In this document: positions 1 through 64,000 of the stretch, one piece after another
Layout of the letters: every line of letters begins with the position of its first letter
Position numbering within the stretch: the stretch's first letter is position 1
Assembly (NCBI GenBank): GCA_000165345.1
Contig: CM000435.1
Coordinates: 320,001-384,000, forward strand
DNA length: 64,000 nt
Reading direction: 5' to 3'
Notes under the pieces: generated by a model
Databases searched by the model: none
Told to the model about the DNA's origin: nothing
What the model saw: the letters and a program-made list of their open reading frames with translations, nothing else
Position numbers and translations under genes: made by a program

Positions 1-3000
1 CACTATCACTGTATGTATCAGTAGTGACTGTTCCAGCATCAGTGTTATAGTCCTCTAAGCCAGAAGGGATTTCCTTTTCTTGGAAAAATTCTCCAAAGGA
101 ATCAATAAAGATTTCCTTGGTTGTTGATTTGGAGAGTCGGCTTCTGCTTAAATTATCGCTGCTACCAATACTATTCAAAGCTAGAGGGAATGTGAGACCA
201 GGCACTACCATCTTACCACTACTGACACTTGATGTTGATTTAGAATTTGTTGGTGAAGGTTCACAATCAACCGCCGGCCAAAGGAAAGAAACGTTTATTA
301 TACCAGGGTGTCTGATTCTTGCAAATCTTTGGATCTGATCCAAAAATACTTCAATATGTTTCAACATCTCTTCATCTTCGTATATATCTGGGCTATGTTC
401 ACCAATTAAGTTATAAGTTAAAAAGTTAAAAATTGATATAGAAAAAGGTGATTTTAGAGAAATACCATGTGATAAAGAATCCAACATTGAAATTAATCCA
501 GGTCTTGCATGCTTGAGAATTTCTGACCATTCATCATTATCAATATTTATTGGCCCTTTATAAACCTTTGACTCTAAATAAGTCCTCCAAGCTGTTGCAA
601 CGTACATAATAAAATTGAATTCTTGGAAAGAAACTCCTGAATATTCTAAACCTGGCTTAAGCCATGGAAGATCTTTCTCACTGCAAACAAATGGCTTCGA
701 AAATGCTTTCCTAAGGAATTCTACTCTCTTTCTGAAAATTTGTAATGGATTCGAAAAATCCCTTATGCTGGGATCCGAACCCATGGCATTATAGATGTAC
801 CAATTTAGCATTATTAGAAATTCCTGAGCAAGCATTGGGAATTTTCTAATGCTGGAGAGATTCTCGAAGATTGAAAGTAATGCATAATACCCAGTATTTG
901 AATGCTTTGATGTGGTATAATTATAATCAGATTCAGATGGCCAGAAACTTCTTGCAATTGAGATGCATTTTCCCAATGTAAGTTCAGCTCTCACTTTTTC
1001 ATTCTTAATGAACCTTAATCCAAGGTAAAAGATTATTCTTCCTAGATTTTTGGCTTCCTCTCCTTCAAATTTAGGAATCTCCAGATTTAATCTCAAAGGA
1101 ATAAAGTTATCAATTATTCCTATCACCCTTCCAACATTAAAGTAACCATCCTCAGCAGTTTCTTTAATAGCATCTAATCCAAAGAGCTGCTTCTCTATAG
1201 CATAGAAAGAATCTAATAATAGATAAGCTTTGTAGAATTCAATATTCTTAAAGTATTTGGAAATCTTGGGTGTTGATTCTAAAATATCCATGCCACTGTA
1301 AGCAGAAAAGAAGTTAATGCAGTCCTCCAAGGAAATTCCTGCTCTGTTATTCCCTCCACCATTATTTGGAAGAATAGCAAAGGAAGATACATTGTCTGAA
1401 TATTGATGAGTTGTTATGTGAATAAAAGAGTGGAATGTTGCAGCTCTGTTTGCAATTTTGATACTAGTAGGTGGGAAACTTCCATCATTACTTATTATCA
1501 TATTACCATCTAATTTGGATATTAACAAAACAGTGGGAAATATACCAACAGTAAAGTCCAGAACCTCTAAAAGATTCATTTGAGCCAAGAATTTATTTAA
1601 TGTCAAAGGTTCTCTTTTCTTTGATGAATCAACATTGAATGTAGGAATTATTCTTAATACAGCTATAAGCTTAAATGGATCCTTCTTCCTGTAATAACTG
1701 CTTTGAACAATTGAAAGCTGAGCATTAATTAGAGGATCTGTATTATAGGAATCTCCAAGGGATTTAGAAAGTGTTCTAATATCAAAGAATCCACGTTCAA
1801 ACTTGCTATTAATAATTCTCTCAAGACTTTCTATATTTCCAAATAGTAGAGAAAGGAGATTCTGATTATAGTTGGAATAAATGCTTTTTTGGTATTTTCT
1901 ATTCTTGGTTGGATCAATATCTTTAATTGGTGAATCTAACTTGGAGTAAGATGAATAAGAAATATCTCCAACTATATCAAATAGTGAATCTAGAATTTCT
2001 GTGAGAGCATCTACCGTTAGATTCCCTACATCTGATCCAATTTCCACGAGAGAGTTCAATATCATCTGAGCAATGCATAAAAATCCTTGATTAGTTACTT
2101 GACTACAACTGGAAGCTCTTAGTAGTATACTGGTACTCATAAAGTTAATAGAAGCTGGAATTGAAAGGATTATTCTGTTTCCTGGATGGTTTACTATGGA
2201 GTTAAGAGATTTAAGGTAATAGACCAATAAGTTAACATGAGGAACAAAAGATTCTTGTAGGCCTGTAAATCCAAGATTCTTGAATGATGAAGTAATTAAA
2301 CCAGTATTTTGGGATACATGTCCAAACTCTGGGACTGTTGAGAAATAGCTTGGCCTTTGTTTAAACTTAAAGTTTGAGAAGCAATCTGCGATTAATTGTG
2401 GCTTTGAGATGAATTCTCTGGCAAAGTTAATTAAGATATGATTCAAAAGGAGACTAAACATGTCTGTTTCTGTAATTTTCAATCCAGATCTTTGGAGGGA
2501 CAAAATAATCTCAGCTGAGTAATACTCATAGAATAGGAATTCAGGATTAGTATCGTAAACACATAACTTGAGAACTGAGATCTTTCGTAGGAAATCAGAA
2601 GAAATCTTGTTGAGATCTTTAGCTGACTTTAAAATTTGTATTGGCTCAAAGAGTTTCCTAGCTGAAAATGATTCAGAAACTCCCAAAAGAACACGCATAG
2701 AAAATGTTTTATAATCCAGACCTAAAGAATAATCTATATAAGAATCACCATTTTCATATTCTTGTTCGTCTTCAATATCTTCGCTAGCGTAATGATTAAA
2801 GTCGTAAGTATCCAAAACATTAGCTGCAATGATCCTGAATAAATCAACTGCTGCATTAATAGTAACTGAATCGCTTAACATAGAAGCAACAAGAGTTTCA
2901 TGTAGGTTATCATACTCCCTAAAGGCAAATGTTAAATCACCATAATAGCTGTATGCATCCTGAATAGGATATTCATTTAAAAGACCATAAGATAGTATGT

Positions 3001-6000
3001 ATCTTTCGATTGGAATCTCCAAGTTATCTTGATCTAATTCTTTAGTAGTGAGGAAAGAACTGAGGAATGAAAAGATGGAATCTGGATCAAGTCCTAAAGA
3101 GGGAGCTGAAATAAGGTCAGGACGATCTCTTGCCCAGAATTCTATAGCACATTTAGTTTTGTGCGGTAATTCAATGGAGTAATTATCCAGTATTACACTC
3201 ACATCTGGAATATCAATAGTGAAAGCTGATCTTGGAGCTGCTGAAAGATATTCAACAAGCTTTTGAGTCACGAAATCATGAATTTGGGAACGTCTATATG
3301 AATCGTGCCCTTCACCCCAAGCCTTATTTTTGATTTGACATCTTTTTCTTTGGAATGGATCATTAATTGGCAAACTAAGAAGGAAAAGACCAGCAATTCC
3401 AGATTCTAAGATCTTGGAGATATTAGAACCACCACTCTCTTCCACCATCCTTTCTTCAAATTCATTATATGCAGCAATTATAGGGGATAATAACTTAGGA
3501 AGGAATCTTCCTGTTTTATGTATTAATTGAGTTTGTAAATCTATACGTAAAGAAGCTCCTTGTCTAATCTCTGCTCCCTCAAAGATTCCAATAATGGACT
3601 TAAAATCATTCAAGAAATCAACAAAGAGTGGATCTCTACCGATAGCTGGTGAAATGTCCCAGATTCGAATAAGCCATTCTCTGAATAATACTGCTCGATT
3701 TAATACGTGTAATCTTAAACCATTGAAATTGTTTCTGAATTGATTTTCATCTGGAGAATCCTGGCCATTATGTAAGGATATGACTCCAGATTCAAAGGTT
3801 GCTTGGCCAAGATCTACCAAAGAATTGTAATCACTGCTTAGATCAAGATTCTGATTCAAACTATAAACTTGCTTAAGCTTTTTCCTGAGTTGAACATGTC
3901 CAGGATCAAATCTAACAAGATGATCATTTGAAGCTTCAGAATATACAGATGAATGTTTTTCACTGCCTAATCCCATCACGAAAGGTACCCAAGGCTTTAC
4001 AAAGCTTCCAGTAATAAAGGATGTCTCTTTAAAGCTGTAGAAGGCATTATTTAGATGGAAATTATTGTTAAGAATTTCCTCAGTTGTGATGGAGGAAGAA
4101 AGTGACTGGGACTTGGGAGAAAAATGTAAGAACTCTTTGTTTTCAAATTCATTCAAAAATATCAATGGAACTGAATCATTGTTTTGGTCATATTTAGTAG
4201 CAGCAAATAATGATTGAATGAAAGGAGTCAAATTCTCAGAGGAGGCAAATGCCAATTGTATAGAACCACCACTGAAGAAATTGTTTGTATGACTCTTATA
4301 TTGTATGTATATCCGTCTAATATCATCAATAGTGAAGTTTCCAAGTGAGAACTTGTCTTTATGAGAAATCAATGTGAAAACTGATTCTGGTATTCCTTCA
4401 TGAATGGATATAGCTGTAGCTCGAACCACATTTTCAAAGTTAAGGAGGTTATGATGCTTGAAGGAGATATAGAAATGGCTCATTCCAATCCTAGAAAGAA
4501 TGTGTAACAAGTAATGGATAAAGCAATAGATATAATTGAACCTGGTGATTTGAAGATTTAATGGAATTCCAGTACTTTTTGTATAAACTGTCATCATTCC
4601 TCTGGAAGAATCTGAAGTAGAAACTGCATAAAAGGCTTGATATTTTTCAGCAGGAATTAGATCATCAAGGCTGATTACTTTCAAAAGACTGTTAAGATCT
4701 TCATTACTAAATAGTGTTAGAGAAATGAGATCAGAGGTAAATTGAGAAAATACATTATAAGTTCTTGCTGAAAGTGTTTTTAGCTGGGTAAATCTGAGAT
4801 CCAATGCAGGCTTATTAAAGTTAGGAATGTGGAATGATTCCAAGAGGCGTGAGATGAACCTTGAGAAGATCTTGGAAAACAAAAGAGAGAATTTGTTAAT
4901 AATTACAAGATTCTCTTTGAGTTTAATAGTACCAAATCCATGAACTCTGACAGCATCCAAAACATTGATACCAAGCATTATAGCTTCTGATACATCTGAA
5001 GTGGAGAATGATGTAATAATTTCAGAAGTTGGAGATAATGACATCTTTTGAGAAGCAATAACAGAGCTTCTAGAGACAATTAGTTTGATATTTTCCCCAA
5101 GAAGCTCCTCTTCAATTTCTGAAAGACCGAGTTTTGGTATGAATGGATTACAACTGTCTTCTATTCTTGAACAACTGAGTCTTAGTGGAATATTTTTTAC
5201 TCTGAAAAGTGGACTTCCAAACTTGAAGAAAGTTGAGAAGATTTGATCAGTAAAGAATTGTAAATAACTATTGGAAGAACTAAAGTTGAGGAAGTTCAAC
5301 TCAAAATTCTCAATAATGAAGTCTGCCAAATCTTCATAACTAGCACCAATTGTTGGAGCTTGGAAAAAGATTCGAATTGAATTACTTTCTTCAAATTCAC
5401 TCCAAATGTACAAGACGTAGGCTAGGGAGTTTCTATTTAAATCAAAATGTTTTGCTATAAATGATGTGTTTGGAATAATAATGGTTGGATAATTACGAGG
5501 ATTTGCTGCAAAATATTCTGAGATGATTCTGAATAAGTATTGAGAGAGGTTCTTATTTTCTGGTCTGACAGAAGTCACCAAATTTCCTTTAGGTATTGGA
5601 ATCTCAGGGATTTTAAGATCGATTGAAAATATAGAATTGAGCATACCAGTATCATTTGAATATGCTGATTCCAAATCCTTGGCTCCTGAGAACTTTAAAG
5701 CTTTGTTTTCAAAATTTAAAAATGAATCAATCATTAGATAAATATGTCTTTTCTTTAAGGAGACCCCAGAAATTCCAGAAATTTGTTTTGATATGGAGCT
5801 GAAAATGACATCTGGGGAAGTCATCATGCATGAAGTTTGAAATGCTTGAGCTAGAATCTCAATATTCGAAAGCAATTCTGCTAATACGAAATCGTTGGCG
5901 TAGAATGGTATCTTTGGCCAGGTAATAAGCCACCAATGCAGGAAAAACACAGCTCTATTCACGCAAATGATCTTCTTATCATGTAAGAAAGAATTTTTGA

Positions 6001-9000
6001 GTTCGTATCTCTCACCTCTTGGAATTTCTTCAACATCTAAGTAAGAAATGGCAATCGAAGATTGACTCTTACTACCAGAATTGAGCTTTATTGGCTTTAA
6101 ATTGAAGGGTAACTTTCTGTAAAGATCATCAAAACTTTCTATTACAATACTTTCTGGCTTTAATTCACTGTCTAAAGGAGCTTCTGAAAAGAAATCGAAT
6201 GATATTTGTCTATTAATACCAGGGACATCTTCCAGTTCACTAAAAGAGTTTGAAAAGAAGACACTCTCTAATACTGATCTAAACATTACTCTTGCCATTG
6301 ACTCTTCTTGACTTGATAATAAAGAAAAGTGATTACTTGATATCTCATCTGAGAATTGCAAAGTACTGGAGTTACTTAATTGTAAATCATCCAAAATGAT
6401 GTCATTCTCACTCATATATCTGCTCATAGCTGCCAAACAAGCATCTAAATTTGAGAATAAGGTTTCATTTGAGCAGTCTTGAGACAAGTTTGGATTGTAC
6501 TTGAGAACGATTTTCCTGACATTTTGATCAAAGAAATCAATCAAAATAACAAGTTTATCAATTTCACTAGCATCCAAAGGACCAAATATCTTCATTGAAA
6601 GATTCTTAATAATTGAAATAAGGACTGATCTGTAAGATAAATATTCAAAGTTCTTAAGTCCGCAAAAACCTGACCATATACTCACATTAGAATAGTCAAG
6701 AGGATCAAGTTTTCCAATCTTATCCTTGTTCTGAGGTTTTTCAAGGACTTTTACAATGAAGTAAGAGAAAACTAGAGCATAATTGCAAATAGGAGTTCTG
6801 GTAACGTGATTTTGTCCAGAAACAAGAGCTACTTCCGATGTTTGAGTTAAGAACCTTTGATTGAGTTTTTGTGAATGAGTGGAGAGATTCCTTGGGAAAC
6901 TGAGTTCTCTAGAATTTAAAGATTCTTCCAAATCAGCAAACATAAACTGATATTTATCAGAGTCAAAATCAATAAAGAGAGTGATCCTGTTTACCAACTC
7001 ATATCTTACATTTTCTGGATAAAATCCTTTAGTGTAAATATCTGAAATAGCACTCTGAAGAATCTCTTCAGCCACAATTCTGTTATCTGAACTCTCAACA
7101 TAAGGTGTAAACTGAGATATCAAGAAGCTCAAGGATTTGGCAAAAGTTGAATAGAAGATATTCCCTGCTAAGTTTTCCAAATTTTGACCAGAAAGATCAA
7201 TGCTTGTTCTAACAATCTCAAGAAGATTTTGTCCAGTTATGAAAGAAAATGAGATTTGTTTGAAAGTTTCACTATTCAAATCTGCAGAGATACCAGTCTT
7301 GGAGGTAGTATAACTGAGAGCCAAACTAATAAGATCACTCATAGCCAAGAATGAACCAAAGTAAGCTTCATCACTGGAGAAGAAATGAGCCGAAAGGAAA
7401 GTATGCTTGAAATCCAATAACTGATCATCAGATTGAACCGAAGTAAGTAAAATCTTATTAATAGGAGAACCAAATTCAAGATGAGTGTTTTTGAATTCAT
7501 TTTCAATATAATGAGAATCCATAATATCTGAGAACGGTAAATTCAATATGTAGAATTCTGCGAGGGAGTTTGCAGAAGCTCCAATAGAAGGAGCAGAAAT
7601 GTAAGGGCTCATGGGACCAAATATTGATGTAATCAAGAAAACTAGCTTTTCAAAATCATTCGAGAAGTTCATTGCCAAGTTAGTTAATCTTGGAATTGCA
7701 ATGGTTGGCATTCTTCTAGGTGAAGAGGCAAAGTATTCAGCTGTGATCCTCTCCAAATAATCCAAGAAGTTGACTCTAGCGTTTGCTTGAGAGTGATTTC
7801 CCAAATCATTTGAATTGGTACTCCCCAAAAGTTCCAAGTTGGGAGTGAAGGAAAAGATTGTGGGAATTTCTAATAAAGGCAAAGTTGTTTTCTTCTTATA
7901 GAATCCTGCAATCATCCGCAAATCCTGATATGCTTCTTCTAAGTTAGTAGCAGGACGATCCAAAGCCAGGAACACGCTGTTCTCATCCGCTATAAAGTAC
8001 TTTACAATAATGTTCAAGGAACTCAAAGCCATAGGGAAAGGATGTGAAGACGTGAATCCTACCAAAGAAGTTGCAAGTATATTACTGTCTTGTGAGAAGC
8101 CAAAAGTGACAAAGGCTGGTAAAAGATTCCTCACGCTTAGGAGATCCCTAGCAAGTAAGGGATCACTACAATGGAAAGGCATTCTTGGTAAGACTGAGGA
8201 AAGCCAGATTCTGAAAGCTTGCATTCTGTTAATATTCTGAGTAGAGCAGGATAACTCTGGGTCAAATCCAGGAGGAGGTGGCTCTAAGATGCCAGTTTCT
8301 GGGTTAATATTCCCAAGCACCAAAGCTGGGATAAAAACACCAGAAAGACCCTTTTCAGCAAGCTCTTCATCAAAGGTAATTTCTCCATTTTCTCCAATAT
8401 GTACGCCTAAGTTAGACATATTGTGTGTATCAGAAATGTTTATTGACGGGGCGATCATTCTTTTGCTCAAAATCATCATTGCTGAACTGAGCAATGTTGA
8501 GGAAAGCGTACCAAGTTCCAAAAGCAAATTGTGAATATCGTTCCTAATCTTCTCAACTACGAATAAAGCCGTGTCTTCCTTGTTAACTTGTGCGTTAAGC
8601 TCATCCAAGAGAGCACTATGTTCCAAGCTAAGTCTCTCAATCTCTGATAAGATCTGAGCAGCTCTTTGTGATCGCTGAGCCTGATCACCATCTTGATCCT
8701 GCCCTGGACCTTCGGATGGCAAGCCTGGAGATGTACCTGAAGGGAGAGATCTGAGCCTCCTAAATTGGTAATTTGTAGGGAGATGGTCTACCCAAGGTAC
8801 CAAAAAGATATGAGAATTGTGACTAAGCCTTGTATTATGTTGAATGTAGAGTTTGAAATCTTCGATACTGAGCAAATAATCGAAGAAGATGGAATCATCG
8901 TTCAAATTCTGACTGTTAGCCCATTTTAATACTTTGATGAATAAATCTTGGCTTTGTGGCTGGGTTTGAAATAGTCTTGTTAAGTATGCTAAGGTCAAAT

Positions 9001-12000
9001 CAGCAAAGTGAATCACGCTTTGATTCTCTATATCTGAACTTGAATAATCATCCCTGTCTTTAACAAAGGTCCAAACACAACTTGGTATAAAGATCTTTCC
9101 ATTCACTAAGTCTATTTCAGTAGCAAACCCACCTTCCAAATCTGGATTTCTTGTGTAGAGAAAATATTTCTCAAAGATTAAATAAGCCATTAAGGCGAAA
9201 GTTAAATCTTCAGCTAAACTATCTGACAGATTTAGGCTTTGATTACCTTGAATGATTTGCTTAATTATATCTTCAGATAAATTTGCTTCATTTGGAAGAG
9301 CTTCAACCAAGGTTCTAAGCTCCTCATAGTTAAACTTTGGAATCTTTCTAAGCTTATAGATGAAATACTGCTGCATCCAATTATAGATTAGTCTAGACCT
9401 GTTTTCCCTAGCAGTTGTTTCCTTTACAGAATTTGCTGAGTAATTCAAAAATAAACTCTCTCCATTGGCAAGATTTCTTAGATATATTGTTGGATCAATC
9501 AAAAGCTCCCAACCATCCAAAGTTAATGCTGCAAAGGTCATTTCCATTGAGTAAACGCTTCCTAGTGCTCCCTGTCCATCAGAGTCCAAATCCAGAACTT
9601 GAGGTAATATAAAACTTTCATAATTCGACCATTCTTGAGCTAGAATTTCTATCAAAGAATCAGTAAAGTGTTCAGGATTTAAATTACTTCTCATTTCATT
9701 AACATATGAAACTTTGTTATTGTCCACACATCCTTGTAAAATCCTATTTGCTTCCTCAGTTGTAATGAAACTGATATTATTGTTTGAATAAGCCTTGATC
9801 CTACTGTTGATGAATCCTTGGAAGAGATAAACTCTTTGAAGCCTTTCTTGAGTTACCAATTGAGGAAATATCTCGGTCATTACACCTTCATTTGCAGCTT
9901 CTAAATATTGATTCATGATATCTAACACATTAACTGCAGCTTCAATTAAGTACTTCCCCTCTACATAACTTGCTAAAGGATACTCGTAAAGAGCTTCAAA
10001 ATAATTATCAATACTAATTGGGCTGAAGCTTGAGTTATGTTCATTAAACAACTTCTTCTCATAGCCACAAAATGCTTTTGGTAAAGCTTTGTACTGTTCT
10101 TGAGTTAATCCTAATCCTTGAATAACTAAAGAAACATCCGAATTCTCATCCAATCTACCTCCCAATGCATTATAAAGTCTTACTGGGGAGATATGAACAA
10201 AATTACCATGTTTAACAAGAATTTCTTCCATAAAGGCTGAAGCAAAAATAAACCTGTTTTGAATCCAACCTGGCATTGAATTAAATGCATAAAAGAAATC
10301 AGGTTTTAAATGGTCAGCTGGAGGAATTCCTTGAGCTGGAGAACTTGGAATAATAGAATCCAAAAAGCTTGGCTTAGGGAATTCTGGAATCATATAGAAC
10401 TTTTCCATTCTCGTCTTGGTAGAGCCTTCCAAAGATGCTAGTTTTCGCTTCTCATGAGCTAAAAAATGAGAAAATAGCTTATCAATCTTCACTGGAAGAC
10501 CGTTTTGGCGTTTCTGCAATGTAGTATTAATAGCCAAAGGCCACTTTGTTCCAGGGTGTCTTTTCTTGTATTTAAAAGCTCCACAAAGCTCTTCAAGAGT
10601 AATGATATCACTTGATGAACCAGTCTTGATGAGTTTTTTGTTCATAACCTCCAACATTGAACAAATCCTATTCATTTCCCAAGCCTTGATTCCATTACAA
10701 TCATTAAATCTGACAGAGATTACACGACCTAAATAATCCAAAATCCCTATCTCTTTCCAAATACGAACTGTATCAGACATGGGACCTCCAACTAAGGCAG
10801 TCTGACGCATTTCTATAACAGTTCTTTCTGGACCAAAGATATCCATAATCTGTGTTCTATCCATTGTTTTACCAGAAGAAGCTTTGCAACCCAATATATC
10901 TCTAGCCATATTTGCTATCTCCGTCAACTGATCCGTAGTCAAAGGATTTGTATAGGTTGCACCAATAACAGCAGCAATAACCTCCGTACACTGTTCCTGG
11001 CTTCTTTCCTCTTCAATAAAGTTAAGCATTATATATACCATTGACATGACTTCATCCCTAGCTATTACAATTCCTAACCTCTTTTCAATCTCGTGCATCA
11101 ATTTCTCTGCAATTCTTCTATAGAAAGGTAGAATCCTGGATTCAAATGAATTATCCTTAGGAAAAGCTTCCAAATGGAAGTAATCTGAAATCTCAATTGC
11201 AGACATTTGCTTCGATTTAGTATCAGCTCTGTGCTTTGGAAGCTGAAGGAAGTAATCTAAGATATACATAACTTCATTAATAATTCCAGAATCATCTGAA
11301 ATTCTTCCCAACAAAATATCATTCTGTAATACAGCTGCAATAATATTCAAAAATTGTGTTCTTGTCCTCATTCCTGAGTATAAATGCAAAAGCATCCTTA
11401 ACATTAAGCAAGTCTCCTGTATTGTTACATAATGTCCAAGTACTTCTCTTAATTTCACTGCAAAAGTTAAAGAAAGACCTACAAAATCCGCAGGGTGAAT
11501 CTTGATTTCTTTATTTTCAAAAGCCTTCTTGGCTGAATCAAAGAGAGCAGAACACTCGTTACTCTTTCTGTATGGTTTAGTTGCTATTTTTGGGAAATAA
11601 TCGCCATACTGAGGATTCAAGTGTTTGTAAGTCTTTCTATTACTTGGGTCTTGCCAAATTGAATCTGTTCCTGGCAAATATGATTTATACTCACTCATTG
11701 ATAACTTTGACTTGTCAATTTTTCTCCTTTCTCTCTTTGTGAATTTTTCATCTGTATTGGTGCTCTTGTGATTCAAAGAATTATTTCCAATACCAATAGC
11801 TTGATCTGTCTGAGTTGACTTTTTAGATTTTCCACTAGGCATAGAACTTTCCTCTTTACTGTCTGAAGAAGTGGAACCACTTGAAGATTTTCTTGGCTTA
11901 CTACCACTACCTGACCTGCTTCTTTTCTTCTTTGAGACCTTTTCTTCTTCCCTTTCGTTAGACTTCGATCTTTCTTCAGCCCTTTTCTTTGATTTTGTTG

Positions 12001-12313
12001 ATTTCTTTTTCTTCCTTCCATGAGTAACTTTTTTTGAGCCTGCATCAGATTCAGACAACTCATCATATCTCATTCCAGGAATCGGATATCTAGGCAATTT
12101 ACCAGTATCCGGATGTTTTTTCCTTCTCTCTGCATCCAATTTACCCATACTGTGAGAAGGTGAAGATTCTGAAGCTTCTACAACGAAGCCAACTCCACAA
12201 ATTCCTTCATTTTTAAATAAACCTATATTCGCATCAAAAAATATTATATTCAATAAAAAAACTGCCAAAAATCCCACCTTCCTGCTTCTTAGAGCATTAA
12301 AAGGCGTCCACAT
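1..12313 (-). CDS. Very large (>4100 aa within window) protein of unknown function, C-terminally truncated by the window edge; probable N-terminal signal peptide/anchor
   Basis: Manual translation of the minus strand gives one uninterrupted frame from ATG (complement of 'cat' at 12311-12313) down to position 1. The N-terminus reads MWTPFNALRSRKVGFLAVFLLNIIFFDANIG, which is hydrophobic. It is followed by a K/S/E-rich low-complexity linker (SKKKRSRSGSGSKPRKSSSGSTSS) and then >3800 aa of ordinary-composition sequence. It is absent from the ORF track, presumably because no stop lies inside the window. The listed ORFs 8010..9612 (+) and 11773..12066 (-) sit inside or antisense to it. Confidence 0.7.
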   Translation of the reverse strand, partial: MWTPFNALRSRKVGFLAVFLLNIIFFDANIGLFKNEGICGVGFVVEASESSPSHSMGKLDAERRKKHPDTGKLPRYPIPGMRYDELSESDAGSKKVTHGRKKKKSTKSKKRAEERSKSNEREEEKVSKKKRSRSGSGSKPRKSSSGSTSSDSKEESSMPSGKSKKSTQTDQAIGIGNNSLNHKSTNTDEKFTKRERRKIDKSKLSMSEYKSYLPGTDSIWQDPSNRKTYKHLNPQYGDYFPKIATKPYRKSNECSALFDSAKKAFENKEIKIHPADFVGLSLTFAVKLREVLGHYVTIQETCLMLRMLLHLYSGMRTRTQFLNIIAAVLQNDILLGRISDDSGIINEVMYILDYFLQLPKHRADTKSKQMSAIEISDYFHLEAFPKDNSFESRILPFYRRIAEKLMHEIEKRLGIVIARDEVMSMVYIMLNFIEEERSQEQCTEVIAAVIGATYTNPLTTDQLTEIANMARDILGCKASSGKTMDRTQIMDIFGPERTVIEMRQTALVGGPMSDTVRIWKEIGILDYLGRVISVRFNDCNGIKAWEMNRICSMLEVMNKKLIKTGSSSDIITLEELCGAFKYKKRHPGTKWPLAINTTLQKRQNGLPVKIDKLFSHFLAHEKRKLASLEGSTKTRMEKFYMIPEFPKPSFLDSIIPSSPAQGIPPADHLKPDFFYAFNSMPGWIQNRFIFASAFMEEILVKHGNFVHISPVRLYNALGGRLDENSDVSLVIQGLGLTQEQYKALPKAFCGYEKKLFNEHNSSFSPISIDNYFEALYEYPLASYVEGKYLIEAAVNVLDIMNQYLEAANEGVMTEIFPQLVTQERLQRVYLFQGFINSRIKAYSNNNISFITTEEANRILQGCVDNNKVSYVNEMRSNLNPEHFTDSLIEILAQEWSNYESFILPQVLDLDSDGQGALGSVYSMEMTFAALTLDGWELLIDPTIYLRNLANGESLFLNYSANSVKETTARENRSRLIYNWMQQYFIYKLRKIPKFNYEELRTLVEALPNEANLSEDIIKQIIQGNQSLNLSDSLAEDLTFALMAYLIFEKYFLYTRNPDLEGGFATEIDLVNGKIFIPSCVWTFVKDRDDYSSSDIENQSVIHFADLTLAYLTRLFQTQPQSQDLFIKVLKWANSQNLNDDSIFFDYLLSIEDFKLYIQHNTRLSHNSHIFLVPWVDHLPTNYQFRRLRSLPSGTSPGLPSEGPGQDQDGDQAQRSQRAAQILSEIERLSLEHSALLDELNAQVNKEDTALFVVEKIRNDIHNLLLELGTLSSTLLSSAMMILSKRMIAPSINISDTHNMSNLGVHIGENGEITFDEELAEKGLSGVFIPALVLGNINPETGILEPPPPGFDPELSCSTQNINRMQAFRIWLSSVLPRMPFHCSDPLLARDLLSVRNLLPAFVTFGFSQDSNILATSLVGFTSSHPFPMALSSLNIIVKYFIADENSVFLALDRPATNLEEAYQDLRMIAGFYKKKTTLPLLEIPTIFSFTPNLELLGSTNSNDLGNHSQANARVNFLDYLERITAEYFASSPRRMPTIAIPRLTNLAMNFSNDFEKLVFLITSIFGPMSPYISAPSIGASANSLAEFYILNLPFSDIMDSHYIENEFKNTHLEFGSPINKILLTSVQSDDQLLDFKHTFLSAHFFSSDEAYFGSFLAMSDLISLALSYTTSKTGISADLNSETFKQISFSFITGQNLLEIVRTSIDLSGQNLENLAGNIFYSTFAKSLSFLISQFTPYVESSDNRIVAEEILQSAISDIYTKGFYPENVRYELVNRITLFIDFDSDKYQFMFADLEESLNSRELSFPRNLSTHSQKLNQRFLTQTSEVALVSGQNHVTRTPICNYALVFSYFIVKVLEKPQNKDKIGKLDPLDYSNVSIWSGFCGLKNFEYLSYRSVLISIIKNLSMKIFGPLDASEIDKLVILIDFFDQNVRKIVLKYNPNLSQDCSNETLFSNLDACLAAMSRYMSENDIILDDLQLSNSSTLQFSDEISSNHFSLLSSQEESMARVMFRSVLESVFFSNSFSELEDVPGINRQISFDFFSEAPLDSELKPESIVIESFDDLYRKLPFNLKPIKLNSGSKSQSSIAISYLDVEEIPRGERYELKNSFLHDKKIICVNRAVFFLHWWLITWPKIPFYANDFVLAELLSNIEILAQAFQTSCMMTSPDVIFSSISKQISGISGVSLKKRHIYLMIDSFLNFENKALKFSGAKDLESAYSNDTGMLNSIFSIDLKIPEIPIPKGNLVTSVRPENKNLSQYLFRIISEYFAANPRNYPTIIIPNTSFIAKHFDLNRNSLAYVLYIWSEFEESNSIRIFFQAPTIGASYEDLADFIIENFELNFLNFSSSNSYLQFFTDQIFSTFFKFGSPLFRVKNIPLRLSCSRIEDSCNPFIPKLGLSEIEEELLGENIKLIVSRSSVIASQKMSLSPTSEIITSFSTSDVSEAIMLGINVLDAVRVHGFGTIKLKENLVIINKFSLLFSKIFSRFISRLLESFHIPNFNKPALDLRFTQLKTLSARTYNVFSQFTSDLISLTLFSNEDLNSLLKVISLDDLIPAEKYQAFYAVSTSDSSRGMMTVYTKSTGIPLNLQITRFNYIYCFIHYLLHILSRIGMSHFYISFKHHNLLNFENVVRATAISIHEGIPESVFTLISHKDKFSLGNFTIDDIRRIYIQYKSHTNNFFSGGSIQLAFASSENLTPFIQSLFAATKYDQNNDSVPLIFLNEFENKEFLHFSPKSQSLSSSITTEEILNNNFHLNNAFYSFKETSFITGSFVKPWVPFVMGLGSEKHSSVYSEASNDHLVRFDPGHVQLRKKLKQVYSLNQNLDLSSDYNSLVDLGQATFESGVISLHNGQDSPDENQFRNNFNGLRLHVLNRAVLFREWLIRIWDISPAIGRDPLFVDFLNDFKSIIGIFEGAEIRQGASLRIDLQTQLIHKTGRFLPKLLSPIIAAYNEFEERMVEESGGSNISKILESGIAGLFLLSLPINDPFQRKRCQIKNKAWGEGHDSYRRSQIHDFVTQKLVEYLSAAPRSAFTIDIPDVSVILDNYSIELPHKTKCAIEFWARDRPDLISAPSLGLDPDSIFSFLSSFLTTKELDQDNLEIPIERYILSYGLLNEYPIQDAYSYYGDLTFAFREYDNLHETLVASMLSDSVTINAAVDLFRIIAANVLDTYDFNHYASEDIEDEQEYENGDSYIDYSLGLDYKTFSMRVLLGVSESFSARKLFEPIQILKSAKDLNKISSDFLRKISVLKLCVYDTNPEFLFYEYYSAEIILSLQRSGLKITETDMFSLLLNHILINFAREFISKPQLIADCFSNFKFKQRPSYFSTVPEFGHVSQNTGLITSSFKNLGFTGLQESFVPHVNLLVYYLKSLNSIVNHPGNRIILSIPASINFMSTSILLRASSCSQVTNQGFLCIAQMILNSLVEIGSDVGNLTVDALTEILDSLFDIVGDISYSSYSKLDSPIKDIDPTKNRKYQKSIYSNYNQNLLSLLFGNIESLERIINSKFERGFFDIRTLSKSLGDSYNTDPLINAQLSIVQSSYYRKKDPFKLIAVLRIIPTFNVDSSKKREPLTLNKFLAQMNLLEVLDFTVGIFPTVLLISKLDGNMIISNDGSFPPTSIKIANRAATFHSFIHITTHQYSDNVSSFAILPNNGGGNNRAGISLEDCINFFSAYSGMDILESTPKISKYFKNIEFYKAYLLLDSFYAIEKQLFGLDAIKETAEDGYFNVGRVIGIIDNFIPLRLNLEIPKFEGEEAKNLGRIIFYLGLRFIKNEKVRAELTLGKCISIARSFWPSESDYNYTTSKHSNTGYYALLSIFENLSSIRKFPMLAQEFLIMLNWYIYNAMGSDPSIRDFSNPLQIFRKRVEFLRKAFSKPFVCSEKDLPWLKPGLEYSGVSFQEFNFIMYVATAWRTYLESKVYKGPINIDNDEWSEILKHARPGLISMLDSLSHGISLKSPFSISIFNFLTYNLIGEHSPDIYEDEEMLKHIEVFLDQIQRFARIRHPGIINVSFLWPAVDCEPSPTNSKSTSSVSSGKMVVPGLTFPLALNSIGSSDNLSRSRLSKSTTKEIFIDSFGEFFQEKEIPSGLEDYNTDAGTVTTDTYSDS

Positions 12314-12340
12314 TTTTTCTTCCTGTATTGCCACAAATTC

Positions 12341-12356
12341 TGCATGCATGCATGCA
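12341..12356. promoter_or_regulatory. tgcatgcatgcatgca, a triple-overlapping TGCATGCA element 30 bp upstream of the giant gene start
   Basis: It is seen directly and lies in the ~1 kb divergent spacer shared with the mucin gene. Confidence 0.45.
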
Positions 12357-13346
12357 ATTCACCTGAGTGGCAACAAAATTACCTTAAATTATTATTATTA
12401 CCAGTTTAAATCCTATTTTCAATTTATCTTACTATTCCCCTATTATTTATTAAATTTATTTATTATCAAAATATGTTCCTGCTAATATATCAATATTTTC
12501 TAAAACCACTAAAATTCCAAAACTTAATTCCCTTGTTCTATTATTACTCCTTTGAATTATAATCCTGTATAAATAAATAAATATAAATATATATATATAT
12601 GTACTCACATAAATAAGCTTTATTTGGTATGTAATTATGCATATATATATTAATATGTATTTACATGCAAGTTCTTCTTATACAGGTAATCCAACCTTTT
12701 TTGTTCTTTTAACAAAAATTTTGAAAACAAATTCTCTCTACTATCTAAAAATTAGTATCGCGACCTCAAAAGATACGTTATTATTGTTTTTACTAATATT
12801 CAACTATTTACTTAGATATCCTGTACCGATATTTTACCCGTGTATCCTTGTTTTCATGTGGGGCAGGATTCCCGCCTAATTAATAAATGTCATTTATTAA
12901 AATTTATTAATAGAGAAAGAAATCCCACGTATAAATCAGAATTCCTTTTTTTTCTTTAAACTTAAAAGATTTTTAAAAATTAATAATTAATAATTTCCTT
13001 CCTTATTTTTATCTCTTTTTCATATTTTTACTAATGAATCAATTACAAACCCCTATTATTTAATACCATAACAAATAAAAAATTTGCCCGTCAGACATTT
13101 CTACCCACCCGCCACCCCCCAAACATTTGTTTCCATCTGTTAGTAATAATAAATCTGTCAGGCGCCACGAGTGCGACAACAAGCGGCATATATTTGAACT
13201 TGAAATTTATTGTGATCTATAATTATTACGCTAAAATTGTTAATTATTAATGATGTTAGGTCTTCACTATTTTCATTCTACGAAATAATTTTTAAATTCA
13301 TTTATAAGATACATTCTTATTGAAGAACACATTTATTTTGAGAAAC

Positions 13347-13910
13347 ATGAGATTCTATTTATTTTTTTTCGCTCTTTTAGTCTTCTTCGTTGCTACCAAT
13401 GCAGTAAGAATTAGAGGTGGTGAACAAAACAAACTTGAATCCGAAACACCTGAAGAAACTACTACTACCACCACAACCACAGCTCAGCCAGACTCTACTT
13501 CTGACGAAGATACCACTACCACTACTACTACTACTACCACTACTACTACTACTACTACTACCACCACTACTACTACTGAAGCTCCAGAACCTGTCGAAAC
13601 CAAAGAGGGTGAAGAGACTGACGAAAACACTGACGAAACTACTACCACTACTACTACTGCATCTCCAAAGCCTAAATCTCCATCATATAAAGACAGACTC
13701 CTCTCATTCTTCGGCAGTAATGGCGGCAGTATGTTCGGTCTCGGAAAGAGCAGCACTACTACTACTACTACTACTGCCCCTGTTTCCTCTGAGGATAATA
13801 AGCCAGAAGATTCTGAGGACGAAAAAGAGTCAGAATCTGAGAGTGATTCCTCAAACGAAGGTTCTTCAAATTCGGAGGATTCTGAGGAGAAGACCAGGAA
13901 AACTGAATAA
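13347..13910 (+). CDS. Small secreted mucin-like Thr-rich glycoprotein with acidic Ser-rich C-terminal tail
   Basis: The track ORF begins at TTG 13320; the first ATG is at 13347. The product starts MRFYLFFFALLVFFVATNAVRIRGG, a signal peptide. It has uninterrupted Thr runs (T8, T23, T7, T7) typical of O-glycosylated mucin domains. The tail is SEDNKPEDSEDEKESESESDSSNEGSSNSEDSEE. Confidence 0.8.
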   Translation: MRFYLFFFALLVFFVATNAVRIRGGEQNKLESETPEETTTTTTTTAQPDSTSDEDTTTTTTTTTTTTTTTTTTTTTTEAPEPVETKEGEETDENTDETTTTTTTASPKPKSPSYKDRLLSFFGSNGGSMFGLGKSSTTTTTTTAPVSSEDNKPEDSEDEKESESESDSSNEGSSNSEDSEEKTRKTE

Positions 13911-14717
13911 AATCATTAGCAAGCTATTCCACAGATTTGGGATAGATCCCATGGTATTTTATCTTGATTTCTCTCAAATCTGGCTGGTGAAATTTTTGTA
14001 TTTATAGTCTGTTTTTCTGTGAGGTTACAGCCCCTGCTAATTTTTAATTTCATTTATTTATCCGGTTTTTAACAAGTGTCGTAACATCTCCCCCTGAAGG
14101 TTAAGTATTTGTTCTTTTATAATGGTTTTTAGTTGCTGTTGTAGACTGAATTTTTGTTTTGTGGTCATCCGTCTTTAATCATCTGAATGTTTGTGTATAG
14201 TGTGCTGTTGCGTTTATAGGCCAATTTTTTCTTCAAATTAACCTTGAATCTATGATTCATCCTGTCTTTATTCTCAAAATCTCTCTTTTATTCATTTTGT
14301 TTTACTGCCTTTCTATTCTACCTGTTTTTCCTAACTATCATTTCTCCGATACTATTTCATTCATTTAACACCGGTACCATATGTGTACATTTCCCGCCTA
14401 AACCCTCAACCTGTAAATTACATGTAAATAATGCATTTGCACTAAAATAGTAAAGAATATAATTGCTTATTGCTATTAAAGAGAGTGATCGAATTTGGGG
14501 ATAAAATTAGTTTTAATTATAGAAGCATTGATATTGTCTAAATTTAAATACAAAATTATATTAAAGTAAAAGAATGGCATGGCTCGTATGAAAAAAGTGA
14601 GGGATTCCAAAGGAATTAAAGATATGGTTAAAAAAAAGATATAGAATAAAAGAGGGATAAAAGAGATCCATTTCTCTTATTTTAAGAAGTTTTGTGATTT
14701 TAAATAAAGTTTTTGAT

Positions 14718-16457
14718 ATGCTGAGATTTTTCTTGAATTTTGTAATTACATTCTTGTCATTAAGCTTTATTATTAATCAAGCTTATTGCATTAGAGTTGA
14801 ACCAAGAGTGACTAGTCTTTTAAATACTCCAATAAATGAAAACATCAGTGAGAGTCAATCTTGTGTGTTACAAACATTGAAAGAGTTAGTATCATCTAAT
14901 GGAAGAATTCCACCCAAAATTACTAAAAAAAGAATTCAACAAGCTGTACTTACTTGCAGGAAGAAGTTAGCTGCATGTGAATATCCAACCATAGCAGAAG
15001 AAACAATATTTATAACTTTAGGCCAATATGGACATCTATCTCAAATAGATACAGTTAAAGCTTTAAGTTTTATTAATGAAATTCAAAAAGGAATAACAAG
15101 TACTGTTGGATCTTATACACGTATGTATAAGTTAAGTCAAAACAATAATTTCTGTAAGCTATATGATGACTTTATCTTATCGGCTTATCCAAAAGAGTAT
15201 TATGTTTCATTTCTTCCAGAAGGTGGAGAAAGATGTCAGGAATTACTTAATAGATTAAAACAAAATGCATTCTATTCGTATTGGGGACAAGGAGGAATTG
15301 TAGCAGACCAAGCTCAACCAATTGTTGATGATAAGGTTTCAAATGACCCAATTAAAACCAAGGATATGGTTATAAATAATATTTTTGAAAATCCTCCAAA
15401 CAAAGAAACTCAAATAGAGGAATTTTCTAAGCCTGAAAGTGAAACCAATAATAAAACTGATTATAATAATGAAAATGAATATGAAAATGTTATTCATACC
15501 AAACAAGAAATCGACCATTTTGAACAAGAAATTGTGGAAGATTCCGGATGTTGTTCTTGTTGTTCTTGTTCATCTAAAAGGACAAAAACCAAGAAAGGAG
15601 AGAATAGTCAACCTCCAAAATTGGTTGACAGTTCTATGACTGAGGAAGAGTTAGAGTTGATTCGACTTGAACAAGAACTTGAGAAGGAGAATTCTGGTTG
15701 TTGTTCTTGTTCTAGTTCCAATAAAAAAAAGAAAGAAAAGAAACAAGTTAATGGGAATGAAATGTCAAATGATATTCTCCAAGATGGAATTATTAATAAT
15801 GAATTGAAAATGCACGAAGATAATAAAAATGAAGAAGACAATTCTTGTTGTGCCTCTTGTAGCTCAAAGAAGGAGAAAAAAAGCAAAACAAAAAATAAAG
15901 AAAAGGAAGTACAGAATGGTGAGACACAAAGAATGGATGAACAAACTCCCAAAACACTCGTTGAGACTTCTATGACTGAGGAAGAGTTAGAATTGATTCG
16001 ACTTGAACAAGAACTTGAGAAGGAGAATTCTGGTTGCTGTTCTTGTTCTAGTTCCAATAAAAAAAAGAGTAAAAATGAGAAAAAAGATAAAAAACAGAAA
16101 AAGGGTAAAGATGAACAGGACAAAAAGGAAGAAAAGTTTGATCAACTACTAGAAGAGCAACAGGAGGGTGAGGAACCAATTGAGGGAAACAAAAAAAGTA
16201 AAAAAGATAAAAAAGCCAAAAAAGATAAAAAGGATAAAAAAAGCAAAAAGAGTAAGAAAGATGAAAATGGAGTCCTAGTCAATTCTTTGCCTGAAGATAA
16301 AATGGAAGGTAAGAAATCAAGTTGTTGTTCAAGCTCTTGTAGTAGTAGCAGTGATAAAGCATCTGATGAAGAGTTAAAGGAGTTAGCTGAGTTGGAGAAG
16401 AGACTTCAAGAGGAAGAAGAAATGCTCCTCCAAAAAAAAAACGGGTTAAAAACATGA
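14718..16457 (+). CDS. Secreted repeat protein with Cys-cluster motifs (GCCSCCSC/CCSCSSS), a duplicated ~35-aa unit and a Lys-rich tail
   Basis: The track start 14694 is GTG; the first ATG is at 14718 (MLRFFLNFVITFLSLSFIINQAYC, a signal peptide). The unit SMTEEELELIRLEQELEKENSGCCSCSSSNKKK occurs twice. CC-S-CC clusters occur five times. The C-terminus has K-rich runs (KKDKKAKKDKKDKKSKKSKK). Confidence 0.7.
   Translation: MLRFFLNFVITFLSLSFIINQAYCIRVEPRVTSLLNTPINENISESQSCVLQTLKELVSSNGRIPPKITKKRIQQAVLTCRKKLAACEYPTIAEETIFITLGQYGHLSQIDTVKALSFINEIQKGITSTVGSYTRMYKLSQNNNFCKLYDDFILSAYPKEYYVSFLPEGGERCQELLNRLKQNAFYSYWGQGGIVADQAQPIVDDKVSNDPIKTKDMVINNIFENPPNKETQIEEFSKPESETNNKTDYNNENEYENVIHTKQEIDHFEQEIVEDSGCCSCCSCSSKRTKTKKGENSQPPKLVDSSMTEEELELIRLEQELEKENSGCCSCSSSNKKKKEKKQVNGNEMSNDILQDGIINNELKMHEDNKNEEDNSCCASCSSKKEKKSKTKNKEKEVQNGETQRMDEQTPKTLVETSMTEEELELIRLEQELEKENSGCCSCSSSNKKKSKNEKKDKKQKKGKDEQDKKEEKFDQLLEEQQEGEEPIEGNKKSKKDKKAKKDKKDKKSKKSKKDENGVLVNSLPEDKMEGKKSSCCSSSCSSSSDKASDEELKELAELEKRLQEEEEMLLQKKNGLKT
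15627..15735 (+). repeat. Copy 1 of an intragenic ~105-bp direct repeat (copy 2 at ~15958-16065)
   Basis: Near-identical nucleotide stretches 'tctatgactgaggaagagttaga(g/a)ttgattcgacttgaacaagaacttgagaaggagaattctggttg(t/c)tgttcttgttctagttccaataaaaaaaag' are seen twice inside the 14718..16457 CDS. Confidence 0.7.
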
Positions 16458-16778
16458 GATTTTGAAATTTCTATAGGTTTGAGCATTATTTGAAGAAAAG
16501 AAAGAGAAAGAAATAAATAAAGGAAAAAAGATTCTTGATAATGTTATCTAAGTGAGCTTCAGTTGAGTATTATTATCAAGTATTCAAACGATTAAGGAAA
16601 ACAAACTTAATAATGCAGAAAATTTATAAGAAAAAAAAAATCGAATTTATTAATAAAAATTTAATGTAGCAAAGAAAGAAAATGATTGCATGCATGCGCT
16701 AATTTTGCATGCAAATACACGTAATATAAATTAACAGAGGATGATATGTAATCCCAATCAGATAAAATTGGAAAAAAA

Positions 16779-16829
<51 letters not shown>

Positions 16830-16938
16830 CTTTCGTTCTTAAATAATGATTGCGTACATTAATTTTAATTATATTGCTGTGAAATTGATTGAATGAATAA
16901 ATAATAATAATAACATTAATATTAATATATACTTTGAA

Positions 16939-19900
16939 CTAAAACTTTGTAAGATTCTTTTCAGAACTTATTAAATCTGAAATATTGGCTATAATTGGCC
17001 ATTTTACATCAAATGCAATAGTTTTGTTTCTATTATATAAAATAGTTGAGTTTGTATTAGGGTTTTCTGACCCTGTATAACTTTCATTATAATCTTTTTT
17101 ATAAAGATGTCCTAAACCTCCAAAAGGTGGATCTTGAGATGGAGGAGGAATTTGGAGGTGATCATTTGTGTAAGATATTAGCTCTTGAGCAAGATTGACT
17201 GAAGTTAAGTTCTTAAATATATTTCTTTCCTTGATAAATAAGTCTAATAACTCTGATGAAATCATTTCTGAAATTGAAATATATTCACCAACAGTGCAAT
17301 TATTGTTGAACTCAATATTAGAATTATTATTAGAATCAATATTAATACATTTTGAAAATTCAGAATTCAAGAATATCTTATTTTTCAATTGGATTATAAA
17401 GTTTAAACTTTGAATAAGGGTAGGAAGAGCTTCATTTGAAATGTTTGACTTATTAATCTCATTAAGTTTTTGAGAAATAAAAGAACAAACATGTTTAACA
17501 AACCAATTAGAACGTCTAACTTCAATTGAAGAATTGTATTTAATCTTAGAAAGAGTATCCACAGCATTATTTAAGGTAAATAATGGATCCAATGATGGTA
17601 TAACCAAATCTTTAATTAGACTTTGTATGTCAGATTTATTCTTTAATTTTTCACTAGAACAGAAATCTGATAATACTTGACTAATTTTCATAAACTTTGC
17701 TCCACTTGTATTATATAAAGTGAATTTATTCAATTCACCAAGTATCTTAAGAATTTCATTATTTCCATAAGGTTGTATAATAATCTTTTCTAATGAGAAA
17801 TTACATATTACTGGTTTTGAATCATTCTTCATTTGAATATTAGCACTATAAGTATTTTTTGGAGTTCTTATAATAGAAATATCATAATCTCTTTTAAATC
17901 TAAATCTTTGAAGGAATTCTAAAGCTCTATATGAAATAAGTATTTGATAAGAATGTGATCTTAAGATACTTTCAATTATTGATAATACAAGAGTAGGATA
18001 TGAAATCCAAACCATAGAAAATACCTCATTTTGAAAGTTGGTTACTTTTGAAACCAAGTTTGAGACACGATGATTTGATGGATTAATCATAAAAAAGACA
18101 TTTTCAGATAAAAGTCCAGTTTGTACAATACTTGAGATTTGTTTTGAAAGATCACTTCTTTTTTCACTTAATGGTAAAAAGTATAAGTTCTTATCAGTAA
18201 CAAAAAGTTCTTCTTTTTCTAAAGTTGAAATTACTCTGGCATGAACCTTTCTAGTATTCAATTTTGAATGGAAAATAAACATCTTAGGAAGAACTGGTAC
18301 AGTTTTCAAACTTATATCATCTTTTAGATCAATTTCTGGATTTAAAATTATATTATCCATATTTCTAATCTTTGATTCTAATTTCCAAAATTCTAAAGCA
18401 TCTTTTTTATGTTTTTCAATCATTGAAACTGCTTCATTATTAAATTTATATGTATATTTTGAAGTATCATTAATTCCAAAGTACCAAAGTACATCATTAA
18501 AAGCAAAAGTATTGTTACTTTGATTAACAAATGTCATATTCATATTTAAAAATAATCTTCCATCAACAATGATCTTGAAAACTGTTTCGTTAGTTAAACT
18601 TTCATCTTGAGTTTGTTTTGAACATAACCATCCCATCGAATTCTGAGTTTCTAAATTTGAAAGATTTGTCTCATTAGAATAAAGTACACAAGGATCTAAG
18701 AATTGAATAAAATCAGAACTGGAATTTTTTAATTGTGTTGAGTTATTATTCTGAATAGTACGAACAATATAGGAAGAAATTGGGCCATCTCTAATAATTT
18801 TTGAGCTTGAGACATTATCACAATCAATTTCTGAACTAAATTTTAAACAAAAGCTGATAATTCTTTGTAAAGCTGCTAAACCCATTAAGTCTATCAAGAT
18901 TTTATCAAATTCTTTTGAGAAAGTATCATTTTGTAATATCATTTCTGATTTAGAATGATTCTTTCCAATCAAATTCTTGTTATTTTCTTCATTTTCAGTA
19001 ACTACTAATTGATTTACTTCTACCCAATCTAAAACATTAGATGGATTTTTTTCTTTAGGAACATCAATTGATCCAAATATTAGCTTATTTTTATCATATT
19101 TTAAGATCTTATCTTTATTTCCATTTCTAGACATATTTGATTTAGAATTGATTACTGATAAATGATTTGAACAAGGAAGTGAATTATGATCCGAAATTTT
19201 TTTAGAATTTGAGTTTACAGTAATACCAATTTCATTATTTGTATTATCAAAATTTTTATTAATATTTGTAAATTTTCGATCAAATGTTTGATTATTAAAT
19301 AGAGCTGACCATTCTCCCCAATATGTTTCATTAATTTTTGTAACAACTGGTAAAAATTCTTGTATTGTTGAAGAAACATTATTAATTGATATATTTAAAG
19401 CTTCATTTTCTTCAATATGACATTTAGTTAAATTTGAAACTCTAAAAAGTTCTCTTAGTTCAGCTTCAATAACACTATCCTCGGATTTTAGTAGAGACGG
19501 ATCAGAATCTGCATGCGATAAATGAAGATAATGACAAACTTTTTTTGAAAATAAAATATTTGATAACCAAGAACAAGGAAGTTGAGATTTTGGAGGTAAT
19601 TTTCTTCCATATTTTAAATGATAATATGAAGTACATGGTTTTAAAACTTCATCATTAGTAATAAGATCAACATATCTATCCCAATTATCAGAATGTATTT
19701 TTAGTTTTTTTAAAATTGAATCTTTGAGTTTGAAAGAATAATCACTAAATTCTGAGATTCTATCAGGATTACTGGAAGTAATCCAATCAGAAACAATGTT
19801 ATTTCCAAAAATAAGATTCTTTGTTTCTTTTAAGAAGAAATCTTGTAAAGTATTTAAAGTTTGAGATAGAGTGTTAGAGATAAGAATAATATTACTAAGT

Positions 19901-21390
19901 AATCTTGCAGAAAATCCTTCAGCATCTGTTAAATATACCGGACATGGATGAGTTCCAACAAGTTTATCAATTGGAACAGGAAAATCTGATTCCTTAAGTT
20001 CAACAGCATCTTCCAAATCAATGATTTTAAGATCTTTGTAGAAATCTATATCAAGTATATCTTTATATGTGAGATTATAAACATTATTTTCAGTTTTGAA
20101 TTGTTTTGAAATATTTACCAAAATATTTCCTTGATGAAAATCACAATGAATTCTAAAAGATCTAAATCTTTTCCACTTTCCTCTTGAAAAATCTTCTAAT
20201 TCTTCTGGATAGAATGATGTTCCTCCTCTATGAAATAGATCCAAAAGATATAATAATCTTCTATAAAGATTTACTGAGAAAATTATTGTTTTATCAGTAT
20301 AATTATTAATCCAAATATTTATAGAATTCTCCAAAAGTCTTGCTTTAGATTCTACATTAATCTTCTCATCTGACCTTAATGAAGGGAACTTGGAGTCATA
20401 GATTCGAATACTTTCTTCTAAGATTGCATTTACTCTATTTTTTAAATAATTTAAGAGATTTGGATAATCAATAAGTTCTGAAATTATTGAAGAAATTGCA
20501 GGACCATCAATAAACTCCATTAATAGAACATTTCTTGAAATCATTTTTCGATTTGGTTGTAAGAATACGCTATATATGGATGGATGAAGCTTAGATTTAG
20601 AAGCACCATATGTACTTGAGGCCATTCTAGAGTAAATGATCAACTCATGATTAAAATGGTAAAGAAAGTCGTTGGTTCTTCCATCAACTTTTGCTACAAT
20701 TTTCAAAGGAAACTTCTTGGCTTTGTTTGAATGAAGGCATCTCACTCTTAGAGATGATTTCTTTCCGAGTTCATAGACACACCCAGTAAATAGTTCAAAT
20801 CTCTCTTTCTTTTCCTTTTCCTCCTTTTCCTTTCCCTCATCTTTTCCCTCTTCTTTTCCCTCCTTCCCTTCCTCTTCTTTACTTTTCTTCCCCTCATCAC
20901 TCTCCTTCCCCTCATCCCTCCCCTCCCCCTCCTCCTCATCCACCTCCTCCACAGGACTCTTTATCATTGCAAAAATTGTCGAAGCTTCCTTTCCTTGAGA
21001 AGATACCAAAAGCTCTCCAGTCGATGAAACTTTTGGACAATCAATTATGCCCGAAAATTCATTACAAAAATCTTTAAGTCTTAATATACTACATTTCTTA
21101 TAAACCTGACTCAAATGTTTATACCTCTTGTAAAAAACCATTGGAGCATACCAAGTATTTTCTTGTCCTTCTGGAATAAAACATAAATTAATTCGCCTCA
21201 ACTTATCCATTGTTACCACTAAACCATCATCTTGAAAACTATTATTCTTTTCCTCTAGTAATACCTCATTCTCGCTCCCATGAAGCCCAAATAACCTTAT
21301 ACTCCCCTCTGCATAAATAGATCTCGTGATCGGGCACAATACCAAGCAAAATGAGTACACCAAATGAAGTATTTTCTTTCTAATCCTCAT
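16939..21390 (-). CDS. Large (1483 aa) signal-peptide protein with a choline-kinase/aminoglycoside-phosphotransferase-like kinase fold and an acidic EGKE low-complexity insert
   Basis: ATG at 21390; the N-terminus MRIRKKILHLVYSFCLVLCPITRSIYAEG looks like a signal peptide. A kinase-like core is present: KIVAKVDGR (beta3 Lys), LLMEFIDGPAI (hinge), IHCDFHQGNILVN (Brenner HxDxxxxN catalytic loop) and KIIDLEDA (ChoK/APH-type 'IDxE' metal-binding motif in place of DFG). The low-complexity segment is EEGKEGKEEGKDEGKEKEEKEKKE. Confidence 0.55.
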   Translation of the reverse strand: MRIRKKILHLVYSFCLVLCPITRSIYAEGSIRLFGLHGSENEVLLEEKNNSFQDDGLVVTMDKLRRINLCFIPEGQENTWYAPMVFYKRYKHLSQVYKKCSILRLKDFCNEFSGIIDCPKVSSTGELLVSSQGKEASTIFAMIKSPVEEVDEEEGEGRDEGKESDEGKKSKEEEGKEGKEEGKDEGKEKEEKEKKERFELFTGCVYELGKKSSLRVRCLHSNKAKKFPLKIVAKVDGRTNDFLYHFNHELIIYSRMASSTYGASKSKLHPSIYSVFLQPNRKMISRNVLLMEFIDGPAISSIISELIDYPNLLNYLKNRVNAILEESIRIYDSKFPSLRSDEKINVESKARLLENSINIWINNYTDKTIIFSVNLYRRLLYLLDLFHRGGTSFYPEELEDFSRGKWKRFRSFRIHCDFHQGNILVNISKQFKTENNVYNLTYKDILDIDFYKDLKIIDLEDAVELKESDFPVPIDKLVGTHPCPVYLTDAEGFSARLLSNIILISNTLSQTLNTLQDFFLKETKNLIFGNNIVSDWITSSNPDRISEFSDYSFKLKDSILKKLKIHSDNWDRYVDLITNDEVLKPCTSYYHLKYGRKLPPKSQLPCSWLSNILFSKKVCHYLHLSHADSDPSLLKSEDSVIEAELRELFRVSNLTKCHIEENEALNISINNVSSTIQEFLPVVTKINETYWGEWSALFNNQTFDRKFTNINKNFDNTNNEIGITVNSNSKKISDHNSLPCSNHLSVINSKSNMSRNGNKDKILKYDKNKLIFGSIDVPKEKNPSNVLDWVEVNQLVVTENEENNKNLIGKNHSKSEMILQNDTFSKEFDKILIDLMGLAALQRIISFCLKFSSEIDCDNVSSSKIIRDGPISSYIVRTIQNNNSTQLKNSSSDFIQFLDPCVLYSNETNLSNLETQNSMGWLCSKQTQDESLTNETVFKIIVDGRLFLNMNMTFVNQSNNTFAFNDVLWYFGINDTSKYTYKFNNEAVSMIEKHKKDALEFWKLESKIRNMDNIILNPEIDLKDDISLKTVPVLPKMFIFHSKLNTRKVHARVISTLEKEELFVTDKNLYFLPLSEKRSDLSKQISSIVQTGLLSENVFFMINPSNHRVSNLVSKVTNFQNEVFSMVWISYPTLVLSIIESILRSHSYQILISYRALEFLQRFRFKRDYDISIIRTPKNTYSANIQMKNDSKPVICNFSLEKIIIQPYGNNEILKILGELNKFTLYNTSGAKFMKISQVLSDFCSSEKLKNKSDIQSLIKDLVIPSLDPLFTLNNAVDTLSKIKYNSSIEVRRSNWFVKHVCSFISQKLNEINKSNISNEALPTLIQSLNFIIQLKNKIFLNSEFSKCINIDSNNNSNIEFNNNCTVGEYISISEMISSELLDLFIKERNIFKNLTSVNLAQELISYTNDHLQIPPPSQDPPFGGLGHLYKKDYNESYTGSENPNTNSTILYNRNKTIAFDVKWPIIANISDLISSEKNLTKF

Positions 21391-21480
21391 TTTTGCTTAT
21401 TTTGCCCTCTTTTACTCACTTTATCATTTCAAAAATATTTACTCCTTTTCTTTCTTTTCCTAATTTTTATGATCCATGCT

Positions 21481-21513
21481 TTTCCCGCGCATCCTTGTTC
21501 AATTTTCCCGCCC
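21481..21513. promoter_or_regulatory. Two tandem E2F-type sites (TTTCCCGCGC ... TTTTCCCGCCC) ~90-125 bp upstream of the 21390 start
   Basis: Direct reading gives 'tttcccgcgcatccttgttcaattttcccgcccg'. This matches the E2F/DP consensus TTTSSCGC known as an over-represented Cryptosporidium upstream motif. Confidence 0.5.
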
Positions 21514-22217
21514 GTTATTAAATACCTTGGATCTTCATGTTAAAAAATTAGTAAAAGAAATATAATATAAACAAGTTCATTATTTTTGTGTTTAATTTAT
21601 TGATATCATAGATTGAAATGTTTTTTCTTTTTTTTAATTTTTCTTTCTTTTCCTTTTTCTTATTCTGATAAGGATTTGTTTATAATGTTTCGAGATCAAA
21701 AGTTCTAATTACTATTAAGATAAAAATGAAAGAATTAGGGAGAAAAAAGAGTATATAGAAACAGGAAGAGGATATTTTAATATTTTCATTGGAGTTTTGA
21801 TTAATGTGTTTTTTTTCTTTGTTTTTCCCTTTATATAGATATTAATTTGTTGTTATATAAATAGTTGGAAGAAGCGAAAAAAAAAAAAGAACAAGAAAAA
21901 AGAAAACAAGAAAATAATGATAATTAGATGTATGAAATTACCTTTACTTTAGAAATTTTGGTTTTCATTTTTTTATTTATTTTTTATTTATTTTTTTGAC
22001 TTCACACGTATTAATATAATAAGTACCGCAATTGTGTGGTAGTTAAATTGTAATCCTCTCAGCGCTGGACTTTGTGTAAATTAAAGTGAGTTTTGCACTT
22101 TTAAAAGAAAAGAAAATTCACAATTATAAAGAATTGTATTAAAAGTGAATAAGTACAGTGATAATATATAAAGAGTGTGAAAGAAATTTGTATATATTTT
22201 TGTATATAATAGAAAGA

Positions 22218-24232
22218 ATGATTGGGTCAAGAAAATCTAAGGAAGAGTTATACTATAAGATTTCTTTAGTAACAACAATACTTATATTCTGGATTTGTTC
22301 AAGATCTGTAGGTAAGTTGAAATAAAAATAGAAATAAAATAAAACAAAACAAAACAATTCAAATCCCAAATCAACTCTTTAATTTATATATTTGTAGTTT
22401 TATCTATATCTCTCACAACAATATTCTTAGTTTTGTCTTATATTGGAAATAAGTTTGTTTTTGGAACAAAATCTAAATATGAAGAAGATTTACCAAGATT
22501 GATTTCAGATAATGTAATTTTGAAAAAAATCTATGAATTTATTACAAATGGAATTCTTGTTAATTTTGTTTTATCTATTATATATATTACATTATATTTC
22601 ACATTAAGATCAGAAATTAAAGGAATAGAAGTTATTCACAGAGGCATTTTTGATCATTTAGCTCCAAAACTTGCAGAACATTCAAGAAATCTAATAGAAT
22701 CTGGTGAAGGAAAATTTGAAGTTATCTCAAGTAATAGAAATTTTGATGGTATTAGTTTAATTATACCAATTAGAGATGAAGATGAATTTATTAGTAAAAC
22801 AATTTCTTTTACTCTTGGTTTAAATAATAAGAACTTACTTAAAGAAATCATTGTTGTTGATGATTGCTCTAAGAGAGAAGTTTCTGATTTACTTAATAAA
22901 GAACTTCCAAGTTCTTATTTAAAATATATTAAAGTTATTAGATTAGACAAATGTGAAGGTTTAATTAGAAGTCGAATTCTTGGTGCTGATGCTTCTAAAT
23001 CTAGTGTAATAGTATTTATGGATGGTCATTGTAGGCCTAAAGAAAATTGGATTGAACCTTTAATTAATAGACTTAAAGAAAAACCAAAAGCTATAGTTTG
23101 TCCAATGATTGAAGATATAGATAGATATACTTGGAAAGATTTAGGTACTTTTGGATTAAAAATGATGTTTGATTGGAATTTTGAATTTAATTGGTATGAA
23201 GATTTTACTGATGTAATTCCAATAGCATCAGGAGGATTATATGCAATAACAAGAGAATGGTGGGAAGAATCTGGTAAATATGATCCAGGAATGTTAGAAT
23301 GGGGAGGAGAGAATATTGAACAATCAATAAGAATTTGGAGATGTGGAGGAGAAATAGTAGCAGAAAAGAAGAGTAGAGTAGGACATATATTTAAAAGAGA
23401 TCCAAAACCTAATCCAGAGAATAAATTAGTTTTACAAGTACAAAGAAATCAGAAAAGAGCTGCAATGGTTTGGTTAGATAAGAAAAGATATAAATACTTT
23501 GAGACAATTCATGATGTTGTGAAAAGTTTGAATGAAACTCAGAGTGGTGTAGATTTGGAACAAAGACATAGCATTAAAGAAAGATTAAAATGTAAACCAT
23601 TTTCTTGGTATGTTGATAAATTTAGAGCTTCATTTGATAGAGGTGGTTTGCTATTGGATAACTTTAGACATTTTAAACATAGAAAGAGTGGACTTTGTTT
23701 AACAGCTTCTTTAAATGAAGTAGTTACTGGAACAGAAGATAAAGCAGTAGTATTTAAAGAATGTAATGAAAGAGATGATACTCAGAAGTGGAATGTAATA
23801 TTAGGAAGGAGATTAATATTAAATAGAAGAGTAGGATTAGGATGTCTCACAAGGGGACCAAGTAATGTAGTAGAGAATTCAATTTTAAGAGTAGTTCCTT
23901 GTGAATTTAAGAAAGCTTTAGAAGGTTATAATGACTCACAATATTGGAACATAGATGCTAATGATGATTTATTATTTGATCATGGTTATGAAGATTTATC
24001 TCCAATGGAATCTTCAAAGCTTAGAAACTCACTAAGATTGTTTAACAGAATTAATAGTATTCCATTTAGTAATGATGGGAATGATAGAATTTCTGTGAAT
24101 GGAGAATATGCTTTTAATCCATCAAATAGATGTGTCACAAATTTGAATGATAAAGCTGTAATGAAGAGTTGTCCACATGAAGAAAATGAGGACTATATAT
24201 TTGACCCAATAAAGATGGGGAAGTTTATGTAG
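22218..24232 (+). CDS. UDP-GalNAc:polypeptide N-acetylgalactosaminyltransferase (GT27 catalytic domain + C-terminal ricin-B lectin), two-exon model: exon 1 22218..22311, intron 22312..22397, exon 2 22398..24232
   Basis: The catalytic domain has the GT-A DxH-type region (VVDDCS...FMDGHC) and the pp-GalNAc-T Gal/GalNAc-T motif WGGENIEQSIRIWRCGG. A C-terminal beta-trefoil lectin region has Cys pairs and QxW-like repeats (QKWNV, QYWNI). The long ORF has no in-frame ATG before the catalytic domain (the track start 22433 is TTG). An upstream ATG at 22218 encodes MIGSRKSKEELYYKISLVTTILIFWICSRSV, a short tail plus hydrophobic anchor expected for a type II Golgi transferase. It ends at a consensus donor AG|GTAAGT (22312). 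An AT-rich 86-nt intron ends TTTGTAG| at 22397 and restores the downstream frame exactly (phase 1). Confidence 0.75.
22312..22397 (+). other. Predicted 86-nt spliceosomal intron (GTAAGT...TTTGTAG) near the 5' end of the ppGalNAc-T gene
   Basis: The donor gtaagt and the acceptor after a T-rich tract preserve phase between the exon-1 ATG ORF and the catalytic-domain ORF. Confidence 0.6.
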
Positions 24233-24540
24233 AGGAGGTGGGAGGAGTGGATTGGCAGGACTGGGAGAAGAGGATGAGAGAACGAGAGGAAGAGAGGAGA
24301 GGACTGGGAGAAGAGGAGTGGGAAAATAGAGGACGAAAGAAAAGGACGAGAGAATGAGAGGAGAGGACTGAGAGAAGAGGAGTGGGAAAATAGAGGACGA
24401 AAGAAGAGGACGAGAGAATGAGAGGAGAGGACTGGGAGAAGAGGACGAGAGAACGAGAGGAAGAGAGGAGAGGACGAGAGAATGAGAGGAGTACAAAAAC
24501 AGGAAACGAAAAGGAAAGGAAATGAATAGAGGAGTGATAA
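24233..24540. repeat. GA-rich (polypurine on + strand) tandem minisatellite, ~4-5 copies of a ~60-65 bp unit
   Basis: Reiterated 'gagaggagaggactgggagaagaggagtgggaaaatagaggacgaaagaa(g/a)aggacgagagaatgagag' units lie immediately 3' of the ppGalNAc-T stop. The minus-strand ORFs 24122..24496 and 24225..24554 (SSLPLVLSSS..., low complexity) are artefacts of this repeat. Confidence 0.85.
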
Positions 24541-24621
24541 AAGCCGTGAGACAATAGAATTTTAGATATTAAATTAAGATGAGCTAAAATTACTCTTTAT
24601 TAGACAATTCTCTTTGTTTGT

Positions 24622-26184
24622 TTAATTTGCATAAGTTATTGGAAAAAATGACATAAAAGGACAAAAGTCTTTATTTCCACAATTATTTTTAGTTTTAGGT
24701 GAAATCATGGGAGATGAATTTGAATAATAACTTGAAGATTTTGAAACAACCCATGAATGTTTACTTGGATGAATAGTAAAGAAAGGATGTTTTAAAGCAT
24801 CTTTTGGATGTATTCTAAATTTGTAATCCAAAGTAAGAAGTTTTGAAAGTAAATCAAGAGCTTGAACAGTAACTAAATCTTGATTTTCTTGAGTAATTAA
24901 GAAATCAAAAGTTCTTGGATCAGTAAAAATTGGACTTGTTGAATTAAAGATTTTTTTGGTTCTTTTAAGATAAGAAAAAGTAATATCATCAGAAATTGTT
25001 CCATTATATTTATTAGATATAGAAATAATATTATCTCCTCCAAGTAATGAAGCAATTTTAACAATTTGGTCATTATTGTCCCAACCTGGAAAAAGTACAT
25101 CAGGACTTAATGAATTCTTAAGAAAAATACCAACAAATGTTTTTGGATATTTTGTAAATACTCTAGTAAAATAATTGGTCTTTAAAGTACCTAATCTGAA
25201 AAGCATTTGTGAGAATAAACAACCTACTGACCAAGAATCCACAGAATAATCATAATTTCTGATTCCTAAAAGAAGTTCTGGTGCTTTATAATATTTGGAA
25301 GCAACTCTTGGACTAAAATCAGGATCATCTTTTGAATAATATTCTGCTAATCCCCAATCAATAATTTTTAAAGATTCTTTATTTATATCAATTACAATAT
25401 TTTGTGGTTTAATATCTCTATGAAATACTCCTAAAGAATTTGCATAAGAAAGTCCTTGTAATAATTGTCTCATGTAATTTTGAAGATCTATATATGTAAG
25501 TTTTGGAAGAAGTGAATAAAATTGTTCATTATTAATATATTCCATAACAAGTCCAATATGTTTTTTAACACTAATAGATTTTTGATTCAAATTTTTTATT
25601 GGATTATGATATTTAACAATATCTAAAAGTTTTATAATCGAATTTTTCCCTTGTATTTGATCATATAATTGTGAATTTTCTAATAATAATGTTTGATTAA
25701 CATGATTATCAGAATAACCATTAAGTAATTTAAGTATAGAAACTTCTCGAATAATTTTCCATTCTTGTACATTCTTTAATTCTTTTAAAGCAACAGGAAA
25801 ACCTCTAAGAGAACTAATTTGATGATCTGTTAAATTAAGAAAATAAGGATCAATAACAAGTGTTTCTTCTCCAATCTTATTTTTTGTTTCTGGACTTAAA
25901 TCAATTTTCCATGCAAAAAATACATTTGAATATCTTCCTGTTCCTATAGTATTTCCTTTAATATAAAAATTTTTTCTTGAAAGTCGACTCATTTCTAAAA
26001 TATTTTCCAAAGAAGAAAAATCTTCATGACTTTCTACAATATTTCGAGGATGATTTGATTTAGGTATTTTATTATCTTTTTCTTTATTAGTATAATTTTC
26101 ATTATAAGAATGAGAAAGAATAGAAAAAGAAAGTTTTTGAAGAATAACTAACAAAATGTATAATATTAGTAAAATCCTAAACAT
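24622..26184 (-). CDS. Casein kinase 2 alpha-like Ser/Thr protein kinase carrying an N-terminal signal peptide/anchor and ~100-aa N-terminal extension
   Basis: ATG at 26184. The N-terminus MFRILLILYILLVILQKLSFSILSHS is hydrophobic. Kinase motifs match CK2alpha: GTGRYSNVF (Gly loop), VALKELK, HRDIKPQNIVID (CK2: HRDVKPHNVMID), DWGLAEYY (CK2: DWGLAEFY), RVASKYYKAPELLL (CK2: RVASRYFKGPELLV), GWDNNDQIVKIASLLG (CK2: GHDNYDQLVRIAKVLG) and ENQDLVTVQALDLLSKLLTLDYKFRIHPKDALKHPFF (CK2: [37 protein letters not shown]). Confidence 0.75.
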   Translation of the reverse strand: MFRILLILYILLVILQKLSFSILSHSYNENYTNKEKDNKIPKSNHPRNIVESHEDFSSLENILEMSRLSRKNFYIKGNTIGTGRYSNVFFAWKIDLSPETKNKIGEETLVIDPYFLNLTDHQISSLRGFPVALKELKNVQEWKIIREVSILKLLNGYSDNHVNQTLLLENSQLYDQIQGKNSIIKLLDIVKYHNPIKNLNQKSISVKKHIGLVMEYINNEQFYSLLPKLTYIDLQNYMRQLLQGLSYANSLGVFHRDIKPQNIVIDINKESLKIIDWGLAEYYSKDDPDFSPRVASKYYKAPELLLGIRNYDYSVDSWSVGCLFSQMLFRLGTLKTNYFTRVFTKYPKTFVGIFLKNSLSPDVLFPGWDNNDQIVKIASLLGGDNIISISNKYNGTISDDITFSYLKRTKKIFNSTSPIFTDPRTFDFLITQENQDLVTVQALDLLSKLLTLDYKFRIHPKDALKHPFFTIHPSKHSWVVSKSSSYYSNSSPMISPKTKNNCGNKDFCPFMSFFPITYAN

Positions 26185-26326
26185 AATGACTATGGGATCT
26201 CCTTTACATCATTGATTTCTTTCTCCTCTTTAAAAAAAAAGATTCCTATTTTCTCAGTTATATTATTATTATTATTATTATTTTTCATTACTTATAATTT
26301 GAATTGTATGAATATAAAAATGAGGA

Positions 26327-26338
26327 CTTTTGGCGCCT
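26327..26338. promoter_or_regulatory. E2F-like TTTTGGCGCC motif in the 190-bp spacer upstream of the CK2-like kinase start
   Basis: 'gaggacttttggcgcctacatt' lies between 26184 (the start of the minus-strand gene) and 26374. Confidence 0.4.
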
Positions 26339-26373
26339 ACATTTGTATAAAGGTTTTTTACAAGTCAAAAGCA

Positions 26374-28836
26374 TTAAATTGCATTTTTGCTACAACAAGA
26401 AGAAAAAAAGAATTTTTGAGTTTTTAATTTGGTTTTCTCCTTTCTATTTGAAGATAAAAGAGCAGTTTCTGTGTGATTACTTATGGTATTTTGAGAATTT
26501 TTCTTTTGATAAGTTTTTTTACAGTTTATTTGAACTTTTTCTTTTACAAGTTTATTTTTTTTACCTTTATTTTTAGACCAACTGATAATTTTTTCTCTAG
26601 AATGTTTTTTGGCGCCAAAAAATTTGGTATTAGATTTTCTGGAATCTTGTTTTTCTGAGTTAGACAACTTATATTTAGAATTTAAGACTAGTTCATTAGA
26701 GGAAGGGAGGGAGTTTGAAGAAAAATGAGAAGAAGAGTCTTTGAGATCAAGTTGATTGAATTCAATTAATGAGTACTCTAAGCATTTGTGCATTTTTCCC
26801 ACAGAAACCTTTTTATTCATGAGGGAAGACTCATCATTGCAATATTTTTGTTCTTGTTCTTGTTCTTGTTCTGATTTATAAAATGTAGATGAGAAGAGAG
26901 AATTGGAAGATTTGGAGTTTTGTGATTGATTATAATGGTTATTAATGGTTTTTTGGTTATTTTCCGAGTCTTTAAGATATGTCTTGGAGGACTTATTGGA
27001 AGAAATTGGAATATTTTGAATAGTAATAGTACTTCTTTTTCTACTAAAATATCTACTAATGGAAACACTAGTGCTGATTTTCTTGATTAGATTTTGATTT
27101 GACAAAGATTGAAACTTAGTAGGAACTTTAGCTTTATTTTCATGACTGAAAAAATGATTAACATAATTAAATATACTTTGTATATAATATTTAGAATTGT
27201 TATAGTTTTGTTGAACACCAGAGATCATTTGTATAAATATTCCTAAAGAATTAGGTCTCTTAGCTTTAAGTAAAATAAAGGGATGTTTTAAAAGAAAATT
27301 AGCATTTTTTCTTTGATTTGGATCTTTTGTCAAACAAGAGTCAATAAAATCCCAGAATTCTGGTGAAAACAAACCTTTAATTTCTTCTCTCACAGTCTTT
27401 TGAGGAGGAGGAGATCTTAAAATATATTCCAATAATTCTTCTAAAGAATCAAAATTTGGCCAAGGGATCCTCCCAAAAGCTAGTTCTAATACAGTTATTC
27501 CAAGAGACCAAATATCAGAAGCTCCTGGTTCTCCAGTTCCAATTCCAATTCCAGCCCCAGTTTTAGTTTGAATTCTAGTTCCAGACCCCAAAATAATCTC
27601 AGGAGCCATCCAAAAAGGACTTCCTAGTATTTCTTGGTCATTAGAAAAAGGATACATAATATCGTTAACTTTAGTGATTGATTCAGAATCTTCCTGACGA
27701 TTACTTTTTATTTCAGACTTAATTTTCCTAGAAACTCCAAAGTCTGCCAATTTTGCTACACAATTTTCAGTTAGTAAGATATTAGCACTCTTTATATCAT
27801 TATGAAGAATATAGTTTTGAGAATTGGAATGATTTCCATCTTTTCGTCCATGAATTCTTATTAATGCCTTTAATACGTCCTGAGTAACTGAAGCAAGCAA
27901 CTCTTCTGGAAAACTCCCATATTTACTATATAAACCATAAAGTGATCCCCCTTCTGCATATTCCATTAATATGTATAAAAAAGAATCTGAGGAAAAAGTC
28001 ACATAATATTTCAGAATTTGTTCGCAATCTTGTAATTCTGACATTATACTTGTTTCCTTTCTAGCTGTAGCTAGTGGGTCCTCCAATTCTGCTGTGTCAT
28101 TTGCTTCTAAATCCACAATCTTTATAGCTAACTTCTTTCCAACTCCTCCTCCTCCTCCTCCTTTCCTAGCCCATCCTGTTCCTTTTGTTCTTGTTTTAGC
28201 TAAAGATATAGATGCTCTTGGCTCCAGTTTTTCCAGTATCTCCTTTATATCTGAGTCAGTTATCTCAACTGTGATGGAATTTCTACTTTTCTTTTTTCTT
28301 GGACTACATATATCTGCTAATACCACAATCCCATAAGCTCCCATTCCAAGTATATTTGAGATTGAAAAAACTACCAATCTCTGTTCATTACTGCTAATAC
28401 TATTACTATTGCAAATACCTTTATTCCCCTCTTCCTCCTGATTATAGACCACTTCAATCAAATTCCCCACTTTAAATAGTTCTCTCATTCTTCCTCTCTT
28501 TTCTTCTTGGCTCTTTTCTTTTTTTCTTTCGGGAACTACAAATTCAAAAGATTCCAAAGAAGATTTGCCATTTTCTATATAACTTTTTTCTTGTGCTTTC
28601 ACGGATTTTTCTATAGTTTTCCTCTCTCCTTCTACAATCTTCCCGTTTTCTTCTAAAACCTTCCTGTTTTCTTCTAAAGTTTTTTCCTCTTCTTCTAGAA
28701 CTTGCCCCACTCCTTTCTCCTCTTCTTCTAAAGTATTCTCAGCTTTCTCTACTCCTTTTCCATCTTCTCCTATTGTTTCATAGTCATCTTTCTTACTTTC
28801 AACCCCCAAATCTTTATTCTCTCTTGTCAAAGACAT
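26374..28836 (-). CDS. STE20/PAK-family-like Ser/Thr protein kinase (820 aa) with acidic repeat N-terminus and Ser/Asn-rich C-terminal tail
   Basis: ATG at 28836. It has the motifs GMGAYGIVVLA, LAIKIV, HNDIKSANILLTENCVAKLADFGVS and GSPFWMAPEIILG (the STE20 signature GTPxWMAPE). An EEEEK(T/G)LEEN-type repeat lies near the N-terminus. Confidence 0.7.
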   Translation of the reverse strand: MSLTRENKDLGVESKKDDYETIGEDGKGVEKAENTLEEEEKGVGQVLEEEEKTLEENRKVLEENGKIVEGERKTIEKSVKAQEKSYIENGKSSLESFEFVVPERKKEKSQEEKRGRMRELFKVGNLIEVVYNQEEEGNKGICNSNSISSNEQRLVVFSISNILGMGAYGIVVLADICSPRKKKSRNSITVEITDSDIKEILEKLEPRASISLAKTRTKGTGWARKGGGGGGVGKKLAIKIVDLEANDTAELEDPLATARKETSIMSELQDCEQILKYYVTFSSDSFLYILMEYAEGGSLYGLYSKYGSFPEELLASVTQDVLKALIRIHGRKDGNHSNSQNYILHNDIKSANILLTENCVAKLADFGVSRKIKSEIKSNRQEDSESITKVNDIMYPFSNDQEILGSPFWMAPEIILGSGTRIQTKTGAGIGIGTGEPGASDIWSLGITVLELAFGRIPWPNFDSLEELLEYILRSPPPQKTVREEIKGLFSPEFWDFIDSCLTKDPNQRKNANFLLKHPFILLKAKRPNSLGIFIQMISGVQQNYNNSKYYIQSIFNYVNHFFSHENKAKVPTKFQSLSNQNLIKKISTSVSISRYFSRKRSTITIQNIPISSNKSSKTYLKDSENNQKTINNHYNQSQNSKSSNSLFSSTFYKSEQEQEQEQKYCNDESSLMNKKVSVGKMHKCLEYSLIEFNQLDLKDSSSHFSSNSLPSSNELVLNSKYKLSNSEKQDSRKSNTKFFGAKKHSREKIISWSKNKGKKNKLVKEKVQINCKKTYQKKNSQNTISNHTETALLSSNRKEKTKLKTQKFFFSSCCSKNAI
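26605..26622. promoter_or_regulatory. Perfect palindromic E2F-type site TTTTTTGGCGCCAAAAAA embedded in the 3' coding region of the STE20-like kinase gene
   Basis: It is seen directly and encodes FFGAKK on the minus strand. It lies ~420 bp upstream of the start of the next gene. Confidence 0.3.
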
Positions 28837-29542
28837 TACAGAATACTATTACAAAAAAAAAATAACCCATTTCCAAACTCCCTTAAGGTTATTAATATTA
28901 ATTTTCACTTTTATTTCAAATTAATCAAAAATTCCGCTTTTTAGTGGTACATGCATGCACACAGAATGCATGCATGCAGCTCAGACTAAATCCCGCCACC
29001 AGCCCTCATCCTCTCCACTTCTACTCCTCACCTTAAAATGCAGCCAAATAACAAAAACAATTTTTAATACAAAAACATAAAGAAATATTTCATTCATTAG
29101 GAAAAAAACCATTGAAGAAAAAGTGACAATAATAAATAAGTTTTAAAGAGTAATTCTTTGTTTCTATTTATTTATTAGTTGAATGTCTGTTTTAATATAA
29201 TGCGGAAAATGTAGCATAGGATGAGAAATTAAAGAAGAAAATTAAAATGATACCCCTTGTATGTATTTGTGTATACATAGTACCAACTTTTTTGTTCTTC
29301 CACTAGATTATGATAATAATCCTTAATCTCTTTATCCCATTGCTTCCACCAGCAGGAAAACTTAAAACAGACTTTGAGCTAATCCCATTAGATATACTTT
29401 TATGTTATATTATGTTTGGCAACCACCAAGATCTAAAACAAGAGCATCTCTCCACTCCCCTCTCTCACAAACTCAACTAACTAACTCAGGATAACTGAAA
29501 CTTTATGAATAATTACTTTTTATTCTTCATTCCAAACCCTAT

Positions 29543-32500
29543 TTATTGGGAAAAATCTTGAGTTGGAGACTCTAAAGTACGTCCTGTAGTTGCAAAAACC
29601 GATGTATCCTGCTGAGCAGAAGCTTCATTTGAAGCTGGTGGAGAAAGGAAATCCCCATTAACAACAAAATCAGGACATCCAAAAGCAAGACAACAAGCTT
29701 CTGTTGATTCTACTGGACTGAATTGTCTGAATTTACCAAAAACTGCTTGCATTGCACTAGTACATTGTGATCTTGTTACTTTAGCTTGTCCTGTTGGCTT
29801 AATTCTTCTCACAACTCCCATTATTAATTGCCAAGTAATTGGATGAGTTCTCTTCTTTGGTAAAAGATCAAGTCTATGACCATATGAATCAGCTAATTTG
29901 AATGCATAGTATCTCTCCAAATTAGTCTTAAGAACTCCTCCATTGAAGTTTTGATCTGAAGTAATATCCAATATTGAACAAATCTGAGATAACATCTGGT
30001 TACTTTGAGCTGATAAGTATTTTGGGAAAAGTATTGTCTTTACTGCATTTCTACAAGATGGAGTAGCAATTCTCATTCTTCCTTGTTTTACTTTGTTTGC
30101 ATACTTGAGAATATTTACATAGTTAACTACATCACAAAGATGAGACAGATTGATGAATTGGGAGAATCCTGTTTTTGACGCAAGTTTTTGATGTAATTGT
30201 TTAGCAGTAATAAAGTCAATTCTTTGAGCTGATAAACAACTTTCACTTTGTAATGGATCTATTAAAGCACAAATTGATTTTGCTGATTCAATTGAATATC
30301 CAAGATCATCAACTAATTGACCAGTACAGCTCTCCAATACAGTAAATTGATTCAATTTGTAAATAACCTTAGCAAATGCTTCGACTGTTGTTCTCTTCTC
30401 ATCCTTTGTTGGCTTATGAGACACAATACGATTCAACATCTCTAATTGTACTTTTGTCAAAGCTGAATAATACTTTCCTCTAACATCATCAATTCCTGGA
30501 GAATTTGATGCTTCAATAGATTCCAATGTCTTAAGAACTCCTGGTAATGATTCTACTTGACTACCTTCTGTTAAGCTTGGCATAACATCATATCTTCTAG
30601 TCTTTGTCTTGGTTGCTTTAATCTTATCATCCATAAATTGTTGATAAGTCTTTTCTGCAGATGGGAGTTGATATTCGCCTTTACCATCCATAAAGTCTTT
30701 AATGCTATTAAGAGCTTTCTTGATCTCATTAAGCTCTTTACCTGAAGTTCTTCTCTCAAAGAATGAAGAACAGGCATGATGAGACAGTTGGAAAAGTGAA
30801 TTACTAGTATCTAACCATCTTCCAAAGAATTCTGAAATCATTACAAATTCACATTTCTCTCTGGGTGGATTATCTCCCATCAATTCAAAAGCTTTACAGA
30901 TTTCATCAAATCTATATTCAAGAATACCATACCTCTTTGAAAGATCATAAATCTTCCTAGTGAAAGGATGAATAATTGGTCTTCTAGTCATAGGTAATTT
31001 ATCACATGATTCAGATCCCCAGAAGTCCATTCTAATACATATCTCCTCTTGTTGTGTTGCAGTTAAACCATATCTTTGAGCAAAAGTCAAATTAACATTT
31101 TTCAATACAAATCGATTCATAGCATGAGAACATCTTCTTTGAACTGATCCTTTTGATGGACTAATCTTTGGAACATTCATTGCTGCAACTAATAGACAAA
31201 CATCTTCAAGCTGCATCAATGTATTTCCTCTTAATTCCTTTAAGAAGTAAGATCTAACATCTCTAGCAATACCAATCAATGGAGAAACTAAGAATCTTCT
31301 ACAGATTTCAACAGATTGTTTCTCCATTGCAGAACACATCTTTCTAACCTCAGCTCCAGTGAATTGTTCTCTAGGAGCATTTTCATCGTTATTCTCAAAC
31401 TTTCCCAAATATGAGTTAAGGATAGACTCACAAGTAATTTGTGGTTCATTAATGTTAAATTCTCTAACCATATTAACAACTTCAATTAGAGAGTAAACAT
31501 TGAATCCCATAGCCTTATACTCATCATAGATGTTATAAGCCCACATAAGCTGAGTAGGCGAGATAATTCCTTCTTGTAAAGATTGGCTTAAAGCTGGCTC
31601 ACTGCTTAAGAGAACAGCCAACTTTTGACCAATAGGAGAAGTCTTCCACCATCTGGTAGTATATGTTTGAGTAGGATTGAAGAAGCCACCAGTTAAAATA
31701 ACAGCCTTTTCTTCTAATTCCTTTTGTCTCTTGGAATGTTTCTTGTATACCTCTTGACAAGCTTCAACAAATTGAGAGACAATATCCCATCCCCATGGAG
31801 AAACAGTATCTCCCATATTAGCAGCTCTGTTCCATAATAAAGAAATCATTTCATTTCTACAGAACTCAAGAGTTTGACTTTCTTCATCTTTCATTGCAGA
31901 TACAACCTTACAAGCATCACTAACTCTGAAATCAAGTAACCTCGGAAATATAGCTTCACCAAAAGCAACAGACAATTCTTGAGCCTTTTGAATGTGCCTT
32001 GGAGGAACTCTTTTACATTCTGGAGTCATAGTAAAGTCCATCATTTTACATATGGTTTCAGCATCCTCTTGAGTAACTGTTTCAACAGTAAGTGGATCTC
32101 TCAAAGCTAAGATATTTTGTTGACAAACATCATAAACAGTTCGATATTTGACATTAGGAAGCTGGGAAGGTCTAACAAGTTGAACCAATCTACAGATTGA
32201 TTGTTGTTCAAGCTTTCCTCTGAACCTGTTTTCAATATCATCAACAAGAACAAAATCTGGCCATGCCAAGTCAGCACATTCATCATGGCCCCATGGTTCT
32301 ATATTTGAGCACCAGGTCTCAGTATTTTCAGAATGAATTCCCATATCCAAAAGAACCTGTTCACAAGCCTCCTGACTCCATCCAAAAGTAGAGAACTTTT
32401 GGAACATAGTTTCAAAATCCTTAACAGTATACTTGAATGGACTGTTGGAATATTTTGGATCAGATTGGAATCTCCAAGCTGCAATTTCAGCCCATTGTCT

Positions 32501-32797
32501 GGCTCTTTCAAGAACGGCACTTTCTTTAACTCTTTGGTATCTTCTAGCAATTGGAATATAACCAATAGGAAGTCTATATTCTCTTAAACTGTCTACCCAC
32601 TTTTTATGTTCTAATGGACTCATCCATGGACCCGACATATACATATTCGTAACTGCTCCAGTTAAAGCTGCTGAATGTTGTGATGGTGGATGCAACCCCG
32701 GAACAACCTGGGTTGGCATATAGAATTGATCAAAGTTCTCTGCAAGGCATGCTCCCACAAATGCCAATGCGGTGCTAATAGTGAATATCAACTTCAT
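29543..32797 (-). CDS. Large (1084 aa) secreted Cys-rich protein of unknown function
   Basis: ATG at 32797. MKLIFTISTALAFVGACLAENF is a clear signal peptide. More than 40 Cys are spread through the sequence, and no motif I recognise is present. Confidence 0.7.
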   Translation of the reverse strand: MKLIFTISTALAFVGACLAENFDQFYMPTQVVPGLHPPSQHSAALTGAVTNMYMSGPWMSPLEHKKWVDSLREYRLPIGYIPIARRYQRVKESAVLERARQWAEIAAWRFQSDPKYSNSPFKYTVKDFETMFQKFSTFGWSQEACEQVLLDMGIHSENTETWCSNIEPWGHDECADLAWPDFVLVDDIENRFRGKLEQQSICRLVQLVRPSQLPNVKYRTVYDVCQQNILALRDPLTVETVTQEDAETICKMMDFTMTPECKRVPPRHIQKAQELSVAFGEAIFPRLLDFRVSDACKVVSAMKDEESQTLEFCRNEMISLLWNRAANMGDTVSPWGWDIVSQFVEACQEVYKKHSKRQKELEEKAVILTGGFFNPTQTYTTRWWKTSPIGQKLAVLLSSEPALSQSLQEGIISPTQLMWAYNIYDEYKAMGFNVYSLIEVVNMVREFNINEPQITCESILNSYLGKFENNDENAPREQFTGAEVRKMCSAMEKQSVEICRRFLVSPLIGIARDVRSYFLKELRGNTLMQLEDVCLLVAAMNVPKISPSKGSVQRRCSHAMNRFVLKNVNLTFAQRYGLTATQQEEICIRMDFWGSESCDKLPMTRRPIIHPFTRKIYDLSKRYGILEYRFDEICKAFELMGDNPPREKCEFVMISEFFGRWLDTSNSLFQLSHHACSSFFERRTSGKELNEIKKALNSIKDFMDGKGEYQLPSAEKTYQQFMDDKIKATKTKTRRYDVMPSLTEGSQVESLPGVLKTLESIEASNSPGIDDVRGKYYSALTKVQLEMLNRIVSHKPTKDEKRTTVEAFAKVIYKLNQFTVLESCTGQLVDDLGYSIESAKSICALIDPLQSESCLSAQRIDFITAKQLHQKLASKTGFSQFINLSHLCDVVNYVNILKYANKVKQGRMRIATPSCRNAVKTILFPKYLSAQSNQMLSQICSILDITSDQNFNGGVLKTNLERYYAFKLADSYGHRLDLLPKKRTHPITWQLIMGVVRRIKPTGQAKVTRSQCTSAMQAVFGKFRQFSPVESTEACCLAFGCPDFVVNGDFLSPPASNEASAQQDTSVFATTGRTLESPTQDFSQ

Positions 32798-34234
32798 GAT
32801 TGATTCAATAATAATTTAGATTCACAAATTTGCAAAGAGTCTTCAGGTTTCTCAGTTCCGAAGCTTTGAATAATTTTCTATCAATCTTAATAACTTATTT
32901 TTTTAATGCTGCTTCTATTTTATTACTCCACTAATAATTCCTTCTTCCAATCAAATCCACTCACTTAAGTCGATTTAATGAAAGATTCACTGCCCTATAA
33001 ATTTCAAGAAAACTCTAAGTTTACTGTCCAACTGTTCCTTTCCTTTATTTTTGCTTTATGGAATTTCCAAGCAGAGAGGAACACGTCCTGGATCTATAAA
33101 CATGTTAGATCTGCCCGCCACTATGCCGCATGGGCGCCATATATTTAAGATGGGGCACTTAAATCCGAGTTTGCATGCGCATGTAAGTTTGGCGGACTAA
33201 TGGCCATTTCCCGCCCCATAAACATGCAGAGGGTAGTTTGTTTCTTACTTTGTCCTGAATTCCCTCTTTTCCCTCTTTTTGTCATGAATTTCCTTATAGT
33301 AGATCTGTTGAGGGGAGGGTGCTTTGTTTGGATCGCTTGTTCGAGTAGACTTGGATGTCGTCATATTCTTTCTTTTCATTGTTTTGAACTTATTACGTGA
33401 TTCTTTTTCTGTGAGGAAAAGAATTGCTTACAGTTATAAATTCTTTCTATTTATGCTTTAGAAGTGATAGAGAGAGATAAAGAAAGAAAAGAGGATTTCA
33501 GAATTCAATAAAGAATAGGCTAGGCAGAAAATAAAGTTCAGTACAAGGAAATCCAATTAGGCTTTCATATATAGTTGATATTAATTACGGTGTATTATTT
33601 GAATAAAACAAAAAAAAATAACTTTTTCATGCAATTTGATTAAATGACCCTAATTTGTATTAGGATAATAAGAATTCAGCTAAATGAAAAAAAAATCTTA
33701 AAATTTGTTGTGAATATTTTTACATAAATACTACATAAAATTTGGTTAATTCTAACTCCTCCTATTTGAATCGATTTGCTTTAAAGAGAAAAAGAAGCAA
33801 AGTCCTAACCTATTGAATTATTTACTTGGTTAAAAGAAAAGTTTTGTGAAAGTGGGATAGAGAGTGAGTGGAAGAAAAGAAGGAAAGAAAAGAAATAGGG
33901 TCAGTCTGAAAAAGTTGATTATTACCTTTGATCCAGAGTTGAAGGGAATACTTATTAAAAAGAGGAAGAAAAAAAATCTTCAGCTCTTTTGATTATATCA
34001 TATTCTCTGCTTTATAAAGTATTTCACTTAATTTTGTATCCATTGAAAAAGGTTACATATATTAAGAGAAAGAAAGAAAGAGCTGATAGACTTAGGTACT
34101 CTTAAATTAATAAAATAGAGATTTAACATATTAAAGAGAAAGAAGAAAAGCTTTAAAAGAGCAACTAGTTTTTAGTTATTTAAGAAGAAAAAAGTCCAGG
34201 TTAAGATAATTTCAGCTTAATTGAATTCTGAACA

Positions 34235-35443
34235 ATGCAGCCAATTGGAGCATTTGGGATGGTTCCCCAATTAATAAATCCACCGGTGATGATGGTACCT
34301 GGAAGAAGCTCTGGGAAAGGTTCGAGTGGAAATTGTTGTGGTGGAAGTAATTCTAAAAGAAAAGGTTCCTGTGGTTCATGCGGAAGATGTTTTGGGTCAC
34401 TATTTATTATTCTATTTGCTTTTATATGTACCTCTTGTTGCTATGCTTATCCAATTTATAACTCCTTTACTAACCCAGAATACTTTAAGAAACAGGAGAC
34501 ACCAATTTGGACATGGGAAACGGCTTTTAGTAAAGCAAAAGAAATTGGCTACTCTATGTCATTAACCAAATCTCCAGAAGACGGAAATGGAACTTCTGAA
34601 AATACAGCAAGAAGTAGAGAAATGGATAGAGTTCAGTTCCTTAAATTGAATTCTACGGATGATAATAACAGAAATGCTAGTACATTTATTAACTTGGAGA
34701 ATATTTTAGGTCAGAATTCTTCCAAAATATTCTTCCCTCCATACAATAACACTTATATTTCTAGTCTTCTATATTCTAACCCAGAAAGGAAGCTAAGCAT
34801 AAGAGGAGGAGTAGGAGGATTGAACCTCGTAAAAGACTTAGCTATTGGAGTAAAGACTAAACAGATACCCAATAAATACTTCAACAAGGAGTACTGCGAT
34901 AGAGGAAGAGAAGAAAAATCGGAGGGAGTTTGGAATGAATTTTGCAACTATAAACATAATGTAACTAACTTAGAATGTATTGATATGATGAACGGGCCAG
35001 CAATATGTGTTGGAATTAGAAATCGTAAATATGAAGTGTTTTCAGTTTCAAAGCAATGCAAATTCATTGACCCCGAAATCCCTGTTGAAATCTTTCCAAC
35101 AATATCAGACATTTGCTATAGTGGAAAATACTTGAATAGTTCATTAGCTACATTTAATATTACTAAGCCAATATGTCCTTGCATGATTAGTTCAAGTCCA
35201 GTTGATAATTTAGAATTAAATGAAAATACGACAATAGCAACAACATTAACTGGCAATCAAAAAACAAGGGACTTTATTCTACAAGACAAAGCCAACCCAG
35301 AAACTCAGAAAATGCTCAGAGGGCCTGAAGGAATTTCAGACAGCTCTTCCAATTCTGGTTTAATTCATTCTACCGCCAAAACCCTTAATCATGCTATTCC
35401 GGGGAACAATACAAACTCTACACTAAAAATGCTCAATTCTTAG
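34235..35443 (+). CDS. Type II membrane protein: Gly/Cys-rich cytosolic tail, single TM, N-glycosylated ectodomain; unknown function
   Basis: ATG at 34235. The tail MQPIGAFGMVPQ...GNCCGGSNSKRKGSCGSCGRCFGS is followed by LFIILFAFICTSCCYAYPI (TM) and a ~330-aa ectodomain with many NxS/T sequons and paired Cys. Confidence 0.6.
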   Translation: MQPIGAFGMVPQLINPPVMMVPGRSSGKGSSGNCCGGSNSKRKGSCGSCGRCFGSLFIILFAFICTSCCYAYPIYNSFTNPEYFKKQETPIWTWETAFSKAKEIGYSMSLTKSPEDGNGTSENTARSREMDRVQFLKLNSTDDNNRNASTFINLENILGQNSSKIFFPPYNNTYISSLLYSNPERKLSIRGGVGGLNLVKDLAIGVKTKQIPNKYFNKEYCDRGREEKSEGVWNEFCNYKHNVTNLECIDMMNGPAICVGIRNRKYEVFSVSKQCKFIDPEIPVEIFPTISDICYSGKYLNSSLATFNITKPICPCMISSSPVDNLELNENTTIATTLTGNQKTRDFILQDKANPETQKMLRGPEGISDSSSNSGLIHSTAKTLNHAIPGNNTNSTLKMLNS

Positions 35444-36987
35444 AATAGCATTACAAAGGAAAGAAAGAGAGAGCTAATTGATTGAAACACTTTCTGTCAG
35501 TTGATTTATTGTAAATGACGATTATCTTCTCAATTAAATCAGCTCAACTGGTTTTGAAAATGCATCTAACTTTGGCATTATATACATAGAAATAATAATA
35601 ATAATAATAATATACATAGGTTGACTTCTTTTGTTTGTATTTTGATTGAAATTAGTAGGTAAAATGAAATAAATATACATATATATATGCTTAAAAGTCA
35701 GACATTCAAATAATGTTAATCTACCAAAATAGTTAATTTTACAATATGCCAAAAACTAGCAATGACTTCTCCCTTCTTGGCAATTTGAAAACTAAAGTAA
35801 AAATAAATACGGTGTGGCGCCGGCGCTTGATGTGAGGCTCAATAATTAATTCTTTGCATTAATAAAAGAGGGAAAAAAGGAAAATAAAACTTAAGTTACT
35901 GAAAACAACTCAGAAAAAACAGCTGTTAAATGATTTAATGAGAACTATAAGATTAAGAGTTGGCGATTGAGTCTGCCCTTTTTAAAACTGTTCAGAGTTT
36001 AATTTTCTACGAAAAGATGCATGCAATAAATCGCCATACTTGGCGCCCAAAAGGATTGAGTCAAAATAGTTTAATACTGGAATAGAGAATTTTATTATAT
36101 TTCCTATTATGAAACTAGAACGTTAGACATGTGCTTCACGTAATAAAAAAGAAGTCAAACTGTACAAGGTATAATATCTGCTTTTTGCGTCGAGTAGAAA
36201 GGAAGGAGAGACACTTTACTTTTTCTCAAAGATTCTAGAGAACTATATCTTAGTTCAAAAAAATCTATTAAAATAATTCGAACTTTTTTTTTTAGCTATT
36301 GTATAGAATACGTTTGAATGCCACATGGAATCAAATAAAAAGCGTTTTACCGTTTATTGAGTGTAATTTGACTATCAGAGTAAATAATTAGATGTCAGGA
36401 AGTAGTTTACTTGGCTCTACACAACTGCACTCATACTCAGTAATACGCATTACGAATTATCTGAAGTTAAGGGAGTCTTTGCCACCTCCAACTCTAAAGC
36501 TCCTTTTTACCATTCATTAGAAAACTTACAATGGCGTAAAGGATTCGGAAAGCGGCTTCCTCGAAACCTAAAGCCAAAAGTAATCACATTTTTTTAAATT
36601 AGTTTTCGTGATTTGTACAATTACATAAATCTATTGGATTCTACCTCGTTTAGATTTCAGTAAAGTCAACTAAAATTTCCTATAATGATCCTAATTGGAA
36701 ATTTAAACTAGTAATCTACATTTTGTATGCCTTATGAATCCATTAATCTCCTTATCACTTTACATTATTTTATTCCCCTCTTCGTCTTAATTGCCCATAC
36801 CCTCACTGGAACGGCTACGTACCGATACTCGGGCGCGCAAATCTTGGCGCCGCGCAGACTATATGAGGAGCTTAGATAAACTGAATATAGTGTGAAATAA
36901 GACCTGGAGTGAAAATTGGAATTCATAACAACATTGAAAGAGAATAAGGAGAATGCAAGGAGAGATTCAGGATAGGAAGGTTCATTG

Positions 36988-39900
36988 ATGATGACCACAA
37001 GGTACAGTTTTCTTCATGCTCTTATTTGCATTTGGTTATTATTTCGGATTATTTTGGAACCGGTTAATGGCAAAAATGACTCAAAGTTCAAGTTTGGACC
37101 GCAGCATCCTCCTCATGATAGAACAGTTATCACTGACTTTGATAACTATGCGATTCAATATTGTGGTCTAAAGGACTCAGTTTTTAACGTAGCTCATTGT
37201 ATTTTTCATGCATTTGTTGAAATACTTGAAGAAAGGGAGCTCAAATATGAGGATTATGAGAGTGTTATTAATTTGTTACTACAAGGAAAGAATCTAGCAT
37301 CTCACCAGAAGTTAATTTCTTCTACAAATAGTTGTCAAAGTATGGTTGTCCCATATATTAAATTTTCTAAGCCTAAATCTTCAAAATCTATTATGGGAGT
37401 CAAAATTTCTACAAAGATTGAGGATTATTGTAAATTTGCCTTTAGATGTATTAGTAATGGGTCAAATACACTTGTTAAAAGCAAACAGTCTGTTATGCAA
37501 GAACACCTTGGAAAATGGATTGGTACTTCTTTGAAGGAAAATGAGGGTTTTGGCATAGTTATAGCTTCTAGACTTGATTTTCGGATTTCTCAGCTTAAAG
37601 TCCGTTCAAAAGAACCAAATGAACTTTTAAAGATTGGATGCAAACTTGCATCAGAGTCTCCATCAAAGAGAGAGTCTCTTTGTATGGAGATCTTTAACAA
37701 CAAAGAAATTTGTTCTATTGTTGCCCCTTATAAGTTATCATTTAAAGGCTGGTCTCATCCTCCTATAGATCCTATTCAAAATAAGCCTTTCAAGTTTAAT
37801 CCTAAGACTATGATCGATGAGAAAATTAAGAGTATTGTAAATATTCAAGTTAATGAAGAGCTTCCTCCTTACTGTATGCCTCAAGAGATTTTTTCTTATA
37901 AACCTCCTCCAGAAACCTATACTAAAGAAAAGAAGATAATTCATTTTTATACTGATATAAGCCAAACTGAAAAAGCTATTATTGACCAATTTCTAATGCA
38001 TTTTGTGATTAATTATGGTAAAATCCCAAGAGTGATTTTTGATAGAAGATCTAGATATGCAATTGAAGGATGGCTTTCACATAAAAATAAATCTCCAATC
38101 ATCTCAGTACATAACTCCATGTATTCTTTAGGAAGAAAGCTCCATTACAAGGATGCAATGAGTGGAATGTTATATTCAAATTCAGGATATAAAAAAGAAA
38201 CTTATCCTTACAATCTTCCTCAATTTAAAATATTTTCTGTATATTCTGATAAAACACATACTTTTGATATTAGTGACACTAATCCACTGATCTCCACTTG
38301 TTTAAAAGAAGGATGTGCCTATTTTATAGGAAGAAGTGCTTCAATGACTCCAGTTTTAGTCATCAGAGCCTCGACAATAATATCAATAAAGAGTTTTAAA
38401 CAGTCCTCAGCATCTTTCCTTGTCATGTTTTTAATGGAATTTGCGGAAAAGTATTTGTTTTTCCCAGGAAAAGTTGAAACTATTGACATTATTGTTGACT
38501 GTAGAGGTTTCTCGCTTACAAACTTTTCAACTCTATTAAGAATCAAACCAATCCTTCTATATTGGCAGGATGAAGGTATTGTTAATCAATATCCTTTGAG
38601 ATTCAACAACATTTTTATCATTCAACAAAACGATATCTGGACTACCTTGAAAGACATTCTTGGAAGATTCTGGCTAGAAGAAACTGTTAAGAGTGTCCAA
38701 GTCATTAGTAATGTCTCCAATAATCCCAAGGATAATCCAGATCTTAAGCTTCTTTGGAGATACATTTCTCCGCACTTAATTGAAATTGATATAGGAGGTT
38801 CCAGACCCAAGTTGCAAAGTGGTCAATTTTACCCATTTAAGATCTTGCCAGGCCCATATAAGCCTTTCAACACTAATCTACTAGACCCTAAAGTCACTCC
38901 AACTCTTAGTGACTGGCCTAGTCCTGATTTTAATTCACCCAAAAACCTCTACAAGCTCCTTCCAAAGAACTTCTTCCATTCAAGGGAAAAAACCCTGGAT
39001 GGGAATGAGAATGTTGCTCCCATCAACTGGAAGGAATCCAAGCAGCTTTTAAATAGTATTCCAAAGAATCTATGGCCAGAAATGTCAACTCCAACATCAG
39101 AATTTAAATCAGAAGATAACTTAGAAAATAAGGCGGACTCTAAAGGTTCTTTAGTCTCAGAAAACAAAGGAGAAAAGAATGATATTGAAGATCCTCAAGA
39201 TACTCAAAACAGAAATGACACTTCAAAAACAACCATTGATACGGAGAAGCTCACAAAGAGTACCCCTAGAAGTATTAATACTTTAAGCAGCGGAAAAGAT
39301 AGAGATCTACTTCTTCAGTTATTACTTACTCAGAAAATGCTCGGTAATCTCAAAGAGTTCCACTCCCTCCGCCTTGAGAAAATCAAGAACAAGCGTAATT
39401 TGGAAGAACAATGTATTCAACTTGCAACCACACATATTACATTCTTCTCAAAATTGGTCGATAAAGCTCATATTGAAATTTTGAGTAAAGTTGCTAAAAT
39501 GAAGCAAAACAAAAAGGCGCCAAATATGCCGCAAGTTGACAAAAGGTTATCCATTTTTGAAGCTTATAAAGATATTGCTTCAACTTTAAATCTTAGTAGA
39601 GCTAAGAATATGTTATCTGAAAAGAGTTTAAGCTATTTAGAACAAATTGGACGCAAGATTTCAGGAATTGAGACCAAAATCAACAAAGCAAGGCAGGAGA
39701 TTAGAATTCTTTTAAAAGAAGATCCTAGCGTATTGAAAGAAAAAGCTTCATCAGCTTGGAACGAGCTCTTGACCGCTTTAAATGAGCTTGGTGAACTTAG
39801 AAAAGGAATGAGTGATATAGAGATTAAAGAGAAGAAGATAAATATTAGGCTAAGACAAATGTGTGAACAACTTACCTCCTCAATGGGTGTAACAAAGTCA

Positions 39901-40026
39901 TTTTTAGATAGCTACAGTAAATATGACCACTATAGTATGTTCGAGAGTTCTCTTCTTTATAATATGATTAATACAATTATTAAAGGGCAAGAGTATTCTT
40001 TTGAGAACTCAACTAATGGAAAATAA
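36988..40026 (+). CDS. CRAL-TRIO (Sec14-like) lipid-binding domain protein with N-terminal hydrophobic segment and C-terminal coiled-coil region
   Basis: The track start 36985 is TTG; ATG is at 36988 (MMTTRYSFLHALICIWLLFRIIL). The Sec14 signature region is FLVMFLMEFAEKYLFFPGKVETIDIIVDCRGFSLTNFSTLLRIKPILLYWQDEGIVNQYPLRFNNIFIIQQ. The C-terminal third is heptad-like (KINKARQEIRILLKEDPSVLKEKASSAW...). Confidence 0.6.
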   Translation: MMTTRYSFLHALICIWLLFRIILEPVNGKNDSKFKFGPQHPPHDRTVITDFDNYAIQYCGLKDSVFNVAHCIFHAFVEILEERELKYEDYESVINLLLQGKNLASHQKLISSTNSCQSMVVPYIKFSKPKSSKSIMGVKISTKIEDYCKFAFRCISNGSNTLVKSKQSVMQEHLGKWIGTSLKENEGFGIVIASRLDFRISQLKVRSKEPNELLKIGCKLASESPSKRESLCMEIFNNKEICSIVAPYKLSFKGWSHPPIDPIQNKPFKFNPKTMIDEKIKSIVNIQVNEELPPYCMPQEIFSYKPPPETYTKEKKIIHFYTDISQTEKAIIDQFLMHFVINYGKIPRVIFDRRSRYAIEGWLSHKNKSPIISVHNSMYSLGRKLHYKDAMSGMLYSNSGYKKETYPYNLPQFKIFSVYSDKTHTFDISDTNPLISTCLKEGCAYFIGRSASMTPVLVIRASTIISIKSFKQSSASFLVMFLMEFAEKYLFFPGKVETIDIIVDCRGFSLTNFSTLLRIKPILLYWQDEGIVNQYPLRFNNIFIIQQNDIWTTLKDILGRFWLEETVKSVQVISNVSNNPKDNPDLKLLWRYISPHLIEIDIGGSRPKLQSGQFYPFKILPGPYKPFNTNLLDPKVTPTLSDWPSPDFNSPKNLYKLLPKNFFHSREKTLDGNENVAPINWKESKQLLNSIPKNLWPEMSTPTSEFKSEDNLENKADSKGSLVSENKGEKNDIEDPQDTQNRNDTSKTTIDTEKLTKSTPRSINTLSSGKDRDLLLQLLLTQKMLGNLKEFHSLRLEKIKNKRNLEEQCIQLATTHITFFSKLVDKAHIEILSKVAKMKQNKKAPNMPQVDKRLSIFEAYKDIASTLNLSRAKNMLSEKSLSYLEQIGRKISGIETKINKARQEIRILLKEDPSVLKEKASSAWNELLTALNELGELRKGMSDIEIKEKKINIRLRQMCEQLTSSMGVTKSFLDSYSKYDHYSMFESSLLYNMINTIIKGQEYSFENSTNGK

Positions 40027-40329
40027 TATCATTTTAATATTTGATTGATCTAATCCACATTATATTTAATATTATGCATAAATACTAATTATGGAAATAC
40101 CCCAAGCTTTATTAATTTTGCTACTGTTTATATTTGCAATTATAAGTATATCAAGTGATGGAAAATTACTTTGAAATGTTTATTAAGTACTTAGAACATT
40201 TTTTTTTTTTACATTCACTTAGTTTTTTTAAGTTCTGGGCAATTTTTCAGCTCTTCCTGACTCTCTTCTCTAGCTCTATCCCTCTTCCCTGCTTCTCTAT
40301 TTTCTAAATTACCTGAAATCTAAGGTTAG

Positions 40330-40386
40330 TGCATGCAAACACCGGTGTACATGCACTTGCAAAAACTTGCAAATTTGCATGCAACT
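40330..40386. promoter_or_regulatory. GCATGC/TTGCA cluster with partial dyad symmetry downstream of the Sec14-like gene and upstream (3' side) of the acidic secreted protein gene
   Basis: 'gtgcatgcaaacaccggtgtacatgcacttgcaaaaacttgcaaatttgcatgcaac'. Confidence 0.3.
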
Positions 40387-40652
40387 CCAGAAAGTAAATT
40401 GTCCAAATTTATACTTACCTTTAGACCAATTCAAAATATTATTTTCTACAGTTTTTACTATATTAGACAACTCAAACTCAATAACTTCAAATGACAACAT
40501 TTCAATTCAAAAGATTAAAATACAAAGAACTATATGAATAAATAAACAAGTTAATTAAGACTAGAATCCTGGTAATTTCTGACATAACGATTGAGCGGCA
40601 AACCAATATCTAAAAAAAGAGTATTGAAAGAAATTGAGGTGAACTTTTGAAA

Positions 40653-41234
40653 CTAGTTATTTTCAAATTCACTTTCTATTTGTGAATCGTCAGTCTCCAG
40701 AGATTCAATTTCAAGGGATTCATCATCCTCTTGCTCAACTGCTTGACTATTTGAGGATATATATAAAGAAGTGGTATATACCATAGCCCAGCATTCAGTG
40801 GTTTCAGAAAAATTAGAGTCACTATAATTTCTAGTAATCTCAGAAGCAGCAGTCAATACTTCCTGAGTATCTGGAACAGGATCACTACAAACCTCAACTA
40901 ACTTTTGAATAGATTTATCCATTTGTTCGCCACTACATTCCTTTTCAAAGGATTCCTGTAATGACGCACATGCTTCATAAATTTGCTCTGGATTTTGAAC
41001 TTCCGAAGTTTCATTAGACAAATCAGCCCCCTCAAGTTCAACAACTTTCTCTGATGAAGGCTTTTGGCTTTCTTGATTATTGTCTTCTGCTTGTTTGTGG
41101 TCATTTTCCACAAGCTTAACAATATCTTCACCTTCTATTTCTTCAGCTCGACAAGAAAGAATTAGTAAGCCAAATATGAATACTAAAGTAGCAATGAAGA
41201 ACCACTTGAAACCCTTATTATAAATGTACGGCAT
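40653..41234 (-). CDS. Small (193 aa) acidic secreted protein, unknown function
   Basis: ATG at 41234. MPYIYNKGFKWFFIATLVFIFGLLILSCRAEE is a signal peptide. The rest is rich in E/D/S/Q and ends in the acidic tail DDESLEIESLETDDSQIESEFENN. Confidence 0.6.
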   Translation of the reverse strand: MPYIYNKGFKWFFIATLVFIFGLLILSCRAEEIEGEDIVKLVENDHKQAEDNNQESQKPSSEKVVELEGADLSNETSEVQNPEQIYEACASLQESFEKECSGEQMDKSIQKLVEVCSDPVPDTQEVLTAASEITRNYSDSNFSETTECWAMVYTTSLYISSNSQAVEQEDDESLEIESLETDDSQIESEFENN

Positions 41235-41354
41235 GTTATAATAAGTTAATTAATTCAGATTCCCAACAAAAAATATTTTAAAAAAATTCGGAATTTAATG
41301 TGTGTATAAATGCACCATTCACACAAAGTCAAAAGTAGAATAAAACAGGGATAT

Positions 41355-42371
41355 TTATGCCTCATTTAATAAAGTTGAAGGCTCCAATTTACACTTATTG
41401 ATACGTTGTTCAAGATTGTAAAGTCTCTTAATAGCGGTGTAAAGTTCAGAAATATCATCCCAATTAAAAAAGAAACAAGTAATGCCCGAAGTGACGGTAT
41501 TGAAGCATCTAATAATAGTGGCCCTCCCCCCTATGGTGATGTCTTTTCTAACAATAGCTGGAATTAAAAGTATAGTTGGTAGAAATCCAACAAGACTCCC
41601 CAAGCTTTCGCTGATTAAGCTGTATCTAAAAGAGTACAAATAAATATCACTATGAATCAACTTGAGCTCATCAACAAGAGTATCTTCTATTAGTGACAAG
41701 TTAAGTCTTGGAATACCTTCTTCACCCAAAATAAGCTGTTTTCTAAATTCAGCTTCAACAATCTCCTTTCGCATGATTTTAGAGCTCATTTTCCTGGATG
41801 TGAAATAAACCCCAAGAATCGAAACTGAAATCGATATAGCAAGATAAGAAATAAGAGAATATTCAAATCCACTTGGAAACGGTGGAATTCCTGAAACTTT
41901 CCTACTATGTTCAATCAAAATTGGAATGTGAACCAGACTTCTTGAAATAGAAATCACAACTTTAAAGAAAAGATTCAAAATAAGCTTCAAAACCTGAAGA
42001 GTATCTTCCTGGATTCTTTGAGACACTCCTTCCACTCCTTTAATGAATCTCCAATTATCAAATAAGTATTTTGACTCATAATTACGCCAATTAAGAAGTA
42101 TTACTGTTAGGAAGAAATTACTTAATACTCTAAATACACAGAGGAATATGAGGAATAATGGCAGATTTAGCATTTTTTCCCTTATTTCATCCTCATAACT
42201 CTCCCCAGGTTTTGAGTTGAACGAACTGACCAAAAGATTGTATATTTCAGAGAACCATTTTGTCACTTTCAAATGAAGCTTTGAATATTGCACATTCAGA
42301 ATGATTAACAAGAAACAGTAAAACCAAGTACTTGCAGAGTACCTACTGGAGAAAAGAAATTTCCTAATCAT
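41355..42371 (-). CDS. SbmA/BacA-like (ABCD-type transmembrane-domain-only) membrane protein, paralogue A
   Basis: The track start 42434 is TTG; the first ATG is at 42371 (MIRKFLFSS...). It is ~338 aa with several hydrophobic helices. The conserved loop WRNYESKYLFDNWRFIKGVEGVSQRIQEDTLQV resembles the ABCD/SbmA 'NPDQR(L/I)xxD' region. The EAEFRKQL and C-terminal IKRLYNLEQRI stretches parallel the ABCD1 TMD E(A/G)EFR and helix-6 regions. There is no Walker A/B or ABC signature. Confidence 0.45.
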   Translation of the reverse strand: MIRKFLFSSRYSASTWFYCFLLIILNVQYSKLHLKVTKWFSEIYNLLVSSFNSKPGESYEDEIREKMLNLPLFLIFLCVFRVLSNFFLTVILLNWRNYESKYLFDNWRFIKGVEGVSQRIQEDTLQVLKLILNLFFKVVISISRSLVHIPILIEHSRKVSGIPPFPSGFEYSLISYLAISISVSILGVYFTSRKMSSKIMRKEIVEAEFRKQLILGEEGIPRLNLSLIEDTLVDELKLIHSDIYLYSFRYSLISESLGSLVGFLPTILLIPAIVRKDITIGGRATIIRCFNTVTSGITCFFFNWDDISELYTAIKRLYNLEQRINKCKLEPSTLLNEA

Positions 42372-42519
42372 ATTTCCATTTTTTTGTCTTAATGGCAACT
42401 TCGATTTACAAAATGTCAAGTCGTATAGCGCCAACTATTGTTTCAAGTATGTCTAATCAGTTAACTTCTAGACAAGAGACTACAGAGAGAAGAGATAGAA
42501 GGGTTTTAAAGTAGCAGTA

Positions 42520-43521
42520 ATGATTCTATTCAGTGGCCTCAGCAGAAGATCTCTTATCAAGTTGTTTCTCTTTTTGGCTGCAATTTCCGCATGTTCAGTA
42601 CTTCTGTTGTACTTGGAGTTTTCTGGGAACTCTCAACTTAAAACATTTGGAGATGTGTTACAAGCAGCAGTTAAAGATAGGTCAAGTGTTAGTGCTTCAG
42701 ACCTGTACACTTCGTTTTTTGCATTGATTTCTTACAAGCTAGCCGTTGTATTTTTGAAGTCGGTATCTTCATTTCTGTCCAAGAAGAGTATTTTCTTTTG
42801 GAGACTGCAACTAACAGAGTATTTCTTAGAGAACTGGGAGAATATTTACTTAATTGAGGGAGTGTCTCAGAGGATTCAAGAAGATACTATGAGATATTGT
42901 AGACTTTTTGAGAAGTTTTCAATTTTTGTTGTACAGGATTTATTCAAGCTTTTTATATACTTGCCTTTATTACTTGATCTAAGTAAGCATATAACAAGAA
43001 CATGGTTTATACCCAATACAAGGCATTTATTACTTGTTTTGATTATAATTAACTCCATAATTGGAACTTCCATTATTATTTTCCCAAGTAAATACTTATC
43101 TAGGCTCGTTTATAATATAGATAAGGAAGAAGCTGCATTTAGAAAGAACTTGGTTTTATTTGAACTTGAAGAAAGAGACTTTTCTAACTTCGACTTTGAT
43201 GGGAATTACATTAGTGTGGATAATACTCACAGAAGCTACTACAGAAGGTATTATTTTATTAAAATCCTCCAATTATTGCATTTTCGCCTGTCGATGATCA
43301 CTTATTGGTTGTTTGCTCATCCATCAATGGTACCTCCTTATACTCTAGGTCTTCTTAAACAGACAATGCATGCATTTGATGAAGTCTCATCAGTATTTAA
43401 CTTTGTGGTATCTCATTTCAAAAGCTTAGTAGAGTACATTGCAGTTTTTTTGAGATTAAATTTAATGGTTAAGCAAACTATAAAAGCTAAAGAAACCGAT
43501 AAATCTGGGATTTATCATTAA
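42520..43521 (+). CDS. SbmA/BacA-like (ABCD-type transmembrane-domain-only) membrane protein, paralogue B
   Basis: ATG at 42520. It shares the block ...NW(E/R)N.....EGVSQRIQEDT with the divergently oriented neighbour, plus EEAAFRKNL and LKQTMHAFDEVSSVFNFVVSHFKSL. It is 333 aa, with no ATPase domain. Confidence 0.45.
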   Translation: MILFSGLSRRSLIKLFLFLAAISACSVLLLYLEFSGNSQLKTFGDVLQAAVKDRSSVSASDLYTSFFALISYKLAVVFLKSVSSFLSKKSIFFWRLQLTEYFLENWENIYLIEGVSQRIQEDTMRYCRLFEKFSIFVVQDLFKLFIYLPLLLDLSKHITRTWFIPNTRHLLLVLIIINSIIGTSIIIFPSKYLSRLVYNIDKEEAAFRKNLVLFELEERDFSNFDFDGNYISVDNTHRSYYRRYYFIKILQLLHFRLSMITYWLFAHPSMVPPYTLGLLKQTMHAFDEVSSVFNFVVSHFKSLVEYIAVFLRLNLMVKQTIKAKETDKSGIYH

Positions 43522-43647
43522 AACTACATATGGAATATTTTCAAGGAAATGTGGGTATTAATATAAAATCAATTCTAGTTGCTTTTTTTTTTTTAAAAAT
43601 TCTATTAAATTTATTAATTCTAAAGTTGAAGATTCTTTGTATTTTTA

Positions 43648-45840
43648 TTACTGAACTTCAAAGAAGATTGAAATATCATCTGACTCATTTGCAAAGAACT
43701 GAACACAGGAAATATTTCCATCTGGCCCATATCCTCCTTTTGAGATTTTGGTTACCTCCATTTTATCAATAGAAAGAAGCAAAAATTGCCCAAGATCTTT
43801 AACACTAATAACCCCTCTTCCAGAGCTAGAAGTGGCACTACTGATATAATGGCCCTTATAAATTGGCTCATTCTCTTTTATTGCAGAAGTTCTAAATACA
43901 TTAATATTCCCAGAACTGGTGTATTCAATTTGAAAAGAAAAACCTTCCTTTTTTGTATATATATCAACTTTCAACGCGCCATTGGAAAATCCTCCAATGA
44001 AATGAAGTACGCCCCCAACTGGAGAACCAGTGGAAGCTGAAGTAAAACAAAGCCTGTTGCTGTCGCATACAGTAGAAATATAAGAACCTCGGTGTTGCTC
44101 AAGAACGCAACTTTTCCTTATTGGTTGGAATTCCGAAGAAATCTTATCAATATTATCACCGTTAATATTCACAGAATAATCGCCCAATGTTTTACTTACT
44201 TTGGTACTTTTGACATTTTCTAAATTGTTAAAGTAGTTTCTACGTAATCCACCAGCATTTTCATCTTTAAGCACAAAAGTATCATTTTGTGGTATATTTT
44301 CATAATCAACTTTATCAAGATTGGTTAAATTGGTTATCAAAACCGCACTTTTTCCATTTACTCCTACTAAAAACTCGGCAACATCTGCATTGTTATCAAA
44401 GCTAATCATTGTTTTCTTTTTATCTTCAGTGGAATCTGAAGCCACTCTAACAGCTACAAAAGTTTGTCCATGGTTATCTTTTGACTGAGAATTACTTGAC
44501 TTAAGCACAGGAAGTATTCCGTCGATTGAGCATGTTCCACTTCCTGAATAAGAATACCTTGTGCAGGGCCTTGTTGGAAGCACAGTGGATGTAGGTTTAC
44601 GGTGAAGCCCTTCAAAGGTTATTCCATATGGAATTTCCCCATTTGGAATAACGATTGGGTCAAATGCATAGAAGCCATTGACTGATATTGTGACAAACAA
44701 AGAAGTAAAGACTAATTTAATTGCATAACTTTGGAATCCATAGCTTTGTAAAGGGAAATATCCTCCCTTAGATCTTATAATATCAGTGCCGCTTGTCCCT
44801 TTAAGAAACAGTCCATTATCATTAATAATGAGATGGAAAAGAATTAATCCTGAATTTGAATTTAATATCACGTGAGTTGTTGATGGCATCTTTACAGATT
44901 TACTTGATACTGATCCCGGTATTCCCAATAATATTTGGCTACCAGGAATTAAAGTACTTTTTGGGATTATAACATTTGATGAAAGACAAGTCTTTGAGTA
45001 TGGAGATATATTCAAGTTTGATATACTAGAACCAGTTACTGGTACACTTAGAACGCAGTTTTCCATTTCGTTATTTTCTATAAATGGAATTACCGAAATT
45101 CTTACATTTTCAAGTCCAGATGTTTGGATCTTGGAAATTCTAATAGGCTTTTCTGCAAGGTTAATATTTAAAATATTATATACCAAGTTATTTAAAGTGA
45201 AGGAAATTGTTGTATTTGTCAAAACCATTACAAAAGTCATCCTACCAATCCCTAAAGTAGAATTTGTTGCATCATTAGCAATCGTAAAATCATCTTGGCA
45301 CCCTTTCAACTCTAAAGTTGTTATTCCATCATTTACTTGAGTTCCATTCACTAATGAACTTATTTTTACGATCGCACTATTCTCTTTAGAGCCCAACTTG
45401 AATGAAATTAGTTCCGAATCATCTTCTGATTTGAATTCATAACTCATTCCAAATTTGTATGAATCTCCAACAATTGTTGTTGTGAATCTAGACGTAATTG
45501 GAACCAACAACGTGCTATTCGAATTATCACAGTTAATTGGCAAAGTTCTATTAAAGCATGAATCTTCTGTAAAATTCATATTTACTGGGATAATTTCTGG
45601 ATTGCTCAACTTGTTTCCCAAATTCTCTTCTGAGCTTTCAGTAATAGAAGTTGAATTCATTGTTCCATTCGAACTTGCCACCTCCTTGATTGGCTCTGCG
45701 CCACCATTTTTGCTTATGTCGCTATTCAGTGACAGATCAGATTCAATTGTTGTACTGACTTGTTGTGATTTAACCTCTACATTCAAGCAAATCGCTAATA
45801 TCAAAAATCCCAAACCTCTTAAAATTTTTCCCTGGTTCAT
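43648..45840 (-). CDS. Secreted 730-aa protein of unknown function (beta-rich, Ser/Thr/Asn-rich)
   Basis: ATG at 45840. MNQGKILRGLGFLILAICLNVEVKSQQ is a signal peptide. The long ORF has typical codon usage, and I recognise no motif. Confidence 0.6.
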   Translation of the reverse strand: MNQGKILRGLGFLILAICLNVEVKSQQVSTTIESDLSLNSDISKNGGAEPIKEVASSNGTMNSTSITESSEENLGNKLSNPEIIPVNMNFTEDSCFNRTLPINCDNSNSTLLVPITSRFTTTIVGDSYKFGMSYEFKSEDDSELISFKLGSKENSAIVKISSLVNGTQVNDGITTLELKGCQDDFTIANDATNSTLGIGRMTFVMVLTNTTISFTLNNLVYNILNINLAEKPIRISKIQTSGLENVRISVIPFIENNEMENCVLSVPVTGSSISNLNISPYSKTCLSSNVIIPKSTLIPGSQILLGIPGSVSSKSVKMPSTTHVILNSNSGLILFHLIINDNGLFLKGTSGTDIIRSKGGYFPLQSYGFQSYAIKLVFTSLFVTISVNGFYAFDPIVIPNGEIPYGITFEGLHRKPTSTVLPTRPCTRYSYSGSGTCSIDGILPVLKSSNSQSKDNHGQTFVAVRVASDSTEDKKKTMISFDNNADVAEFLVGVNGKSAVLITNLTNLDKVDYENIPQNDTFVLKDENAGGLRRNYFNNLENVKSTKVSKTLGDYSVNINGDNIDKISSEFQPIRKSCVLEQHRGSYISTVCDSNRLCFTSASTGSPVGGVLHFIGGFSNGALKVDIYTKKEGFSFQIEYTSSGNINVFRTSAIKENEPIYKGHYISSATSSSGRGVISVKDLGQFLLLSIDKMEVTKISKGGYGPDGNISCVQFFANESDDISIFFEVQ

Positions 45841-46457
45841 TTATTTTACCTCTTCCACGAAATCTTAAGTTATTGTTTTATTTGTCTTTACCACAACTTT
45901 ATCTCTCTTGTTTCTTCTTTCTAATATTAATTCTTATTTTTGGATTCAGCTTGGAATAAACCATTTACCCACACGTAATCTTAGAGTGTTATGCGCGCCA
46001 GATTGCATACCGGTATATGTTAATCTTGCATGTATGATTTAAGAAAAGAATAATAATCTTGGTCAAATGGATTCAAATAAATAATCAAAAACTTATATTT
46101 TATTTTATGCTTATTACAATTATCTCTCGCTTTATATTTGAATATTTTGAAGTTTTGATAACTTTAATTACTAGTTATTACATTTTTTATTCAACTTTTT
46201 TAACTCTTTAATAATTAATATTTCTCTAATCAATTTACTTAATTTCCGGATTTAAATGATGAGTTTTAGGTTAAACATGTGGTCAAAAATTGTTCTAATT
46301 TTTTCTTAATCAACAGATTTTATCTAATCAATATTATCTGATCTAGAGCTCAACTCCTTCCAATACTTCCACAAATAATATGCACTTCAGCAGACTCTAA
46401 ACCTCATCTCTACCTTTTTCTTCTAATTATTTTCCTCTCTCCAATCATTTATTGGCC

Positions 46458-46533
46458 TTGCATGTAATACACGTAATGTTTGCATGCTCATTTGCATGTA
46501 TTTGTTTGCATGTGCAAATTGACCACATGCACT
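46458..46533. promoter_or_regulatory. Dense cluster of 6 GCATG(C/T) motifs in the spacer between the 730-aa secreted protein gene and ATAD3
   Basis: 'ttgcatgtaatacacgtaatgtttgcatgctcatttgcatgtatttgtttgcatgtgcaaattgaccacatgcac'. Confidence 0.4.
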
Positions 46534-46908
46534 GCTGTAACAAATGCCACGTAACAATAATCAATTTTCATACTTTAGAATAACAGAGTTCTACTGAAAT
46601 TTTGAAACAAAATTTTTTATTTTTTTTTGAATAGAACAAGTACAATAAAAAATATAAATATACAAAAAATAGTTTAATCACTAACAAGAGCTGGAACTTA
46701 AATTAAGGAGAAGGATGAATAGTTTTTGGAGAGTAATATGATATTTATTAGTTATTATCATTCTGGAGAAGAATCTAATATAAAGAACTAATGTCTCATG
46801 GAATTTTTTAATATTTCAAGGTTAAACGCAATAAATATTTTTCTGATGTTTATAATCAAAACAATTTCATAAGGTTTCATTAATAATCTGATATAAAGTT
46901 GGATTCCT

Positions 46909-48792
46909 TTACTCCAAATTCGTTAAATCACTATTAGAATTATCACAATTTATGTGTGAAGATTGATTTGCAGAAGATTTCGAAGAAGTAGAAGAATAAG
47001 AGGAATTCAAATTCAAGTTATTTTCGCCATCAAGCTTCCAAGAAAGAGCAGACTCAGCAATCTCACGAGTGAGAGATTCCACCCCCGATCCAAGCACTAT
47101 TGATTTCATTCCCAAGACTAATTTGAAAAGTTGTCTTCCAGAAAACCCTTCTGTCTTTCTAGCTAAGACATCCAAAAATGTTTGGTCTAAAGAGGGATGA
47201 ATCTTAATTGAATTATATAATGATGGTAAATTAATAAATTTCCCTGATTCGTAAGAACAATTGAAATTAAGTTCTAGAAATTGCTTAATAAGTTTAAGCC
47301 TTTCATTAAAGCCAGGATTGGGAAATTCAAAAACTTCATCTACCCTATCAATTACAGCACTATCCAAAGTTCCTGGGACATTTGTGGCAAGTAAAATACA
47401 AATATCTTTAGATTCTGTTCCAGTTTGGTGGAGAAAAGCACTGAGCGCATTTCTGGAATTTTCAGATTTACTGGAAGTTGTGGATTCTCTTCCTTTTGAC
47501 AAAAATGCTTCAGCCTCATCAATAAATAGCAGCATTCCCTTATTTGATTTACGAGCCCAATCAAAGACTTTATTTAATTCTGTTACTCCATTTTTTCCTA
47601 GTTTTCCCACATCTCCTCCTGACATTATAGCATAATCCAATCCACTTTCCTTTGCAAGCTTTCTAGCAAACATGGTTTTACCAGTTCCAGGTTTTCCCCA
47701 AAGCAACATATTTCTAAATGGTACATCAAATCTTCTTGAGTTCACCAAAGTATTTACAGTCCAATTTAGTCTATTTTCAAGTTCAGATGGCAATACAATA
47801 TTTTCAAAGACTTTTGGTTTTTTTACTAGTTTATTTCTCAGTCCTAAAAGTCTGAAAGCGATTGCTGGAGAAAAGAAGTTGTTTCTTACTTTTAATCCGT
47901 GTCTTGTTAGAAAACTCATATTGGTTTCCCTGATAAGACTTGGCCTTCCAAAGCTAGTTTCTATCATATTTGCTACTACTCTTGTAGTATTCTTTGCTCC
48001 ATAAATTCCAAAAGCCATTGCTGTTAAGCCTCCAACCAACATTGTAAGCTTTGATTTATCTTGGTATAAAGAGCTCCCCATTTCTCTAATACCTCCAAAA
48101 ATTGTTTTAATTGATTCTAAATGGGTTGTTCTACTTTCTTTTGCTTTGGCTTTAATTTCACCCAATCTTATATCTGCATTCTCTCTCTCAGCTTTAATCC
48201 TTCCAATAGTTTCTTCCCTAATCCTCACTTTAATATTCTCCTGCTGCAGCTTATTCTCATATTCTGATTGCCTTCTTTTCATCTCCAATATTTCTCGTTC
48301 ATTCTTTTTTCTAATCTCTTCCTGTTCCAAAAACTTGTCGTGTTGTTGTTTTAGCATCCTGGCATTCTGGCTTTCTTGTTCTTTCAGCTTTTTGTAGTAT
48401 GCCTCTGTCTCAAGCTTTGCCTTGTATTGGGATGTAGCCCTCTCCTCCTCCTGCTGATGAGTAATTGTTTTTCTTCTCTCATCAGCCTCTATTCGAGTTC
48501 TCTCTAGATTTGCTTTTGACCTATAAGCAGAACTCTGTTCAATATCTCGTTCAAGCTCTTTCTGTTTTGTCTTCTCTTGGAGCTTTATAATTTCAAATGC
48601 TTTTTGCGCATTAGGAGAAGAATCTAATTGTTTCAGAGCTTTTGCTCCTCTCTCCAGAGCTGTTGGGTCAAAGTTTCCATTAATGCTTCCCCCTCCATTC
48701 CCACCCGTATATTTTCCTCCAGAATCTTTATCACCACTTCCAGAATCTGGATTTGGGCTTCCTTGTCTTCCTCCGAATCCACTAAAGAACAT
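46909..48792 (-). CDS. ATAD3-family AAA+ ATPase (N-terminal coiled-coil + single AAA domain)
   Basis: The track start 48795 is TTG; ATG is at 48792. The N-terminal motif FDPTALERGAKALKQLDSSPNAQKAFE matches ATAD3 FDPSNLERAAKAAREL. A long charged coiled-coil follows. The AAA core is LLWGKPGTGKTMFARKLAKESGLDYAIMSGGDVGKLGKNGVTELNKVFDWARKSNKGMLLFIDEAEAFL (human ATAD3A: [48 protein letters not shown]...LLFVDEADAFL). Confidence 0.8.
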   Translation of the reverse strand: MFFSGFGGRQGSPNPDSGSGDKDSGGKYTGGNGGGSINGNFDPTALERGAKALKQLDSSPNAQKAFEIIKLQEKTKQKELERDIEQSSAYRSKANLERTRIEADERRKTITHQQEEERATSQYKAKLETEAYYKKLKEQESQNARMLKQQHDKFLEQEEIRKKNEREILEMKRRQSEYENKLQQENIKVRIREETIGRIKAERENADIRLGEIKAKAKESRTTHLESIKTIFGGIREMGSSLYQDKSKLTMLVGGLTAMAFGIYGAKNTTRVVANMIETSFGRPSLIRETNMSFLTRHGLKVRNNFFSPAIAFRLLGLRNKLVKKPKVFENIVLPSELENRLNWTVNTLVNSRRFDVPFRNMLLWGKPGTGKTMFARKLAKESGLDYAIMSGGDVGKLGKNGVTELNKVFDWARKSNKGMLLFIDEAEAFLSKGRESTTSSKSENSRNALSAFLHQTGTESKDICILLATNVPGTLDSAVIDRVDEVFEFPNPGFNERLKLIKQFLELNFNCSYESGKFINLPSLYNSIKIHPSLDQTFLDVLARKTEGFSGRQLFKLVLGMKSIVLGSGVESLTREIAESALSWKLDGENNLNLNSSYSSTSSKSSANQSSHINCDNSNSDLTNLE

Positions 48793-48830
48793 CAAAAATC
48801 AATTCCGGACCTTTAACTGTATTCATTGAG

Positions 48831-48844
48831 TTTTGGCGCCAATA
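48831..48844. promoter_or_regulatory. E2F-like TTTTGGCGCCAA motif just upstream of the ATAD3 start; a second copy is at 49187-49198
   Basis: 'gttttggcgccaatatc' and 'gcattttggcgcctaaac' lie in the divergent spacer between the ATAD3 and Cgr1-like genes. Confidence 0.4.
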
Positions 48845-49292
48845 TCTATGACTATTAATAGTTTTTTTGTAAAAGGATTTTTGGATTAAATTCTTTTTAT
48901 AAAAATATATTTCAACTTTATTCTTGAACTATTTTAACGAAATCTAGTGGTTAATTAAGTTACTTAAATATTTTTATTCATTTCAAGAACAGGATCTTTA
49001 TTTGAGATTGCAGGTATTTGAACTGGAAAGAGCTTTATAGAACCTTATTTAAATATAAATCTTTAGAAACTCTATGTGTGCAAATATCTAGTTATTTATT
49101 TATAACAACTTTCCACTTACTTTTAGAAAATGGGCTCATGAATTTTCTTCTAATTCTGGATAAATATGGTCAATTCAAATGCAGCATTTTGGCGCCTAAA
49201 CATTTCAATATTCTATAAGAAATTCAAACTGACAAATATTAATCAAGAGGAGTTAACGCAGGTAAATACAAATAGCTAAAGAAGCAGAGATT

Positions 49293-49670
49293 ATGTCAGA
49301 CAGCTCAATCTTGCTTTACGAAAACAAAAGCCAAAGGGAAAGTGGAAGACCTTGGAAAGATACTCCAAATCTAAAATCCAAACTTCAAAAAAGAGTCACT
49401 GGTAAGAAGAAGACTTATGAGGAGAGGATTAGGGAGAAAAAGGAAATTCAAAGAATCAGAGGGATAGAATTGGCTGAAAAAGAGGAGAGAGCTAAAGCAA
49501 GAAAGGAAGCTAAGGAAAGAAAAAGACTAAAACAACAAGCCAAAATGAATAGGGAAATACTTTCTTCGGGAGTACAAGTAATTACAAGGACTGACAAGAT
49601 AAAGAACTGGAACAAGAAGGCAAGAAAGATGCTAAGAAAGGTTTCATTAGAATCTCTGAACTCGAGATAA
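49293..49670 (+). CDS. Cgr1-like small basic coiled-coil nucleolar protein (pre-rRNA processing family)
   Basis: It is 125 aa. GRPWKDTPNLKSKL...KKKTYEERIREKKEIQRIRGIELAEKEERAKARKEAKERKRLK parallels the yeast Cgr1 GKPWK...KSWEERMKERKK...KEL signature. Confidence 0.45.
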   Translation: MSDSSILLYENKSQRESGRPWKDTPNLKSKLQKRVTGKKKTYEERIREKKEIQRIRGIELAEKEERAKARKEAKERKRLKQQAKMNREILSSGVQVITRTDKIKNWNKKARKMLRKVSLESLNSR

Positions 49671-49853
49671 CAAAATTAATTAGGCTATTATTTTTTGAAT
49701 TATGTTAAATAAATCAACTAACTTGGATCGACATCTTTTCCTTCAGTACTTTACTTGGATGATTTGGTTTAGGATTAGTAATAGGAAATTGAGATCTCAA
49801 CCTTTTCCTGATCTCAGATTTGATTTTAACCCAACTTAAATGATTTATAAGTA

Positions 49854-51245
49854 TTATTCACTCTTTGCTTTGCTATTGTTCTTTGAAAAGAGTCTTGTGA
49901 ATGACGTGATTATACGTAATATGAAGTATAAGAATACGATGACAATCTGGATACCCCAAATGATTGAGACGATTATTATGCATAATCTACCAAATATCTG
50001 TCTTGCTGATTTTTCAACAATCATTTGAGGAATTTTAGAAATAGCCTCGATATGATTTTCATTACTTTCATTATCAAATTTGAAAATCTTCTTTAGCTTA
50101 ATATCTCCATTCAAATCCCTAATAGTGGCCTTAACTATGATTCCTGAACATTCTTTAGAATCTGTACATAAGTACTCAAAGTCAAGTTTTCCATAGTTTT
50201 CTCTAATAAAGTAATTTGGAGACTTGTCATTCAAAGACCAGCCCGTAAAGATTGGTAATGTTGTAGAAATAACAAAACTATCCAGAATTCGGTCACTTAC
50301 GCTATGAGTCATTCCACTTGAAGTAATTTCAACTAATGACTTCTGAGAATCGTCAGACTCAAAGATTTGACCCCAGTGGACATCCCCTGATAAGAAGAAT
50401 AGTCCTTTTGGTTTTGTCTTCTTAATAAGCGAAAACAATCTTTCTCTAGACTTTGGAAAATGTCCCCAACCTTCAACAATTGGGTATTGTGTGGTAACTT
50501 GTATAGATGAGATAATAATATTAGCAAGAGCCTTAGAGTTACTAAGTTCTTTCTCTAACCAATCCCATTGCTCCTTTCCCAACATATCTCCTTGATATGA
50601 ATGCCCATAGCCAAAAATAGATGCAAAGAAACGAAGAGATGCTGCAAAAATACTGGTAAATGGAGTATCCAAATGAGCGAAAGATAAAATACCATATCTT
50701 TCGTGAACGTAATAATTATCTCTATGATACCTTGTGTCCAAAATAATTACTTTAATTTGCTTTCCAGGAGGACCAAAAGTATGTGATGAGTAAACACCCT
50801 TCCTATTTCTTCTTGGAGAATCCTTAGGAAGAGAAATAAAGTCTAAAAATAGTTGCTGACTCTCGTCTTTAAAAGCAACGTATTTTCCACCATCGTTAAC
50901 ACCATAATCGTGATCGTCCCAAGTACCATCAACAAATAAACCAGTCTTCAAAAGGTCTCTATAAAATGAATTATTACTTTGAACAAGGTATCCCTTACTT
51001 ACACATACTGGAGACCCACATTTAGTATAAACAGAATCTCCCATCCAAAATAAAGCATCTGGTTTGTCAGATTGAATTGCTTTCCAATACTCTTGGCTTA
51101 CATAATTACCTGATTTATCTTGTTTCTGGCCATCCACACAGCTGATAAACACTAAAGATTTCAAAAGTTTCTCAGAGCTGCTGTCTTCTGCAAATACTCC
51201 AATGAATAGATGAAAAGTCAAATATATCCAAAATATGCTCGGCAT
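49854..51245 (-). CDS. PhoD-like metallophosphatase (alkaline phosphatase D family) with signal peptide and C-terminal TM anchor
   Basis: The track start 51320 is GTG; the first ATG is at 51245 (MPSIFWIYLTFHLFIGVFA). Motifs are GDSVYT, WDDHDYGVNDGG and FLSGDVHWGQI (metallophosphoesterase His/Asp ligands). The C-terminus LCIIIVSIIWGIQIVIVFLYFILRII is hydrophobic. Confidence 0.7.
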   Translation of the reverse strand: MPSIFWIYLTFHLFIGVFAEDSSSEKLLKSLVFISCVDGQKQDKSGNYVSQEYWKAIQSDKPDALFWMGDSVYTKCGSPVCVSKGYLVQSNNSFYRDLLKTGLFVDGTWDDHDYGVNDGGKYVAFKDESQQLFLDFISLPKDSPRRNRKGVYSSHTFGPPGKQIKVIILDTRYHRDNYYVHERYGILSFAHLDTPFTSIFAASLRFFASIFGYGHSYQGDMLGKEQWDWLEKELSNSKALANIIISSIQVTTQYPIVEGWGHFPKSRERLFSLIKKTKPKGLFFLSGDVHWGQIFESDDSQKSLVEITSSGMTHSVSDRILDSFVISTTLPIFTGWSLNDKSPNYFIRENYGKLDFEYLCTDSKECSGIIVKATIRDLNGDIKLKKIFKFDNESNENHIEAISKIPQMIVEKSARQIFGRLCIIIVSIIWGIQIVIVFLYFILRIITSFTRLFSKNNSKAKSE

Positions 51246-51386
51246 TTTGTAACAAGTAACTTTGAGAGTGCTGAAGCCCGCGCAGTTTTTGGCAGGAAGC
51301 TCTGGACGGGATTTACCCACAGTGTGAGGAAGAAATAGAAAAGAAAGAGAGAATAACTCGGGAATTGAACAGTGAGCAATATATCG

Positions 51387-53336
51387 ATGGCGATGGATAT
51401 CCTAAAGGCTTGCTTTCGGTTTTCTTTCCTGGGTCTTCGTTCGAATGAGCAATGGCTCGGAGAGCTGTTTAGTCTAAGCTCGGATGATCAACTGGGGTCA
51501 CAAAAGGTAGAGTTGAATTTGGATGGGCAAATATTTGGGGGTTTGAGCGTTAAACAGAGCTTAGCTTTATTGCGAGCTCGTAGTTATTTTGAATCTTTAG
51601 AGTTCACGAGAGCTTTTGGAGTCCTGAACGATGAAATTTCTTTAAATAAATCGGGTATCGCAATGTTCATGAAGAATTATTATCAATTACTTTCATTGGA
51701 ACGACAGAATACAAAGACTGATAGATTGGAGGATCTGGTGGTTCCTCCATCTGAAGCAAGTATGACTTCCTTAAAGTATTCAAAAATAGAAATGGAGGTT
51801 TTAAACTTTTTGACTTGTCTGAACAATTCAAATATGGATGAAAAACCAGAGGTTGTAGGATTATTGGAATGGTTGGTCAGTATTGTTATTTACAGACAGA
51901 ATAGGTATATGGAGGCTCTTGAGTTTCAAATAAATTCTTTAAAGAAGGACCCTTTGAATTGGAGTTGTTGGCAGGATTTGGTGAGAAATTTTATTTCAAA
52001 TGGACAAGGAAACATAGTTTCATCATTTAAGCCATGTGAAGATGTGGAAAAGAGTGATCTCAGCCAGAATGATACATTTCTAAATGAGAATTTGCATAGA
52101 AATCTTGGACTTCAACCCTTTAAAAAGAAGCAGAGTTCTGGATTATCAAGGAGCTTGAGAGATTCATCATTCAAAGACTTTTTGAATTCTCTTGGGCTGA
52201 ATGAAAGCTTGTACGCTCACTTGGCCTATGCTCTTTATCTGGAAACTACTGGGAAATGGAAGGAAGCTCTTTGCGAATATAACCAAATATCCATGGAAGT
52301 AAAAGATAACAGTCCGTATATTGAAAGTAGAATTGCCAGATGTAACAGAGAGCTTGGGGACCTTGAAACTGCATTAAAAGCTCACGATTCCATTCTTAGC
52401 AAAGACAAAGCTTACTTGGGAAATGCCATAGAACTAGCTTCCATATATTCTGAATCAAAGAATATTAAAGAACTAAATCTTCTTGCAAAAAGGTGTGTAG
52501 AGCTCTCCAAATACTCTGTTGATACTTGCGTTGTACTTGGAATCTATCATTGGCTCACTAATGATAAATACAAAGCTCTCAGATTCTACAAGAGAGCTCT
52601 TCTTATGGATTCAAGGTCAAGCCAAACTTGGGTGCTTTGCGGTTATGCTCTTCATGAATTAGGGGATATCAGGAGTTCCCTTTTTGCCTACAGAACCGCC
52701 TTGAATCTCGACTCCTCAAATGTTCAGGCCATTTTTGGAATCGCTCAAATTTATTCCAGACTTAATCTTCACGCTTACTCGATAAAACTTTACGAAAAAG
52801 CTCTAAACCAATCTCCTGGGGATGCTTTCCTTTGGTACAACCATGGAATTTCCTTGGAAAAAGCTGGGAACTACCAGGAGGCTTCTAGAAGCTTCTATAA
52901 GGCTCTTTCTTGTGAATCATCCAAGAATTCAAGCAGTGATTCTGAAATTAAATACATGGGAAAACTTTTAAAGCTTGAAACTGACCAGTGGAACCAGGCT
53001 GGATCTCTATATTGGGCCAGAAAAATTATTATCAAGGCTATAGAACTTGGATTCCTTGAAAAAGCTTCTTCTAAAACAGACTCTACTTTTGACACCAGCT
53101 ACTCGACTTACTCAGATGAAAACGAATTCTTCTCAAATTGGCAAAGACTGAGATGGTCCATAAGAATGATTCCTCAGAAGCTCCCTCTTGACCTAATTAT
53201 TGCTCTTGAATGCGTTCTTCAGTTACATTCTACACCAATAGATGAAAAGAACTCTGTTAAAAGCGAACTACTTGTTGAAAATATAAGGGAACTTTTAAAT
53301 AATCCCAAATCCTTCCAAATTTCCAAAGATTATTAG
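51387..53336 (+). CDS. TPR-repeat protein, plausibly anaphase-promoting complex subunit APC8/Cdc23-like
   Basis: The track start 51372 is GTG; ATG is at 51387. The C-terminal half has consecutive TPR-like units (YKALRFYKRALLMDSRSSQTWVLCGYALHELGDIRSSLFAYRTALNLDSSNVQAIFGIAQIYSRLNLHAYSIKLYEKALNQSPGDAFLWYNHGISLEKAGNYQEASRSFYKAL). The N-terminal non-TPR domain is as in Cdc23. Confidence 0.35.
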   Translation: MAMDILKACFRFSFLGLRSNEQWLGELFSLSSDDQLGSQKVELNLDGQIFGGLSVKQSLALLRARSYFESLEFTRAFGVLNDEISLNKSGIAMFMKNYYQLLSLERQNTKTDRLEDLVVPPSEASMTSLKYSKIEMEVLNFLTCLNNSNMDEKPEVVGLLEWLVSIVIYRQNRYMEALEFQINSLKKDPLNWSCWQDLVRNFISNGQGNIVSSFKPCEDVEKSDLSQNDTFLNENLHRNLGLQPFKKKQSSGLSRSLRDSSFKDFLNSLGLNESLYAHLAYALYLETTGKWKEALCEYNQISMEVKDNSPYIESRIARCNRELGDLETALKAHDSILSKDKAYLGNAIELASIYSESKNIKELNLLAKRCVELSKYSVDTCVVLGIYHWLTNDKYKALRFYKRALLMDSRSSQTWVLCGYALHELGDIRSSLFAYRTALNLDSSNVQAIFGIAQIYSRLNLHAYSIKLYEKALNQSPGDAFLWYNHGISLEKAGNYQEASRSFYKALSCESSKNSSSDSEIKYMGKLLKLETDQWNQAGSLYWARKIIIKAIELGFLEKASSKTDSTFDTSYSTYSDENEFFSNWQRLRWSIRMIPQKLPLDLIIALECVLQLHSTPIDEKNSVKSELLVENIRELLNNPKSFQISKDY

Positions 53337-53630
53337 CTTTTCTATATTTATATGTACATATATAATTACAACTTGACCTTTGTCTCTTGCTTTTTTGCAT
53401 TTATTGCTTCCTCCTTCCCCCCACATGCGAATTCTACTTACATTACGTGTCATCACTTGAAAGTGCATGATTTACGCGCCATATTTACCAACATTTCTAT
53501 TTACCGTTTTTTATTCTCGAAGCACAAATATTAATTTTTTTTTGAGATATCAAAAAAGTTATAGATAGTAAAACTCTGAGTGAAGATGTAAAACCAAGCT
53601 TCAAATTCAAAACTTTCGATTTGATTTGCC

Positions 53631-54740
53631 ATGAGATTTGTTTTTACTAGCGATTATAATGATGATAATTCATTATCCCATAGCTCCTATCTAAATAGGC
53701 CAAATGCATATGGATACTCAAGAAAAGAGTTCAAAGCTCGTTCACTGGAACATTCAAGCAAGACTGCAAAGAGGATTCTTAGTCATATCATTCCTGAGCT
53801 AAGTATTTCCCAATTTAATGAGTCTGTGCGTATTTTTAATGCATATTTGGAGTCCTACAAAAATACACCAAAAAGCATCCCTAGAATAGAATCTCTGATA
53901 TCAGCATCCGCATACATATCAGTTAGAAAGGATGGTGGATACCTTTCACTACTAGATATTGCATCCAGGCTTAAATCCAAAAATTATAGAAGCTTTGCTA
54001 GCCTAATTAAACGAATTTGTACTCGTCTAAGAATTAAGAATCTTCCAAATCCTTCCATTGAAGAGTCTCTAAACCACCTATGTTATAAAGTTGAAAAGTT
54101 TCTCAAAGAAAAGACGATTCAGAATGCAAATGAGCAATACCAAAAGGAAACTATAATTTTCCAAAACCCGGAGAAAGAAACTGATGATATCAGAAATTTA
54201 ATGCTAGATTCTTTAATTAAAGACTCATCCATTGATTTGGAATCCAAAAAGTTGAGAAATTACAATTCAAATCCTGGTTCTTTTTTAAACTCTATGAAAC
54301 ACCTCAAAACTAAAACCGAGGCGAAAACCTCTTTAGATTCTCTCATTAAGGCCAAAAACTTTTCTTTACTTATTCTCAAAACGATTGCCCTTGATCAAGA
54401 TCATGCTTCTTTAAATAACCATGATGACATCCTTAATCCATTATGGCTTTCTAATGGGGTTTCTAGTACTCCCATAATTTCTGCATCATTATACTTTTCG
54501 TTCAAATTATATTGTAGAAATATCTCTTTTAATGATTTACTTAAAGCTACTGGAGTCAGCAAATCATCTATAATCAAAGCCAGAAGATCTCTTTCTCACA
54601 AGCTTAGACTCATTTCTCAGAAACTCTTTCCTGGATGGCTTAGTTCTGATATGCTAAATTGTAATTCTGAATTACCTCCCACTATAATCGAATCACTTAC
54701 TAAATTAATTCAGTCTTACTATTCAAATCTTAAAACATAA
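53631..54740 (+). CDS. Protein with two TFIIB-type cyclin-fold repeats (no zinc ribbon); possible general-transcription-factor-like protein
   Basis: Repeat 1 is PRIESLISASAYISVRKDGGYLSLLDIASRLKSKNYRSFASLIKRI. Repeat 2 is TPIISASLYFSFKLYCRNISFNDLLKATGVSKSSIIKARRSL. Both resemble the TFIIB core repeats (R-P--IAAA-IY-A-R---RT--EIA---GVS--TI---Y--L). Confidence 0.3.
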   Translation: MRFVFTSDYNDDNSLSHSSYLNRPNAYGYSRKEFKARSLEHSSKTAKRILSHIIPELSISQFNESVRIFNAYLESYKNTPKSIPRIESLISASAYISVRKDGGYLSLLDIASRLKSKNYRSFASLIKRICTRLRIKNLPNPSIEESLNHLCYKVEKFLKEKTIQNANEQYQKETIIFQNPEKETDDIRNLMLDSLIKDSSIDLESKKLRNYNSNPGSFLNSMKHLKTKTEAKTSLDSLIKAKNFSLLILKTIALDQDHASLNNHDDILNPLWLSNGVSSTPIISASLYFSFKLYCRNISFNDLLKATGVSKSSIIKARRSLSHKLRLISQKLFPGWLSSDMLNCNSELPPTIIESLTKLIQSYYSNLKT

Positions 54741-55156
54741 TTATACCTAGTACTAATACTCTTTCTTCTACAAAATCTAAAATGGTCTCATATATTTATC
54801 TCTTAATCCATTATCACCTACTCTATCCCTTTCTCGCCCTCTTCTCTTTCCTAGTATTTTCTCCTACCTTCAGTTTCGTTACCTAACTCTTTAACAACAC
54901 AATACGCAAGATCAAGTTCTAAAACATCCTCCAAATCCACAATCTAATGAAATATTAACTTAAAGATATATGGTCAACTTAGAGAAAAAAAAAAGCATGA
55001 TGAAAACATATAGTTAATTCTCCTGACACTAGAATAAACAGAAATCTATTTTTCTATCTCCTGCACTAGCTTAATACTTCAATATTGAACCTTTCGCAAC
55101 TTCATATCATAGAGCAGAGAGTCGTTCCTGAAATTTTTGTGAGACTCGAAAAGATA

Positions 55157-55405
55157 TCAGTCATTCTTACGTCTGAAAGAGCAACCATCAGTAAGTTTGC
55201 ATCTTCCACCTGTTGGCTGACATAATGGAGCAGAACAGTTTCCACAAAATACAACACTCTGAGCATGACTGAAAACTGTTGTAATCTGAAGACAACCTGG
55301 ACATCTCACATCCATAAAGAAGCTGTTTGGACTTTGAATCAAACGCTTTAACTTATGTTTCTGAGCTTCAACTCTGGGATCTGGGTTCAATAAATTGATA
55401 TCCAT
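55157..55405 (-). CDS. RPS27: 40S ribosomal protein eS27
   Basis: The 82-aa product [65 protein letters not shown] is near-identical to eukaryotic eS27 (C4 zinc finger CPGC...CxxC). Confidence 0.95.
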
Positions 55406-55650
55406 TATTAACTTAATTCAAACTAAACAGCTCTAAATCTTAATTACTCTTGTACTTTTACCGTTTGTTCCTTCCTGTGTCCCAAACTTTTTGTCTGAGG
55501 TCTCAAATTTTTTGTTGCATACCCTCTTTTATATATTATTTATATATATATATATTTTATATAATAACATTTAGGCGGGTGTCTCCTTTTGCCTGCCCAG
55601 ACTCTTTTGATGTCTCGCACAGGTTCCCGCCAATTCCTCTGAGAATAATA

Positions 55651-56685
55651 TTAATCAATATTAGCCCTGAAAACTCTATAGTGATGATTTAATTCAGAAA
55701 CGCAATGTAATTTGTGGTTACTTCCAAGAAATCCTCTTTCTTTATCTTTGTGCATATAAAATACTTTTGAAATTCTGGAGTGCACTAATGCCATTGAGCA
55801 TGAAATGCAGGGCTCATGTGAGAGATATGCGATTCCATTCGTGCATAAATATTGATCTTTTAATTCTGAATCTGAAAGTATTTGATCTTCAGAAATATTA
55901 TATTTAGACTTTATTTCAATCAAGTGATCTTTGTGATCCTCATTGTTTTGGCTTCCCTGATTTTCATCTTGTATTTTAGAATCTAGTAAATTAGTCATTT
56001 TTGGCATTGATAAAGATGATGAGCATACGCGCTTACTAAAGTTATCAACGGCTTTCATAACGGAATGCATCCAAGGATAATCTGAATTCCTATTATCCTC
56101 TCCAATAGCAACAATTTTTCCCTTTAAAGTTATTACACATCCTCTTGGGGGATTTCCAATAGACTGTGCAAACTCTCCAACCTTACAAGCAAGTTTTACA
56201 AACTTATCAGATTCATGTTGTACTTGATCTGATAGTACTTCTGGAGTAAATCTTGGCTTTAAAAATGATAAAGGCCAAATTTTTGAAAGTTGGGAAAACT
56301 TTTCCCTAGTTAATGGAGGATTCTTTGGAACCTCTATTACATTCCAAATTTTATCAATATGGTTTTCTTTTAAATAATTATCAGCTTCAACAGGCAAACA
56401 CTCTTGTGTTTCACCTATTAAAATCTCTACTCTGATATCATTTGAACTGCTTGAGAAATTTCTCAATTCCAAGTCATTCTCTTTAATAACTACTTTACGC
56501 ATTCTTTTTATGTGAGGGAATCTCTTTGTAAACTGGTCATTATTAACAAATCTTGAAAATTCATTAGCTAATTTCATTGGAAGTTTTAAACTGTAAAACT
56601 TCATAAATTCAGGATCATCATAGAATGAGTCTGGAAGTACCTCTTCATACAACACAGATCCATCATTCTCATCTTTATTCGACAT
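55651..56685 (-). CDS. tRNA-specific adenosine-34 deaminase non-catalytic subunit (ADAT3/Tad3-like, CDA fold)
   Basis: It has the CDA-fold zinc motifs H-S-V (PWMHSVMKAV; Glu replaced by Val as in Tad3) and PCxxC (EPCISCSMALVHSRISKVFY). The long N-terminal extension is typical of Tad3. Confidence 0.5.
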   Translation of the reverse strand: MSNKDENDGSVLYEEVLPDSFYDDPEFMKFYSLKLPMKLANEFSRFVNNDQFTKRFPHIKRMRKVVIKENDLELRNFSSSSNDIRVEILIGETQECLPVEADNYLKENHIDKIWNVIEVPKNPPLTREKFSQLSKIWPLSFLKPRFTPEVLSDQVQHESDKFVKLACKVGEFAQSIGNPPRGCVITLKGKIVAIGEDNRNSDYPWMHSVMKAVDNFSKRVCSSSLSMPKMTNLLDSKIQDENQGSQNNEDHKDHLIEIKSKYNISEDQILSDSELKDQYLCTNGIAYLSHEPCISCSMALVHSRISKVFYMHKDKERGFLGSNHKLHCVSELNHHYRVFRANID

Positions 56686-56706
56686 GTTTTACTTTTCTTT
56701 TCCTTG

Positions 56707-58212
56707 TTATTCTTGAGTTTGCGCGCCAGTCAAAAGCTTACAAATATCTAAAGCTGTCAATAATGCGGTAACTTGATTAGTTTTCTTATCAACCAGAATC
56801 AAACATTGATCTTCTGATAATAAAATATGAGAAATTGCACCACTCAAACATATATCAACCAAAAATGATGAGTTGCAACCATCATTTTCTGTGTTATCCT
56901 TAACTTGGTTTTCTTCCTTAAATTCTTTTTCATCCCCAATCTTTCTTGTATCGATTTTTGATGTTGAAATATCACTATTATTGTTATATTCAAAACAACC
57001 TTTTCCACAATTCAACCCTGATAGCTGAATCACTGTGTTTCCCAGTGTGTCATAAGCTTCTTTATTATATATATTGAAAATATTCTCAATTGAATCTTCC
57101 ATTAGTGCTTTTTCTTGATTAGAAACGCATCTTGCAAGATACATACAACACTTTTCCATAGTTAAAACTGTTCCTGTAAATGTATTGTCTTCTTCAAACA
57201 CGATTGGAATATGAGTCAATCCTTCCTTTAAAAACATTTCCAGAGCTAATCTTAATGGAGAACTTGCTTTTAAAGATTTGGGGACTTTTTTCCCCATTCC
57301 TAGATGTTTTAATACTTTATTGTGAAATACCCTACCAAAAACACTCCCTTGAGGGGTCATATCACAATCGGGATCATCCTTTTCTGCAGCAGTTGCTACC
57401 TCATCTTCTGGTTGAAATTTTTCTTTAGGGATACTTCCTGAACAAATTTGTAAATTCTGTACTAGGTCAGAAAGAATAGTTAGAGGTGAAAAATAACATA
57501 TAGGATATAATCCCATTGATTTAGATCCCAATTCTTCTTTAAAAGATTTAGACTCTGATAAATCATTTCTATCTTCAATAACCCATGTTCCCAAATCATT
57601 ATAATTAAACTCTTGATCTTTTAATTTAATTCTCTTGTAATTAGATTCCAAATCCAAACAAAGCTTTAATCCCTCATATAATGTTTCTGACATAGTAATT
57701 AGCTTTTTGGAAAGAGCTTCATTTGTATCCAAAACTTTCTTTAACCAATGCTTTATACTGCATTTTGAAAGTTCTTCTAATGTTTTGAATGGAAAATTAT
57801 CATCTATTTCTTCACTATTTTCATTTTTGACAAGAATATATAGTATATAAAAAATTAATAATGCGTCAAAGCAAGTAAAAGATCCAATAAAGCAATCTTC
57901 CAATTCATCATATACCAAAAGAGATTTTTTCTTATCCTCCAGTAAAAAACTGAGAGTAATTAATAAAGGTAGATTTGAGCTTACTGCAATAATTTTTGAA
58001 TTTTCTGGAACTGCTTCATGTATAAATCTAGACTCTAGGAAAAGTTTTAACTGATTTTGAGCTAGAATTAATAATTGCAGAAAGTGAGCTTCACTCAATT
58101 TAGAATATTCTTTAGGATCCAAGTCTTGATCAACCAAAATTGAGATTTCCAAATATTCAGACTTCTCAGGAAGGGAATAGCGCTCAAAAGTTTGTAAGAA
58201 GTCTTTGAGCAT
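56707..58212 (-). CDS. CBS-domain-containing protein (multiple CBS repeats; SNF4/AMPK-gamma-like architecture possible)
   Basis: CBS-like beta-alpha-beta-beta-alpha segments are present, e.g. LRLALEMFLKEGLTHIPIVFEEDNTFTGTVLTMEKCCMYL and ISHILLSEDQCLILVDKKTNQVTALLTALDICKLL. Its stop lies 22 bp upstream of the next start. Confidence 0.35.
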   Translation of the reverse strand: MLKDFLQTFERYSLPEKSEYLEISILVDQDLDPKEYSKLSEAHFLQLLILAQNQLKLFLESRFIHEAVPENSKIIAVSSNLPLLITLSFLLEDKKKSLLVYDELEDCFIGSFTCFDALLIFYILYILVKNENSEEIDDNFPFKTLEELSKCSIKHWLKKVLDTNEALSKKLITMSETLYEGLKLCLDLESNYKRIKLKDQEFNYNDLGTWVIEDRNDLSESKSFKEELGSKSMGLYPICYFSPLTILSDLVQNLQICSGSIPKEKFQPEDEVATAAEKDDPDCDMTPQGSVFGRVFHNKVLKHLGMGKKVPKSLKASSPLRLALEMFLKEGLTHIPIVFEEDNTFTGTVLTMEKCCMYLARCVSNQEKALMEDSIENIFNIYNKEAYDTLGNTVIQLSGLNCGKGCFEYNNNSDISTSKIDTRKIGDEKEFKEENQVKDNTENDGCNSSFLVDICLSGAISHILLSEDQCLILVDKKTNQVTALLTALDICKLLTGAQTQE

Positions 58213-58390
58213 TATAAATTTTGATATATTTTATGTATAAATCATTTAATACGTTTAGGTTTCTTTTCGTTCTTTGGAGCATATTTTTGTGCAATTCCCT
58301 CTATGTATTGGAGGTAAAAAAAGTCCCGGCACAAAAAATAACCAAAATTATTAAAAAAAATAAATCAATTTTTTAATTCTTTTGTGAATT

Positions 58391-60172
58391 ATGTCTACAA
58401 AAAATCCCATATTATTTTCTGCTCTCTGTGTTGTGAAAGGATCCATTTCAACTTTGTTTGGACTATCTGGTAAAGTTTCCAAGCTTAAATTCAAGAATGA
58501 AAAGGTATCTTTTAACTATTCTCTTTCAAAGGAGATTGAAATGAATGATGATACGTTAGAGGAACTTAACAATATTATTAGTTATAAAATAAAAGAGAAC
58601 TCCTTTTTCCAAGTCTTCAAAATCCTCAGCAAAGAAGCCGCCTCGATTTATGGTAGTGAACATCTTGAAAGTGATCAAGCTATTCCGGATGATATTGAGC
58701 TCCGTATTGTAACATTGCGCAATTTTTATTTGTCTGCAACTAGAAACCCAGTATTAAGGAATACAAAGGATATTGGAAATGTTTTAATTGAAAATATTTC
58801 TTTAGATCATGAGAATTCTGCTTTACTAGTAAACTTCAAGGTTGAGAATCCTTTAGTAAGAGCTTCAGAGGAGAATTTTAAAGACCTTTGCTGTGAGGAA
58901 TATTCAATCCAAGATATTAAGGATGGAAAGTTCATTGTTCCAAGCTTAGAGGACTCTTTACCCATTTCAATAAACCTGGATATTATTGGAGATGAACTGG
59001 TAAATCCTTGGGAAGTTAAGGCTGACAATGCTTACGGAATAGATTACAATAAGCTAATCGATAAATTTGGATGCAAATTGATTACCAAAGATATGATTGA
59101 GAGAATGGAAAGATTGACAGGTCAAAAAGCTCATCATTTCTTTAGAAGAAACATCTTTCTTTCTCATCGTGATTTTGAGAAGATATTAGATGTATACGAG
59201 AAGGGTGAGCTATTTTATTTGTACACTGGAAGAGGTCCATCGTCTGAATCATTGCATGTAGGGCATCTAGTCCCATTCCTTTTTACTAAATATCTTCAAG
59301 ACACATTTAAAGTTCCATTAGTAATCCAACTGACTGATGATGAAAAGTTTATATTCAAGAGCAACTTGACGCTTGAAGAAACTCATAATTACGCATATGA
59401 GAATATGAAAGATATCATTGCATGTGGATTCGACCCAGAATTGACTTTCATTTTCACAAATCTTGAGTACATTGCAGAACTATATCCAGATATTTTGAGA
59501 ATTGAAAAGAAAATATCTTGTTCGCAAATCAAGTCCATTTTTGGATTTAAGGACTCTTGCAATGTTGGAAAGTTTGCTTTCCCAGCAGTTCAAGCTGCTC
59601 CAGCCTTTTCAAGTTCATTCCCACATATATTTGGTGGAAGAACTGATATTCATTGTTTGGTGCCCCATGCGATTGATCAGGATCCATACTTTAGAATGGT
59701 CAGAGACGTTGCCCCAAGGCTTGGATATCTAAAGCCTTCATCAATCCACTCTATTTTCCTCCCATCGCTTCAGGGTTCTCAAACCAAGATGAGTGCAAGT
59801 GTCCAAAACTCGTCTATTTTTGTAAATGATAATGAGGAATCCATTCGAAATAAAATTATGAAATATGCATTTTCTGGAGGTCAAGCTACAGAAGAAGAAC
59901 AACGTAGACTTGGAGCAAATCTTGATGTTGATGTCTCATGGCAATACCTCCGTTTCCTTATGGAGGATGATGAAAAGCTTGAAGAGATCGGCAAGAAGTA
60001 CTCATCTGGAGAAATGCTTTCCGGCGAAATTAAATCGATTCTTGTGCAAGAATTGGTTAAATTAACTAAGAACCATCAAAAGAATAGAGAGGCAATCAAT
60101 GATGATGTTATTGCCAAATTTACAAATAAAAGCCGAGAACAACTTTTGAAACTTTTCATTAACAAAAAGTAA
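58391..60172 (+). CDS. Cytoplasmic tryptophanyl-tRNA synthetase with ~200-aa N-terminal extension
   Basis: It is a class I aaRS: HIGH = GRGPSSESLHVGHLVPF; KMSKS = KMSASVQNSSIF (identical in form to human TrpRS KMSASDPNSSIF). Other matches are QLTDDEKF and AIDQDPYFRM. The N-terminal ~200 aa are not part of the catalytic core. Confidence 0.9.
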   Translation: MSTKNPILFSALCVVKGSISTLFGLSGKVSKLKFKNEKVSFNYSLSKEIEMNDDTLEELNNIISYKIKENSFFQVFKILSKEAASIYGSEHLESDQAIPDDIELRIVTLRNFYLSATRNPVLRNTKDIGNVLIENISLDHENSALLVNFKVENPLVRASEENFKDLCCEEYSIQDIKDGKFIVPSLEDSLPISINLDIIGDELVNPWEVKADNAYGIDYNKLIDKFGCKLITKDMIERMERLTGQKAHHFFRRNIFLSHRDFEKILDVYEKGELFYLYTGRGPSSESLHVGHLVPFLFTKYLQDTFKVPLVIQLTDDEKFIFKSNLTLEETHNYAYENMKDIIACGFDPELTFIFTNLEYIAELYPDILRIEKKISCSQIKSIFGFKDSCNVGKFAFPAVQAAPAFSSSFPHIFGGRTDIHCLVPHAIDQDPYFRMVRDVAPRLGYLKPSSIHSIFLPSLQGSQTKMSASVQNSSIFVNDNEESIRNKIMKYAFSGGQATEEEQRRLGANLDVDVSWQYLRFLMEDDEKLEEIGKKYSSGEMLSGEIKSILVQELVKLTKNHQKNREAINDDVIAKFTNKSREQLLKLFINKK

Positions 60173-60335
60173 TTTGTTTGGTTTCAAATCAATCCTGTAG
60201 TGATTTATTTTTGTTAATATTTTAATTTAATAAGTTTGGAAATTTTTATTTAATTCCCTAGTCTATTAATTAATATATATTTTTTGCCTATTTGCAATAT
60301 TTTACCTGTCCACATTACGTGTAAGTAAGTAATGT

Positions 60336-60380
60336 ACATGCATGCATGCGAATGCAAGGTGTTGCAAGCATTTGCATGTG
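60336..60380. promoter_or_regulatory. (GCATGC)n cluster upstream of the PPIP5K start
   Basis: 'acatgcatgcatgcgaatgcaaggtgttgcaagcatttgcatgtg'. The 5'-TGCATGCA-3' motif is a known over-represented Cryptosporidium upstream element (AP2-type). Confidence 0.4.
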
Positions 60381-60464
60381 AAGTTGAAATATGTACGTAA
60401 GCTTTACTTATTATAGAACGAAGGAACGTTACTTCCAAAAAATTTGAGAAAATTTTTTTTGATT

Positions 60465-63400
60465 ATGAGTAAATTTTATATATTAGGAAATGGAAAATAT
60501 ACTTTGGGAGTTTGTGCGATGGAAAACAAAGTAGAAAGTCCCCCAATGAAGAGTATTTTAAATAGAATAACAGAGACAGGAGAATTTACAATAATAGTAT
60601 TTATGCAGGACATGATATTGAATGAAGATATATTAAATTGGCCTAAAGTAGACTGTTTGATTTCATTTTATTCCACTGGATTTCCATTAAATAAAGCAAT
60701 TTCATATGCAAAATTAAAAAAACCAATAATATTAAATGATTTAGAAAAGCAAATTCTTATGAGAAGTAGATTGGAAATATATAATGTTTTGGACAAGTGG
60801 AAAATACCAAGACCGGAGTGCATAATAATAAATCATAGTGAACTATCTGAAGAGAATCATGATATATTTTATGAGGAGTACGACTTCATTACATATAAAG
60901 GGCACAAAATACAGAAACCCTTCATTGAAAAGCCAATATTTTCTGATAACCACGATAATTGGATATACTACCCAGAGAATAGTGGAGGGGGATGTAAGAA
61001 ATTGTTTAGAAAAATTGGGGATAGAAGTAGTGAATATGACCCAAGTTTATGGAAGATCAGAAAGGATGGGACATACATTTATGAAAAGTTCTTACCTACA
61101 TTTGGAACCGATATTAAAGTATATACAGTCGGTCCAATGTTTGCTCATGCCGAAGCAAGAAAGTCTCCTTGTTTGGATGGAAAAGTACAGAGAACTGAAA
61201 AAGGAAAGGAAGTCCGATACTCTGTTATGTTAAGTTACGAGGAAAAGTTAATAGCTCACCAGATTGTTAAAGCATTTAATCAAACAATCTGTGGTTTCGA
61301 TATCCTAAGAACTGTCACTGGAAAATCAGTTGTATGTGATGTAAATGGATTTAGTTTTGTTAAAGGAAATGAAAAATATTATAATGATTGTGCTCAAATT
61401 ATTACATCATTATTTATTAAAAAGCTCTTTAAAAAGAATAAAATCATACCAATGATCAAATTTGAAAAGAAAAAAAATATGATTTCACTAACAAAAAAAT
61501 TCAACGAGAAAAACTCTGAAATTCAAGATGATTCCAAATTTAACAGTAATGTGAAACAGGAACAACAAAAAGATGAGCTTAGCACAGTTATTGTGATAAT
61601 GAGACACGGGGTCAGAAAGCCCAAGCTAAAGTTGAAGTTTGAAACTCAAGACCACAGAATTATTTCGTTGATTTCAGATGGGAAAGAAGAAACAAGGCTC
61701 AAATCTCCAGAAGAGCTTTCTCTTTTATTGGTAAAAAATACACTTATCTTGGAAAATTTATTCATGTATCTTGAAGATCATTCAAAAATTTTGTCAGATA
61801 ATGAAATCCATACAATATGTAAAGTTTTAAATAATCATCTAAAATTACAGGCATTTCTGGGTGATGGAAAAGGATTTTCTGGGGTAAATAGGAAGGTACA
61901 ATTAAAACAAATTGTACATGCAGAAAACAGTTTAAACAATAAAAAAACAGTATTGTTGGTAGCAAAGTGGGGAGGAGAACTCACTAGAATAGGATGCGAA
62001 CAGGCTGAGGAACTTGGGAAACATTTGAGAGCTACATTATATCCAGGTGACTCGGAGGGATTGCTAAGACTTCATTCTACCTTTAGACACGATTTAAAGA
62101 TTTACTCAAGTGACGAAGGCCGATGTCAGGTAACAAGTGCAGCTTTTACAAAAGGGTTTTTAGATTTGGAGGGAGATTTGGCTCCAATTTTAGTTCAGTT
62201 GGTCATTCGAGATTCTTTTGCTCGAAATTTATTAGATGATCCGCATCTAACTATAGAAAGGAAGAAATGCAAGGAAATTATTGAAGAATTGTTAAATATT
62301 GATAAGGTTGTAGGATATGAAGAAATTTTAGAGGTTTGGAAGAACTACAAATCTGATTTGAAAGAAGACTTTCCATCAGAACAAGTTATAAGAACTTTAA
62401 TGTCTTGTGGAAATCCCTATTCTACTTTGAAAAAATTACATATGCTCATGAAAGAATTGGTGATGAAAATTCATATAGATCAAGATGAAGAAAATAATAT
62501 TGTAATTTATCAAGGCTTTAGACAAAGTTTGGATTCGTTATTTAAAGTTCATAGTTCTGAGAAAAATGATGGTTTTCCTGTATCTCAAGAGATGATGCAA
62601 CGTTGGAACCAATTAACTACATCATTTTTTAATGAAGAAACTCAAAAATTTCTGACTGCAAAGATTCCAGATATAGTGGATAATGCAATGTATGATATAT
62701 ATTACAATGTTAACTTTATTAAGAATGAGGTTTCTTTACTACTTTATGAAATCTACGAGACAGTGGTTCCAGTTGGCGAATTTGTAAGTTTGTTTCAATA
62801 TGGATTATCAGGAGACCAAAAAGTAAGTATAGGGAAAGCTATTACAGAGAATTTGATAGAAAAGCTACTACAGGATGTCAAATATTCGTATTTAAAAAAA
62901 TTACAATGCGAAAATAATGAGAGGAAAGAAAACGAAAATCAAGACAAAACTGCAGGATTTAATTTTAAGAATGGTAAAAAAATATTTAATAAGGCAGTTG
63001 CAAGCAAGAAAAATGGTTCTTTCAATTTCCATAAAGTTCATCCAGAAGAACATATTCGACTTAAAGAAGAGGAGGCAAAAGCTTTTGGAATTAAGTCACC
63101 TTGGAGGATAGTTAGAAGTAGATTTTACGTAACTTCAGCATCACATATTCAATCATTAGCAAATATATTTTCCTCAATGTATAAGAAACAAATATCTCTC
63201 AATGACAAAACCAGTTTATTGGATTTGGAAAATACTTTTTCAGAACTCAATTACTTGAGCCATTTAGTAATTCGGGTATGGGAAAGCAAATCAGTTTCAG
63301 AATCTAATCAAGATAGATTTAAGTTGGAGATGTTTGTAAGTAAGGGTGTAAAAAACAAAATAGGTCATATTTTTACTACTGGAATTGAAGCAGATAATCA

Positions 63401-63509
63401 AATCACAAGTCAAAGAATAAGTGAGTTGTTTCCCTTAAAGAAAGTTACATTAAAGAACTTTAATATCACTGAGTTTGAAAACAAAATCAGAGAATTAATA
63501 AAAGATTAA
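60465..63509 (+). CDS. Diphosphoinositol-pentakisphosphate kinase (PPIP5K/Vip1): N-terminal ATP-grasp kinase + C-terminal histidine-acid-phosphatase-like domain
   Basis: The track start 60444 is TTG; the first ATG is at 60465 (MSKFYILGNGKYTLGVCAMENK; human PPIP5K has QIVVGICSMAKK). Conserved N-terminal stretches are MKSILNRITETGEFTIIVF, NWPKVDCLISFYSTGFPLNKAISYAKLKKPIILNDL, KVYTVGPMFAHAEARKSPCLDGKVQR and CGFDILR. The phosphatase-like half has VIVIMRHGVRKPK (RHG) and SSDEGRCQVTSAAFTKG. Confidence 0.85.
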   Translation: MSKFYILGNGKYTLGVCAMENKVESPPMKSILNRITETGEFTIIVFMQDMILNEDILNWPKVDCLISFYSTGFPLNKAISYAKLKKPIILNDLEKQILMRSRLEIYNVLDKWKIPRPECIIINHSELSEENHDIFYEEYDFITYKGHKIQKPFIEKPIFSDNHDNWIYYPENSGGGCKKLFRKIGDRSSEYDPSLWKIRKDGTYIYEKFLPTFGTDIKVYTVGPMFAHAEARKSPCLDGKVQRTEKGKEVRYSVMLSYEEKLIAHQIVKAFNQTICGFDILRTVTGKSVVCDVNGFSFVKGNEKYYNDCAQIITSLFIKKLFKKNKIIPMIKFEKKKNMISLTKKFNEKNSEIQDDSKFNSNVKQEQQKDELSTVIVIMRHGVRKPKLKLKFETQDHRIISLISDGKEETRLKSPEELSLLLVKNTLILENLFMYLEDHSKILSDNEIHTICKVLNNHLKLQAFLGDGKGFSGVNRKVQLKQIVHAENSLNNKKTVLLVAKWGGELTRIGCEQAEELGKHLRATLYPGDSEGLLRLHSTFRHDLKIYSSDEGRCQVTSAAFTKGFLDLEGDLAPILVQLVIRDSFARNLLDDPHLTIERKKCKEIIEELLNIDKVVGYEEILEVWKNYKSDLKEDFPSEQVIRTLMSCGNPYSTLKKLHMLMKELVMKIHIDQDEENNIVIYQGFRQSLDSLFKVHSSEKNDGFPVSQEMMQRWNQLTTSFFNEETQKFLTAKIPDIVDNAMYDIYYNVNFIKNEVSLLLYEIYETVVPVGEFVSLFQYGLSGDQKVSIGKAITENLIEKLLQDVKYSYLKKLQCENNERKENENQDKTAGFNFKNGKKIFNKAVASKKNGSFNFHKVHPEEHIRLKEEEAKAFGIKSPWRIVRSRFYVTSASHIQSLANIFSSMYKKQISLNDKTSLLDLENTFSELNYLSHLVIRVWESKSVSESNQDRFKLEMFVSKGVKNKIGHIFTTGIEADNQITSQRISELFPLKKVTLKNFNITEFENKIRELIKD

Positions 63510-63578
63510 TATTGAATTCTTATTATTAACTTGGGATTATTATTGACAAAATATAGGTGAAAGTTAATAATCATTAAA

Positions 63579-64000
63579 TTAAGTCCTACAAATTAAATTA
63601 CACCAATATGGACATCTTGGAGTATTATTATCCACAATTGCATTTGCTCCAATATAACCATTCATTTTTTGATAATTTGGTTGTTGGTATTGAGGAAATT
63701 GATTGTGATTATTCATGTATTGGTAATTACTTCTATTATAATTATTACCAGAAAAGTTTCCAAAATGTGGATCATAATGCATATTTAAGTATGGTCCAGG
63801 GAAACATGGAACAAATCCTCCACATGCTCCATTCATTCTGGCTATTGGACCACCAACTTCAAGGGAAGGATAAATTTCATTTCCTGAATCAAAATTATTA
63901 GGTCCATTTTGGTTGAGATGATACTTGTGATTGGTTGCGTTAACTTTGCCGTTATTATCATCATTATTGAAGGAATTTTGGTTAGCTTTTCCATTTGGAG
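63579..64000 (-). CDS. N/Q/Y-rich low-complexity protein, 5' end outside window (partial)
   Basis: The minus-strand frame is open from the window edge through ...IYPSLEVGGPIARMNGACGGFVPCFPGPYLNMHYDPHFGNFSGNNYNRSNYQYMNNHNQFPQYQQPNYQ... to a stop at 63579. The listed + ORF 63608..63901 is antisense to it. Confidence 0.4.
   Translation of the reverse strand, partial: PNGKANQNSFNNDDNNGKVNATNHKYHLNQNGPNNFDSGNEIYPSLEVGGPIARMNGACGGFVPCFPGPYLNMHYDPHFGNFSGNNYNRSNYQYMNNHNQFPQYQQPNYQKMNGYIGANAIVDNNTPRCPYWCNLICRT

Follow-up and report, generated by a model that had tools for sequence, protein, structure and literature searches.

To investigate if the first 12.3 kb of the analysed DNA (64,000 nucleotides in all, here called the window) contains a gene, the minus strand was re-translated directly. 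No open reading frame of at least 100 aa was listed within positions 1–12313, a region in which the initial annotation had read, by hand, one uninterrupted gene of more than 4,100 codons on the minus strand.

Identity of the open frame

The hand reading was upheld. Translation from 12313 to 2 yielded 4,104 codons and 0 stops, and with a minus-strand stop frequency of ∼0.076 per codon, calculated from base counts, the chance of an open run of this length is ∼1e-141. The frame was missing from the list because the list leaves out open reading frames that cross the window edge. Over its 4,104 aa the frame was 100% identical to cgd7_1270 of Cryptosporidium parvum Iowa II (XP_628312.1; UniProt Q5CYR8), a protein of 4,157 aa annotated as 'hypothetical protein'. 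The feature is the single-exon gene cgd7_1270 on C. parvum chromosome 7, encoding a protein of ∼4,150 residues, with the final 41 codons and the stop codon lying beyond the window edge. An apicomplexan origin had been proposed correctly. The description of the gene as unlisted did not stand; cgd7_1270 has been in the annotation since the 2004 genome and is a previously known gene, named 'hypothetical protein', 'large hypothetical protein' or 'putative integral membrane protein' in different records. The coding sequence and the features around its start are as follows.

2..12313, minus strand: coding sequence of cgd7_1270, codons 1–4104 (0 stops; 100% identity to XP_628312.1; dN/dS 0.164 against C. 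meleagridis)
12341..12356, no strand: palindrome TGCATGCA in three overlapping copies, a candidate ApiAP2 site 28–43 nt upstream of the ATG at 12313
12347..12349, minus strand: alternative in-frame ATG, 12 codons upstream and inside the TGCATGCA repeat, the start in the older Iowa II gene model
12869..12876, minus strand: E2F-like motif GGCGGGAA, within the shared 1-kb intergenic region (motif scan; PMC3734150)

The methionine at 12313 was the invariant first residue in all 11 of the 11 aligned orthologues, and newer gene models, such as CPCDC_7g1270 (4,145 aa), start at this position. [quoted passage not shown] Both upstream motifs were over-represented in the window, with 13 copies of TGCATGCA (0.62 expected) and five copies of GGCGGGAA (0.27 expected).

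In main-text literature cgd7_1270 was found only in the partition list of a phylogenomics paper and in the names of primers that in reality belong to cgd7_1260/CDPK9; the forward primer printed under those names had no match in the window. Nothing was found in the literature under the other identifiers of the gene. cgd7_1270 is a real, translated gene, on the basis of a dN/dS of 0.16, published peptides and a transcript with an onset at 12 h after infection.

Conservation and genus restriction

Orthologues of cgd7_1270 were found as one per species cluster in ten Cryptosporidium clusters, ranging from 3,800 to 4,166 aa; those named include CTYZ_00000721, cubi_02799, CMU_033260, cand_029350, FG386_003701 and RS030_6870. 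Identity to the C. parvum protein was 93% in C. hominis, 87% in C. meleagridis and 31% in C. muris. Comparison with C. meleagridis gave a dN/dS of 0.16 overall and of 0.10–0.27 in every segment, demonstrating purifying selection along the whole length of the gene.

The surroundings of the gene are also shared. In the C. meleagridis locus the upstream genes, encoding 196, 573 and 1,434 aa, correspond to the window ORFs at 13320–13910, 14694–16457 and 16939–21390. The downstream side in C. parvum lies outside the window, and synteny here was read from orthologous loci; a CDPK gene lies downstream of the orthologue in C. meleagridis and is present also in the SRR31860986 locus.

Word-indexed searches with the protein and with an 11-sequence profile returned orthologues only, and no homologue outside Cryptosporidium. 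When the N-terminal 1,200 residues were used for an exhaustive profile search, only Cryptosporidium orthologues and a set of shorter paralogues were recovered. The rest of the window contains no paralogue. As judged by these sequence searches, of which the exhaustive one covered the N-terminal 1,200 residues, cgd7_1270 is restricted to the genus Cryptosporidium. It was absent from the other sequences searched and is therefore probably absent from the host.

The shorter paralogues were CMU_037490 and cand_033400 (∼2,280 aa), a 2,322 aa protein from SRR31860986, and FG379_000366 and RS030_203118 (∼1,056 aa), and they co-occur with the giant orthologue in the same genomes. Like cgd7_1270, they have an N-terminal signal-like segment and internal repeats, a cysteine-containing head homologous to residues ∼215–630 of cgd7_1270 (E-values 1e-12 to 1e-29) and a recurring helix motif, h-N-R-h-x-x-h-x-x-[YF]-h. 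They are a quarter to half the length of cgd7_1270 and, unlike it, are without the 750-aa module described below as R1–R3 (hhalign probability ≤ 1.2%). In the 1,056-aa paralogue the head is situated in the C-terminal half, behind a Gly/Pro-rich region.

Genus-specific secreted families, which are small, multi-copy and often subtelomeric, are known in Cryptosporidium as SKSR, MEDLE, WYLE, FGLN and GGC. Likened by description, they resemble cgd7_1270 in a signal peptide (putative in cgd7_1270), in being confined to the genus and in having no known domains. In contrast, cgd7_1270 is single-copy, syntenic across the genus, ∼4,150 aa in length and under purifying selection.

Predicted secretion, expression and proposed role

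The protein may be divided into the following regions, all on the minus strand.

12224..12313: signal-peptide-like N-terminus, aa 1–30 (Kyte-Doolittle scan; basic n-region with R9, R11 and K12, then hydrophobic VGFLAVFLLNIIFF)
11714..12181: basic low-complexity linker rich in Ser, Lys, Glu and Arg, aa 45–200 (composition)
10154..11701: conserved 'head' domain, aa 205–720, common to the shorter Cryptosporidium paralogues (dN/dS 0.096)
8294..10153: middle helical region, aa 721–1340, with short beta-hairpins (low-confidence AF2 secondary structure)
6029..8293: repeat module R1, aa 1341–2095 (HMM and hhalign self-comparison; all-alpha by AF2)
3764..6028: repeat module R2, aa 2096–2850 (hhalign of R1 against R2, probability 99.9%, 575 aligned columns)
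1514..3763: repeat module R3, aa 2851–3600 (hhalign probability 98%; HMM domain E-values 1e-11 to 1e-17)
2..1513: degenerate fourth module and C-terminal region, aa 3601–4104 (similarity at motif level only; N-R helix motif at aa 3622)

The N-terminus, MWTPFNALRSRKVGFLAVFLLNIIFF..., contains the sole strong hydrophobic window of the protein in a Kyte-Doolittle scan, and by hydropathy and charge pattern this h-region was retained in all 16 orthologues and paralogues compared. Elsewhere the hydropathy scan found only weak, non-conserved hydrophobic windows and no conserved transmembrane segment. The C-terminus (...EDLPYDNISS) is hydrophilic, with no KDEL/HDEL, no hydrophobic tail and no GPI-like signal. 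The secretory entry signal that had been suggested from the sequence is thus plausible from hydropathy, while a surface protein in the sense of a membrane-anchored one was not borne out. The K/S/E-rich linker noted previously was present, residues 45–200 being S 19.9%, K 17.9%, E 9.6% and R 9.0%; its composition is maintained across species, yet its sequence is the least conserved of the protein (dN/dS 0.27). Within the head, where the peptide FPKDNSFESRILPFYRR quoted in the initial annotation was located near residue 384, five cysteines (C254, C302, C442, C539 and C577) are invariant. N-R helix motifs were found by motif scan at residues 686 and 971.

By published RT-PCR the cgd7_1270 transcript was ∼0 at both 2 h and 6 h. 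It was on in the meront stage, at 12 h and, in a second peak, at 36 h, and was still present at 48–72 h, when sexual stages appear (PMC3305300). The published forward primer matches window positions 196–217. At the protein level, 40 unique peptides (89 PSMs) of cgd7_1270 were recovered in an anti-DG8 pull-down, in which the enrichment was not significant (log2FC 2.65, p = 0.056) and the protein was not called an interactor by the authors (PMC13241007, S1 Table). It also belongs to an 85-gene oocyst-wall-proteome signature with a threshold of at least 20 unique peptides; the same list holds cytosolic contaminants such as EF1a, GAPDH and HSP70 (PMC6877471). An invasion- or organelle-related role, as suggested at the outset, is in line with the meront-stage transcript and with the oocyst and pull-down proteomics.

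We consider there to be roughly an even chance (∼0.5) that cgd7_1270 is a secreted, luminal cargo of a zoite organelle, without a membrane anchor, which forms a giant helical scaffold near the parasite–host interface. The protein would enter the secretory pathway via a cleavable N-terminal signal, be transcribed while meronts assemble daughter zoites and be carried in oocysts and sporozoites, as soluble cargo in the lumen of a secretory organelle of the zoite. Once discharged, the protein would serve not as an enzyme but as a giant helical scaffold, placed at the parasite–host interface or vacuole or close to it. Its cysteine-containing head may attach it specifically, and its helical modules, three to four of ∼750 residues each, may give it length and repeated binding surfaces. 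We infer the signal cleavage, the organelle, the secretion and the scaffold role.

The same expression data may be read as evidence that the protein is structural, a part of the oocyst wall or of the matrix inside the oocyst, and is made for the transmission stages instead of the host interface. The oocyst signature, which comes from the oocyst-wall proteome of Truong & Ferrari, and the persistence of transcript to 48–72 h agree with such a role. However, asexual meronts already have the transcript at 12 h, a further peak follows at 36 h, obvious non-wall proteins occur in the same proteome list, and the protein was also detected in infected-cell material. Membership of the COWP family, whose marks are cysteine-rich type I/II repeats and expression late or in female stages, was rejected, as the protein has only 32 Cys in 4,157 aa (0.8%), no Pfam match and a transcript on by 12 h; the low cysteine content and the want of COWP-type repeats or Pfam matches weigh likewise against a component of the oocyst wall or matrix, which we regard as unlikely.

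A type II signal-anchored membrane protein offers a further explanation, in which an uncleaved N-terminus would tether a giant ectodomain on the luminal or extracellular side. All orthologues have a single N-terminal hydrophobic segment, and the C. meleagridis record and one C. hominis record are named 'putative integral membrane protein'. However, the hydrophobic core is only ∼13–16 residues in most species, which suits a cleaved signal better than a segment that crosses the membrane, the small residues that follow it (VEA/SES) could form a cleavage site, and no other feature of the sequence points to membrane association. An anchored protein appears improbable.

The secreted, unanchored protein that we favour shares some properties with gp900 (cgd7_4020), a giant microneme mucin with Thr-rich mucin domains and a transmembrane anchor. 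Both are very large secretory zoite proteins, by prediction in the case of cgd7_1270, and both are in the same oocyst proteome list. cgd7_1270 differs in having no mucin tracts and no transmembrane segment and in being predicted as helical. A gp900-type mucin was rejected as an identity, since Thr is 4.6% overall and the protein is S-rich only in the basic linker (aa 45–200).

Repeat modules and predicted structure

The region beyond the linker had been described as more than 3,800 aa of ordinary sequence, a description which misses the main structure. HMM and hhalign self-comparison indicate that cgd7_1270 is built of three clear tandem repeats of ∼750 residues and a degenerate fourth, all of which are invisible to plain self-BLASTP and required profile methods. 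The homology of R3 to R1 and R2 is clear only in its first ∼250 residues. AF2 modelled R1 as all-alpha (pLDDT 68, pTM 0.62), and cgd7_1270 is predicted to be almost entirely helical; the model of residues 196–1395 was poor (pLDDT 55) and Foldseek on that model was uninformative.

The lack of a recognisable named domain was confirmed. Pfam gave 0 hits on the whole protein at E ≤ 1, and no consistent match on the paralogues or, at E ≤ 10, on any of the sequences in two sub-alignments. A PDB sequence search with the protein and two profiles returned nothing below E 0.69, and no PDB fold match was found. Cyclin-box and Rb-pocket five-helix bundles and spidroin repetitive domains were taken as comparison folds.

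Despite an identity of ∼18–20% among the R1, R2 and R3 copies, 15 columns were invariant, most of them polar or Pro/Gly. The invariant residues include N18, R19, D40, E100, E182, Y183, P188, R189, T193, G234 and N374, the polar ones in the alignment being N, R, D, E, E, Y, R, T and N. Two conserved motifs, EYxxxxPRxxPTIxIP and APSIGAS, map to loops predicted by AF2. The invariant polar residues could mark a catalytic or ligand-binding site instead of a passive scaffold.

If so, the modules would be catalytic or ligand-binding domains of a novel type and cgd7_1270 a multi-site enzyme or receptor, for which the invariant columns and the loop position of the two motifs may be cited. However, the modules match no Pfam family, PDB sequence or PDB fold, and residues invariant in all repeat copies may equally determine the fold; we find this explanation distinctly doubtful. 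BLTP1 carries an N-terminal hydrophobic segment, and by this resemblance and by size cgd7_1270 might be a cytosolic giant of a known kind, VPS13/BLTP-like or a HEAT/ARM alpha-solenoid with an ER anchor at the N-terminus, but both families were rejected and the proposal is highly improbable: there was no Chorein_N, VPS13, HEAT or ARM match even at E ≤ 1–10 (for HEAT/ARM, E ≤ 10 in 23 scanned segments), the AF2 models are nearly all helical with no beta-groove, the repeat period is ∼750 aa and not 40–50 aa, and no homologues were found beyond Cryptosporidium, whereas BLTPs are pan-eukaryotic.

A bolder extension of the scaffold proposal is that cgd7_1270 and the shorter paralogues constitute a Cryptosporidium-only superfamily based on an undescribed all-alpha module of ∼640 residues (N-R helix, PRxxPTIxIP and APSIGAS), the giant member of which would be a load-bearing or organising element of the epicellular host interface, in the dense band, the feeder organelle or the vacuole matrix. 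This is speculative and we give it a small likelihood.

The apparently missing gene was an artefact of ORF listing at the window edge, and cgd7_1270 has been public for two decades. Its product is one of the largest proteins made by a major diarrhoeal pathogen and has no assigned function. If cgd7_1270 is a secreted structural element of the interface or of the zoite organelles, it would be a large addition to a structure whose composition is only beginning to be mapped. The repeat module would then be a candidate for a new fold, and, being confined to the genus, the protein might serve as an antigen for diagnosis or vaccination.

Open frame and gene identity

The first 12.3 kb had been read in the initial annotation as a single minus-strand frame of more than 4100 codons starting at an ATG at 12313, and this was borne out, as translation from 12313 to base 2 encountered 0 stops in 4,104 codons. 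The G+C content of the window is 32%, and the chance of a stop-free run of this length was calculated by our own arithmetic as ∼1e-141 (∼0.076 stops per codon from base counts). The described N-terminus, the S/K/E/R-rich stretch (residues 45-200) and the quoted peptide were each found in the translation. The description of the gene as unlisted was an artefact: the ORF track has no entry of ≥100 aa over this region because the frame exits the left window edge and the listing omits frames that leave the end of the source. The translation was 100% identical (4,104/4,104 residues) to the already annotated cgd7_1270 of Cryptosporidium parvum Iowa II (XP_628312.1 / Q5CYR8, "hypothetical protein"), the last 41 residues of which lie outside the window. 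cgd7_1270 is a real gene, correctly delimited.

Public models of cgd7_1270 differ in start codon, 12347-12349 (4,157 aa) versus 12311-12313 (4,145 aa). Alignment with XP_628312.1, the 4,157 aa model, begins at model residue 13, and the in-frame upstream ATG at 12349-12347 is the source of the 12 additional residues in this older Iowa II model; newer models of 4,145 aa start at 12313. The methionine at 12313 (codon 12311-12313) was the invariant first residue in all aligned orthologues, while the upstream methionine was not conserved between species. The upstream ATG falls within a TGCATGCA repeat. Primers labelled cgd7_1270-F/cgd7_1270-R were used to clone CpCDPK9, which is cgd7_1260 according to the same paper (PMC8875172, section 2.2); this name is probably a typographical error, since the printed forward primer had no match in the 12.3 kb of cgd7_1270 in the window.

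Protein architecture and relatives

Regions of the cgd7_1270 protein, by residue
1-30, signal-like N-terminus, basic n-region and 14-residue hydrophobic core
45-200, basic low-complexity linker, S/K/E/R-rich, composition kept, sequence not
∼205-720, head, the most conserved part, 43-62% identity retained in the six most divergent orthologues
721-1340, middle region, predicted helical with few short hairpins (low-confidence AF2 model)
1341-2095, R1, ∼750-residue tandem module
2096-2850, R2, 575 aligned columns against R1, hhalign probability 99.9%
2851-3600, R3, matches the first ∼250 residues of R1/R2, hhalign 98%
after R3, C-terminal region, retains only the module-opening motif

The six orthologues compared over the head were those of C. 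ryanae and C. xiaoi (37% over the whole window protein), the gastric species (31%) and run SRR31860986 (54%). The module-opening helix, h-N-R-h-x-x-F/h-x-x-W, was located at residues 1362, 2119, 2872 and 3622, and the motifs EY(F/L)(A/S)xxPRxxPT(I)xIP and APS(I/L)GAS were common to R1, R2 and R3. These repeat motifs were found in gastric species too, which indicates that internal multiplication of the modules predates the Cryptosporidium radiation. The AF2 model of R1, built on a multi-species alignment that stacked R1 on R2 and part of R3, has ∼30 helices (pLDDT 68, pTM 0.62), with four confident blocks together spanning module residues 10-640; the ∼750-residue module is thus predicted to be helical. 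A Foldseek search with this model gave no match (best E 0.33), and profile searches of PDB sequences and Pfam scans gave none to cgd7_1270 either.

One orthologue per species cluster was identified in ten Cryptosporidium clusters, with lengths of 3,800-4,166 aa.

Identity of orthologues to the window protein
C. tyzzeri, 97%
C. hominis, 93%
C. meleagridis, 87%
chipmunk genotype I, 73%
C. ubiquitum, 62%
run SRR31860986, 54%
C. ryanae / C. xiaoi, 37%
C. muris / C. andersoni / C. serpentis, 31%

The orthologous span in C. meleagridis is likewise one open frame of 4,142 codons. The product annotated at this locus (JIBK01000039.1, L001 10001-22429) is 4,122 aa; translating the locus does not give back the query protein, and the public model probably removes ∼20 codons of the uninterrupted ORF as an intron, which may not exist. 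C. canis has its orthologue annotated as at least two short models (OJ253_2523/OJ253_2522; 332 aa and 1,067 aa) in the assembly; the 332-aa one runs into unrelated sequence past ∼residue 245, pointing to a frameshift or assembly error. Against C. meleagridis, dN/dS (Nei-Gojobori) was 0.164 for the whole gene, 0.096 for the head, 0.27 for the linker and 0.125-0.197 for R1-R4 (R4 being a degenerate fourth module), and was <0.3 in all segments past the signal peptide.

An exhaustive HMMER search without a word index, using a profile of residues 196-1395 against 1.84 billion representative proteins, returned eight proteins; homologues of the repeat region were sought by word-indexed search, in which only Cryptosporidium orthologues turned up. 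Six of the eight were named Cryptosporidium records and the other two came from one sequencing run, which also holds the syntenic orthologue. They comprised three orthologues, the two fragments of the split C. canis model and three paralogues.

Paralogues with the head domain in common
CMU_037490/cand_033400, ∼2,280 aa
paralogue of 2,322 aa
FG379_000366/RS030_203118, ∼1,056 aa

One sequencing run yielded both the 2,322-aa paralogue and an orthologue of 4,140 aa, therefore giant and shorter types coexist in one genome. The shorter paralogues share the N-R helix motif with cgd7_1270 and have internal repeats of their own, but lack the 750-aa module.

Neighbouring genes, promoter motifs and expression

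ORFs adjoining cgd7_1270
13320-13910, plus strand, divergent neighbour with signal-like start (MRFYLFFFALLVFFVATNA), long poly-Thr tracts and acidic Ser/Glu tail
14694-16457, plus strand, 587 aa
16939-21390, minus strand, 1,483 aa

The product of 13320-13910, which had only a sub-threshold Pfam match ("New_glue"), is probably a mucin-like secreted protein; a 196-aa gene occupies the equivalent position in C. meleagridis. The other two ORFs gave no match in a Pfam scan at E ≤ 0.01 and are further uncharacterised genes with syntenic counterparts in C. meleagridis. Gene order is conserved, with C. meleagridis genes of 196 aa, ∼580 aa and ∼1,450 aa upstream, matching the three ORFs, and a calcium-dependent protein kinase gene downstream of the orthologous locus.

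Three overlapping TGCATGCA palindromes lie 28-43 nt upstream of ATG 12313 and, together with one GGCGGGAA motif, occupy the 1-kb region between cgd7_1270 and its divergent neighbour. The window contains 13 copies of TGCATGCA (0.62 expected) and five of GGCGGGAA (0.27 expected).

Motif sites in the window
12341-12356, 16687-16713, 28952-28978, 36018, 40330-40383, 43367, 60339, TGCATGCA
12869, 14391, 21505, 33208, 55624, E2F-like GGCGGGAA, 5/5 minus strand

Several TGCATGCA copies occur in short clusters, and some are found just upstream of ORF starts (12313 and 28836, minus strand; 60444, plus strand); the motif looks like a widely used ApiAP2-type promoter element. PMC3734150 describes TGCATGCA and GGCGGGAA as ApiAP2 and E2F-like sites, respectively, enriched upstream of 12-h genes. 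By RT-PCR, cgd7_1270 transcript was nearly absent at 2 h and 6 h, appeared at 12 h, dipped at 24 h and rose again at 36 h, lasting to 72 h (PMC3305300); the forward primer used maps to 196-217, minus strand. The promoter motifs appear to fit this profile. The same authors regard genes cycling at 12 h and 36 h as meront-stage, with many structural and microneme-associated products among them.

That cgd7_1270 is translated is evident from published data. An anti-DG8 pull-down recovered 40 unique peptides and 89 PSMs (PMC13241007 S1 Table), with a log2FC of 2.65 (p = 0.056), and cgd7_1270 was not called an interactor. It is included in an 85-gene oocyst signature (PMC6877471 supplementary code) drawn, at ≥20 unique peptides, from the oocyst-wall proteome of Truong & Ferrari.

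Proposed role

A hydropathy scan found a comparable h-region in all orthologues and paralogues and no second conserved hydrophobic window. Five head cysteines were invariant, paralogues included, and the full-length C-terminus (...EDLPYDNISS) has neither K/HDEL nor a hydrophobic tail. Conservation of the signal-like N-terminus and of the cysteines, and the lack of an anchor or retention signal, fit a predicted soluble protein of the secretory pathway; the secretory reading of the initial annotation was reasonable, though unproven.

In apicomplexans, a gene that turns on late in schizogony usually encodes a zoite component, secretory-organelle cargo included. Oocyst and sporozoite material contains the cgd7_1270 protein in abundance, and recently infected cultures also yielded it. 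Together with the secretory features, these observations favour cargo of a zoite secretory organelle that, once released, would act as a large helical scaffold. One rival is a component of the oocyst wall or matrix. An uncleaved signal-anchor protein is another; its anchor would be the N-terminal core, the single conserved hydrophobic window. The ∼750-residue module may alternatively have a catalytic or ligand-binding function, as polar residues are invariant across repeats of only 18-20% identity. A giant cytosolic protein belonging to a known class is much less likely.

cgd7_1270 is an annotated, expressed orphan, restricted to the genus in the searches above, rather than a new gene; the internal repeats and the family of shorter paralogues are modest additions to it. 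In the favoured zoite-cargo scaffold, the head may act as a specific attachment element and the ∼750-residue modules may supply repeated surfaces.

What the first reader, a model, noticed from the sequence alone, without database searches (positions are those of the whole stretch)
13347..35443. Co-localised 'secretory modification' gene neighbourhood: mucin + ppGalNAc-T + two signal-peptide kinase-fold proteins + STE20 kinase + orphan secreted/membrane proteins
Within ~22 kb I see eight consecutive genes tied to the secretory pathway. They are a Thr-run mucin (13347-13910) and a CC-cluster repeat protein with a signal peptide (14718-16457). Next is a 1483-aa ChoK/APH-fold protein with a signal peptide (16939-21390). 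Then comes the O-glycosylation initiating enzyme ppGalNAc-T (22218-24232), a CK2alpha-like kinase with a signal peptide (24622-26184) and a STE20-like kinase (26374-28836). Last are a 1084-aa Cys-rich secreted protein (29543-32797) and a type II membrane protein (34235-35443). The mucin carries both ppGalNAc-T substrate (Thr runs) and an acidic Ser cluster (SEDSEDEKESESESDSSNEGSSNSEDSEE). That cluster fits the acidophilic S/T-x-x-D/E consensus of CK2-type kinases. A lumenal CK2-like kinase would be functionally analogous to Fam20C 'Golgi casein kinase'. This could be a physically linked substrate-plus-modifying-enzyme module for glycosylated and phosphorylated secreted antigens. I do not know of this being described as a unit.
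Basis: partly seen in the sequence, partly recalled or inferred. Interest (0 to 1): 0.75.

Follow-up and report, generated by a model that had tools for sequence, protein, structure and literature searches.

The report
Known Cryptosporidium chromosome 7 secretory-gene neighbourhood
This is an already annotated stretch of Cryptosporidium parvum chromosome 7 (cgd7_1280 to cgd7_1350) where a proven mucin, a sugar-adding enzyme, two odd kinase-like proteins with secretion signals and other parasite-specific secreted proteins lie side by side. Most are switched on together inside the host cell, but nothing shows that they form a substrate-plus-enzyme unit.

Summary
The eight ORFs are real and sit at the stated coordinates. 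They are C. parvum genes cgd7_1280 to cgd7_1350.

**Confirmed**
- The mucin is the published Gp20, whose O-GalNAc was verified by mass spectrometry.
- cgd7_1310 is one of five candidate ppGalNAc-T genes and needs a 119-nt intron.
- cgd7_1320 is a Cryptosporidium-only CK2alpha paralogue. Its signal-peptide-like N-terminus is conserved across the genus.
- cgd7_1330 is a cytosolic STE20-like kinase closest to the GCK-III group.

**Not confirmed**
- The ChoK/APH fold of cgd7_1300. Only a catalytic-loop motif matches, below threshold.

**Against a substrate-plus-enzyme module**
- The mucin slot changes completely between species while the enzymes stay.
- The Ser-acidic tail is not conserved.
- The CK2-like kinase has lost five of the seven basic residues of CK2's substrate-binding cluster.
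- It is also the one gene of the eight that is not among the strongly intracellular-induced genes.
- A mucin within three genes of one of five ppGalNAc-Ts has about a 17% chance.
- Gene order is conserved genome-wide in this genus, so conserved order here is uninformative.

**New here**
- Seven of the eight genes fall in the top ~14% of intracellular-biased transcripts.
- All seven carry the known E2F-like GGCGGG(AA) motif upstream.

**Verdict:** an ordinary, loosely co-regulated neighbourhood. The secretion-signal CK2-like kinase is the only lead worth following.

The parts
13347..13910 (+). cgd7_1280, Gp20. A 187-aa secreted mucin with a signal peptide, four Thr runs (8, 22, 7 and 7 residues) and an acidic Ser-rich tail.
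   Evidence: The ORF is. The published glycopeptides EGEETDENTDETTTTTTTASPKPK and SSTTTTTTTAPVSSEDNKPEDSEDEK sit at residues 87 and 135, matching PMC5549699. FPKM is 1173-7675 at 24 h and about 3000-3700 at 48 h, against 1-100 in oocysts and sporozoites.
14718..16457 (+). cgd7_1290. A 579-aa protein with a signal peptide, a conserved N-terminal domain and repeated GCCSCSSS-plus-polylysine units.
   Evidence: Public name: 'signal peptide-containing protein'. Expressed only at 48 h (386-697 FPKM, against 0-3 at 24 h). The C. muris orthologue lacks the CC clusters.
16939..21390 (-). cgd7_1300. A 1483-aa genus-specific protein with a signal peptide and an invariant kinase-like catalytic-loop motif (HCDFHQGN ... 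IIDLED).
   Evidence: Only Cryptosporidium homologues were found. APH and ABC1 match below threshold at the loop. The fold is unresolved. It is not listed in the published kinome.
22218..22311 (+). cgd7_1310 exon 1. It encodes the cytoplasmic tail and the first hydrophobic segment of the ppGalNAc-T.
   Evidence: The GTAAGT donor is at 22312 and the TAG acceptor ends at 22430. The splice restores the frame.
22431..24232 (+). cgd7_1310 exon 2. It encodes the GT-A catalytic domain (DxH at residue 229, WGGENIEQSIRIW) and a weak ricin-type lectin domain.
   Evidence: Pfam: PF00535 at 1.3e-20, PF02709 at 4.9e-05, and PF00652 at 28.8 bits against a cut-off of 29. The spliced product is 631 aa. It is one of five GalNAc-T candidates. 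It was detected in an oocyst-wall proteome.
24622..26184 (-). cgd7_1320. A 520-aa divergent CK2alpha paralogue with a signal-peptide-like N-terminus and three lineage-specific inserts.
   Evidence: Orthologues occur only in Cryptosporidium; the next-best hits are CK2alpha at 28-38% identity. The K/E/HRD/N/DWG residues are invariant, and the basic cluster KKKKIKREIK has become QEWKIIREVS. N-terminal hydrophobicity is 2.3-3.6 in all nine orthologues, against -0.5 to 0.9 in canonical CK2alpha.
26374..28836 (-). cgd7_1330. An 820-aa cytosolic STE20-like kinase, closest to the GCK-III group, with HND in place of HRD.
   Evidence: The best PDB hits are MST3/STK24 and MST4 at 2e-30. It has no N-terminal hydrophobic segment. 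The published kinome classes it as OPK.
29543..32797 (-). cgd7_1340. A 1084-aa genus-specific, highly conserved protein with a signal peptide.
   Evidence: Identity is 65-98% across the genus, with no Pfam family. It is abundant in an oocyst-wall proteome. It is down-regulated together with dense-granule proteins in the CDPK5 study.
34235..35443 (+). cgd7_1350. A 402-aa protein with a Gly/Cys-rich N-terminus, one transmembrane segment at about residues 46-72, and a C-terminal part carrying 11 N-glycosylation sequons.
   Evidence: Expression is enriched at 48 h (262-465 FPKM).
12869..12876 (-). E2F-like 'motif 4' core GGCGGGAA in the divergent 5' region shared by cgd7_1270 and cgd7_1280. A second GGCGGG lies at 13108.
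   Evidence: The motif is described in PMC3734150.
14391..14398 (-). GGCGGGAA, 325 bp upstream of cgd7_1290.
21505..21512 (-). GGCGGGAA in the divergent promoter shared by cgd7_1300 and cgd7_1310.
   Evidence: The site is retained in C. meleagridis and chipmunk genotype I.
28991..28997 (-). GGCGGGA, 156 bp upstream of the cgd7_1330 start codon.
   Evidence: The site is retained in C. meleagridis, chipmunk genotype I and C. bovis.
33208..33215 (-). GGCGGGAA in the divergent promoter shared by cgd7_1340 and cgd7_1350. A second GGCGGG lies at 33114.
26329..26337 (+). TTTGGCGCC, the other E2F-like class ('motif 3'). It is the only such element in the 189-bp spacer upstream of cgd7_1320.
   Evidence: The motif classes are defined in PMC3734150.

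Best explanation
The region is a block of eight unrelated, mostly Cryptosporidium-specific genes (cgd7_1280 to cgd7_1350) in conserved gene order. Each most likely works on its own.

**What each gene does**
- Gp20 is a secreted mucin that receives O-GalNAc in the Golgi.
- cgd7_1310 is one of five candidate type II ppGalNAc-Ts, which together serve about two dozen mucins.
- cgd7_1320 is a catalytically intact but divergent CK2alpha paralogue. It probably enters the secretory pathway.
- cgd7_1300 is an orphan with a signal peptide and only a kinase-like catalytic-loop motif.
- cgd7_1330 is a cytosolic STE20-like kinase.
- cgd7_1290, 1340 and 1350 are secreted or membrane orphans.

**What links them**
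Seven of the eight share a coarse transcriptional programme: silent in oocysts and sporozoites, induced in intracellular stages. All seven have the known E2F-like GGCGGG(AA) element upstream. The neighbourhood is therefore loosely co-regulated. The placement of mucin, glycosyltransferase and CK2-like kinase next to each other is best read as coincidence inside a secretory-gene-rich, fully syntenic genome.

**Shown:** gene identities, signal-like N-termini and their conservation, expression bias, motif distribution, and divergence of the mucin slot.

**Inferred:** absence of a functional coupling, and secretory location of the kinase-like proteins.
For: - **Identity of the genes:**
- **Gene order:** the same order and orientation occur in C. 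muris, C. bovis, C. meleagridis, C. ubiquitum and chipmunk genotype I. Synteny is near-complete among the intestinal species and lower, but still present, with the gastric and avian ones.
- **The mucin slot diverges while the enzymes persist:**
- **Expression:** seven of eight genes have log2(extracellular/intracellular) between -9.25 and -6.47, about the top 540 of 3793. cgd7_1320 and the flanking cgd7_1270, 1360 and 1370 are absent from the 1804 most biased rows. Under independence, 7 of 8 in the top 14% has P = 8e-6, or 0.03 windows expected genome-wide.
- **Motif:** GGCGGG occurs 9 times in the 64 kb, always between genes. Seven of the nine lie in the five 5' regions of those seven genes, and none lies in about 4.8 kb of other 5' regions (P about 0.007). 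GGCGGGAA occurs 5 times against 0.27 expected. The motif is the published E2F-like motif 4.
- **Chance:** a mucin within three genes of any of five GalNAc-Ts has a probability of about 0.17.
Against: - The co-expression and motif statistics are post hoc. They use one coarse ratio from one truncated table.
- Neighbouring genes in a compact genome are not independent.
- E2F-like motifs are the commonest upstream elements in C. parvum, found at 2379 genes with no particular expression pattern.
- Direct adjacency of a signal-bearing CK2-like kinase and a ppGalNAc-T (about 0.003 a priori) is unusual.
- That adjacency is conserved as far as the gastric species, so a functional link cannot be excluded.
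- No localisation, phosphoproteomic or knockout data for these genes could be accessed.
Confidence: 0.62

Rival explanations
1. Gp20 is glycosylated by the neighbouring ppGalNAc-T cgd7_1310. Its acidic Ser tail is phosphorylated in the ER/Golgi lumen by the neighbouring CK2-like kinase cgd7_1320 (and perhaps by cgd7_1300), in the manner of Fam20C. The genes are kept together because they act on each other.
For: - Gp20 carries dense O-GalNAc.
- Its tail has six S-x-x-D/E sites in the last 50 residues.
- cgd7_1320 has a signal-like N-terminus conserved across the genus and intact catalytic residues. It retains K77, R80 and the basic residues of the p+1 loop (R, K, K).
- The sporozoite phosphoproteome shows enrichment of acidic residues downstream of phosphorylated sites.
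- Gene order is conserved.
Against: - The mucin slot and the Ser tail are not conserved while the enzymes are.
- Five of the seven basic-cluster residues are lost, one of them replaced by Glu.
- cgd7_1320 is not among the strongly intracellular-induced genes, unlike Gp20.
- Peptide 135-160, which includes SSEDNKPEDSEDEK, was observed as peptide plus eight HexNAc only.
- There are four other GalNAc-T candidates.
- Adjacency of a mucin and a GalNAc-T by chance has a probability of about 0.17.
- Genus-wide synteny makes conservation of order uninformative.
Confidence: 0.06
2. Whatever its neighbours do, cgd7_1320 (and possibly cgd7_1300) is a true secretory-pathway or secreted kinase. It would act on many cargo proteins or on host proteins, filling the role that ROPK/WNG kinases play in Toxoplasma or Fam20C plays in animals. 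This is compatible with the best explanation as far as the neighbourhood is concerned.
For: - Hydrophobic N-termini with plausible cleavage sites occur in all nine cgd7_1320 orthologues. They are absent from canonical CK2alpha.
- A separate canonical CK2alpha, cgd6_620, exists for cytosolic duties.
- The catalytic residues are invariant.
- Most cgd7_1300 orthologues also start with a hydrophobic segment, and HCDxHxxN / IIDLED is invariant.
- Theileria annulata CK2alpha also carries an N-terminal hydrophobic extension. From my own recollection, it was proposed in the 1990s to be secreted.
Against: - No signal-peptide predictor, localisation data or activity data were available.
- cgd7_1320 has only three Cys and no conserved disulphide pattern.
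- Its N-glycosylation sequons are only partly conserved.
- It was not found in the oocyst-wall proteome searched.
- The kinase fold of cgd7_1300 is unverified.
Confidence: 0.35
3. The block is part of a larger, non-random secretory-gene domain of about 50 kb (window 1-51.3 kb), organised at the chromatin or promoter level for production of secretory-organelle and surface proteins.
For: - 14 of the 16 genes from the start of the window to 51.3 kb have an N-terminal hydrophobic or transmembrane segment, against 0 of 6 beyond.
- With the published upper-bound frequency of 32%, about 0.03 such windows are expected genome-wide.
Against: - My hydrophobicity calls are more liberal than SignalP or TMHMM.
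- The set is heterogeneous. It includes a Sec14-like protein, two tandem SbmA/BacA-like transporters and a PhoD-like phosphatase.
- Counting the tandem paralogues once raises the expectation to 0.08.
- The flanking genes cgd7_1270, 1360 and 1370 do not share the expression bias or the GGCGGG motif.
Confidence: 0.15

Closest known systems
Gp20 (cgd7_1280), a mucin-type O-GalNAc glycoprotein of C. parvum (Haserick et al. 2017, PMC5549699)
   Same: It is the same protein. Both published glycopeptides are found at the published residue numbers.
   Different: Nothing differs in kind. The Thr-run length differs between isolates, and the exact sequence is not in the protein collection.
Polypeptide GalNAc-transferases (GT27). 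C. parvum has five candidates: cgd5_690, cgd6_1960, cgd7_1310, cgd7_4120 and cgd7_4160.
   Same: It has the GT-A domain, the DxH motif, the Gal/GalNAc-T motif, a C-terminal ricin-type domain and an N-terminal membrane anchor.
   Different: The lectin domain scores just under the Pfam cut-off. There are two N-terminal hydrophobic segments. Its acceptor preference is unknown.
Protein kinase CK2 alpha subunit (CMGC/CK2), with canonical C. parvum copy cgd6_620
   Same: CK2alpha gives the best sequence matches. It has DWG in place of DFG, the CK2-type Lys in the p+1 loop, and intact catalytic residues.
   Different: It has a signal-like N-terminus and three inserts of about 12-35 residues. Five of the seven alphaC basic residues are lost. 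The Gly after the p+1 Lys is replaced by Ala. There are no orthologues outside Cryptosporidium.
Fam20C, the 'Golgi casein kinase' of animals
   Same: The only shared feature is the proposed logic: a kinase with a signal peptide acting on acidic Ser clusters of secreted proteins.
   Different: It belongs to an unrelated family, with no Fam20 domain (Pfam finds only Pkinase). Fam20C prefers S-x-E. Lumenal location and activity are untested here.
Theileria CK2alpha with an N-terminal signal-like extension
   Same: It is an apicomplexan CK2alpha with a hydrophobic N-terminal extension (P0025).
   Different: The Theileria protein keeps the canonical basic cluster (VKKKKIKREIK) and is the organism's ordinary CK2alpha. 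The Cryptosporidium protein is a second, divergent paralogue. That the Theileria protein is secreted is my recollection of older proposals and was not verified here.
GCK-III STE20 kinases (MST3/STK24, MST4, STK25)
   Same: These are the best structural-sequence relatives of cgd7_1330.
   Different: It has HND in place of HRD and long N- and C-terminal extensions. The published kinome classes it as 'other protein kinase'.
E2F-like upstream 'motif 4' (TTTGGCGGGAAV) of C. parvum (Oberstaller et al. 2013, PMC3734150)
   Same: The shared promoter element found here is this motif.
   Different: It is a very common element with no specific expression pattern. Here it separates seven block genes from their neighbours, which carry the GGCGCC class instead.

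Membership tests
Protein kinase CK2 alpha (cgd7_1320) | Best sequence similarity is to CK2alpha rather than to other CMGC kinases. | tested here: met
   Beyond two unnamed Hymenolepis proteins, the named non-Cryptosporidium hits are almost all CK2alpha. The top 60 PDB hits are all CK2alpha or CK2alpha' at E about 1e-46.
Protein kinase CK2 alpha (cgd7_1320) | Catalytic Lys, alphaC Glu, HRD Asp, Asn, and DWG in place of DFG. | tested here: met
   K134, E147, H255-R256-D257, N262 and D276-W277-G278 are invariant in the alignment with canonical CK2alpha.
Protein kinase CK2 alpha (cgd7_1320) | Basic cluster K74-K83 (KKKKIKREIK) on helix alphaC, which recognises acidic residues downstream of the target. 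| tested here: not met
   The segment reads QEWKIIREVS. Only K77 and R80 are kept, and K75 has become Glu. This holds in the intestinal species; the pattern is similar in C. bovis and C. muris.
Protein kinase CK2 alpha (cgd7_1320) | p+1 loop R191, R195, K198 followed by Gly. | tested here: inconclusive
   RVASKYYKAPE keeps R, K (for R195) and K, but Gly is replaced by Ala. The published kinome notes the same.
Protein kinase CK2 alpha (cgd7_1320) | Cytosolic or nuclear protein without a signal sequence, forming a holoenzyme with CK2beta. | tested here: not met
   A hydrophobic N-terminus is present in all nine orthologues (score 2.3-3.6, against -0.5 to 0.9 in canonical CK2alpha). Binding to CK2beta cannot be tested here.
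Fam20C-type secretory-pathway kinase | Fam20 kinase domain. | tested here: not met
   Pfam finds only Pkinase and PK_Tyr_Ser-Thr for cgd7_1320, and nothing for cgd7_1300.
Fam20C-type secretory-pathway kinase | Lumenal localisation and phosphorylation of secreted substrates. | not testable with these tools
   Only the N-terminal hydrophobic segment could be shown.
APH / choline-kinase type protein-kinase-like fold (cgd7_1300) | A significant match to the APH, Choline_kinase or another protein-kinase-like profile. | tested here: not met
   No family at E <= 0.01. The best matches are APH at E = 0.085 in 7 of 9 orthologues and ABC1 at E = 0.017 in 5 of 9, over 17-18 residues only. The profile found nothing in the PDB at E <= 10. 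A profile search of 1.84 billion proteins found only Cryptosporidium orthologues plus one immunoglobulin artefact.
APH / choline-kinase type protein-kinase-like fold (cgd7_1300) | Catalytic-loop motif HxDxxxxN followed by a D-x-E/DFG-type metal-binding motif. | tested here: met
   HCDFHQGN and IIDLED are invariant in all orthologues. hhalign pairs IHCDFHQGNILV with FHRDIKPQNIVI, but over only 16 columns at 27% probability.
APH / choline-kinase type protein-kinase-like fold (cgd7_1300) | Bilobal kinase fold. | tested here: inconclusive
Polypeptide GalNAc-transferase, GT27 (cgd7_1310) | GT-A catalytic domain with the DxH motif and the Gal/GalNAc-T motif. | tested here: met
   PF00535 at 1.3e-20 and PF02709 at 4.9e-05. 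FMDGHC is at residue 229, and WGGENIEQSIRIW is present.
Polypeptide GalNAc-transferase, GT27 (cgd7_1310) | C-terminal ricin-type lectin domain. | tested here: inconclusive
   PF00652 at E = 1.5e-06, scoring 28.8 bits against a cut-off of 29.
Polypeptide GalNAc-transferase, GT27 (cgd7_1310) | It glycosylates the neighbouring mucin Gp20. | not testable with these tools
   Five candidate enzymes exist and no acceptor data are available.
Mucin-type O-glycoprotein (cgd7_1280) | Signal peptide, Ser/Thr-rich runs, and demonstrated O-GalNAc. | tested here: met
   The identity with the mass-spectrometry-verified Gp20 peptides is.
Functional gene cluster (substrate plus modifying enzymes) | All members are co-expressed. 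| tested here: inconclusive
   Seven of eight share a strong intracellular bias, but cgd7_1320 does not. cgd7_1290 is 48-h only. cgd7_1300, 1310 and 1330 lie in three different published clusters.
Functional gene cluster (substrate plus modifying enzymes) | Linkage is conserved beyond background synteny, with the substrate conserved alongside the enzymes. | tested here: not met
   Order is conserved in five other species, but the genus is syntenic throughout. The mucin slot changes identity.

The most novel reading that the evidence does not exclude
cgd7_1320, a genus-specific CK2alpha paralogue with a conserved signal peptide, is an active kinase inside the secretory pathway or secreted into the host interface. 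The orphan cgd7_1300 may be as well. Cryptosporidium lacks ROPK/WNG-type kinases and Fam20, so these proteins would supply the phosphorylation of secreted proteins at acidic motifs, with Gp20-like acidic Ser tails among the substrates.
Probability: 0.2. Interest if true: 0.65.

Novelty: already known. Interest (0 to 1): 0.28.

Why it matters
If the block were a real substrate-plus-enzyme unit, it would be a rare case of functional gene clustering in an apicomplexan. It would also point directly to the enzymes that decorate vaccine-candidate mucins. The evidence does not support that.

What remains useful is narrower.
- Cryptosporidium has a second CK2-like kinase with a secretion signal. It is conserved across the genus and absent elsewhere. 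Which kinase phosphorylates secreted proteins in this parasite is, as far as I could find, not known, and no kinase for that role turned up in the literature searched. That makes cgd7_1320 a cheap and well-defined tagging target.
- The clean split between GGCGGG-type and GGCGCC-type promoters matches an expression difference within one small region. That gives a compact test bed for the two E2F-like motif classes.

Tried and rejected
- **Localisation and phosphorylation data.** The spatial-proteomics paper is not held. The supplements of the CDPK5 and sporozoite phosphoproteome papers are not held. The Gp20 paper's supplements do not use cgd identifiers.
- **Virulence QTL on chromosome 7.** It lies at cgd7_4490-4530 and is unrelated.
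- **Non-coding RNA in the GC-rich spacer between cgd7_1310 and cgd7_1320.** There is no tRNA and no Rfam match. The spacer is a purine-rich minisatellite.
- **Polycistronic transcription as a link between 1340, 1330 and 1320.** The paper does not mention these genes and finds no functional grouping in polycistrons.
- **The reported loss of cgd7_1280 in chipmunk genotype I.** This was rejected. The current assembly has a diverged orthologue in the same slot.

Full report
**What is there**

The window is Cryptosporidium parvum chromosome 7. The 520-aa kinase ORF is encoded identically on CP141124.1 at about 375-397 kb, with the same neighbours. The eight ORFs of the finding exist at the stated coordinates. 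They correspond to cgd7_1280 through cgd7_1350:
- The ppGalNAc-T is listed in the literature as cgd7_1310.
- The CK2-like kinase is cgd7_1320 and the next kinase is cgd7_1330.
- The mucin is cgd7_1280.
- The 1084-aa protein is labelled 7g1340 in a C. hominis record.

All eight are annotated in public records. The names given include 'signal peptide-containing protein', 'casein kinase II, alpha subunit' and 'protein kinase'.

**Gene by gene**

*cgd7_1280 (Gp20).* The mucin at 13347-13910 is Gp20. The two published O-GalNAc glycopeptides sit at residues 87 and 135, exactly as numbered in the paper, carrying 6-8 and 8 HexNAc.

*cgd7_1310 (ppGalNAc-T).* The gene starts at 22218 only if a 119-nt GT..AG intron (22312-22430) is removed. 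The product is then 631 aa. It has two N-terminal hydrophobic segments, a GT2 domain, a DxH motif at residue 229, the WGGENxE motif and a borderline ricin domain. It is one of five GalNAc-T candidates in the genome.

*cgd7_1320 (CK2-like kinase).* Orthologues occur in every Cryptosporidium species sampled and nowhere else. The next-best matches are CK2alpha at 28-38% identity, and the top PDB hits are all CK2alpha.
- The catalytic residues and the CK2-typical DWG are invariant.
- The basic cluster KKKKIKREIK on helix alphaC reads QEWKIIREVS, so only K77 and R80 remain.
- The p+1 loop keeps its basic residues.
- There are three lineage-specific inserts.
- All nine orthologues start with a strongly hydrophobic stretch (score 2.3-3.6) followed by small residues. 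Canonical CK2alpha from other organisms scores -0.5 to 0.9.

From established work on CK2 substrate recognition (the Sarno/Pinna mutagenesis studies, recalled rather than re-read), the 74-83 cluster recognises acidic residues at n+3 to n+5, and the 191-198 residues recognise n+1. Acidophily may therefore be weakened rather than abolished.

*cgd7_1330.* This kinase is closest to the GCK-III STE20 kinases MST3 and MST4 (E = 2e-30). It has HND in place of HRD and no signal sequence. The 'possible transmembrane region' in its old annotation is the glycine loop.

*cgd7_1300.* The 1483-aa protein is restricted to the genus. It has invariant HCDFHQGN and IIDLED motifs. Every test of a ChoK/APH or kinase fold stayed below threshold or was uninformative.

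*cgd7_1290, 1340 and 1350.* These are genus-specific secreted or membrane proteins without recognisable domains.

**Is the clustering more than chance?**

Published counts give at most 32% of C. parvum proteins a signal peptide or transmembrane domain. At that rate, 7 of 8 is expected about eight times in the genome. A mucin within three genes of any of the five GalNAc-Ts has a probability of about 0.17.

The run of hydrophobic N-termini extends beyond the finding. It covers 14 of the 16 genes from the window start to 51.3 kb, against 0 of 6 afterwards. That is nominally rare, with 0.03 windows expected. However, my calls are liberal, and the extra genes are heterogeneous: a Sec14-like protein, two tandem SbmA/BacA-like transporters and a PhoD-like phosphatase.

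**Synteny**

The same genes lie in the same order and orientation in C. muris, C. bovis, C. meleagridis, C. ubiquitum and chipmunk genotype I. The intestinal species are almost completely syntenic and the gastric and avian ones largely so, so this carries little weight.

What sits in the mucin slot is more telling:
- C. meleagridis has a Thr-run mucin, but with only two S-x-x-D/E sites in its tail.
- C. ubiquitum has two short Thr runs and one such site.
- Chipmunk genotype I has NETNET repeats with 19 N-glycosylation sequons and a different Ser-rich tail.
- C. muris has a signal-peptide protein made of HEGNYQGT repeats.

The enzymes are conserved and the proposed substrate is not.

**Expression**

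In the Matos et al. table of 3793 genes sorted by oocyst/sporozoite versus intracellular FPKM, seven of the eight genes lie between log2 -9.25 and -6.47. That is roughly the top 540. cgd7_1320 is absent from the 1804 stored rows, which reach down to -2.89. So are the flanking cgd7_1270, 1360 and 1370 and the canonical CK2 gene cgd6_620.

Under independence, 7 of 8 in the top 14% has P = 8e-6, or 0.03 windows expected. The block is therefore coarsely co-regulated, but the kinase at the centre of the hypothesis is the exception.

Timing also differs. cgd7_1290 is on only at 48 h, while Gp20 and cgd7_1340 are already high at 24 h. In a finer published clustering, cgd7_1300, 1310 and 1330 fall into three different clusters.

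**A shared promoter element**

The hexamer GGCGGG occurs nine times in the 64 kb, always between genes. Seven of those sites lie in the five 5' regions that serve exactly the seven co-induced genes, mostly as TTTCCCGCC. None lies in the about 4.8 kb of other 5' regions (P about 0.007). GGCGGGAA occurs 5 times against 0.27 expected.

The 189-bp spacer upstream of cgd7_1320 carries TTTGGCGCC instead, as do the promoters of cgd7_1360 and the ATAD3 gene. Both are published E2F-like motifs, numbered 4 and 3. They are the most common upstream elements in C. parvum and are not tied to one expression pattern. The GGCGGG sites are retained at the same promoters in C. meleagridis and chipmunk genotype I, and partly in more distant species. 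This supports loose co-regulation, not a dedicated unit.

**Direct evidence on phosphorylation**

None could be obtained. The one relevant datum is that Gp20 peptide 135-160, which contains SSEDNKPEDSEDEK, was observed with the mass of peptide plus eight HexNAc. The authors did not search for phosphate.

**Conclusion**

The interpretation as a linked substrate-plus-enzyme module is not supported.

The most likely account (about 0.6) is a syntenic, loosely co-regulated neighbourhood of independent secretory genes.

Independently of the neighbourhood, cgd7_1320 may really be a secretory-pathway or secreted kinase. I rate that at about 0.35 as a rival explanation. The stronger version in the novel case also requires that it is active and supplies acidic-motif phosphorylation of secreted proteins, and I rate that at 0.2. 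No paper that could be searched discusses its signal sequence; the kinome paper does not mention signal peptides at all.

All components are already annotated or published, so novelty is low and interest modest.

Noticed in passing
window 12871, 13108, 14393, 21507, 28992, 33114, 33210 (also 55574, 55626); 26329 for the other class: GGCGGG (E2F-like motif 4) marks the 5' regions of exactly the seven strongly intracellular-induced genes of the block. The promoters of cgd7_1320, cgd7_1360 and the ATAD3 gene carry the GGCGCC class (motif 3) instead. The two motif classes therefore separate with an expression difference inside one small region.
   Followed up: partly
window 24257-24517 (spacer between the 3' ends of cgd7_1310 and cgd7_1320): A purine-rich minisatellite with a 64-bp unit in 3.4 copies (89% matches) gives the spacer 44% GC, against 21-31% in the other spacers. 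The spacer is 390 bp in one C. parvum assembly (L001) and about 219 bp in another (L002), so its length varies between strains. There is no tRNA or Rfam match.
   Followed up: partly
window 1-51400: 14 of 16 consecutive genes have an N-terminal hydrophobic or transmembrane segment, against 0 of the next 6. The 14 include the >4100-aa cgd7_1270, a Sec14/CRAL-TRIO protein, two SbmA/BacA-like proteins, a 730-aa orphan and a PhoD-like phosphatase. The secretory-gene run is longer than the finding's coordinates.
   Followed up: partly
L004:20246-21343 (C. muris), L008:17261-17923 (chipmunk genotype I), L007:17219-17707 (C. ubiquitum): The gene in the Gp20 slot keeps its signal peptide and position but changes its repeat type between species. 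It has Thr runs in C. parvum and C. meleagridis, NET repeats (19 N-glycosylation sequons) in chipmunk genotype I, and HEGNYQGT repeats in C. muris. The published statement that cgd7_1280 is lost in chipmunk genotype I does not hold for the current assembly.
   Followed up: yes
window 14718-16457 (cgd7_1290): Five GCCSCSSS-type Cys clusters, each followed by a poly-Lys stretch, lie behind a signal peptide. A 30-residue unit (MTEEELELIRLEQELEKENSGCCSCSSSNKKK) is duplicated. Expression is confined to 48 h, when sexual stages appear. The C. muris orthologue lacks the clusters.
   Followed up: partly
window 29543-32797 (cgd7_1340): This orphan is far more conserved than its neighbours: 65% identity to C. 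serpentis and 79-86% to other species. It is abundant in an oocyst-wall proteome. In the CDPK5 study it falls together with DG8 (cgd8_5300), cgd4_3530 and cgd6_3050, all of which are dense-granule proteins. It may be a dense-granule or wall-forming-body protein.
   Followed up: no
P0025 (Theileria annulata CK2alpha), alignment A3: The ordinary CK2alpha of Theileria also has a long N-terminal extension that starts with a hydrophobic stretch (score 2.13), while it keeps the canonical basic cluster.
   Followed up: no
window 41355-42371 (-) and 42520-43521 (+): Two divergently transcribed paralogous SbmA/BacA-like membrane protein genes lie 148 bp apart.
   Followed up: no
window 22218-24232; L001 and L002: Public gene models of cgd7_1310 disagree: 631 aa, 642 aa, a 669-aa older model and a 599-aa single-exon call. 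The 119-nt intron with GTAAGT..TAG gives 631 aa.
   Followed up: yes

Follow-up and report, generated by a model that had tools for sequence, protein, structure and literature searches.

The window, that is, the whole 64-kb stretch of DNA analyzed, contains in its ORF listing a single open reading frame at 16939..21390 of the minus strand, with an ATG start and coding for 1483 amino acids. An earlier note, made from the DNA letters, had reported this ORF and quoted several of its motifs, all of which were found in place. The product is 100% identical to the C. parvum Iowa II hypothetical protein EAK90187.1 (UniProt Q5CYR5), and the gene is probably cgd7_1300, a name deduced from gene order and annotation strings. 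Full-length orthologues, 37–92% identical, occur in at least nine further Cryptosporidium species. Given the C. parvum identity and these orthologues, the ORF is, judged by sequence, a genuine gene. When 1.84 billion representatives were scanned exhaustively with HMMER, the Cryptosporidium orthologues alone came back, with no relative from other apicomplexans or metazoans. The orthologues are already named "protein kinase-like domain containing" in other databases. The cgd7_1300 product is not among the 73 ePKs and four atypical kinases of the published C. parvum kinome, and the gene was not found in the published supplements examined for localization or kinase activity.

Concerning the neighborhood, a GT2+ricin GalNAc-transferase (ppGalNAc-T), cgd7_1310, lies head-to-head at about 0.83 kb and is divergently transcribed, an arrangement kept in C. 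muris. Other genes nearby are the CK2-like kinase cgd7_1320, which has a signal peptide, and the STE-like ePK cgd7_1330. The transcripts of cgd7_1300 and cgd7_1310 are at background level in oocysts, in the L0 class, which holds many genes. The features recognized in the ORF are as follows, in the order of the protein.

16939..21390, minus strand: complete CDS, 1483 aa plus stop codon, probably cgd7_1300 (by identity to Q5CYR5/EAK90187.1).
21310..21390, minus strand: probable signal peptide, aa 1–27 (MRIRKK, ILHLVYSFCLVLCPI, TRSIYA, then EG), from heuristic n/h/c analysis, orthologues and annotations.
20956..21213, minus strand: Cys-rich N-terminal extension, aa 60–145, with invariant C70, C100, C109 and C118 and a GKEASTxF strand (orthologue conservation).
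20806..20955, minus strand: E/G/K low-complexity insert, aa ~146–195, with 0% invariant columns.
20497..20805, minus strand: kinase-like N-lobe, aa 196–298 (top conservation, and hhalign on the N-lobe alone).
20278..20496, minus strand: helical insert of ~73 aa between hinge/alphaD and alphaE, aa 299–371 (AF2 helices, conservation).
20113..20277, minus strand: alphaE (LYRRLLYLLDLFH), 22-aa conserved loop and catalytic loop RIHCDFHQGNILVN, aa 372–426 (hhalign; sub-threshold Pfam ABC1/APH).
20032..20112, minus strand: 27-aa insert from the catalytic loop to KIID, with the invariant sequon N439-L-T (orthologue alignment).
20005..20031, minus strand: LKIIDLEDA, with the putative metal-binding (DFG-equivalent) Asp D458 (invariance, alignment to ePK neighbor).
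19516..20004, minus strand: remaining C-lobe, aa 463–625, with ESDFPVPxD, HPC483P, a DAxxFxxR helix, more helices, and invariant C586, C606 and C619 (conservation, model, Cys analysis).
18916..19515, minus strand: N/S-rich, poorly conserved linker, aa 626–825, with a sequon cluster and 8% invariant columns.
16942..18915, minus strand: conserved C-terminal region, ~660 aa (orthologue conservation).

In a heuristic n/h/c analysis of the N-terminus, MRIRKKILHLVYSFCLVLCPITRSIYA followed by EG, the n-region is basic, the hydrophobic core spans 15 residues, and small residues occupy the (-3,-1) positions of a site after A27. Nine of the eleven orthologues start with a hydrophobic N-terminus although their sequences diverge, and two sources annotate the protein with "signal peptide". 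Signatures of luminal folding, i.e. disulfides and N-glycans, accompany this ER-targeting signal. Cys is the best-kept residue type in the orthologue alignment (83%), with 20 of the 22 Cys of the mature protein invariant, and N-glycosylation sequons number 38 versus 20.5 ± 4 expected, being enriched in every orthologue and keeping their position across orthologues in ten cases. No strong internal TM segment was found in the 1483-aa protein. The secretory nature proposed in the earlier note is thus supported by the heuristic signal peptide, the 20 invariant Cys, the sequon enrichment and the two annotations. The evidence supports that the cgd7_1300 product is routed into the secretory pathway, with the sequence signatures of ER folding, while we infer signal-peptide cleavage and the compartment.

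The N-lobe is the most conserved part of the protein, with 52% invariant columns, followed by the catalytic segment with 38%, versus 8–20% elsewhere. Its elements are a beta1-beta2 hairpin (FxGCVYELG), a beta3 Lys, the alphaC Glu E249 and the hinge LLMEFIDGP; the canonical GxGxxG loop is absent from it, with ELGKKSS at that position. There are two candidates for the beta3 Lys: K234, which is invariant, and K230, which is the one aligned by hhalign and is Arg in one orthologue. With either of them, a beta3 Lys/alphaC Glu pair is found together with HxDxxxxN. The catalytic loop HCDFHQGNILVN occupies aa 415–426 (window 20113–20148), and its residues H415, C416, D417 and N422 are invariant in the 11 orthologues. 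In the same orthologues K234, E249 and D458 are also invariant, and K230 nearly so. The motif IIDLEDA corresponds to aa 456–462 (window 20005–20025). It is part of LKIIDLEDA, the longest invariant block of the orthologue alignment, just before which a beta-strand is predicted. D458 pairs with the DWG of cgd7_1320 (LKIIDWG) in one alignment, while another puts KIIDLED at subdomain IX; on its own, the KIIDLED segment gave no significant match to the kinase profile. D458 would be the metal-binding Asp equivalent to that of DFG, an assignment that differs among alignments. Nothing in the kinase-like domain aligned as an APE or activation-segment signature. Both AF2 models predict the helical insert of aa 299–371 as long helices with confidence; it is poorly conserved beyond intestinal species, and coiled-coil matches arising from it were rejected as spurious.

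The E/G/K insert is encoded by imperfect, purine-rich repeats of 6–18 nt. It occurs, with variable length, only in the parvum/hominis/tyzzeri lineage; neither C. meleagridis nor any more distant species has it. The earlier note was right about its presence but not about its interest, as it is a lineage-specific microsatellite expansion and therefore no functional hallmark. The C-terminal ~660 aa contain eight invariant Cys, a ninth one in 9 of 11 orthologues, and many N-glycosylation sequons. This region showed no TM segment and no KDEL/HDEL or GPI-like tail, no match in Pfam, NCBIfam or PDB, and no similarity to the kinase profile. No significant EF-hand was found in the cgd7_1300 product.

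No significant kinase-family match was obtained with HMMER against Pfam, NCBIfam and PDB. The best scores were those of ABC1 (PF03109; 15.3 bits, E 0.012, over 17 residues), below the gathering threshold of 22.9, and APH (PF01636; 11.7 bits, E 0.22, best member E 0.063, over 18 residues), below the threshold of 23.2; the full-length protein gave no match to APH. Choline/ethanolamine kinase (PF01633) was not matched at E ≤ 10 by the full protein or by any of 11 domain sequences, and neither were FAM20 and FAM69-DIPK (PF06702, PF12260) at the same cutoff. Pkinase (PF00069) gave no hmmscan match, in a domain with HCD for HRD, DLE for DFG and no APE. Membership of the APH, ABC1 and choline kinase families was therefore rejected on these sub-threshold or missing Pfam scores, so that the "ChoK/APH/ABC1 type" label of the earlier note holds for the motifs and not for the family.

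A different picture emerged from profile-profile comparison. Against a diverse ePK profile, hhalign gave Prob 88–95% with P ~3e-6 to 2.5e-8, the confident stretch being short (~18–22 residues) and the N-lobe adding separate support. Against a 120-sequence ePK profile the values were Prob 89% and P 2.3e-6, with 93–95% for the catalytic half, while the N-lobe alone, independently of that half, aligned in the correct register with P 5e-4. For proven kinase folds run as positive controls against the ePK profile, Prob was 49% (SrkA) and 95% (UbiB). The query scored 49–50, seven standard deviations above shuffles, versus 11–31 for the negative controls: 14.8 for the reversed query, 17.6 ± 4.3 (maximum 31) for 40 column shuffles and 11.5–16.5 for other regions of the same protein. 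When the query profile was compared with 45 proteins, the four known kinase-fold proteins scored 29.4–32.7 and occupied ranks 1–4 (chance ~7e-6), versus at most 20.5 for the other 41. References of the SrkA/APH/ABC1 type aligned at the catalytic loop with P 1e-3 to 4e-4; ePKs were the strongest match, in a ranking to be read with the unequal depth of the reference profiles in mind. In colinear alignments, E249 falls on the alphaC Glu, the hinge is matched by LLMEFIDGP, and HCD and N422 face HRD and N, the catalytic loop being set against ePK IHRDIKxxNILL with Prob 88–95%. These data support homology between the protein-kinase-like fold and the segment surrounding the quoted motifs, a relationship seen by sensitive methods only. 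Of the earlier expectation of a profile hit to the APH/choline kinase/kinase-like clan, the narrow version thus fails and the broader one is sustained through hhalign. The cgd7_1300 product would then found a new, Cryptosporidium-restricted family in the protein kinase-like (PKL) superfamily.

The interpretation that we favor, with a probability of about 0.55, is that the cgd7_1300 product is a soluble, Cryptosporidium-only protein of the secretory pathway with a divergent kinase-like domain, most likely an active phosphotransferase. Its signal peptide would be cut near A27, and about ten disulfides and several N-glycans would form as the protein folds in the ER lumen. Residues ~196–625 would constitute a highly divergent protein-kinase-like domain, interrupted by two lineage-specific inserts, whose catalytic set would comprise the beta3 K234 (or K230), the alphaC E249, the catalytic base D417 with N422 in the H-C-D-F-H-Q-G-N loop, and D458 in KIIDLED as the putative metal-binding residue. 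ATP-dependent phosphotransfer would take place within the secretory system, or outside the parasite once the protein is released, on secreted proteins or glycoproteins. Both the catalytic activity and the class of substrate are predicted from sequence features.

It is possible, with a considerably lower chance, that the same fold in the same location serves a non-protein substrate, as a glycan, lipid or small-molecule kinase, perhaps acting on the O-GalNAc mucin glycans produced by cgd7_1310. Most APH/ChoK-type enzymes act on non-protein substrates, and so do POMK and FAM20B, sugar kinases of the secretory pathway. The HxDxHxGN loop and D-L-E-D are nearer to SrkA/APH/ABC1 than to ePKs, the sole Pfam matches are ABC1 and APH, and the missing activation-segment signature fits this possibility too. 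Motif type does not fix the substrate, however: SrkA, of the same motif type, is a stress response kinase in its E. coli K-12 record, and it phosphorylates proteins. The strongest profile match, with reference profiles of unequal depth, is to protein kinases. The conserved pairing with cgd7_1310 and their shared oocyst background also point to glycans, but being neighbors says little in a eukaryotic genome that is compact and fully syntenic, and the oocyst L0 class is common to many genes. It seems distinctly unlikely, though conceivable, that cgd7_1300 is the founder of a luminal or secreted kinase family specific to Cryptosporidium and forms, with cgd7_1310 and cgd7_1320, a conserved "cargo-modification" cluster. 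This cluster would act by phosphorylating mucin-type glycoproteins, or the O-GalNAc glycans on them, on their way to the oocyst wall, the parasite surface or the host-parasite interface.

A pseudokinase or scaffold, in which the fold would serve to bind a nucleotide or ligand or to interact with proteins and the C-terminal region would carry the real function, was also contemplated in the earlier note as regards the pseudokinase. FAM20A and many Toxoplasma ROP pseudokinases are precedents for a kinase fold without phosphotransfer, and the missing GxGxxG loop, the extreme divergence of the domain with its two inserts and the ~850 additional conserved residues of no assigned function would agree with it. 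Such proteins, however, usually lose at least one residue of the Lys/Glu/Asp/Asn/Asp set, which is kept here (K230 excepted) in orthologues just 37% identical overall. This option seems unlikely because the catalytic residues are (nearly) invariant and no part is better conserved than the N-lobe. It is very unlikely that there is no kinase fold at all and that HxDxxxxN and IDxE are a chance likeness in a novel helical, Cys-rich secreted protein. HMMER gave no kinase match, nor did Foldseek with the AF2 models, which are poor and dominated by long helices, and one column-shuffled control reached 31; against this stand the 7-sd distance from shuffles, the colinear matching of the kinase profile by two non-overlapping halves, the ranking of 4/4 kinase references over 41 controls, and the kinase-like superfamily name given independently to orthologues by other databases.

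Returning to the favored interpretation, the cgd7_1300 product is plausibly a putative secretory-pathway kinase. To our knowledge, Cryptosporidium has no recognizable rhoptry kinases of the Toxoplasma type. If true, luminal or extracellular phosphorylation would enter the secretory biology of this parasite through a disulfide-rich kinase-like enzyme confined to the genus, with its catalytic set intact. Since hosts lack a homologue, such an enzyme would offer tagging, knock-down and inhibitor studies a candidate specific to the parasite. A full catalytic motif set occurs here in a domain for which HMMER, searching 1.8 billion sequences, finds no link to a kinase. In automated annotation, orthologues already carry the labels "protein kinase-like domain containing" or "signal peptide-containing", so this is not a first sighting; what is added here is controlled evidence, anatomy and family boundaries.

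Among known systems, SrkA/YihE, APH (PF01636) and ABC1-UbiB (PF03109) share with the query the loop HxDxHxGNILV (HGDCHAGNILW in SrkA, HADMHPGNIFV in UbiB, HCDFHQGNILV in the query). In SrkA (FVDLDDA), and putatively in the query, an acidic D-L-[DE]-D-A replaces DFG, and neither has GxGxxG or APE. The query scores below the thresholds of those families, and the exhaustive HMMER search reached no member of them. It departs from them in its probable signal peptide, its 20 invariant Cys, some 850 additional residues (~850) and two insertions, a helical one of 73 aa ahead of alphaE and another of 27 aa ahead of the putative metal-binding Asp. With ePKs (PF00069; cgd7_1330, cgd7_1320), besides the profile match, it shares the hinge (LLMEFIDGP versus IvMEYcxGGS), an LxYLH-like alphaE, the beta3-alphaC register and, in one alignment, LKIIDLE opposite the LKIIDWG of cgd7_1320, while differing in HCD for HRD, His for the catalytic-loop Lys, DLE for DFG and the lack of GxGxxG and APE.

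The Toxoplasma ROPK/WNG and Plasmodium FIKK kinases, as cited in PMC12590416 (refs 33–34), have signal peptides and are sent to secretory organelles or to the host. They are recognizable ePKs limited to coccidia or Plasmodium, whereas the query has neither a Pkinase match nor an apicomplexan relative outside Cryptosporidium. The metazoan secretory kinases (FAM20, FAM69/DIPK, PKDCC/VLK, POMK) are described (PMC3696010; PMC7948968) as having a signal peptide or anchor and a Cys-rich kinase-like domain detected by profile-profile methods, and as acting in the lumen or extracellularly. The query shares the concept with them, a probably ER-targeted, Cys-rich, kinase-like domain too divergent for ordinary search, although no sequence relationship to FAM20/FAM69 was found by Pfam or exhaustive HMMER search. 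In FAM69A, the Cys just before the catalytic Asp is predicted to form a bridge with another one near the activation segment, and the query has the invariant C416-D417 and, in the analogous segment, C483. The resemblance to the metazoan secretory kinases may be convergent.

The window belongs to chromosome 7 of Cryptosporidium parvum Iowa II. Its ORF listing contained exactly one ORF at 16939..21390, on the minus strand, with the position and length (1483 aa) given in an earlier note on this DNA, and its product was 100% identical to EAK90187.1/Q5CYR5 ("hypothetical protein"). The motifs quoted in that note were located at aa 415-426 (HCDFHQGNILVN) and aa 456-462 (IIDLEDA), and the N-terminal hydrophobic stretch and the E/G/K-rich stretch (aa ~146-195) were both found. 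The gene next to it is the GalNAc-transferase gene cgd7_1310, and the adjoining ORFs were recognized as cgd7_1320 and cgd7_1330 by sequence agreement with published alignments. The original annotation strings run in the order cgd7_1290 and cgd7_1300 ("containing a signal peptide"), cgd7_1310 ("glycosyltransferase and ricin domains") and cgd7_1360 ("Sec14d"). Since this is also the gene order of the window, the ORF is almost certainly cgd7_1300, an identification drawn from gene order and not taken from a record. Neither Q5CYR5 nor cgd7_1300 was mentioned in the main texts of the literature searched, and the gene was not found in the supplements of the secretome papers searched; the phrase "secreted kinase" in a genetic-cross paper was rejected as a reference to it, as it means Toxoplasma ROPs. 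The neighbours concerned are:

14694-16457, plus strand: cgd7_1290, signal-peptide protein, Lys/Glu-rich, with the TEEELELIRLEQELEKENSGCCSCSSSNKKK block twice and CCSCCSCSS clusters
22218/22433-24232, plus strand: cgd7_1310, ppGalNAc-transferase (GT2, Glyco_transf_7C and ricin lectin)
24622-26184, minus strand (5871-7424 in the C. muris locus L085): cgd7_1320, CK2-like protein kinase (Pfam Pkinase, 2e-38)
36985-40026, plus strand: cgd7_1360, 1013 aa, CRAL/TRIO (Sec14) domain, annotated signal peptide, "probably secreted"

Homologues of the protein were found only in Cryptosporidium (C. parvum, hominis, tyzzeri, meleagridis, chipmunk genotype I, ubiquitum, felis, ryanae, xiaoi, serpentis, muris and two further assemblies), full length throughout and with identities of 37-92%. 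An exhaustive hmmsearch with the kinase-region profile against 1.84e9 representatives, one per 50% cluster of ~15 billion proteins, matched three clusters, all of them from Cryptosporidium. Pfam, NCBIfam and PDB were also searched, with single sequences as well as HMMER profiles, and held no significant match to the full protein or the family profile, nor to the domain, its N-lobe or its catalytic half. The sole kinase-related Pfam signals were sub-threshold and covered 17-18 catalytic-loop residues: ABC1 (15.3 bits, E 0.012, cut-off 22.9) and APH (11.7 bits, E 0.06-0.2, cut-off 23.2). Neither choline kinase nor Pkinase was matched in the Pfam scan, so that the APH or choline-kinase match which the earlier note had expected was not obtained at significance. 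EF-hand_13 matches in an insert of the protein were dropped as insignificant (E 0.05-0.14).

Profile-profile comparison gave the clearest answer on the kinase fold. An alignment of the domain (11 sequences, aa 196-520) was ranked by hhalign against 45 single proteins, namely all long ORFs of the window, 24 proteins encoded at one E. coli K-12 locus and, from the protein itself, its C-terminus. The known kinase folds took ranks 1-4 (UbiB 32.7, SrkA 31.9, cgd7_1320 30.8 and cgd7_1330 29.4; P 0.001-0.006), while the other 41 proteins scored 20.5 at most (P 0.037-0.84). The chance of four kinases taking these ranks under random ranking is 1/C(45,4), ~7e-6; in Pfam scans, the other ORFs of the window included no further protein kinase besides cgd7_1320 and cgd7_1330. 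The domain was also compared with a diverse eukaryotic protein kinase (ePK) profile, made from 120 STE-group kinases that share 28-38% identity with the seed, with the following results.

Comparison by hhalign with the ePK profile (query: probability; P)
Domain, aa 196-520: 89%, score 49.4; 2.3e-6
Catalytic half: 93%; 2.9e-7
63-residue catalytic segment: 95%; 2.5e-8
N-lobe alone, in the correct beta3-alphaC-hinge register: 29%; 5.8e-4
SrkA family (positive control): 49%; 1.7e-4
UbiB (positive control): 95%; 2.3e-8

A repeat reproduced the results for the domain (88.4%, P 2.8e-6) and the N-lobe (31%, P 5.2e-4). The negative controls were clean: the scores were 14.8 for the reversed query, 17.6 +/- 4.3 (maximum 31.1) for 40 column-shuffled queries, 11.5-16.5 for four further regions of this protein family, equal to the query in phylogenetic depth, and 12.9-19.9 for seven unrelated proteins.

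The extended alignments with kinases are colinear and biochemically sensible. ELGKKSS takes the place of the Gly-loop, FPLK pairs with AxK, HFNHE(249)L with the alphaC Glu, LLMEFIDGP with the ePK hinge IvMEYcxGGS, LYRRLLYLLDLFH with VLxGLxYLH of alphaE, and IHCDFHQGNILV with IHRDIKxxNILL. Against cgd7_1320, DLKIIDLEDA pairs with SLKIIDWGLA, and the alignment gap is exactly the insert of the protein studied here. AlphaFold2 models, based on 11 related sequences only, were of low confidence (pLDDT 51.9 and pTM 0.47 for aa 60-640; 58.3 and 0.61 for aa 196-625; pLDDT <50 throughout the N-lobe); the order in which the elements are predicted nevertheless fits a kinase, with beta1-beta2, alphaC, beta4-beta5 and alphaD, next long helices, and then strands before HCD, after N422 and at LKI. 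With the 88-95% probabilities of the domain and its catalytic parts, the clean controls and the ranking, a kinase core, as claimed in the earlier note, is supported, and a kinase-like fold is assigned to the protein with a probability of about 90%.

The same note had left open a secreted kinase or a pseudokinase. All 11 orthologues share K234, E249, H415, C416, D417, H419 and N422, as well as the unchanged block K455-I-I-D458-L-E-D461. Conservation peaks in the N-lobe (52% invariant columns; C. parvum and C. muris 66% identical), followed by the alphaE/catalytic segment (38% and 59%, respectively), with only 8-20% invariant columns in the linker and C-terminal parts. Such a peak is the pattern expected of an active nucleotide-binding enzyme and, together with the invariant catalytic residues, argues against a decayed pseudokinase. 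As to individual residues, hhalign placed the beta3 Lys of ePKs on K230, a position that has Arg in C. ryanae; K234 is the invariant one. KIIDLED was placed as the DFG-equivalent in one alignment and in subdomain IX in another, and the segment alone was uninformative on this point against kinase profiles; from its invariance, the shape of the motif and the alignment with cgd7_1320, we infer D458 to be the putative metal-binding Asp. Catalytic activity seems rather probable, with less assurance than the fold.

Concerning the kind of kinase, the succession of H-x-D-x-H-x-G-N and hhh-D-L-E-D-A characterizes SrkA (LHGDCHAGNILW...FVDLDDA), UbiB (HADMHPGN) and APH-type enzymes, and differs from HRDLKxxN...DFG...APE of ePKs, while the hinge, alphaE and N-lobe are ePK-like in appearance. 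The ChoK/APH-type label of the earlier note is therefore correct for the motifs and agrees with the ABC1 and APH signals, but every test of family membership failed. The higher ePK score is not readable as classification, because APH/ChoK profiles of ePK depth were lacking, the SrkA reference sets (E. coli SrkA homologues and GTDB genomes) being near-identical orthologues only (identity at least 80%). What can be defended is that the protein represents a new family within the kinase-like superfamily, its catalytic motifs being of the eukaryotic-like kinase type. It is not among the published C. parvum kinome; automated pipelines already name orthologues "protein kinase-like domain containing protein".

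The acidic insert is present as noted earlier, but proves to be a low-complexity expansion, specific to one lineage, within the loop that precedes beta1: it is coded by imperfect 6-18-nt repeats, varies in length between C. parvum, hominis and tyzzeri, and is missing in C. meleagridis and beyond. In the other ~850 residues, an N/S-rich linker is joined to a C-terminal region that is conserved, contains Cys and is rich in sequons; no relative, family or similarity to the kinase profile was detected for these residues.

By heuristic analysis, the N-terminus combines a basic n-region with a hydrophobic core of 15 residues, and small residues mark a predicted cleavage site (SIYA|EG). Distant orthologues keep this character of the N-terminus, though not its sequence (e.g., ...NVALA|DT in C. 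serpentis); two independent annotations agree with the signal peptide proposed earlier. The C. muris gene model (L085 10001) apparently starts 7 residues short relative to C. serpentis (MFSIIFL-IYIGNI...), and one Logan-derived orthologue (P0006) has no hydrophobic N-terminus; both are probably truncated gene models and not true losses. No convincing internal TM segment, KDEL/HDEL or GPI-like signal was found; aa 831-849 was rejected as a TM helix, being borderline hydrophobic (KD 1.85) and containing D, Q and R. Cys is the most conserved residue type (83% versus 67% for Trp and 44% for Gly), and of the 22 Cys past the signal peptide 20, an even number, are invariant. NxS/T sequons number 38 versus 20.5 +/- 4 expected from composition, the enrichment occurring in 11/11 orthologues (z 1.3-5.2), and ten keep their position in at least 8/11, including N439-L-T within the kinase domain. 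The protein is probably secretory.

The gene stands head-to-head with cgd7_1310, with ~0.83 kb between start codons, and this divergent arrangement is kept in C. muris, where the whole block is syntenic. The public cgd7_1310 model starts upstream of the longest ORF, which implies a short intron. In an oocyst microarray, cgd7_1300 and cgd7_1310 were both in the lowest (unexpressed) class. cgd7_1320, reported without orthologues outside Cryptosporidium, has a signal-peptide-like N-terminus (MFRILLILYILLVILQKLSFS in C. parvum, MYIRIFIYIYLGILLKIIGLCC in C. muris) and is possibly another secretory kinase, situated beyond the GalNAc-transferase. The three genes are suggestive of a secretory cargo-modification neighbourhood, adjacency being weak evidence in a compact genome; cgd7_1360 is a further secretory-pathway candidate nearby. 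No Pfam family was found in cgd7_1290, and an antisense 171-aa ORF inside it (15608-16123) looks like a low-complexity artefact. Elsewhere in the window, 41355-42434 (minus) and 42520-43521 (plus) are divergent genes for SbmA/BacA-like membrane proteins (Pfam E 2e-38 and 5e-49), whose family is more familiar from bacteria. The lack of listed ORFs of 150 aa or more at positions 1-~12350 (minus) is explained by a giant gene (public model of 4157 aa, with no recorded Pfam annotation) that runs off the window start. No RNA family was found by an Rfam scan of the window.

The closest functional counterparts are FAM20, FAM69/DIPK, VLK and POMK, secretory-pathway kinases of metazoans to which no sequence relationship was detected and which are likewise Cys-rich, signal-bearing and divergent enough to need profile-profile discovery. 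In FAM69A, a Cys directly precedes the catalytic Asp, and a C293-C331 bridge to the activation-segment region has been predicted (PMC3696010). In the Cryptosporidium protein, C416 (window 20143-20145), directly before the catalytic D417, and C483 (HPCP; window 19942-19944), in the activation-segment-equivalent region, are both invariant and, by position, may parallel that predicted bridge.

Follow-up and report, generated by a model that had tools for sequence, protein, structure and literature searches.

Comparative Evidence for a Spliced 642-aa Model with a 94-nt First Exon of a Cryptosporidium parvum ppGalNAc-T Gene

Results

Gene Structure

The coding sequence of a GT27 polypeptide N-acetylgalactosaminyltransferase (ppGalNAc-T) of C. 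parvum is best explained as being split by one short U2-type GT-AG phase-1 intron, with a spliced product of 642 aa whose start codon and first hydrophobic helix (H1) come from exon 1; we assign this reading a probability of about 0.87. Splicing from G/GTAAGT (22311/22312) to TTTGTAG (22397/22398) would join the two exons in frame. Exon 1 would contribute the sole usable ATG, H1 and the short basic tail that precedes it, and exon 2 would add two further hydrophobic helices (H2 and H3), a charged loop, a GT-A catalytic domain and a ricin-type lectin domain. We infer splicing in vivo from PMC8744675, according to which RNA-seq supports 100% of the introns in the IOWA-ATCC annotation.

The gene occupies positions 22218–24232 on the forward strand of the window, i.e., the whole 64,000-nt stretch of DNA that was analyzed (32% GC). 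Exon 1 (22218–22311; 94 nt) starts with the ATG at 22218–22220 and encodes MIGSRKSKEELYYKISLVTTILIFWICSRSV plus one base, G. It comprises the basic cytosolic-type tail MIGSRKSKEELYYK, H1 (ISLVTTILIFWIC), SRSV and the first base of codon 32, and its 3' end reads ...TCT GTA G at 22311. The donor AG/GTAAGT lies at the boundary 22311/22312, with GTAAGT at 22312–22317. The spliceosomal intron (22312–22397) is 86 nt long, has a GC content of 18.6% and ends with the acceptor TTTGTAG at 22397. Exon 2 (22398–24232) continues in the frame of the long ORF to the stop codon TAG at 24230–24232; besides H2, H3 and the charged loop with YEEDLPR, it carries the GT-A and lectin domains with the motifs DGH (residues 240–242), WGGEN (333–337), QKW (494) and QYW (546). 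The spliced CDS, join(22218..22311, 22398..24232), comprises 1929 nt. All coordinates of the ATG, the 94-nt exon, the donor, the 86-nt AT-rich intron and the acceptor given in the original prediction hold, and the in-frame join proposed there gives a product identical to the deposited protein QOY40443.1, with independent support from a comparison of ten species.

A TAA at 22340 limits the frame of the long ORF on its 5' side, and the unspliced reading from the ATG at 22218 meets a stop after 35 codons. In the 642-aa protein, the next methionine after Met1 is Met239 (VFMDGH), which lies inside the PF00535 region (residues 151–276); as had been claimed, the long ORF therefore has no ATG before the GT-A domain. 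Since the unspliced reading stops early and no ATG precedes Met239, intron removal would be needed for an active, membrane-targeted enzyme.

The block CAACTCTTTAAT (22372–22383), which contains CTTTAAT, is a plausible branch-point region with a putative role. In an alignment of C. parvum, C. hominis and C. meleagridis it is the sole intron block that is fully kept, and yTRAy-like motifs occur at a similar distance in the remaining species. The first AG 3' of this block is that of the acceptor at 22396–22397.

The donor octamer AGGTAAGT occurs three times in the window, compared to 1.4 occurrences expected, and by itself is not beyond chance. The arrangement as a whole, with a constant 94-nt exon and a variable intron in ten species, is far beyond chance. 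The spliced junction GGATTTGTTCAAGATCTGTAGTTTTRTCT was also sought by exact matching in JGI metagenome contigs; no matches came up, which is uninformative on splicing. When the 140 N-terminal residues were used as a protein query, no scored match was returned, probably due to a word-index limitation, since the full-length query matched the gene; this outcome is likewise uninformative.

Family Membership of the Product

By its catalytic domain, sequence motifs and lectin domain, the predicted product is classified as a GT27 ppGalNAc-T. A GT-A (GT2-like) catalytic domain is present at residues 151–276 (Pfam PF00535; E = 1.5e-20), and the PDB entries for GalNAc-T12, T2 and T1 matched residues 151–439 with E values of about 1e-50. 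Both the Mn2+-binding DxH motif (D240-G-H242) and the Gal/GalNAc-T motif (W333-G-G-E-N337) are present, and D240, H242, W333, G334, E336 and N337 are invariant in a family alignment of 34 sequences. The ricin-type lectin domain PF00652 scored 28.5 bits, slightly below the 29-bit cut-off; it is a precomputed match for the cluster representative, and the QxW repeats read QKW (494) and QYW (546).

The AF2 model had a mean pLDDT of 87.4, with values above 90 in the catalytic domain, and the top Foldseek matches were all GalNAc-Ts, aligned over about 530 columns that span the catalytic and lectin domains. Animal and Toxoplasma GT27 enzymes (human GalNAc-T2, 2ffu; T12, 6pxu; TgGalNAc-T3, 8uhv/6s24) have the same order, in which the ricin-type lectin domain comes after a GT-A domain that carries DxH and WGGEN, and their likeness to the C. 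parvum protein reached E values of about 1e-50 and a Foldseek probability of 1.00 over these columns. The review PMC6939170, citing Bhat 2013 and DeCicco RePass 2018, describes active pp-GalNAcTs in Cryptosporidium.

Conservation of Exon 1 and the Intron

The arrangement was compared in ten species, namely C. parvum and nine syntenic loci (C. felis, C. muris, C. canis, C. xiaoi, C. meleagridis, C. hominis, GCA_004936735 and two Logan assemblies). At each fetched locus, a gene of about 1450 aa lies upstream on the opposite strand, and two kinase genes lie downstream. Six C. parvum isolates were identical to the window in this region.

The ATG-initiated exon 1 measured exactly 94 nt (31 codons plus G; phase 1) in all ten species. 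The donor was GTAAGT in eight of them, GTAAGC in C. felis and GTAGGT in C. xiaoi. Intron length varied from 55 to 158 nt, multiples of three not being enforced, and read-through of the orthologous introns led to a stop after 35–71 codons. Every species had an AG acceptor, and splicing to the first frame-compatible AG gave 639–642 aa throughout; C. meleagridis yielded a 642-aa model with the same junction as the window.

Relative to the window, the dN/dS values of exon 1 were 0/0.23 for C. meleagridis, 0.12/0.69 for GCA_004936735, 0.19/1.18 for SRR18693150 and 0.30/2.99 for C. felis, and the ratio was far below 1 in all intestinal species. Purifying selection on exon 1 is thus strong. In the comparison with C. 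meleagridis, exon 1 differed at 4.3% of its positions, all differences being synonymous, while the intron showed 24.6% substitutions and a 21-nt indel (deletion). Such a contrast is what a genuine coding exon with a genuine intron behind it leaves, and the arrangement has been kept since the split from the gastric species C. muris.

The mini-exon is missing from the deposited models of C. xiaoi (589 aa) and GCA_004936735 (544 aa), and that of C. canis is incomplete at its 5' end. The 94-nt exon with its ATG and a GTAAGT or GTAGGT donor is nonetheless found in the DNA of the fetched loci L004 (C. xiaoi; 2184–2470), L005 (2113–2301) and L003 (C. canis; 72–221). Since the conserved exon is present in the DNA, the records of C. 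xiaoi, GCA_004936735 and C. canis could be corrected.

Choice of the Acceptor and the Start Codon

Models of 642, 631 and 647 aa have exon 1 and the donor in common and differ only in the acceptor. Conservation favors the acceptor at 22397/22398 (642 aa) on four counts. First, an AG homologous to 22396–22397 is present in all ten species. Second, the first 33 nt of exon 2 are under coding constraint: they are free of indels in all ten species, their frame is open, the L-T-x-x-F-L motif is kept and dN is lower than dS in every computable pair. Third, the AG at position 22430 is absent in five of the ten species (GCA_004936735, SRR18693150, SRR31860986, C. felis and C. muris). Fourth, the AG at 22396–22397 is the first one after CAACTCTTTAAT.

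An alternative acceptor in frame, TTCTTAG (22424–22430), would let exon 2 begin at 22431 and give 631 aa, with the 642-aa form minor or absent. A single 23-residue hydrophobic stretch would then replace the H1-SRS-H2 pair, and LSISLTTIFLV, 11 residues of the second helix, would be deleted. Three GenBank models take this site (KAL5367440.1, WKS78812.1 and KAL3126919.1), which is a good acceptor and is kept in C. hominis and C. meleagridis; moreover, the upstream acceptor of C. xiaoi is poor in its pyrimidine tract (GTGATAAAG), and the homologous downstream one (TTTGTTTTTAG) looks stronger. However, the missing AG in half of the species, the coding-like behavior of 33 nt that would be intronic, and the position of the first AG past the CTTTAAT block count against it, as does the evidence-based IOWA-ATCC model, which takes 22398. 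We regard it as quite unlikely that 22430/22431 is the acceptor used or the major one.

Both acceptors, 22398 and 22431, might also be used in vivo, resulting in 642- and 631-aa isoforms. This is conceivable given the two competing GenBank models and the second homologous acceptor in C. xiaoi, and is considered unlikely. If true, 11 hydrophobic residues of the second helix would differ between the isoforms, and the number or length of the spans, the orientation or Golgi/ER sorting could change. Near-identical octamers follow the two acceptors (22395–22443), TAG/TTTTATCT and TAG/TTTTGTCT. Due to these, both joins read V-L-S, which may explain why annotation pipelines choose either acceptor.

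The 647-aa model AAQ95176.2, which is named T4 in GenBank and represents the 90% cluster, would start exon 2 at 22383 and thereby add YIFVV-type residues. Its intron would end with TTTAA rather than AG (boundary 22382/22383). The junction would sit on the putative branch-point block, the insertion occurs in no ortholog model and in C. meleagridis the 15 additional nt show no conservation as coding sequence. A strain polymorphism creating an AG at 22381–22382 was considered as an explanation for this model and rejected, since the sequence at this site is TTTAAT in C. hominis, C. meleagridis and each of the six C. parvum isolates. Thus, the 647-aa model is very improbable.

The chance that the gene is not spliced at all, with the protein starting in the long ORF either at the TTG at 22433–22435 taken by bacterial-code ORF callers (599 aa) or at the first ATG (Met239), is practically negligible, because, although such models exist (the Logan calls of 599 aa and the 404-aa C. 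hominis TU502/CUV07109.1 protein beginning at MDGH), the organism is a eukaryote, a Met239 start would delete half of the GT-A domain including family-invariant residues in E159–D187, and the constraint on the 94-nt exon and its splice signals in ten species would be left unexplained. The TTG was accordingly rejected as the start in this eukaryote with its conserved upstream exon; the doubt that the original prediction had cast on it is borne out, as the 599-aa form occurs only among prokaryote-style calls on Logan contigs.

Deposited Models of the Locus

An exact look-up of the 642-aa spliced product matched two C. parvum proteins over their entire length without a single difference, QOY40443.1 (CPATCC_003292, IOWA-ATCC) and WRK33296.1. 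The start codon, donor, acceptor and stop of these entries are thus the same as in the original prediction. A 642-aa protein with this junction is also deposited for C. meleagridis (POM84101.1). In the 90% cluster, 14 deposited or called versions of the locus were found, and the deposited models name the gene product ppGalNAc-T4. AAQ95176.2, which bears this name, is 99% identical to the 642-aa protein and represents the same gene with the same exon 1 and donor; the difference lies at the junction, where five additional residues call for an acceptor without AG. The 631-aa models with the downstream acceptor come from C. parvum (KAL5367440.1) and C. hominis (WKS78812.1 and KAL3126919.1).

Models of at least nine lengths exist for this locus (404, 545, 599, 631, 642, 647, 669, 717/726 and 738 aa). 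The original 2004 Iowa II model (EAK90598.1/XP_628316.1; 545 aa) is without the whole N-terminus, and the 404-aa C. hominis model begins at MDGH. The 599-aa Logan proteins P0131–P0133, starting at the TTG at 22433, are prokaryote-style calls only. That intronless gene calling would mis-start this gene had been anticipated, and the deposited models of 545, 404, 589 and 544 aa together with the 599-aa calls are cases in point.

The CryptoDB gene cgd7_1310 of C. parvum Iowa II is given as a GalNAc-T that measures 669 aa, has two TMDs and lacks a signal peptide (PMC9713705, Table 2). A length of 669 aa is obtained exactly when the 5' splice of the 642-aa model is combined with a 44-nt intron at 24171–24214 and read through to the TGA at 24355–24357. 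On this length match, the locus is taken to be cgd7_1310/CPATCC_003292 on chromosome 7. The 669-aa model differs from the 642-aa model at the 3' end, where it loses the near-invariant Cys623 and the conserved C-terminus and enters a GA-rich repeat.

[quoted passage not shown] Its removal swaps the conserved C-terminus CPHEENEDYIFDPIKMGKFM, including Cys623, for a Glu/Arg/Gly-rich tail encoded by the repeat (24215–24357). The AG of this intron is absent in C. meleagridis and SRR18693150, and the stop after KFM is conserved. The 44-nt intron probably reflects either an artefact of annotation or a minor isoform. The stop codon is directly followed by an imperfect tandem repeat (24257–24517) that is rich in purines (88% A+G), with a best unit of 64 nt in 3.4 copies (89% match). 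Many C. parvum Logan contigs break about 105 nt past the stop, inside this repeat.

Taken at both ends, the comparative data favor the 642-aa model.

N-Terminal Topology

The N-terminus preceding H1 consists of Met1 and a basic tail of 13–14 aa (RKSK...K). H1 (about residues 15–27) is encoded by exon 1, H2 (31–47) and H3 (83–101) by exon 2, and the exon junction falls within a short polar S-(R/K)-S turn. H2 and H3 are separated by a charged loop with the conserved YEEDLPR, and H3 adjoins the catalytic domain. This three-helix layout is conserved in ten out of ten species. In the AF2 model, helices were predicted at residues 8–27, 31–54 and 83–101 with a break at 28–30, at moderate pLDDT values of 53–75.

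The original prediction had described the mini-exon as the type II membrane anchor. Of this, the start codon, the basic tail and the first helix stand; the anchor as a whole does not, since H2 and H3 are encoded by exon 2 and three helices are present. According to the family description in PMC6994419, classical GT27 enzymes are single-pass type II proteins, in contrast to the C. parvum protein with its three N-terminal hydrophobic helices, in which the layout of a short tail, one TM and a stem was not found. The topology is a typical family trait and not a catalytic requirement, and membership in GT27 stands on other features.

Most likely, as far as the helix predictions indicate, the N-terminus would be cytosolic and three spans would follow, H1 and H2 forming a tight hairpin around S-R-S before H3. 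With the N-terminus in the cytosol and three spans, the catalytic domain would come to lie in the lumen, where its function requires it. Table 2 of PMC9713705 lists two TMDs for cgd7_1310 and three for the paralog cgd6_1960.

Other Features of the Window

Upstream of the gene, a bipartite noncoding motif was observed at 22023–22036 and 22059–22067, consisting of GTACCGCAAtTGTG, a spacer of 15–30 nt and (C)TCAGCGCTG(G)AC. Seven species whose GC contents differ widely share it at a distance of 75–200 nt on the 5' side of the ATG; these patterns did not recover it from C. xiaoi or C. muris. Within the window, GTACCGCAA is present as a single copy, and the site of the bipartite motif is the only one with the palindromic CAGCGCTG. 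The intergenic region upstream of the gene (21300–22500) gave sub-threshold chance matches only in an Rfam scan, none of them for the bipartite motif. As a candidate element of the divergent intergenic region, the motif could belong to the promoter or the 5'-UTR.

On the minus strand, a short ATG-initiated ORF (MLSFEVIEFELSNIVKTVENNILNWSK) at 40413–40500 ends with AG/GTAAGT (donor 40420–40413) in an ORF-poor stretch. It may be another 5' mini-exon, belonging to a small multi-exon gene.

Discussion

The 642-aa gene structure is already public, from an evidence-based annotation, and is not new. The enzyme family and the ppGalNAc-T4 isoform are likewise already published, Cryptosporidium ppGalNAc-T4 being attributed to Bhat et al. 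2013 and DeCicco RePass et al. 2018 as cited in PMC6939170 and PMC5549699. The contribution made here is the cross-species case for 642 aa over 631, 647 and 669 aa and the correction of the topology, with no further new biology.

The value of this result lies in annotation quality. O-GalNAc is present on the vaccine-candidate mucins gp40, gp15 and gp900 (PMC5549699), and the right 5' end is needed for expressing, tagging or knocking out this O-glycosylation enzyme.
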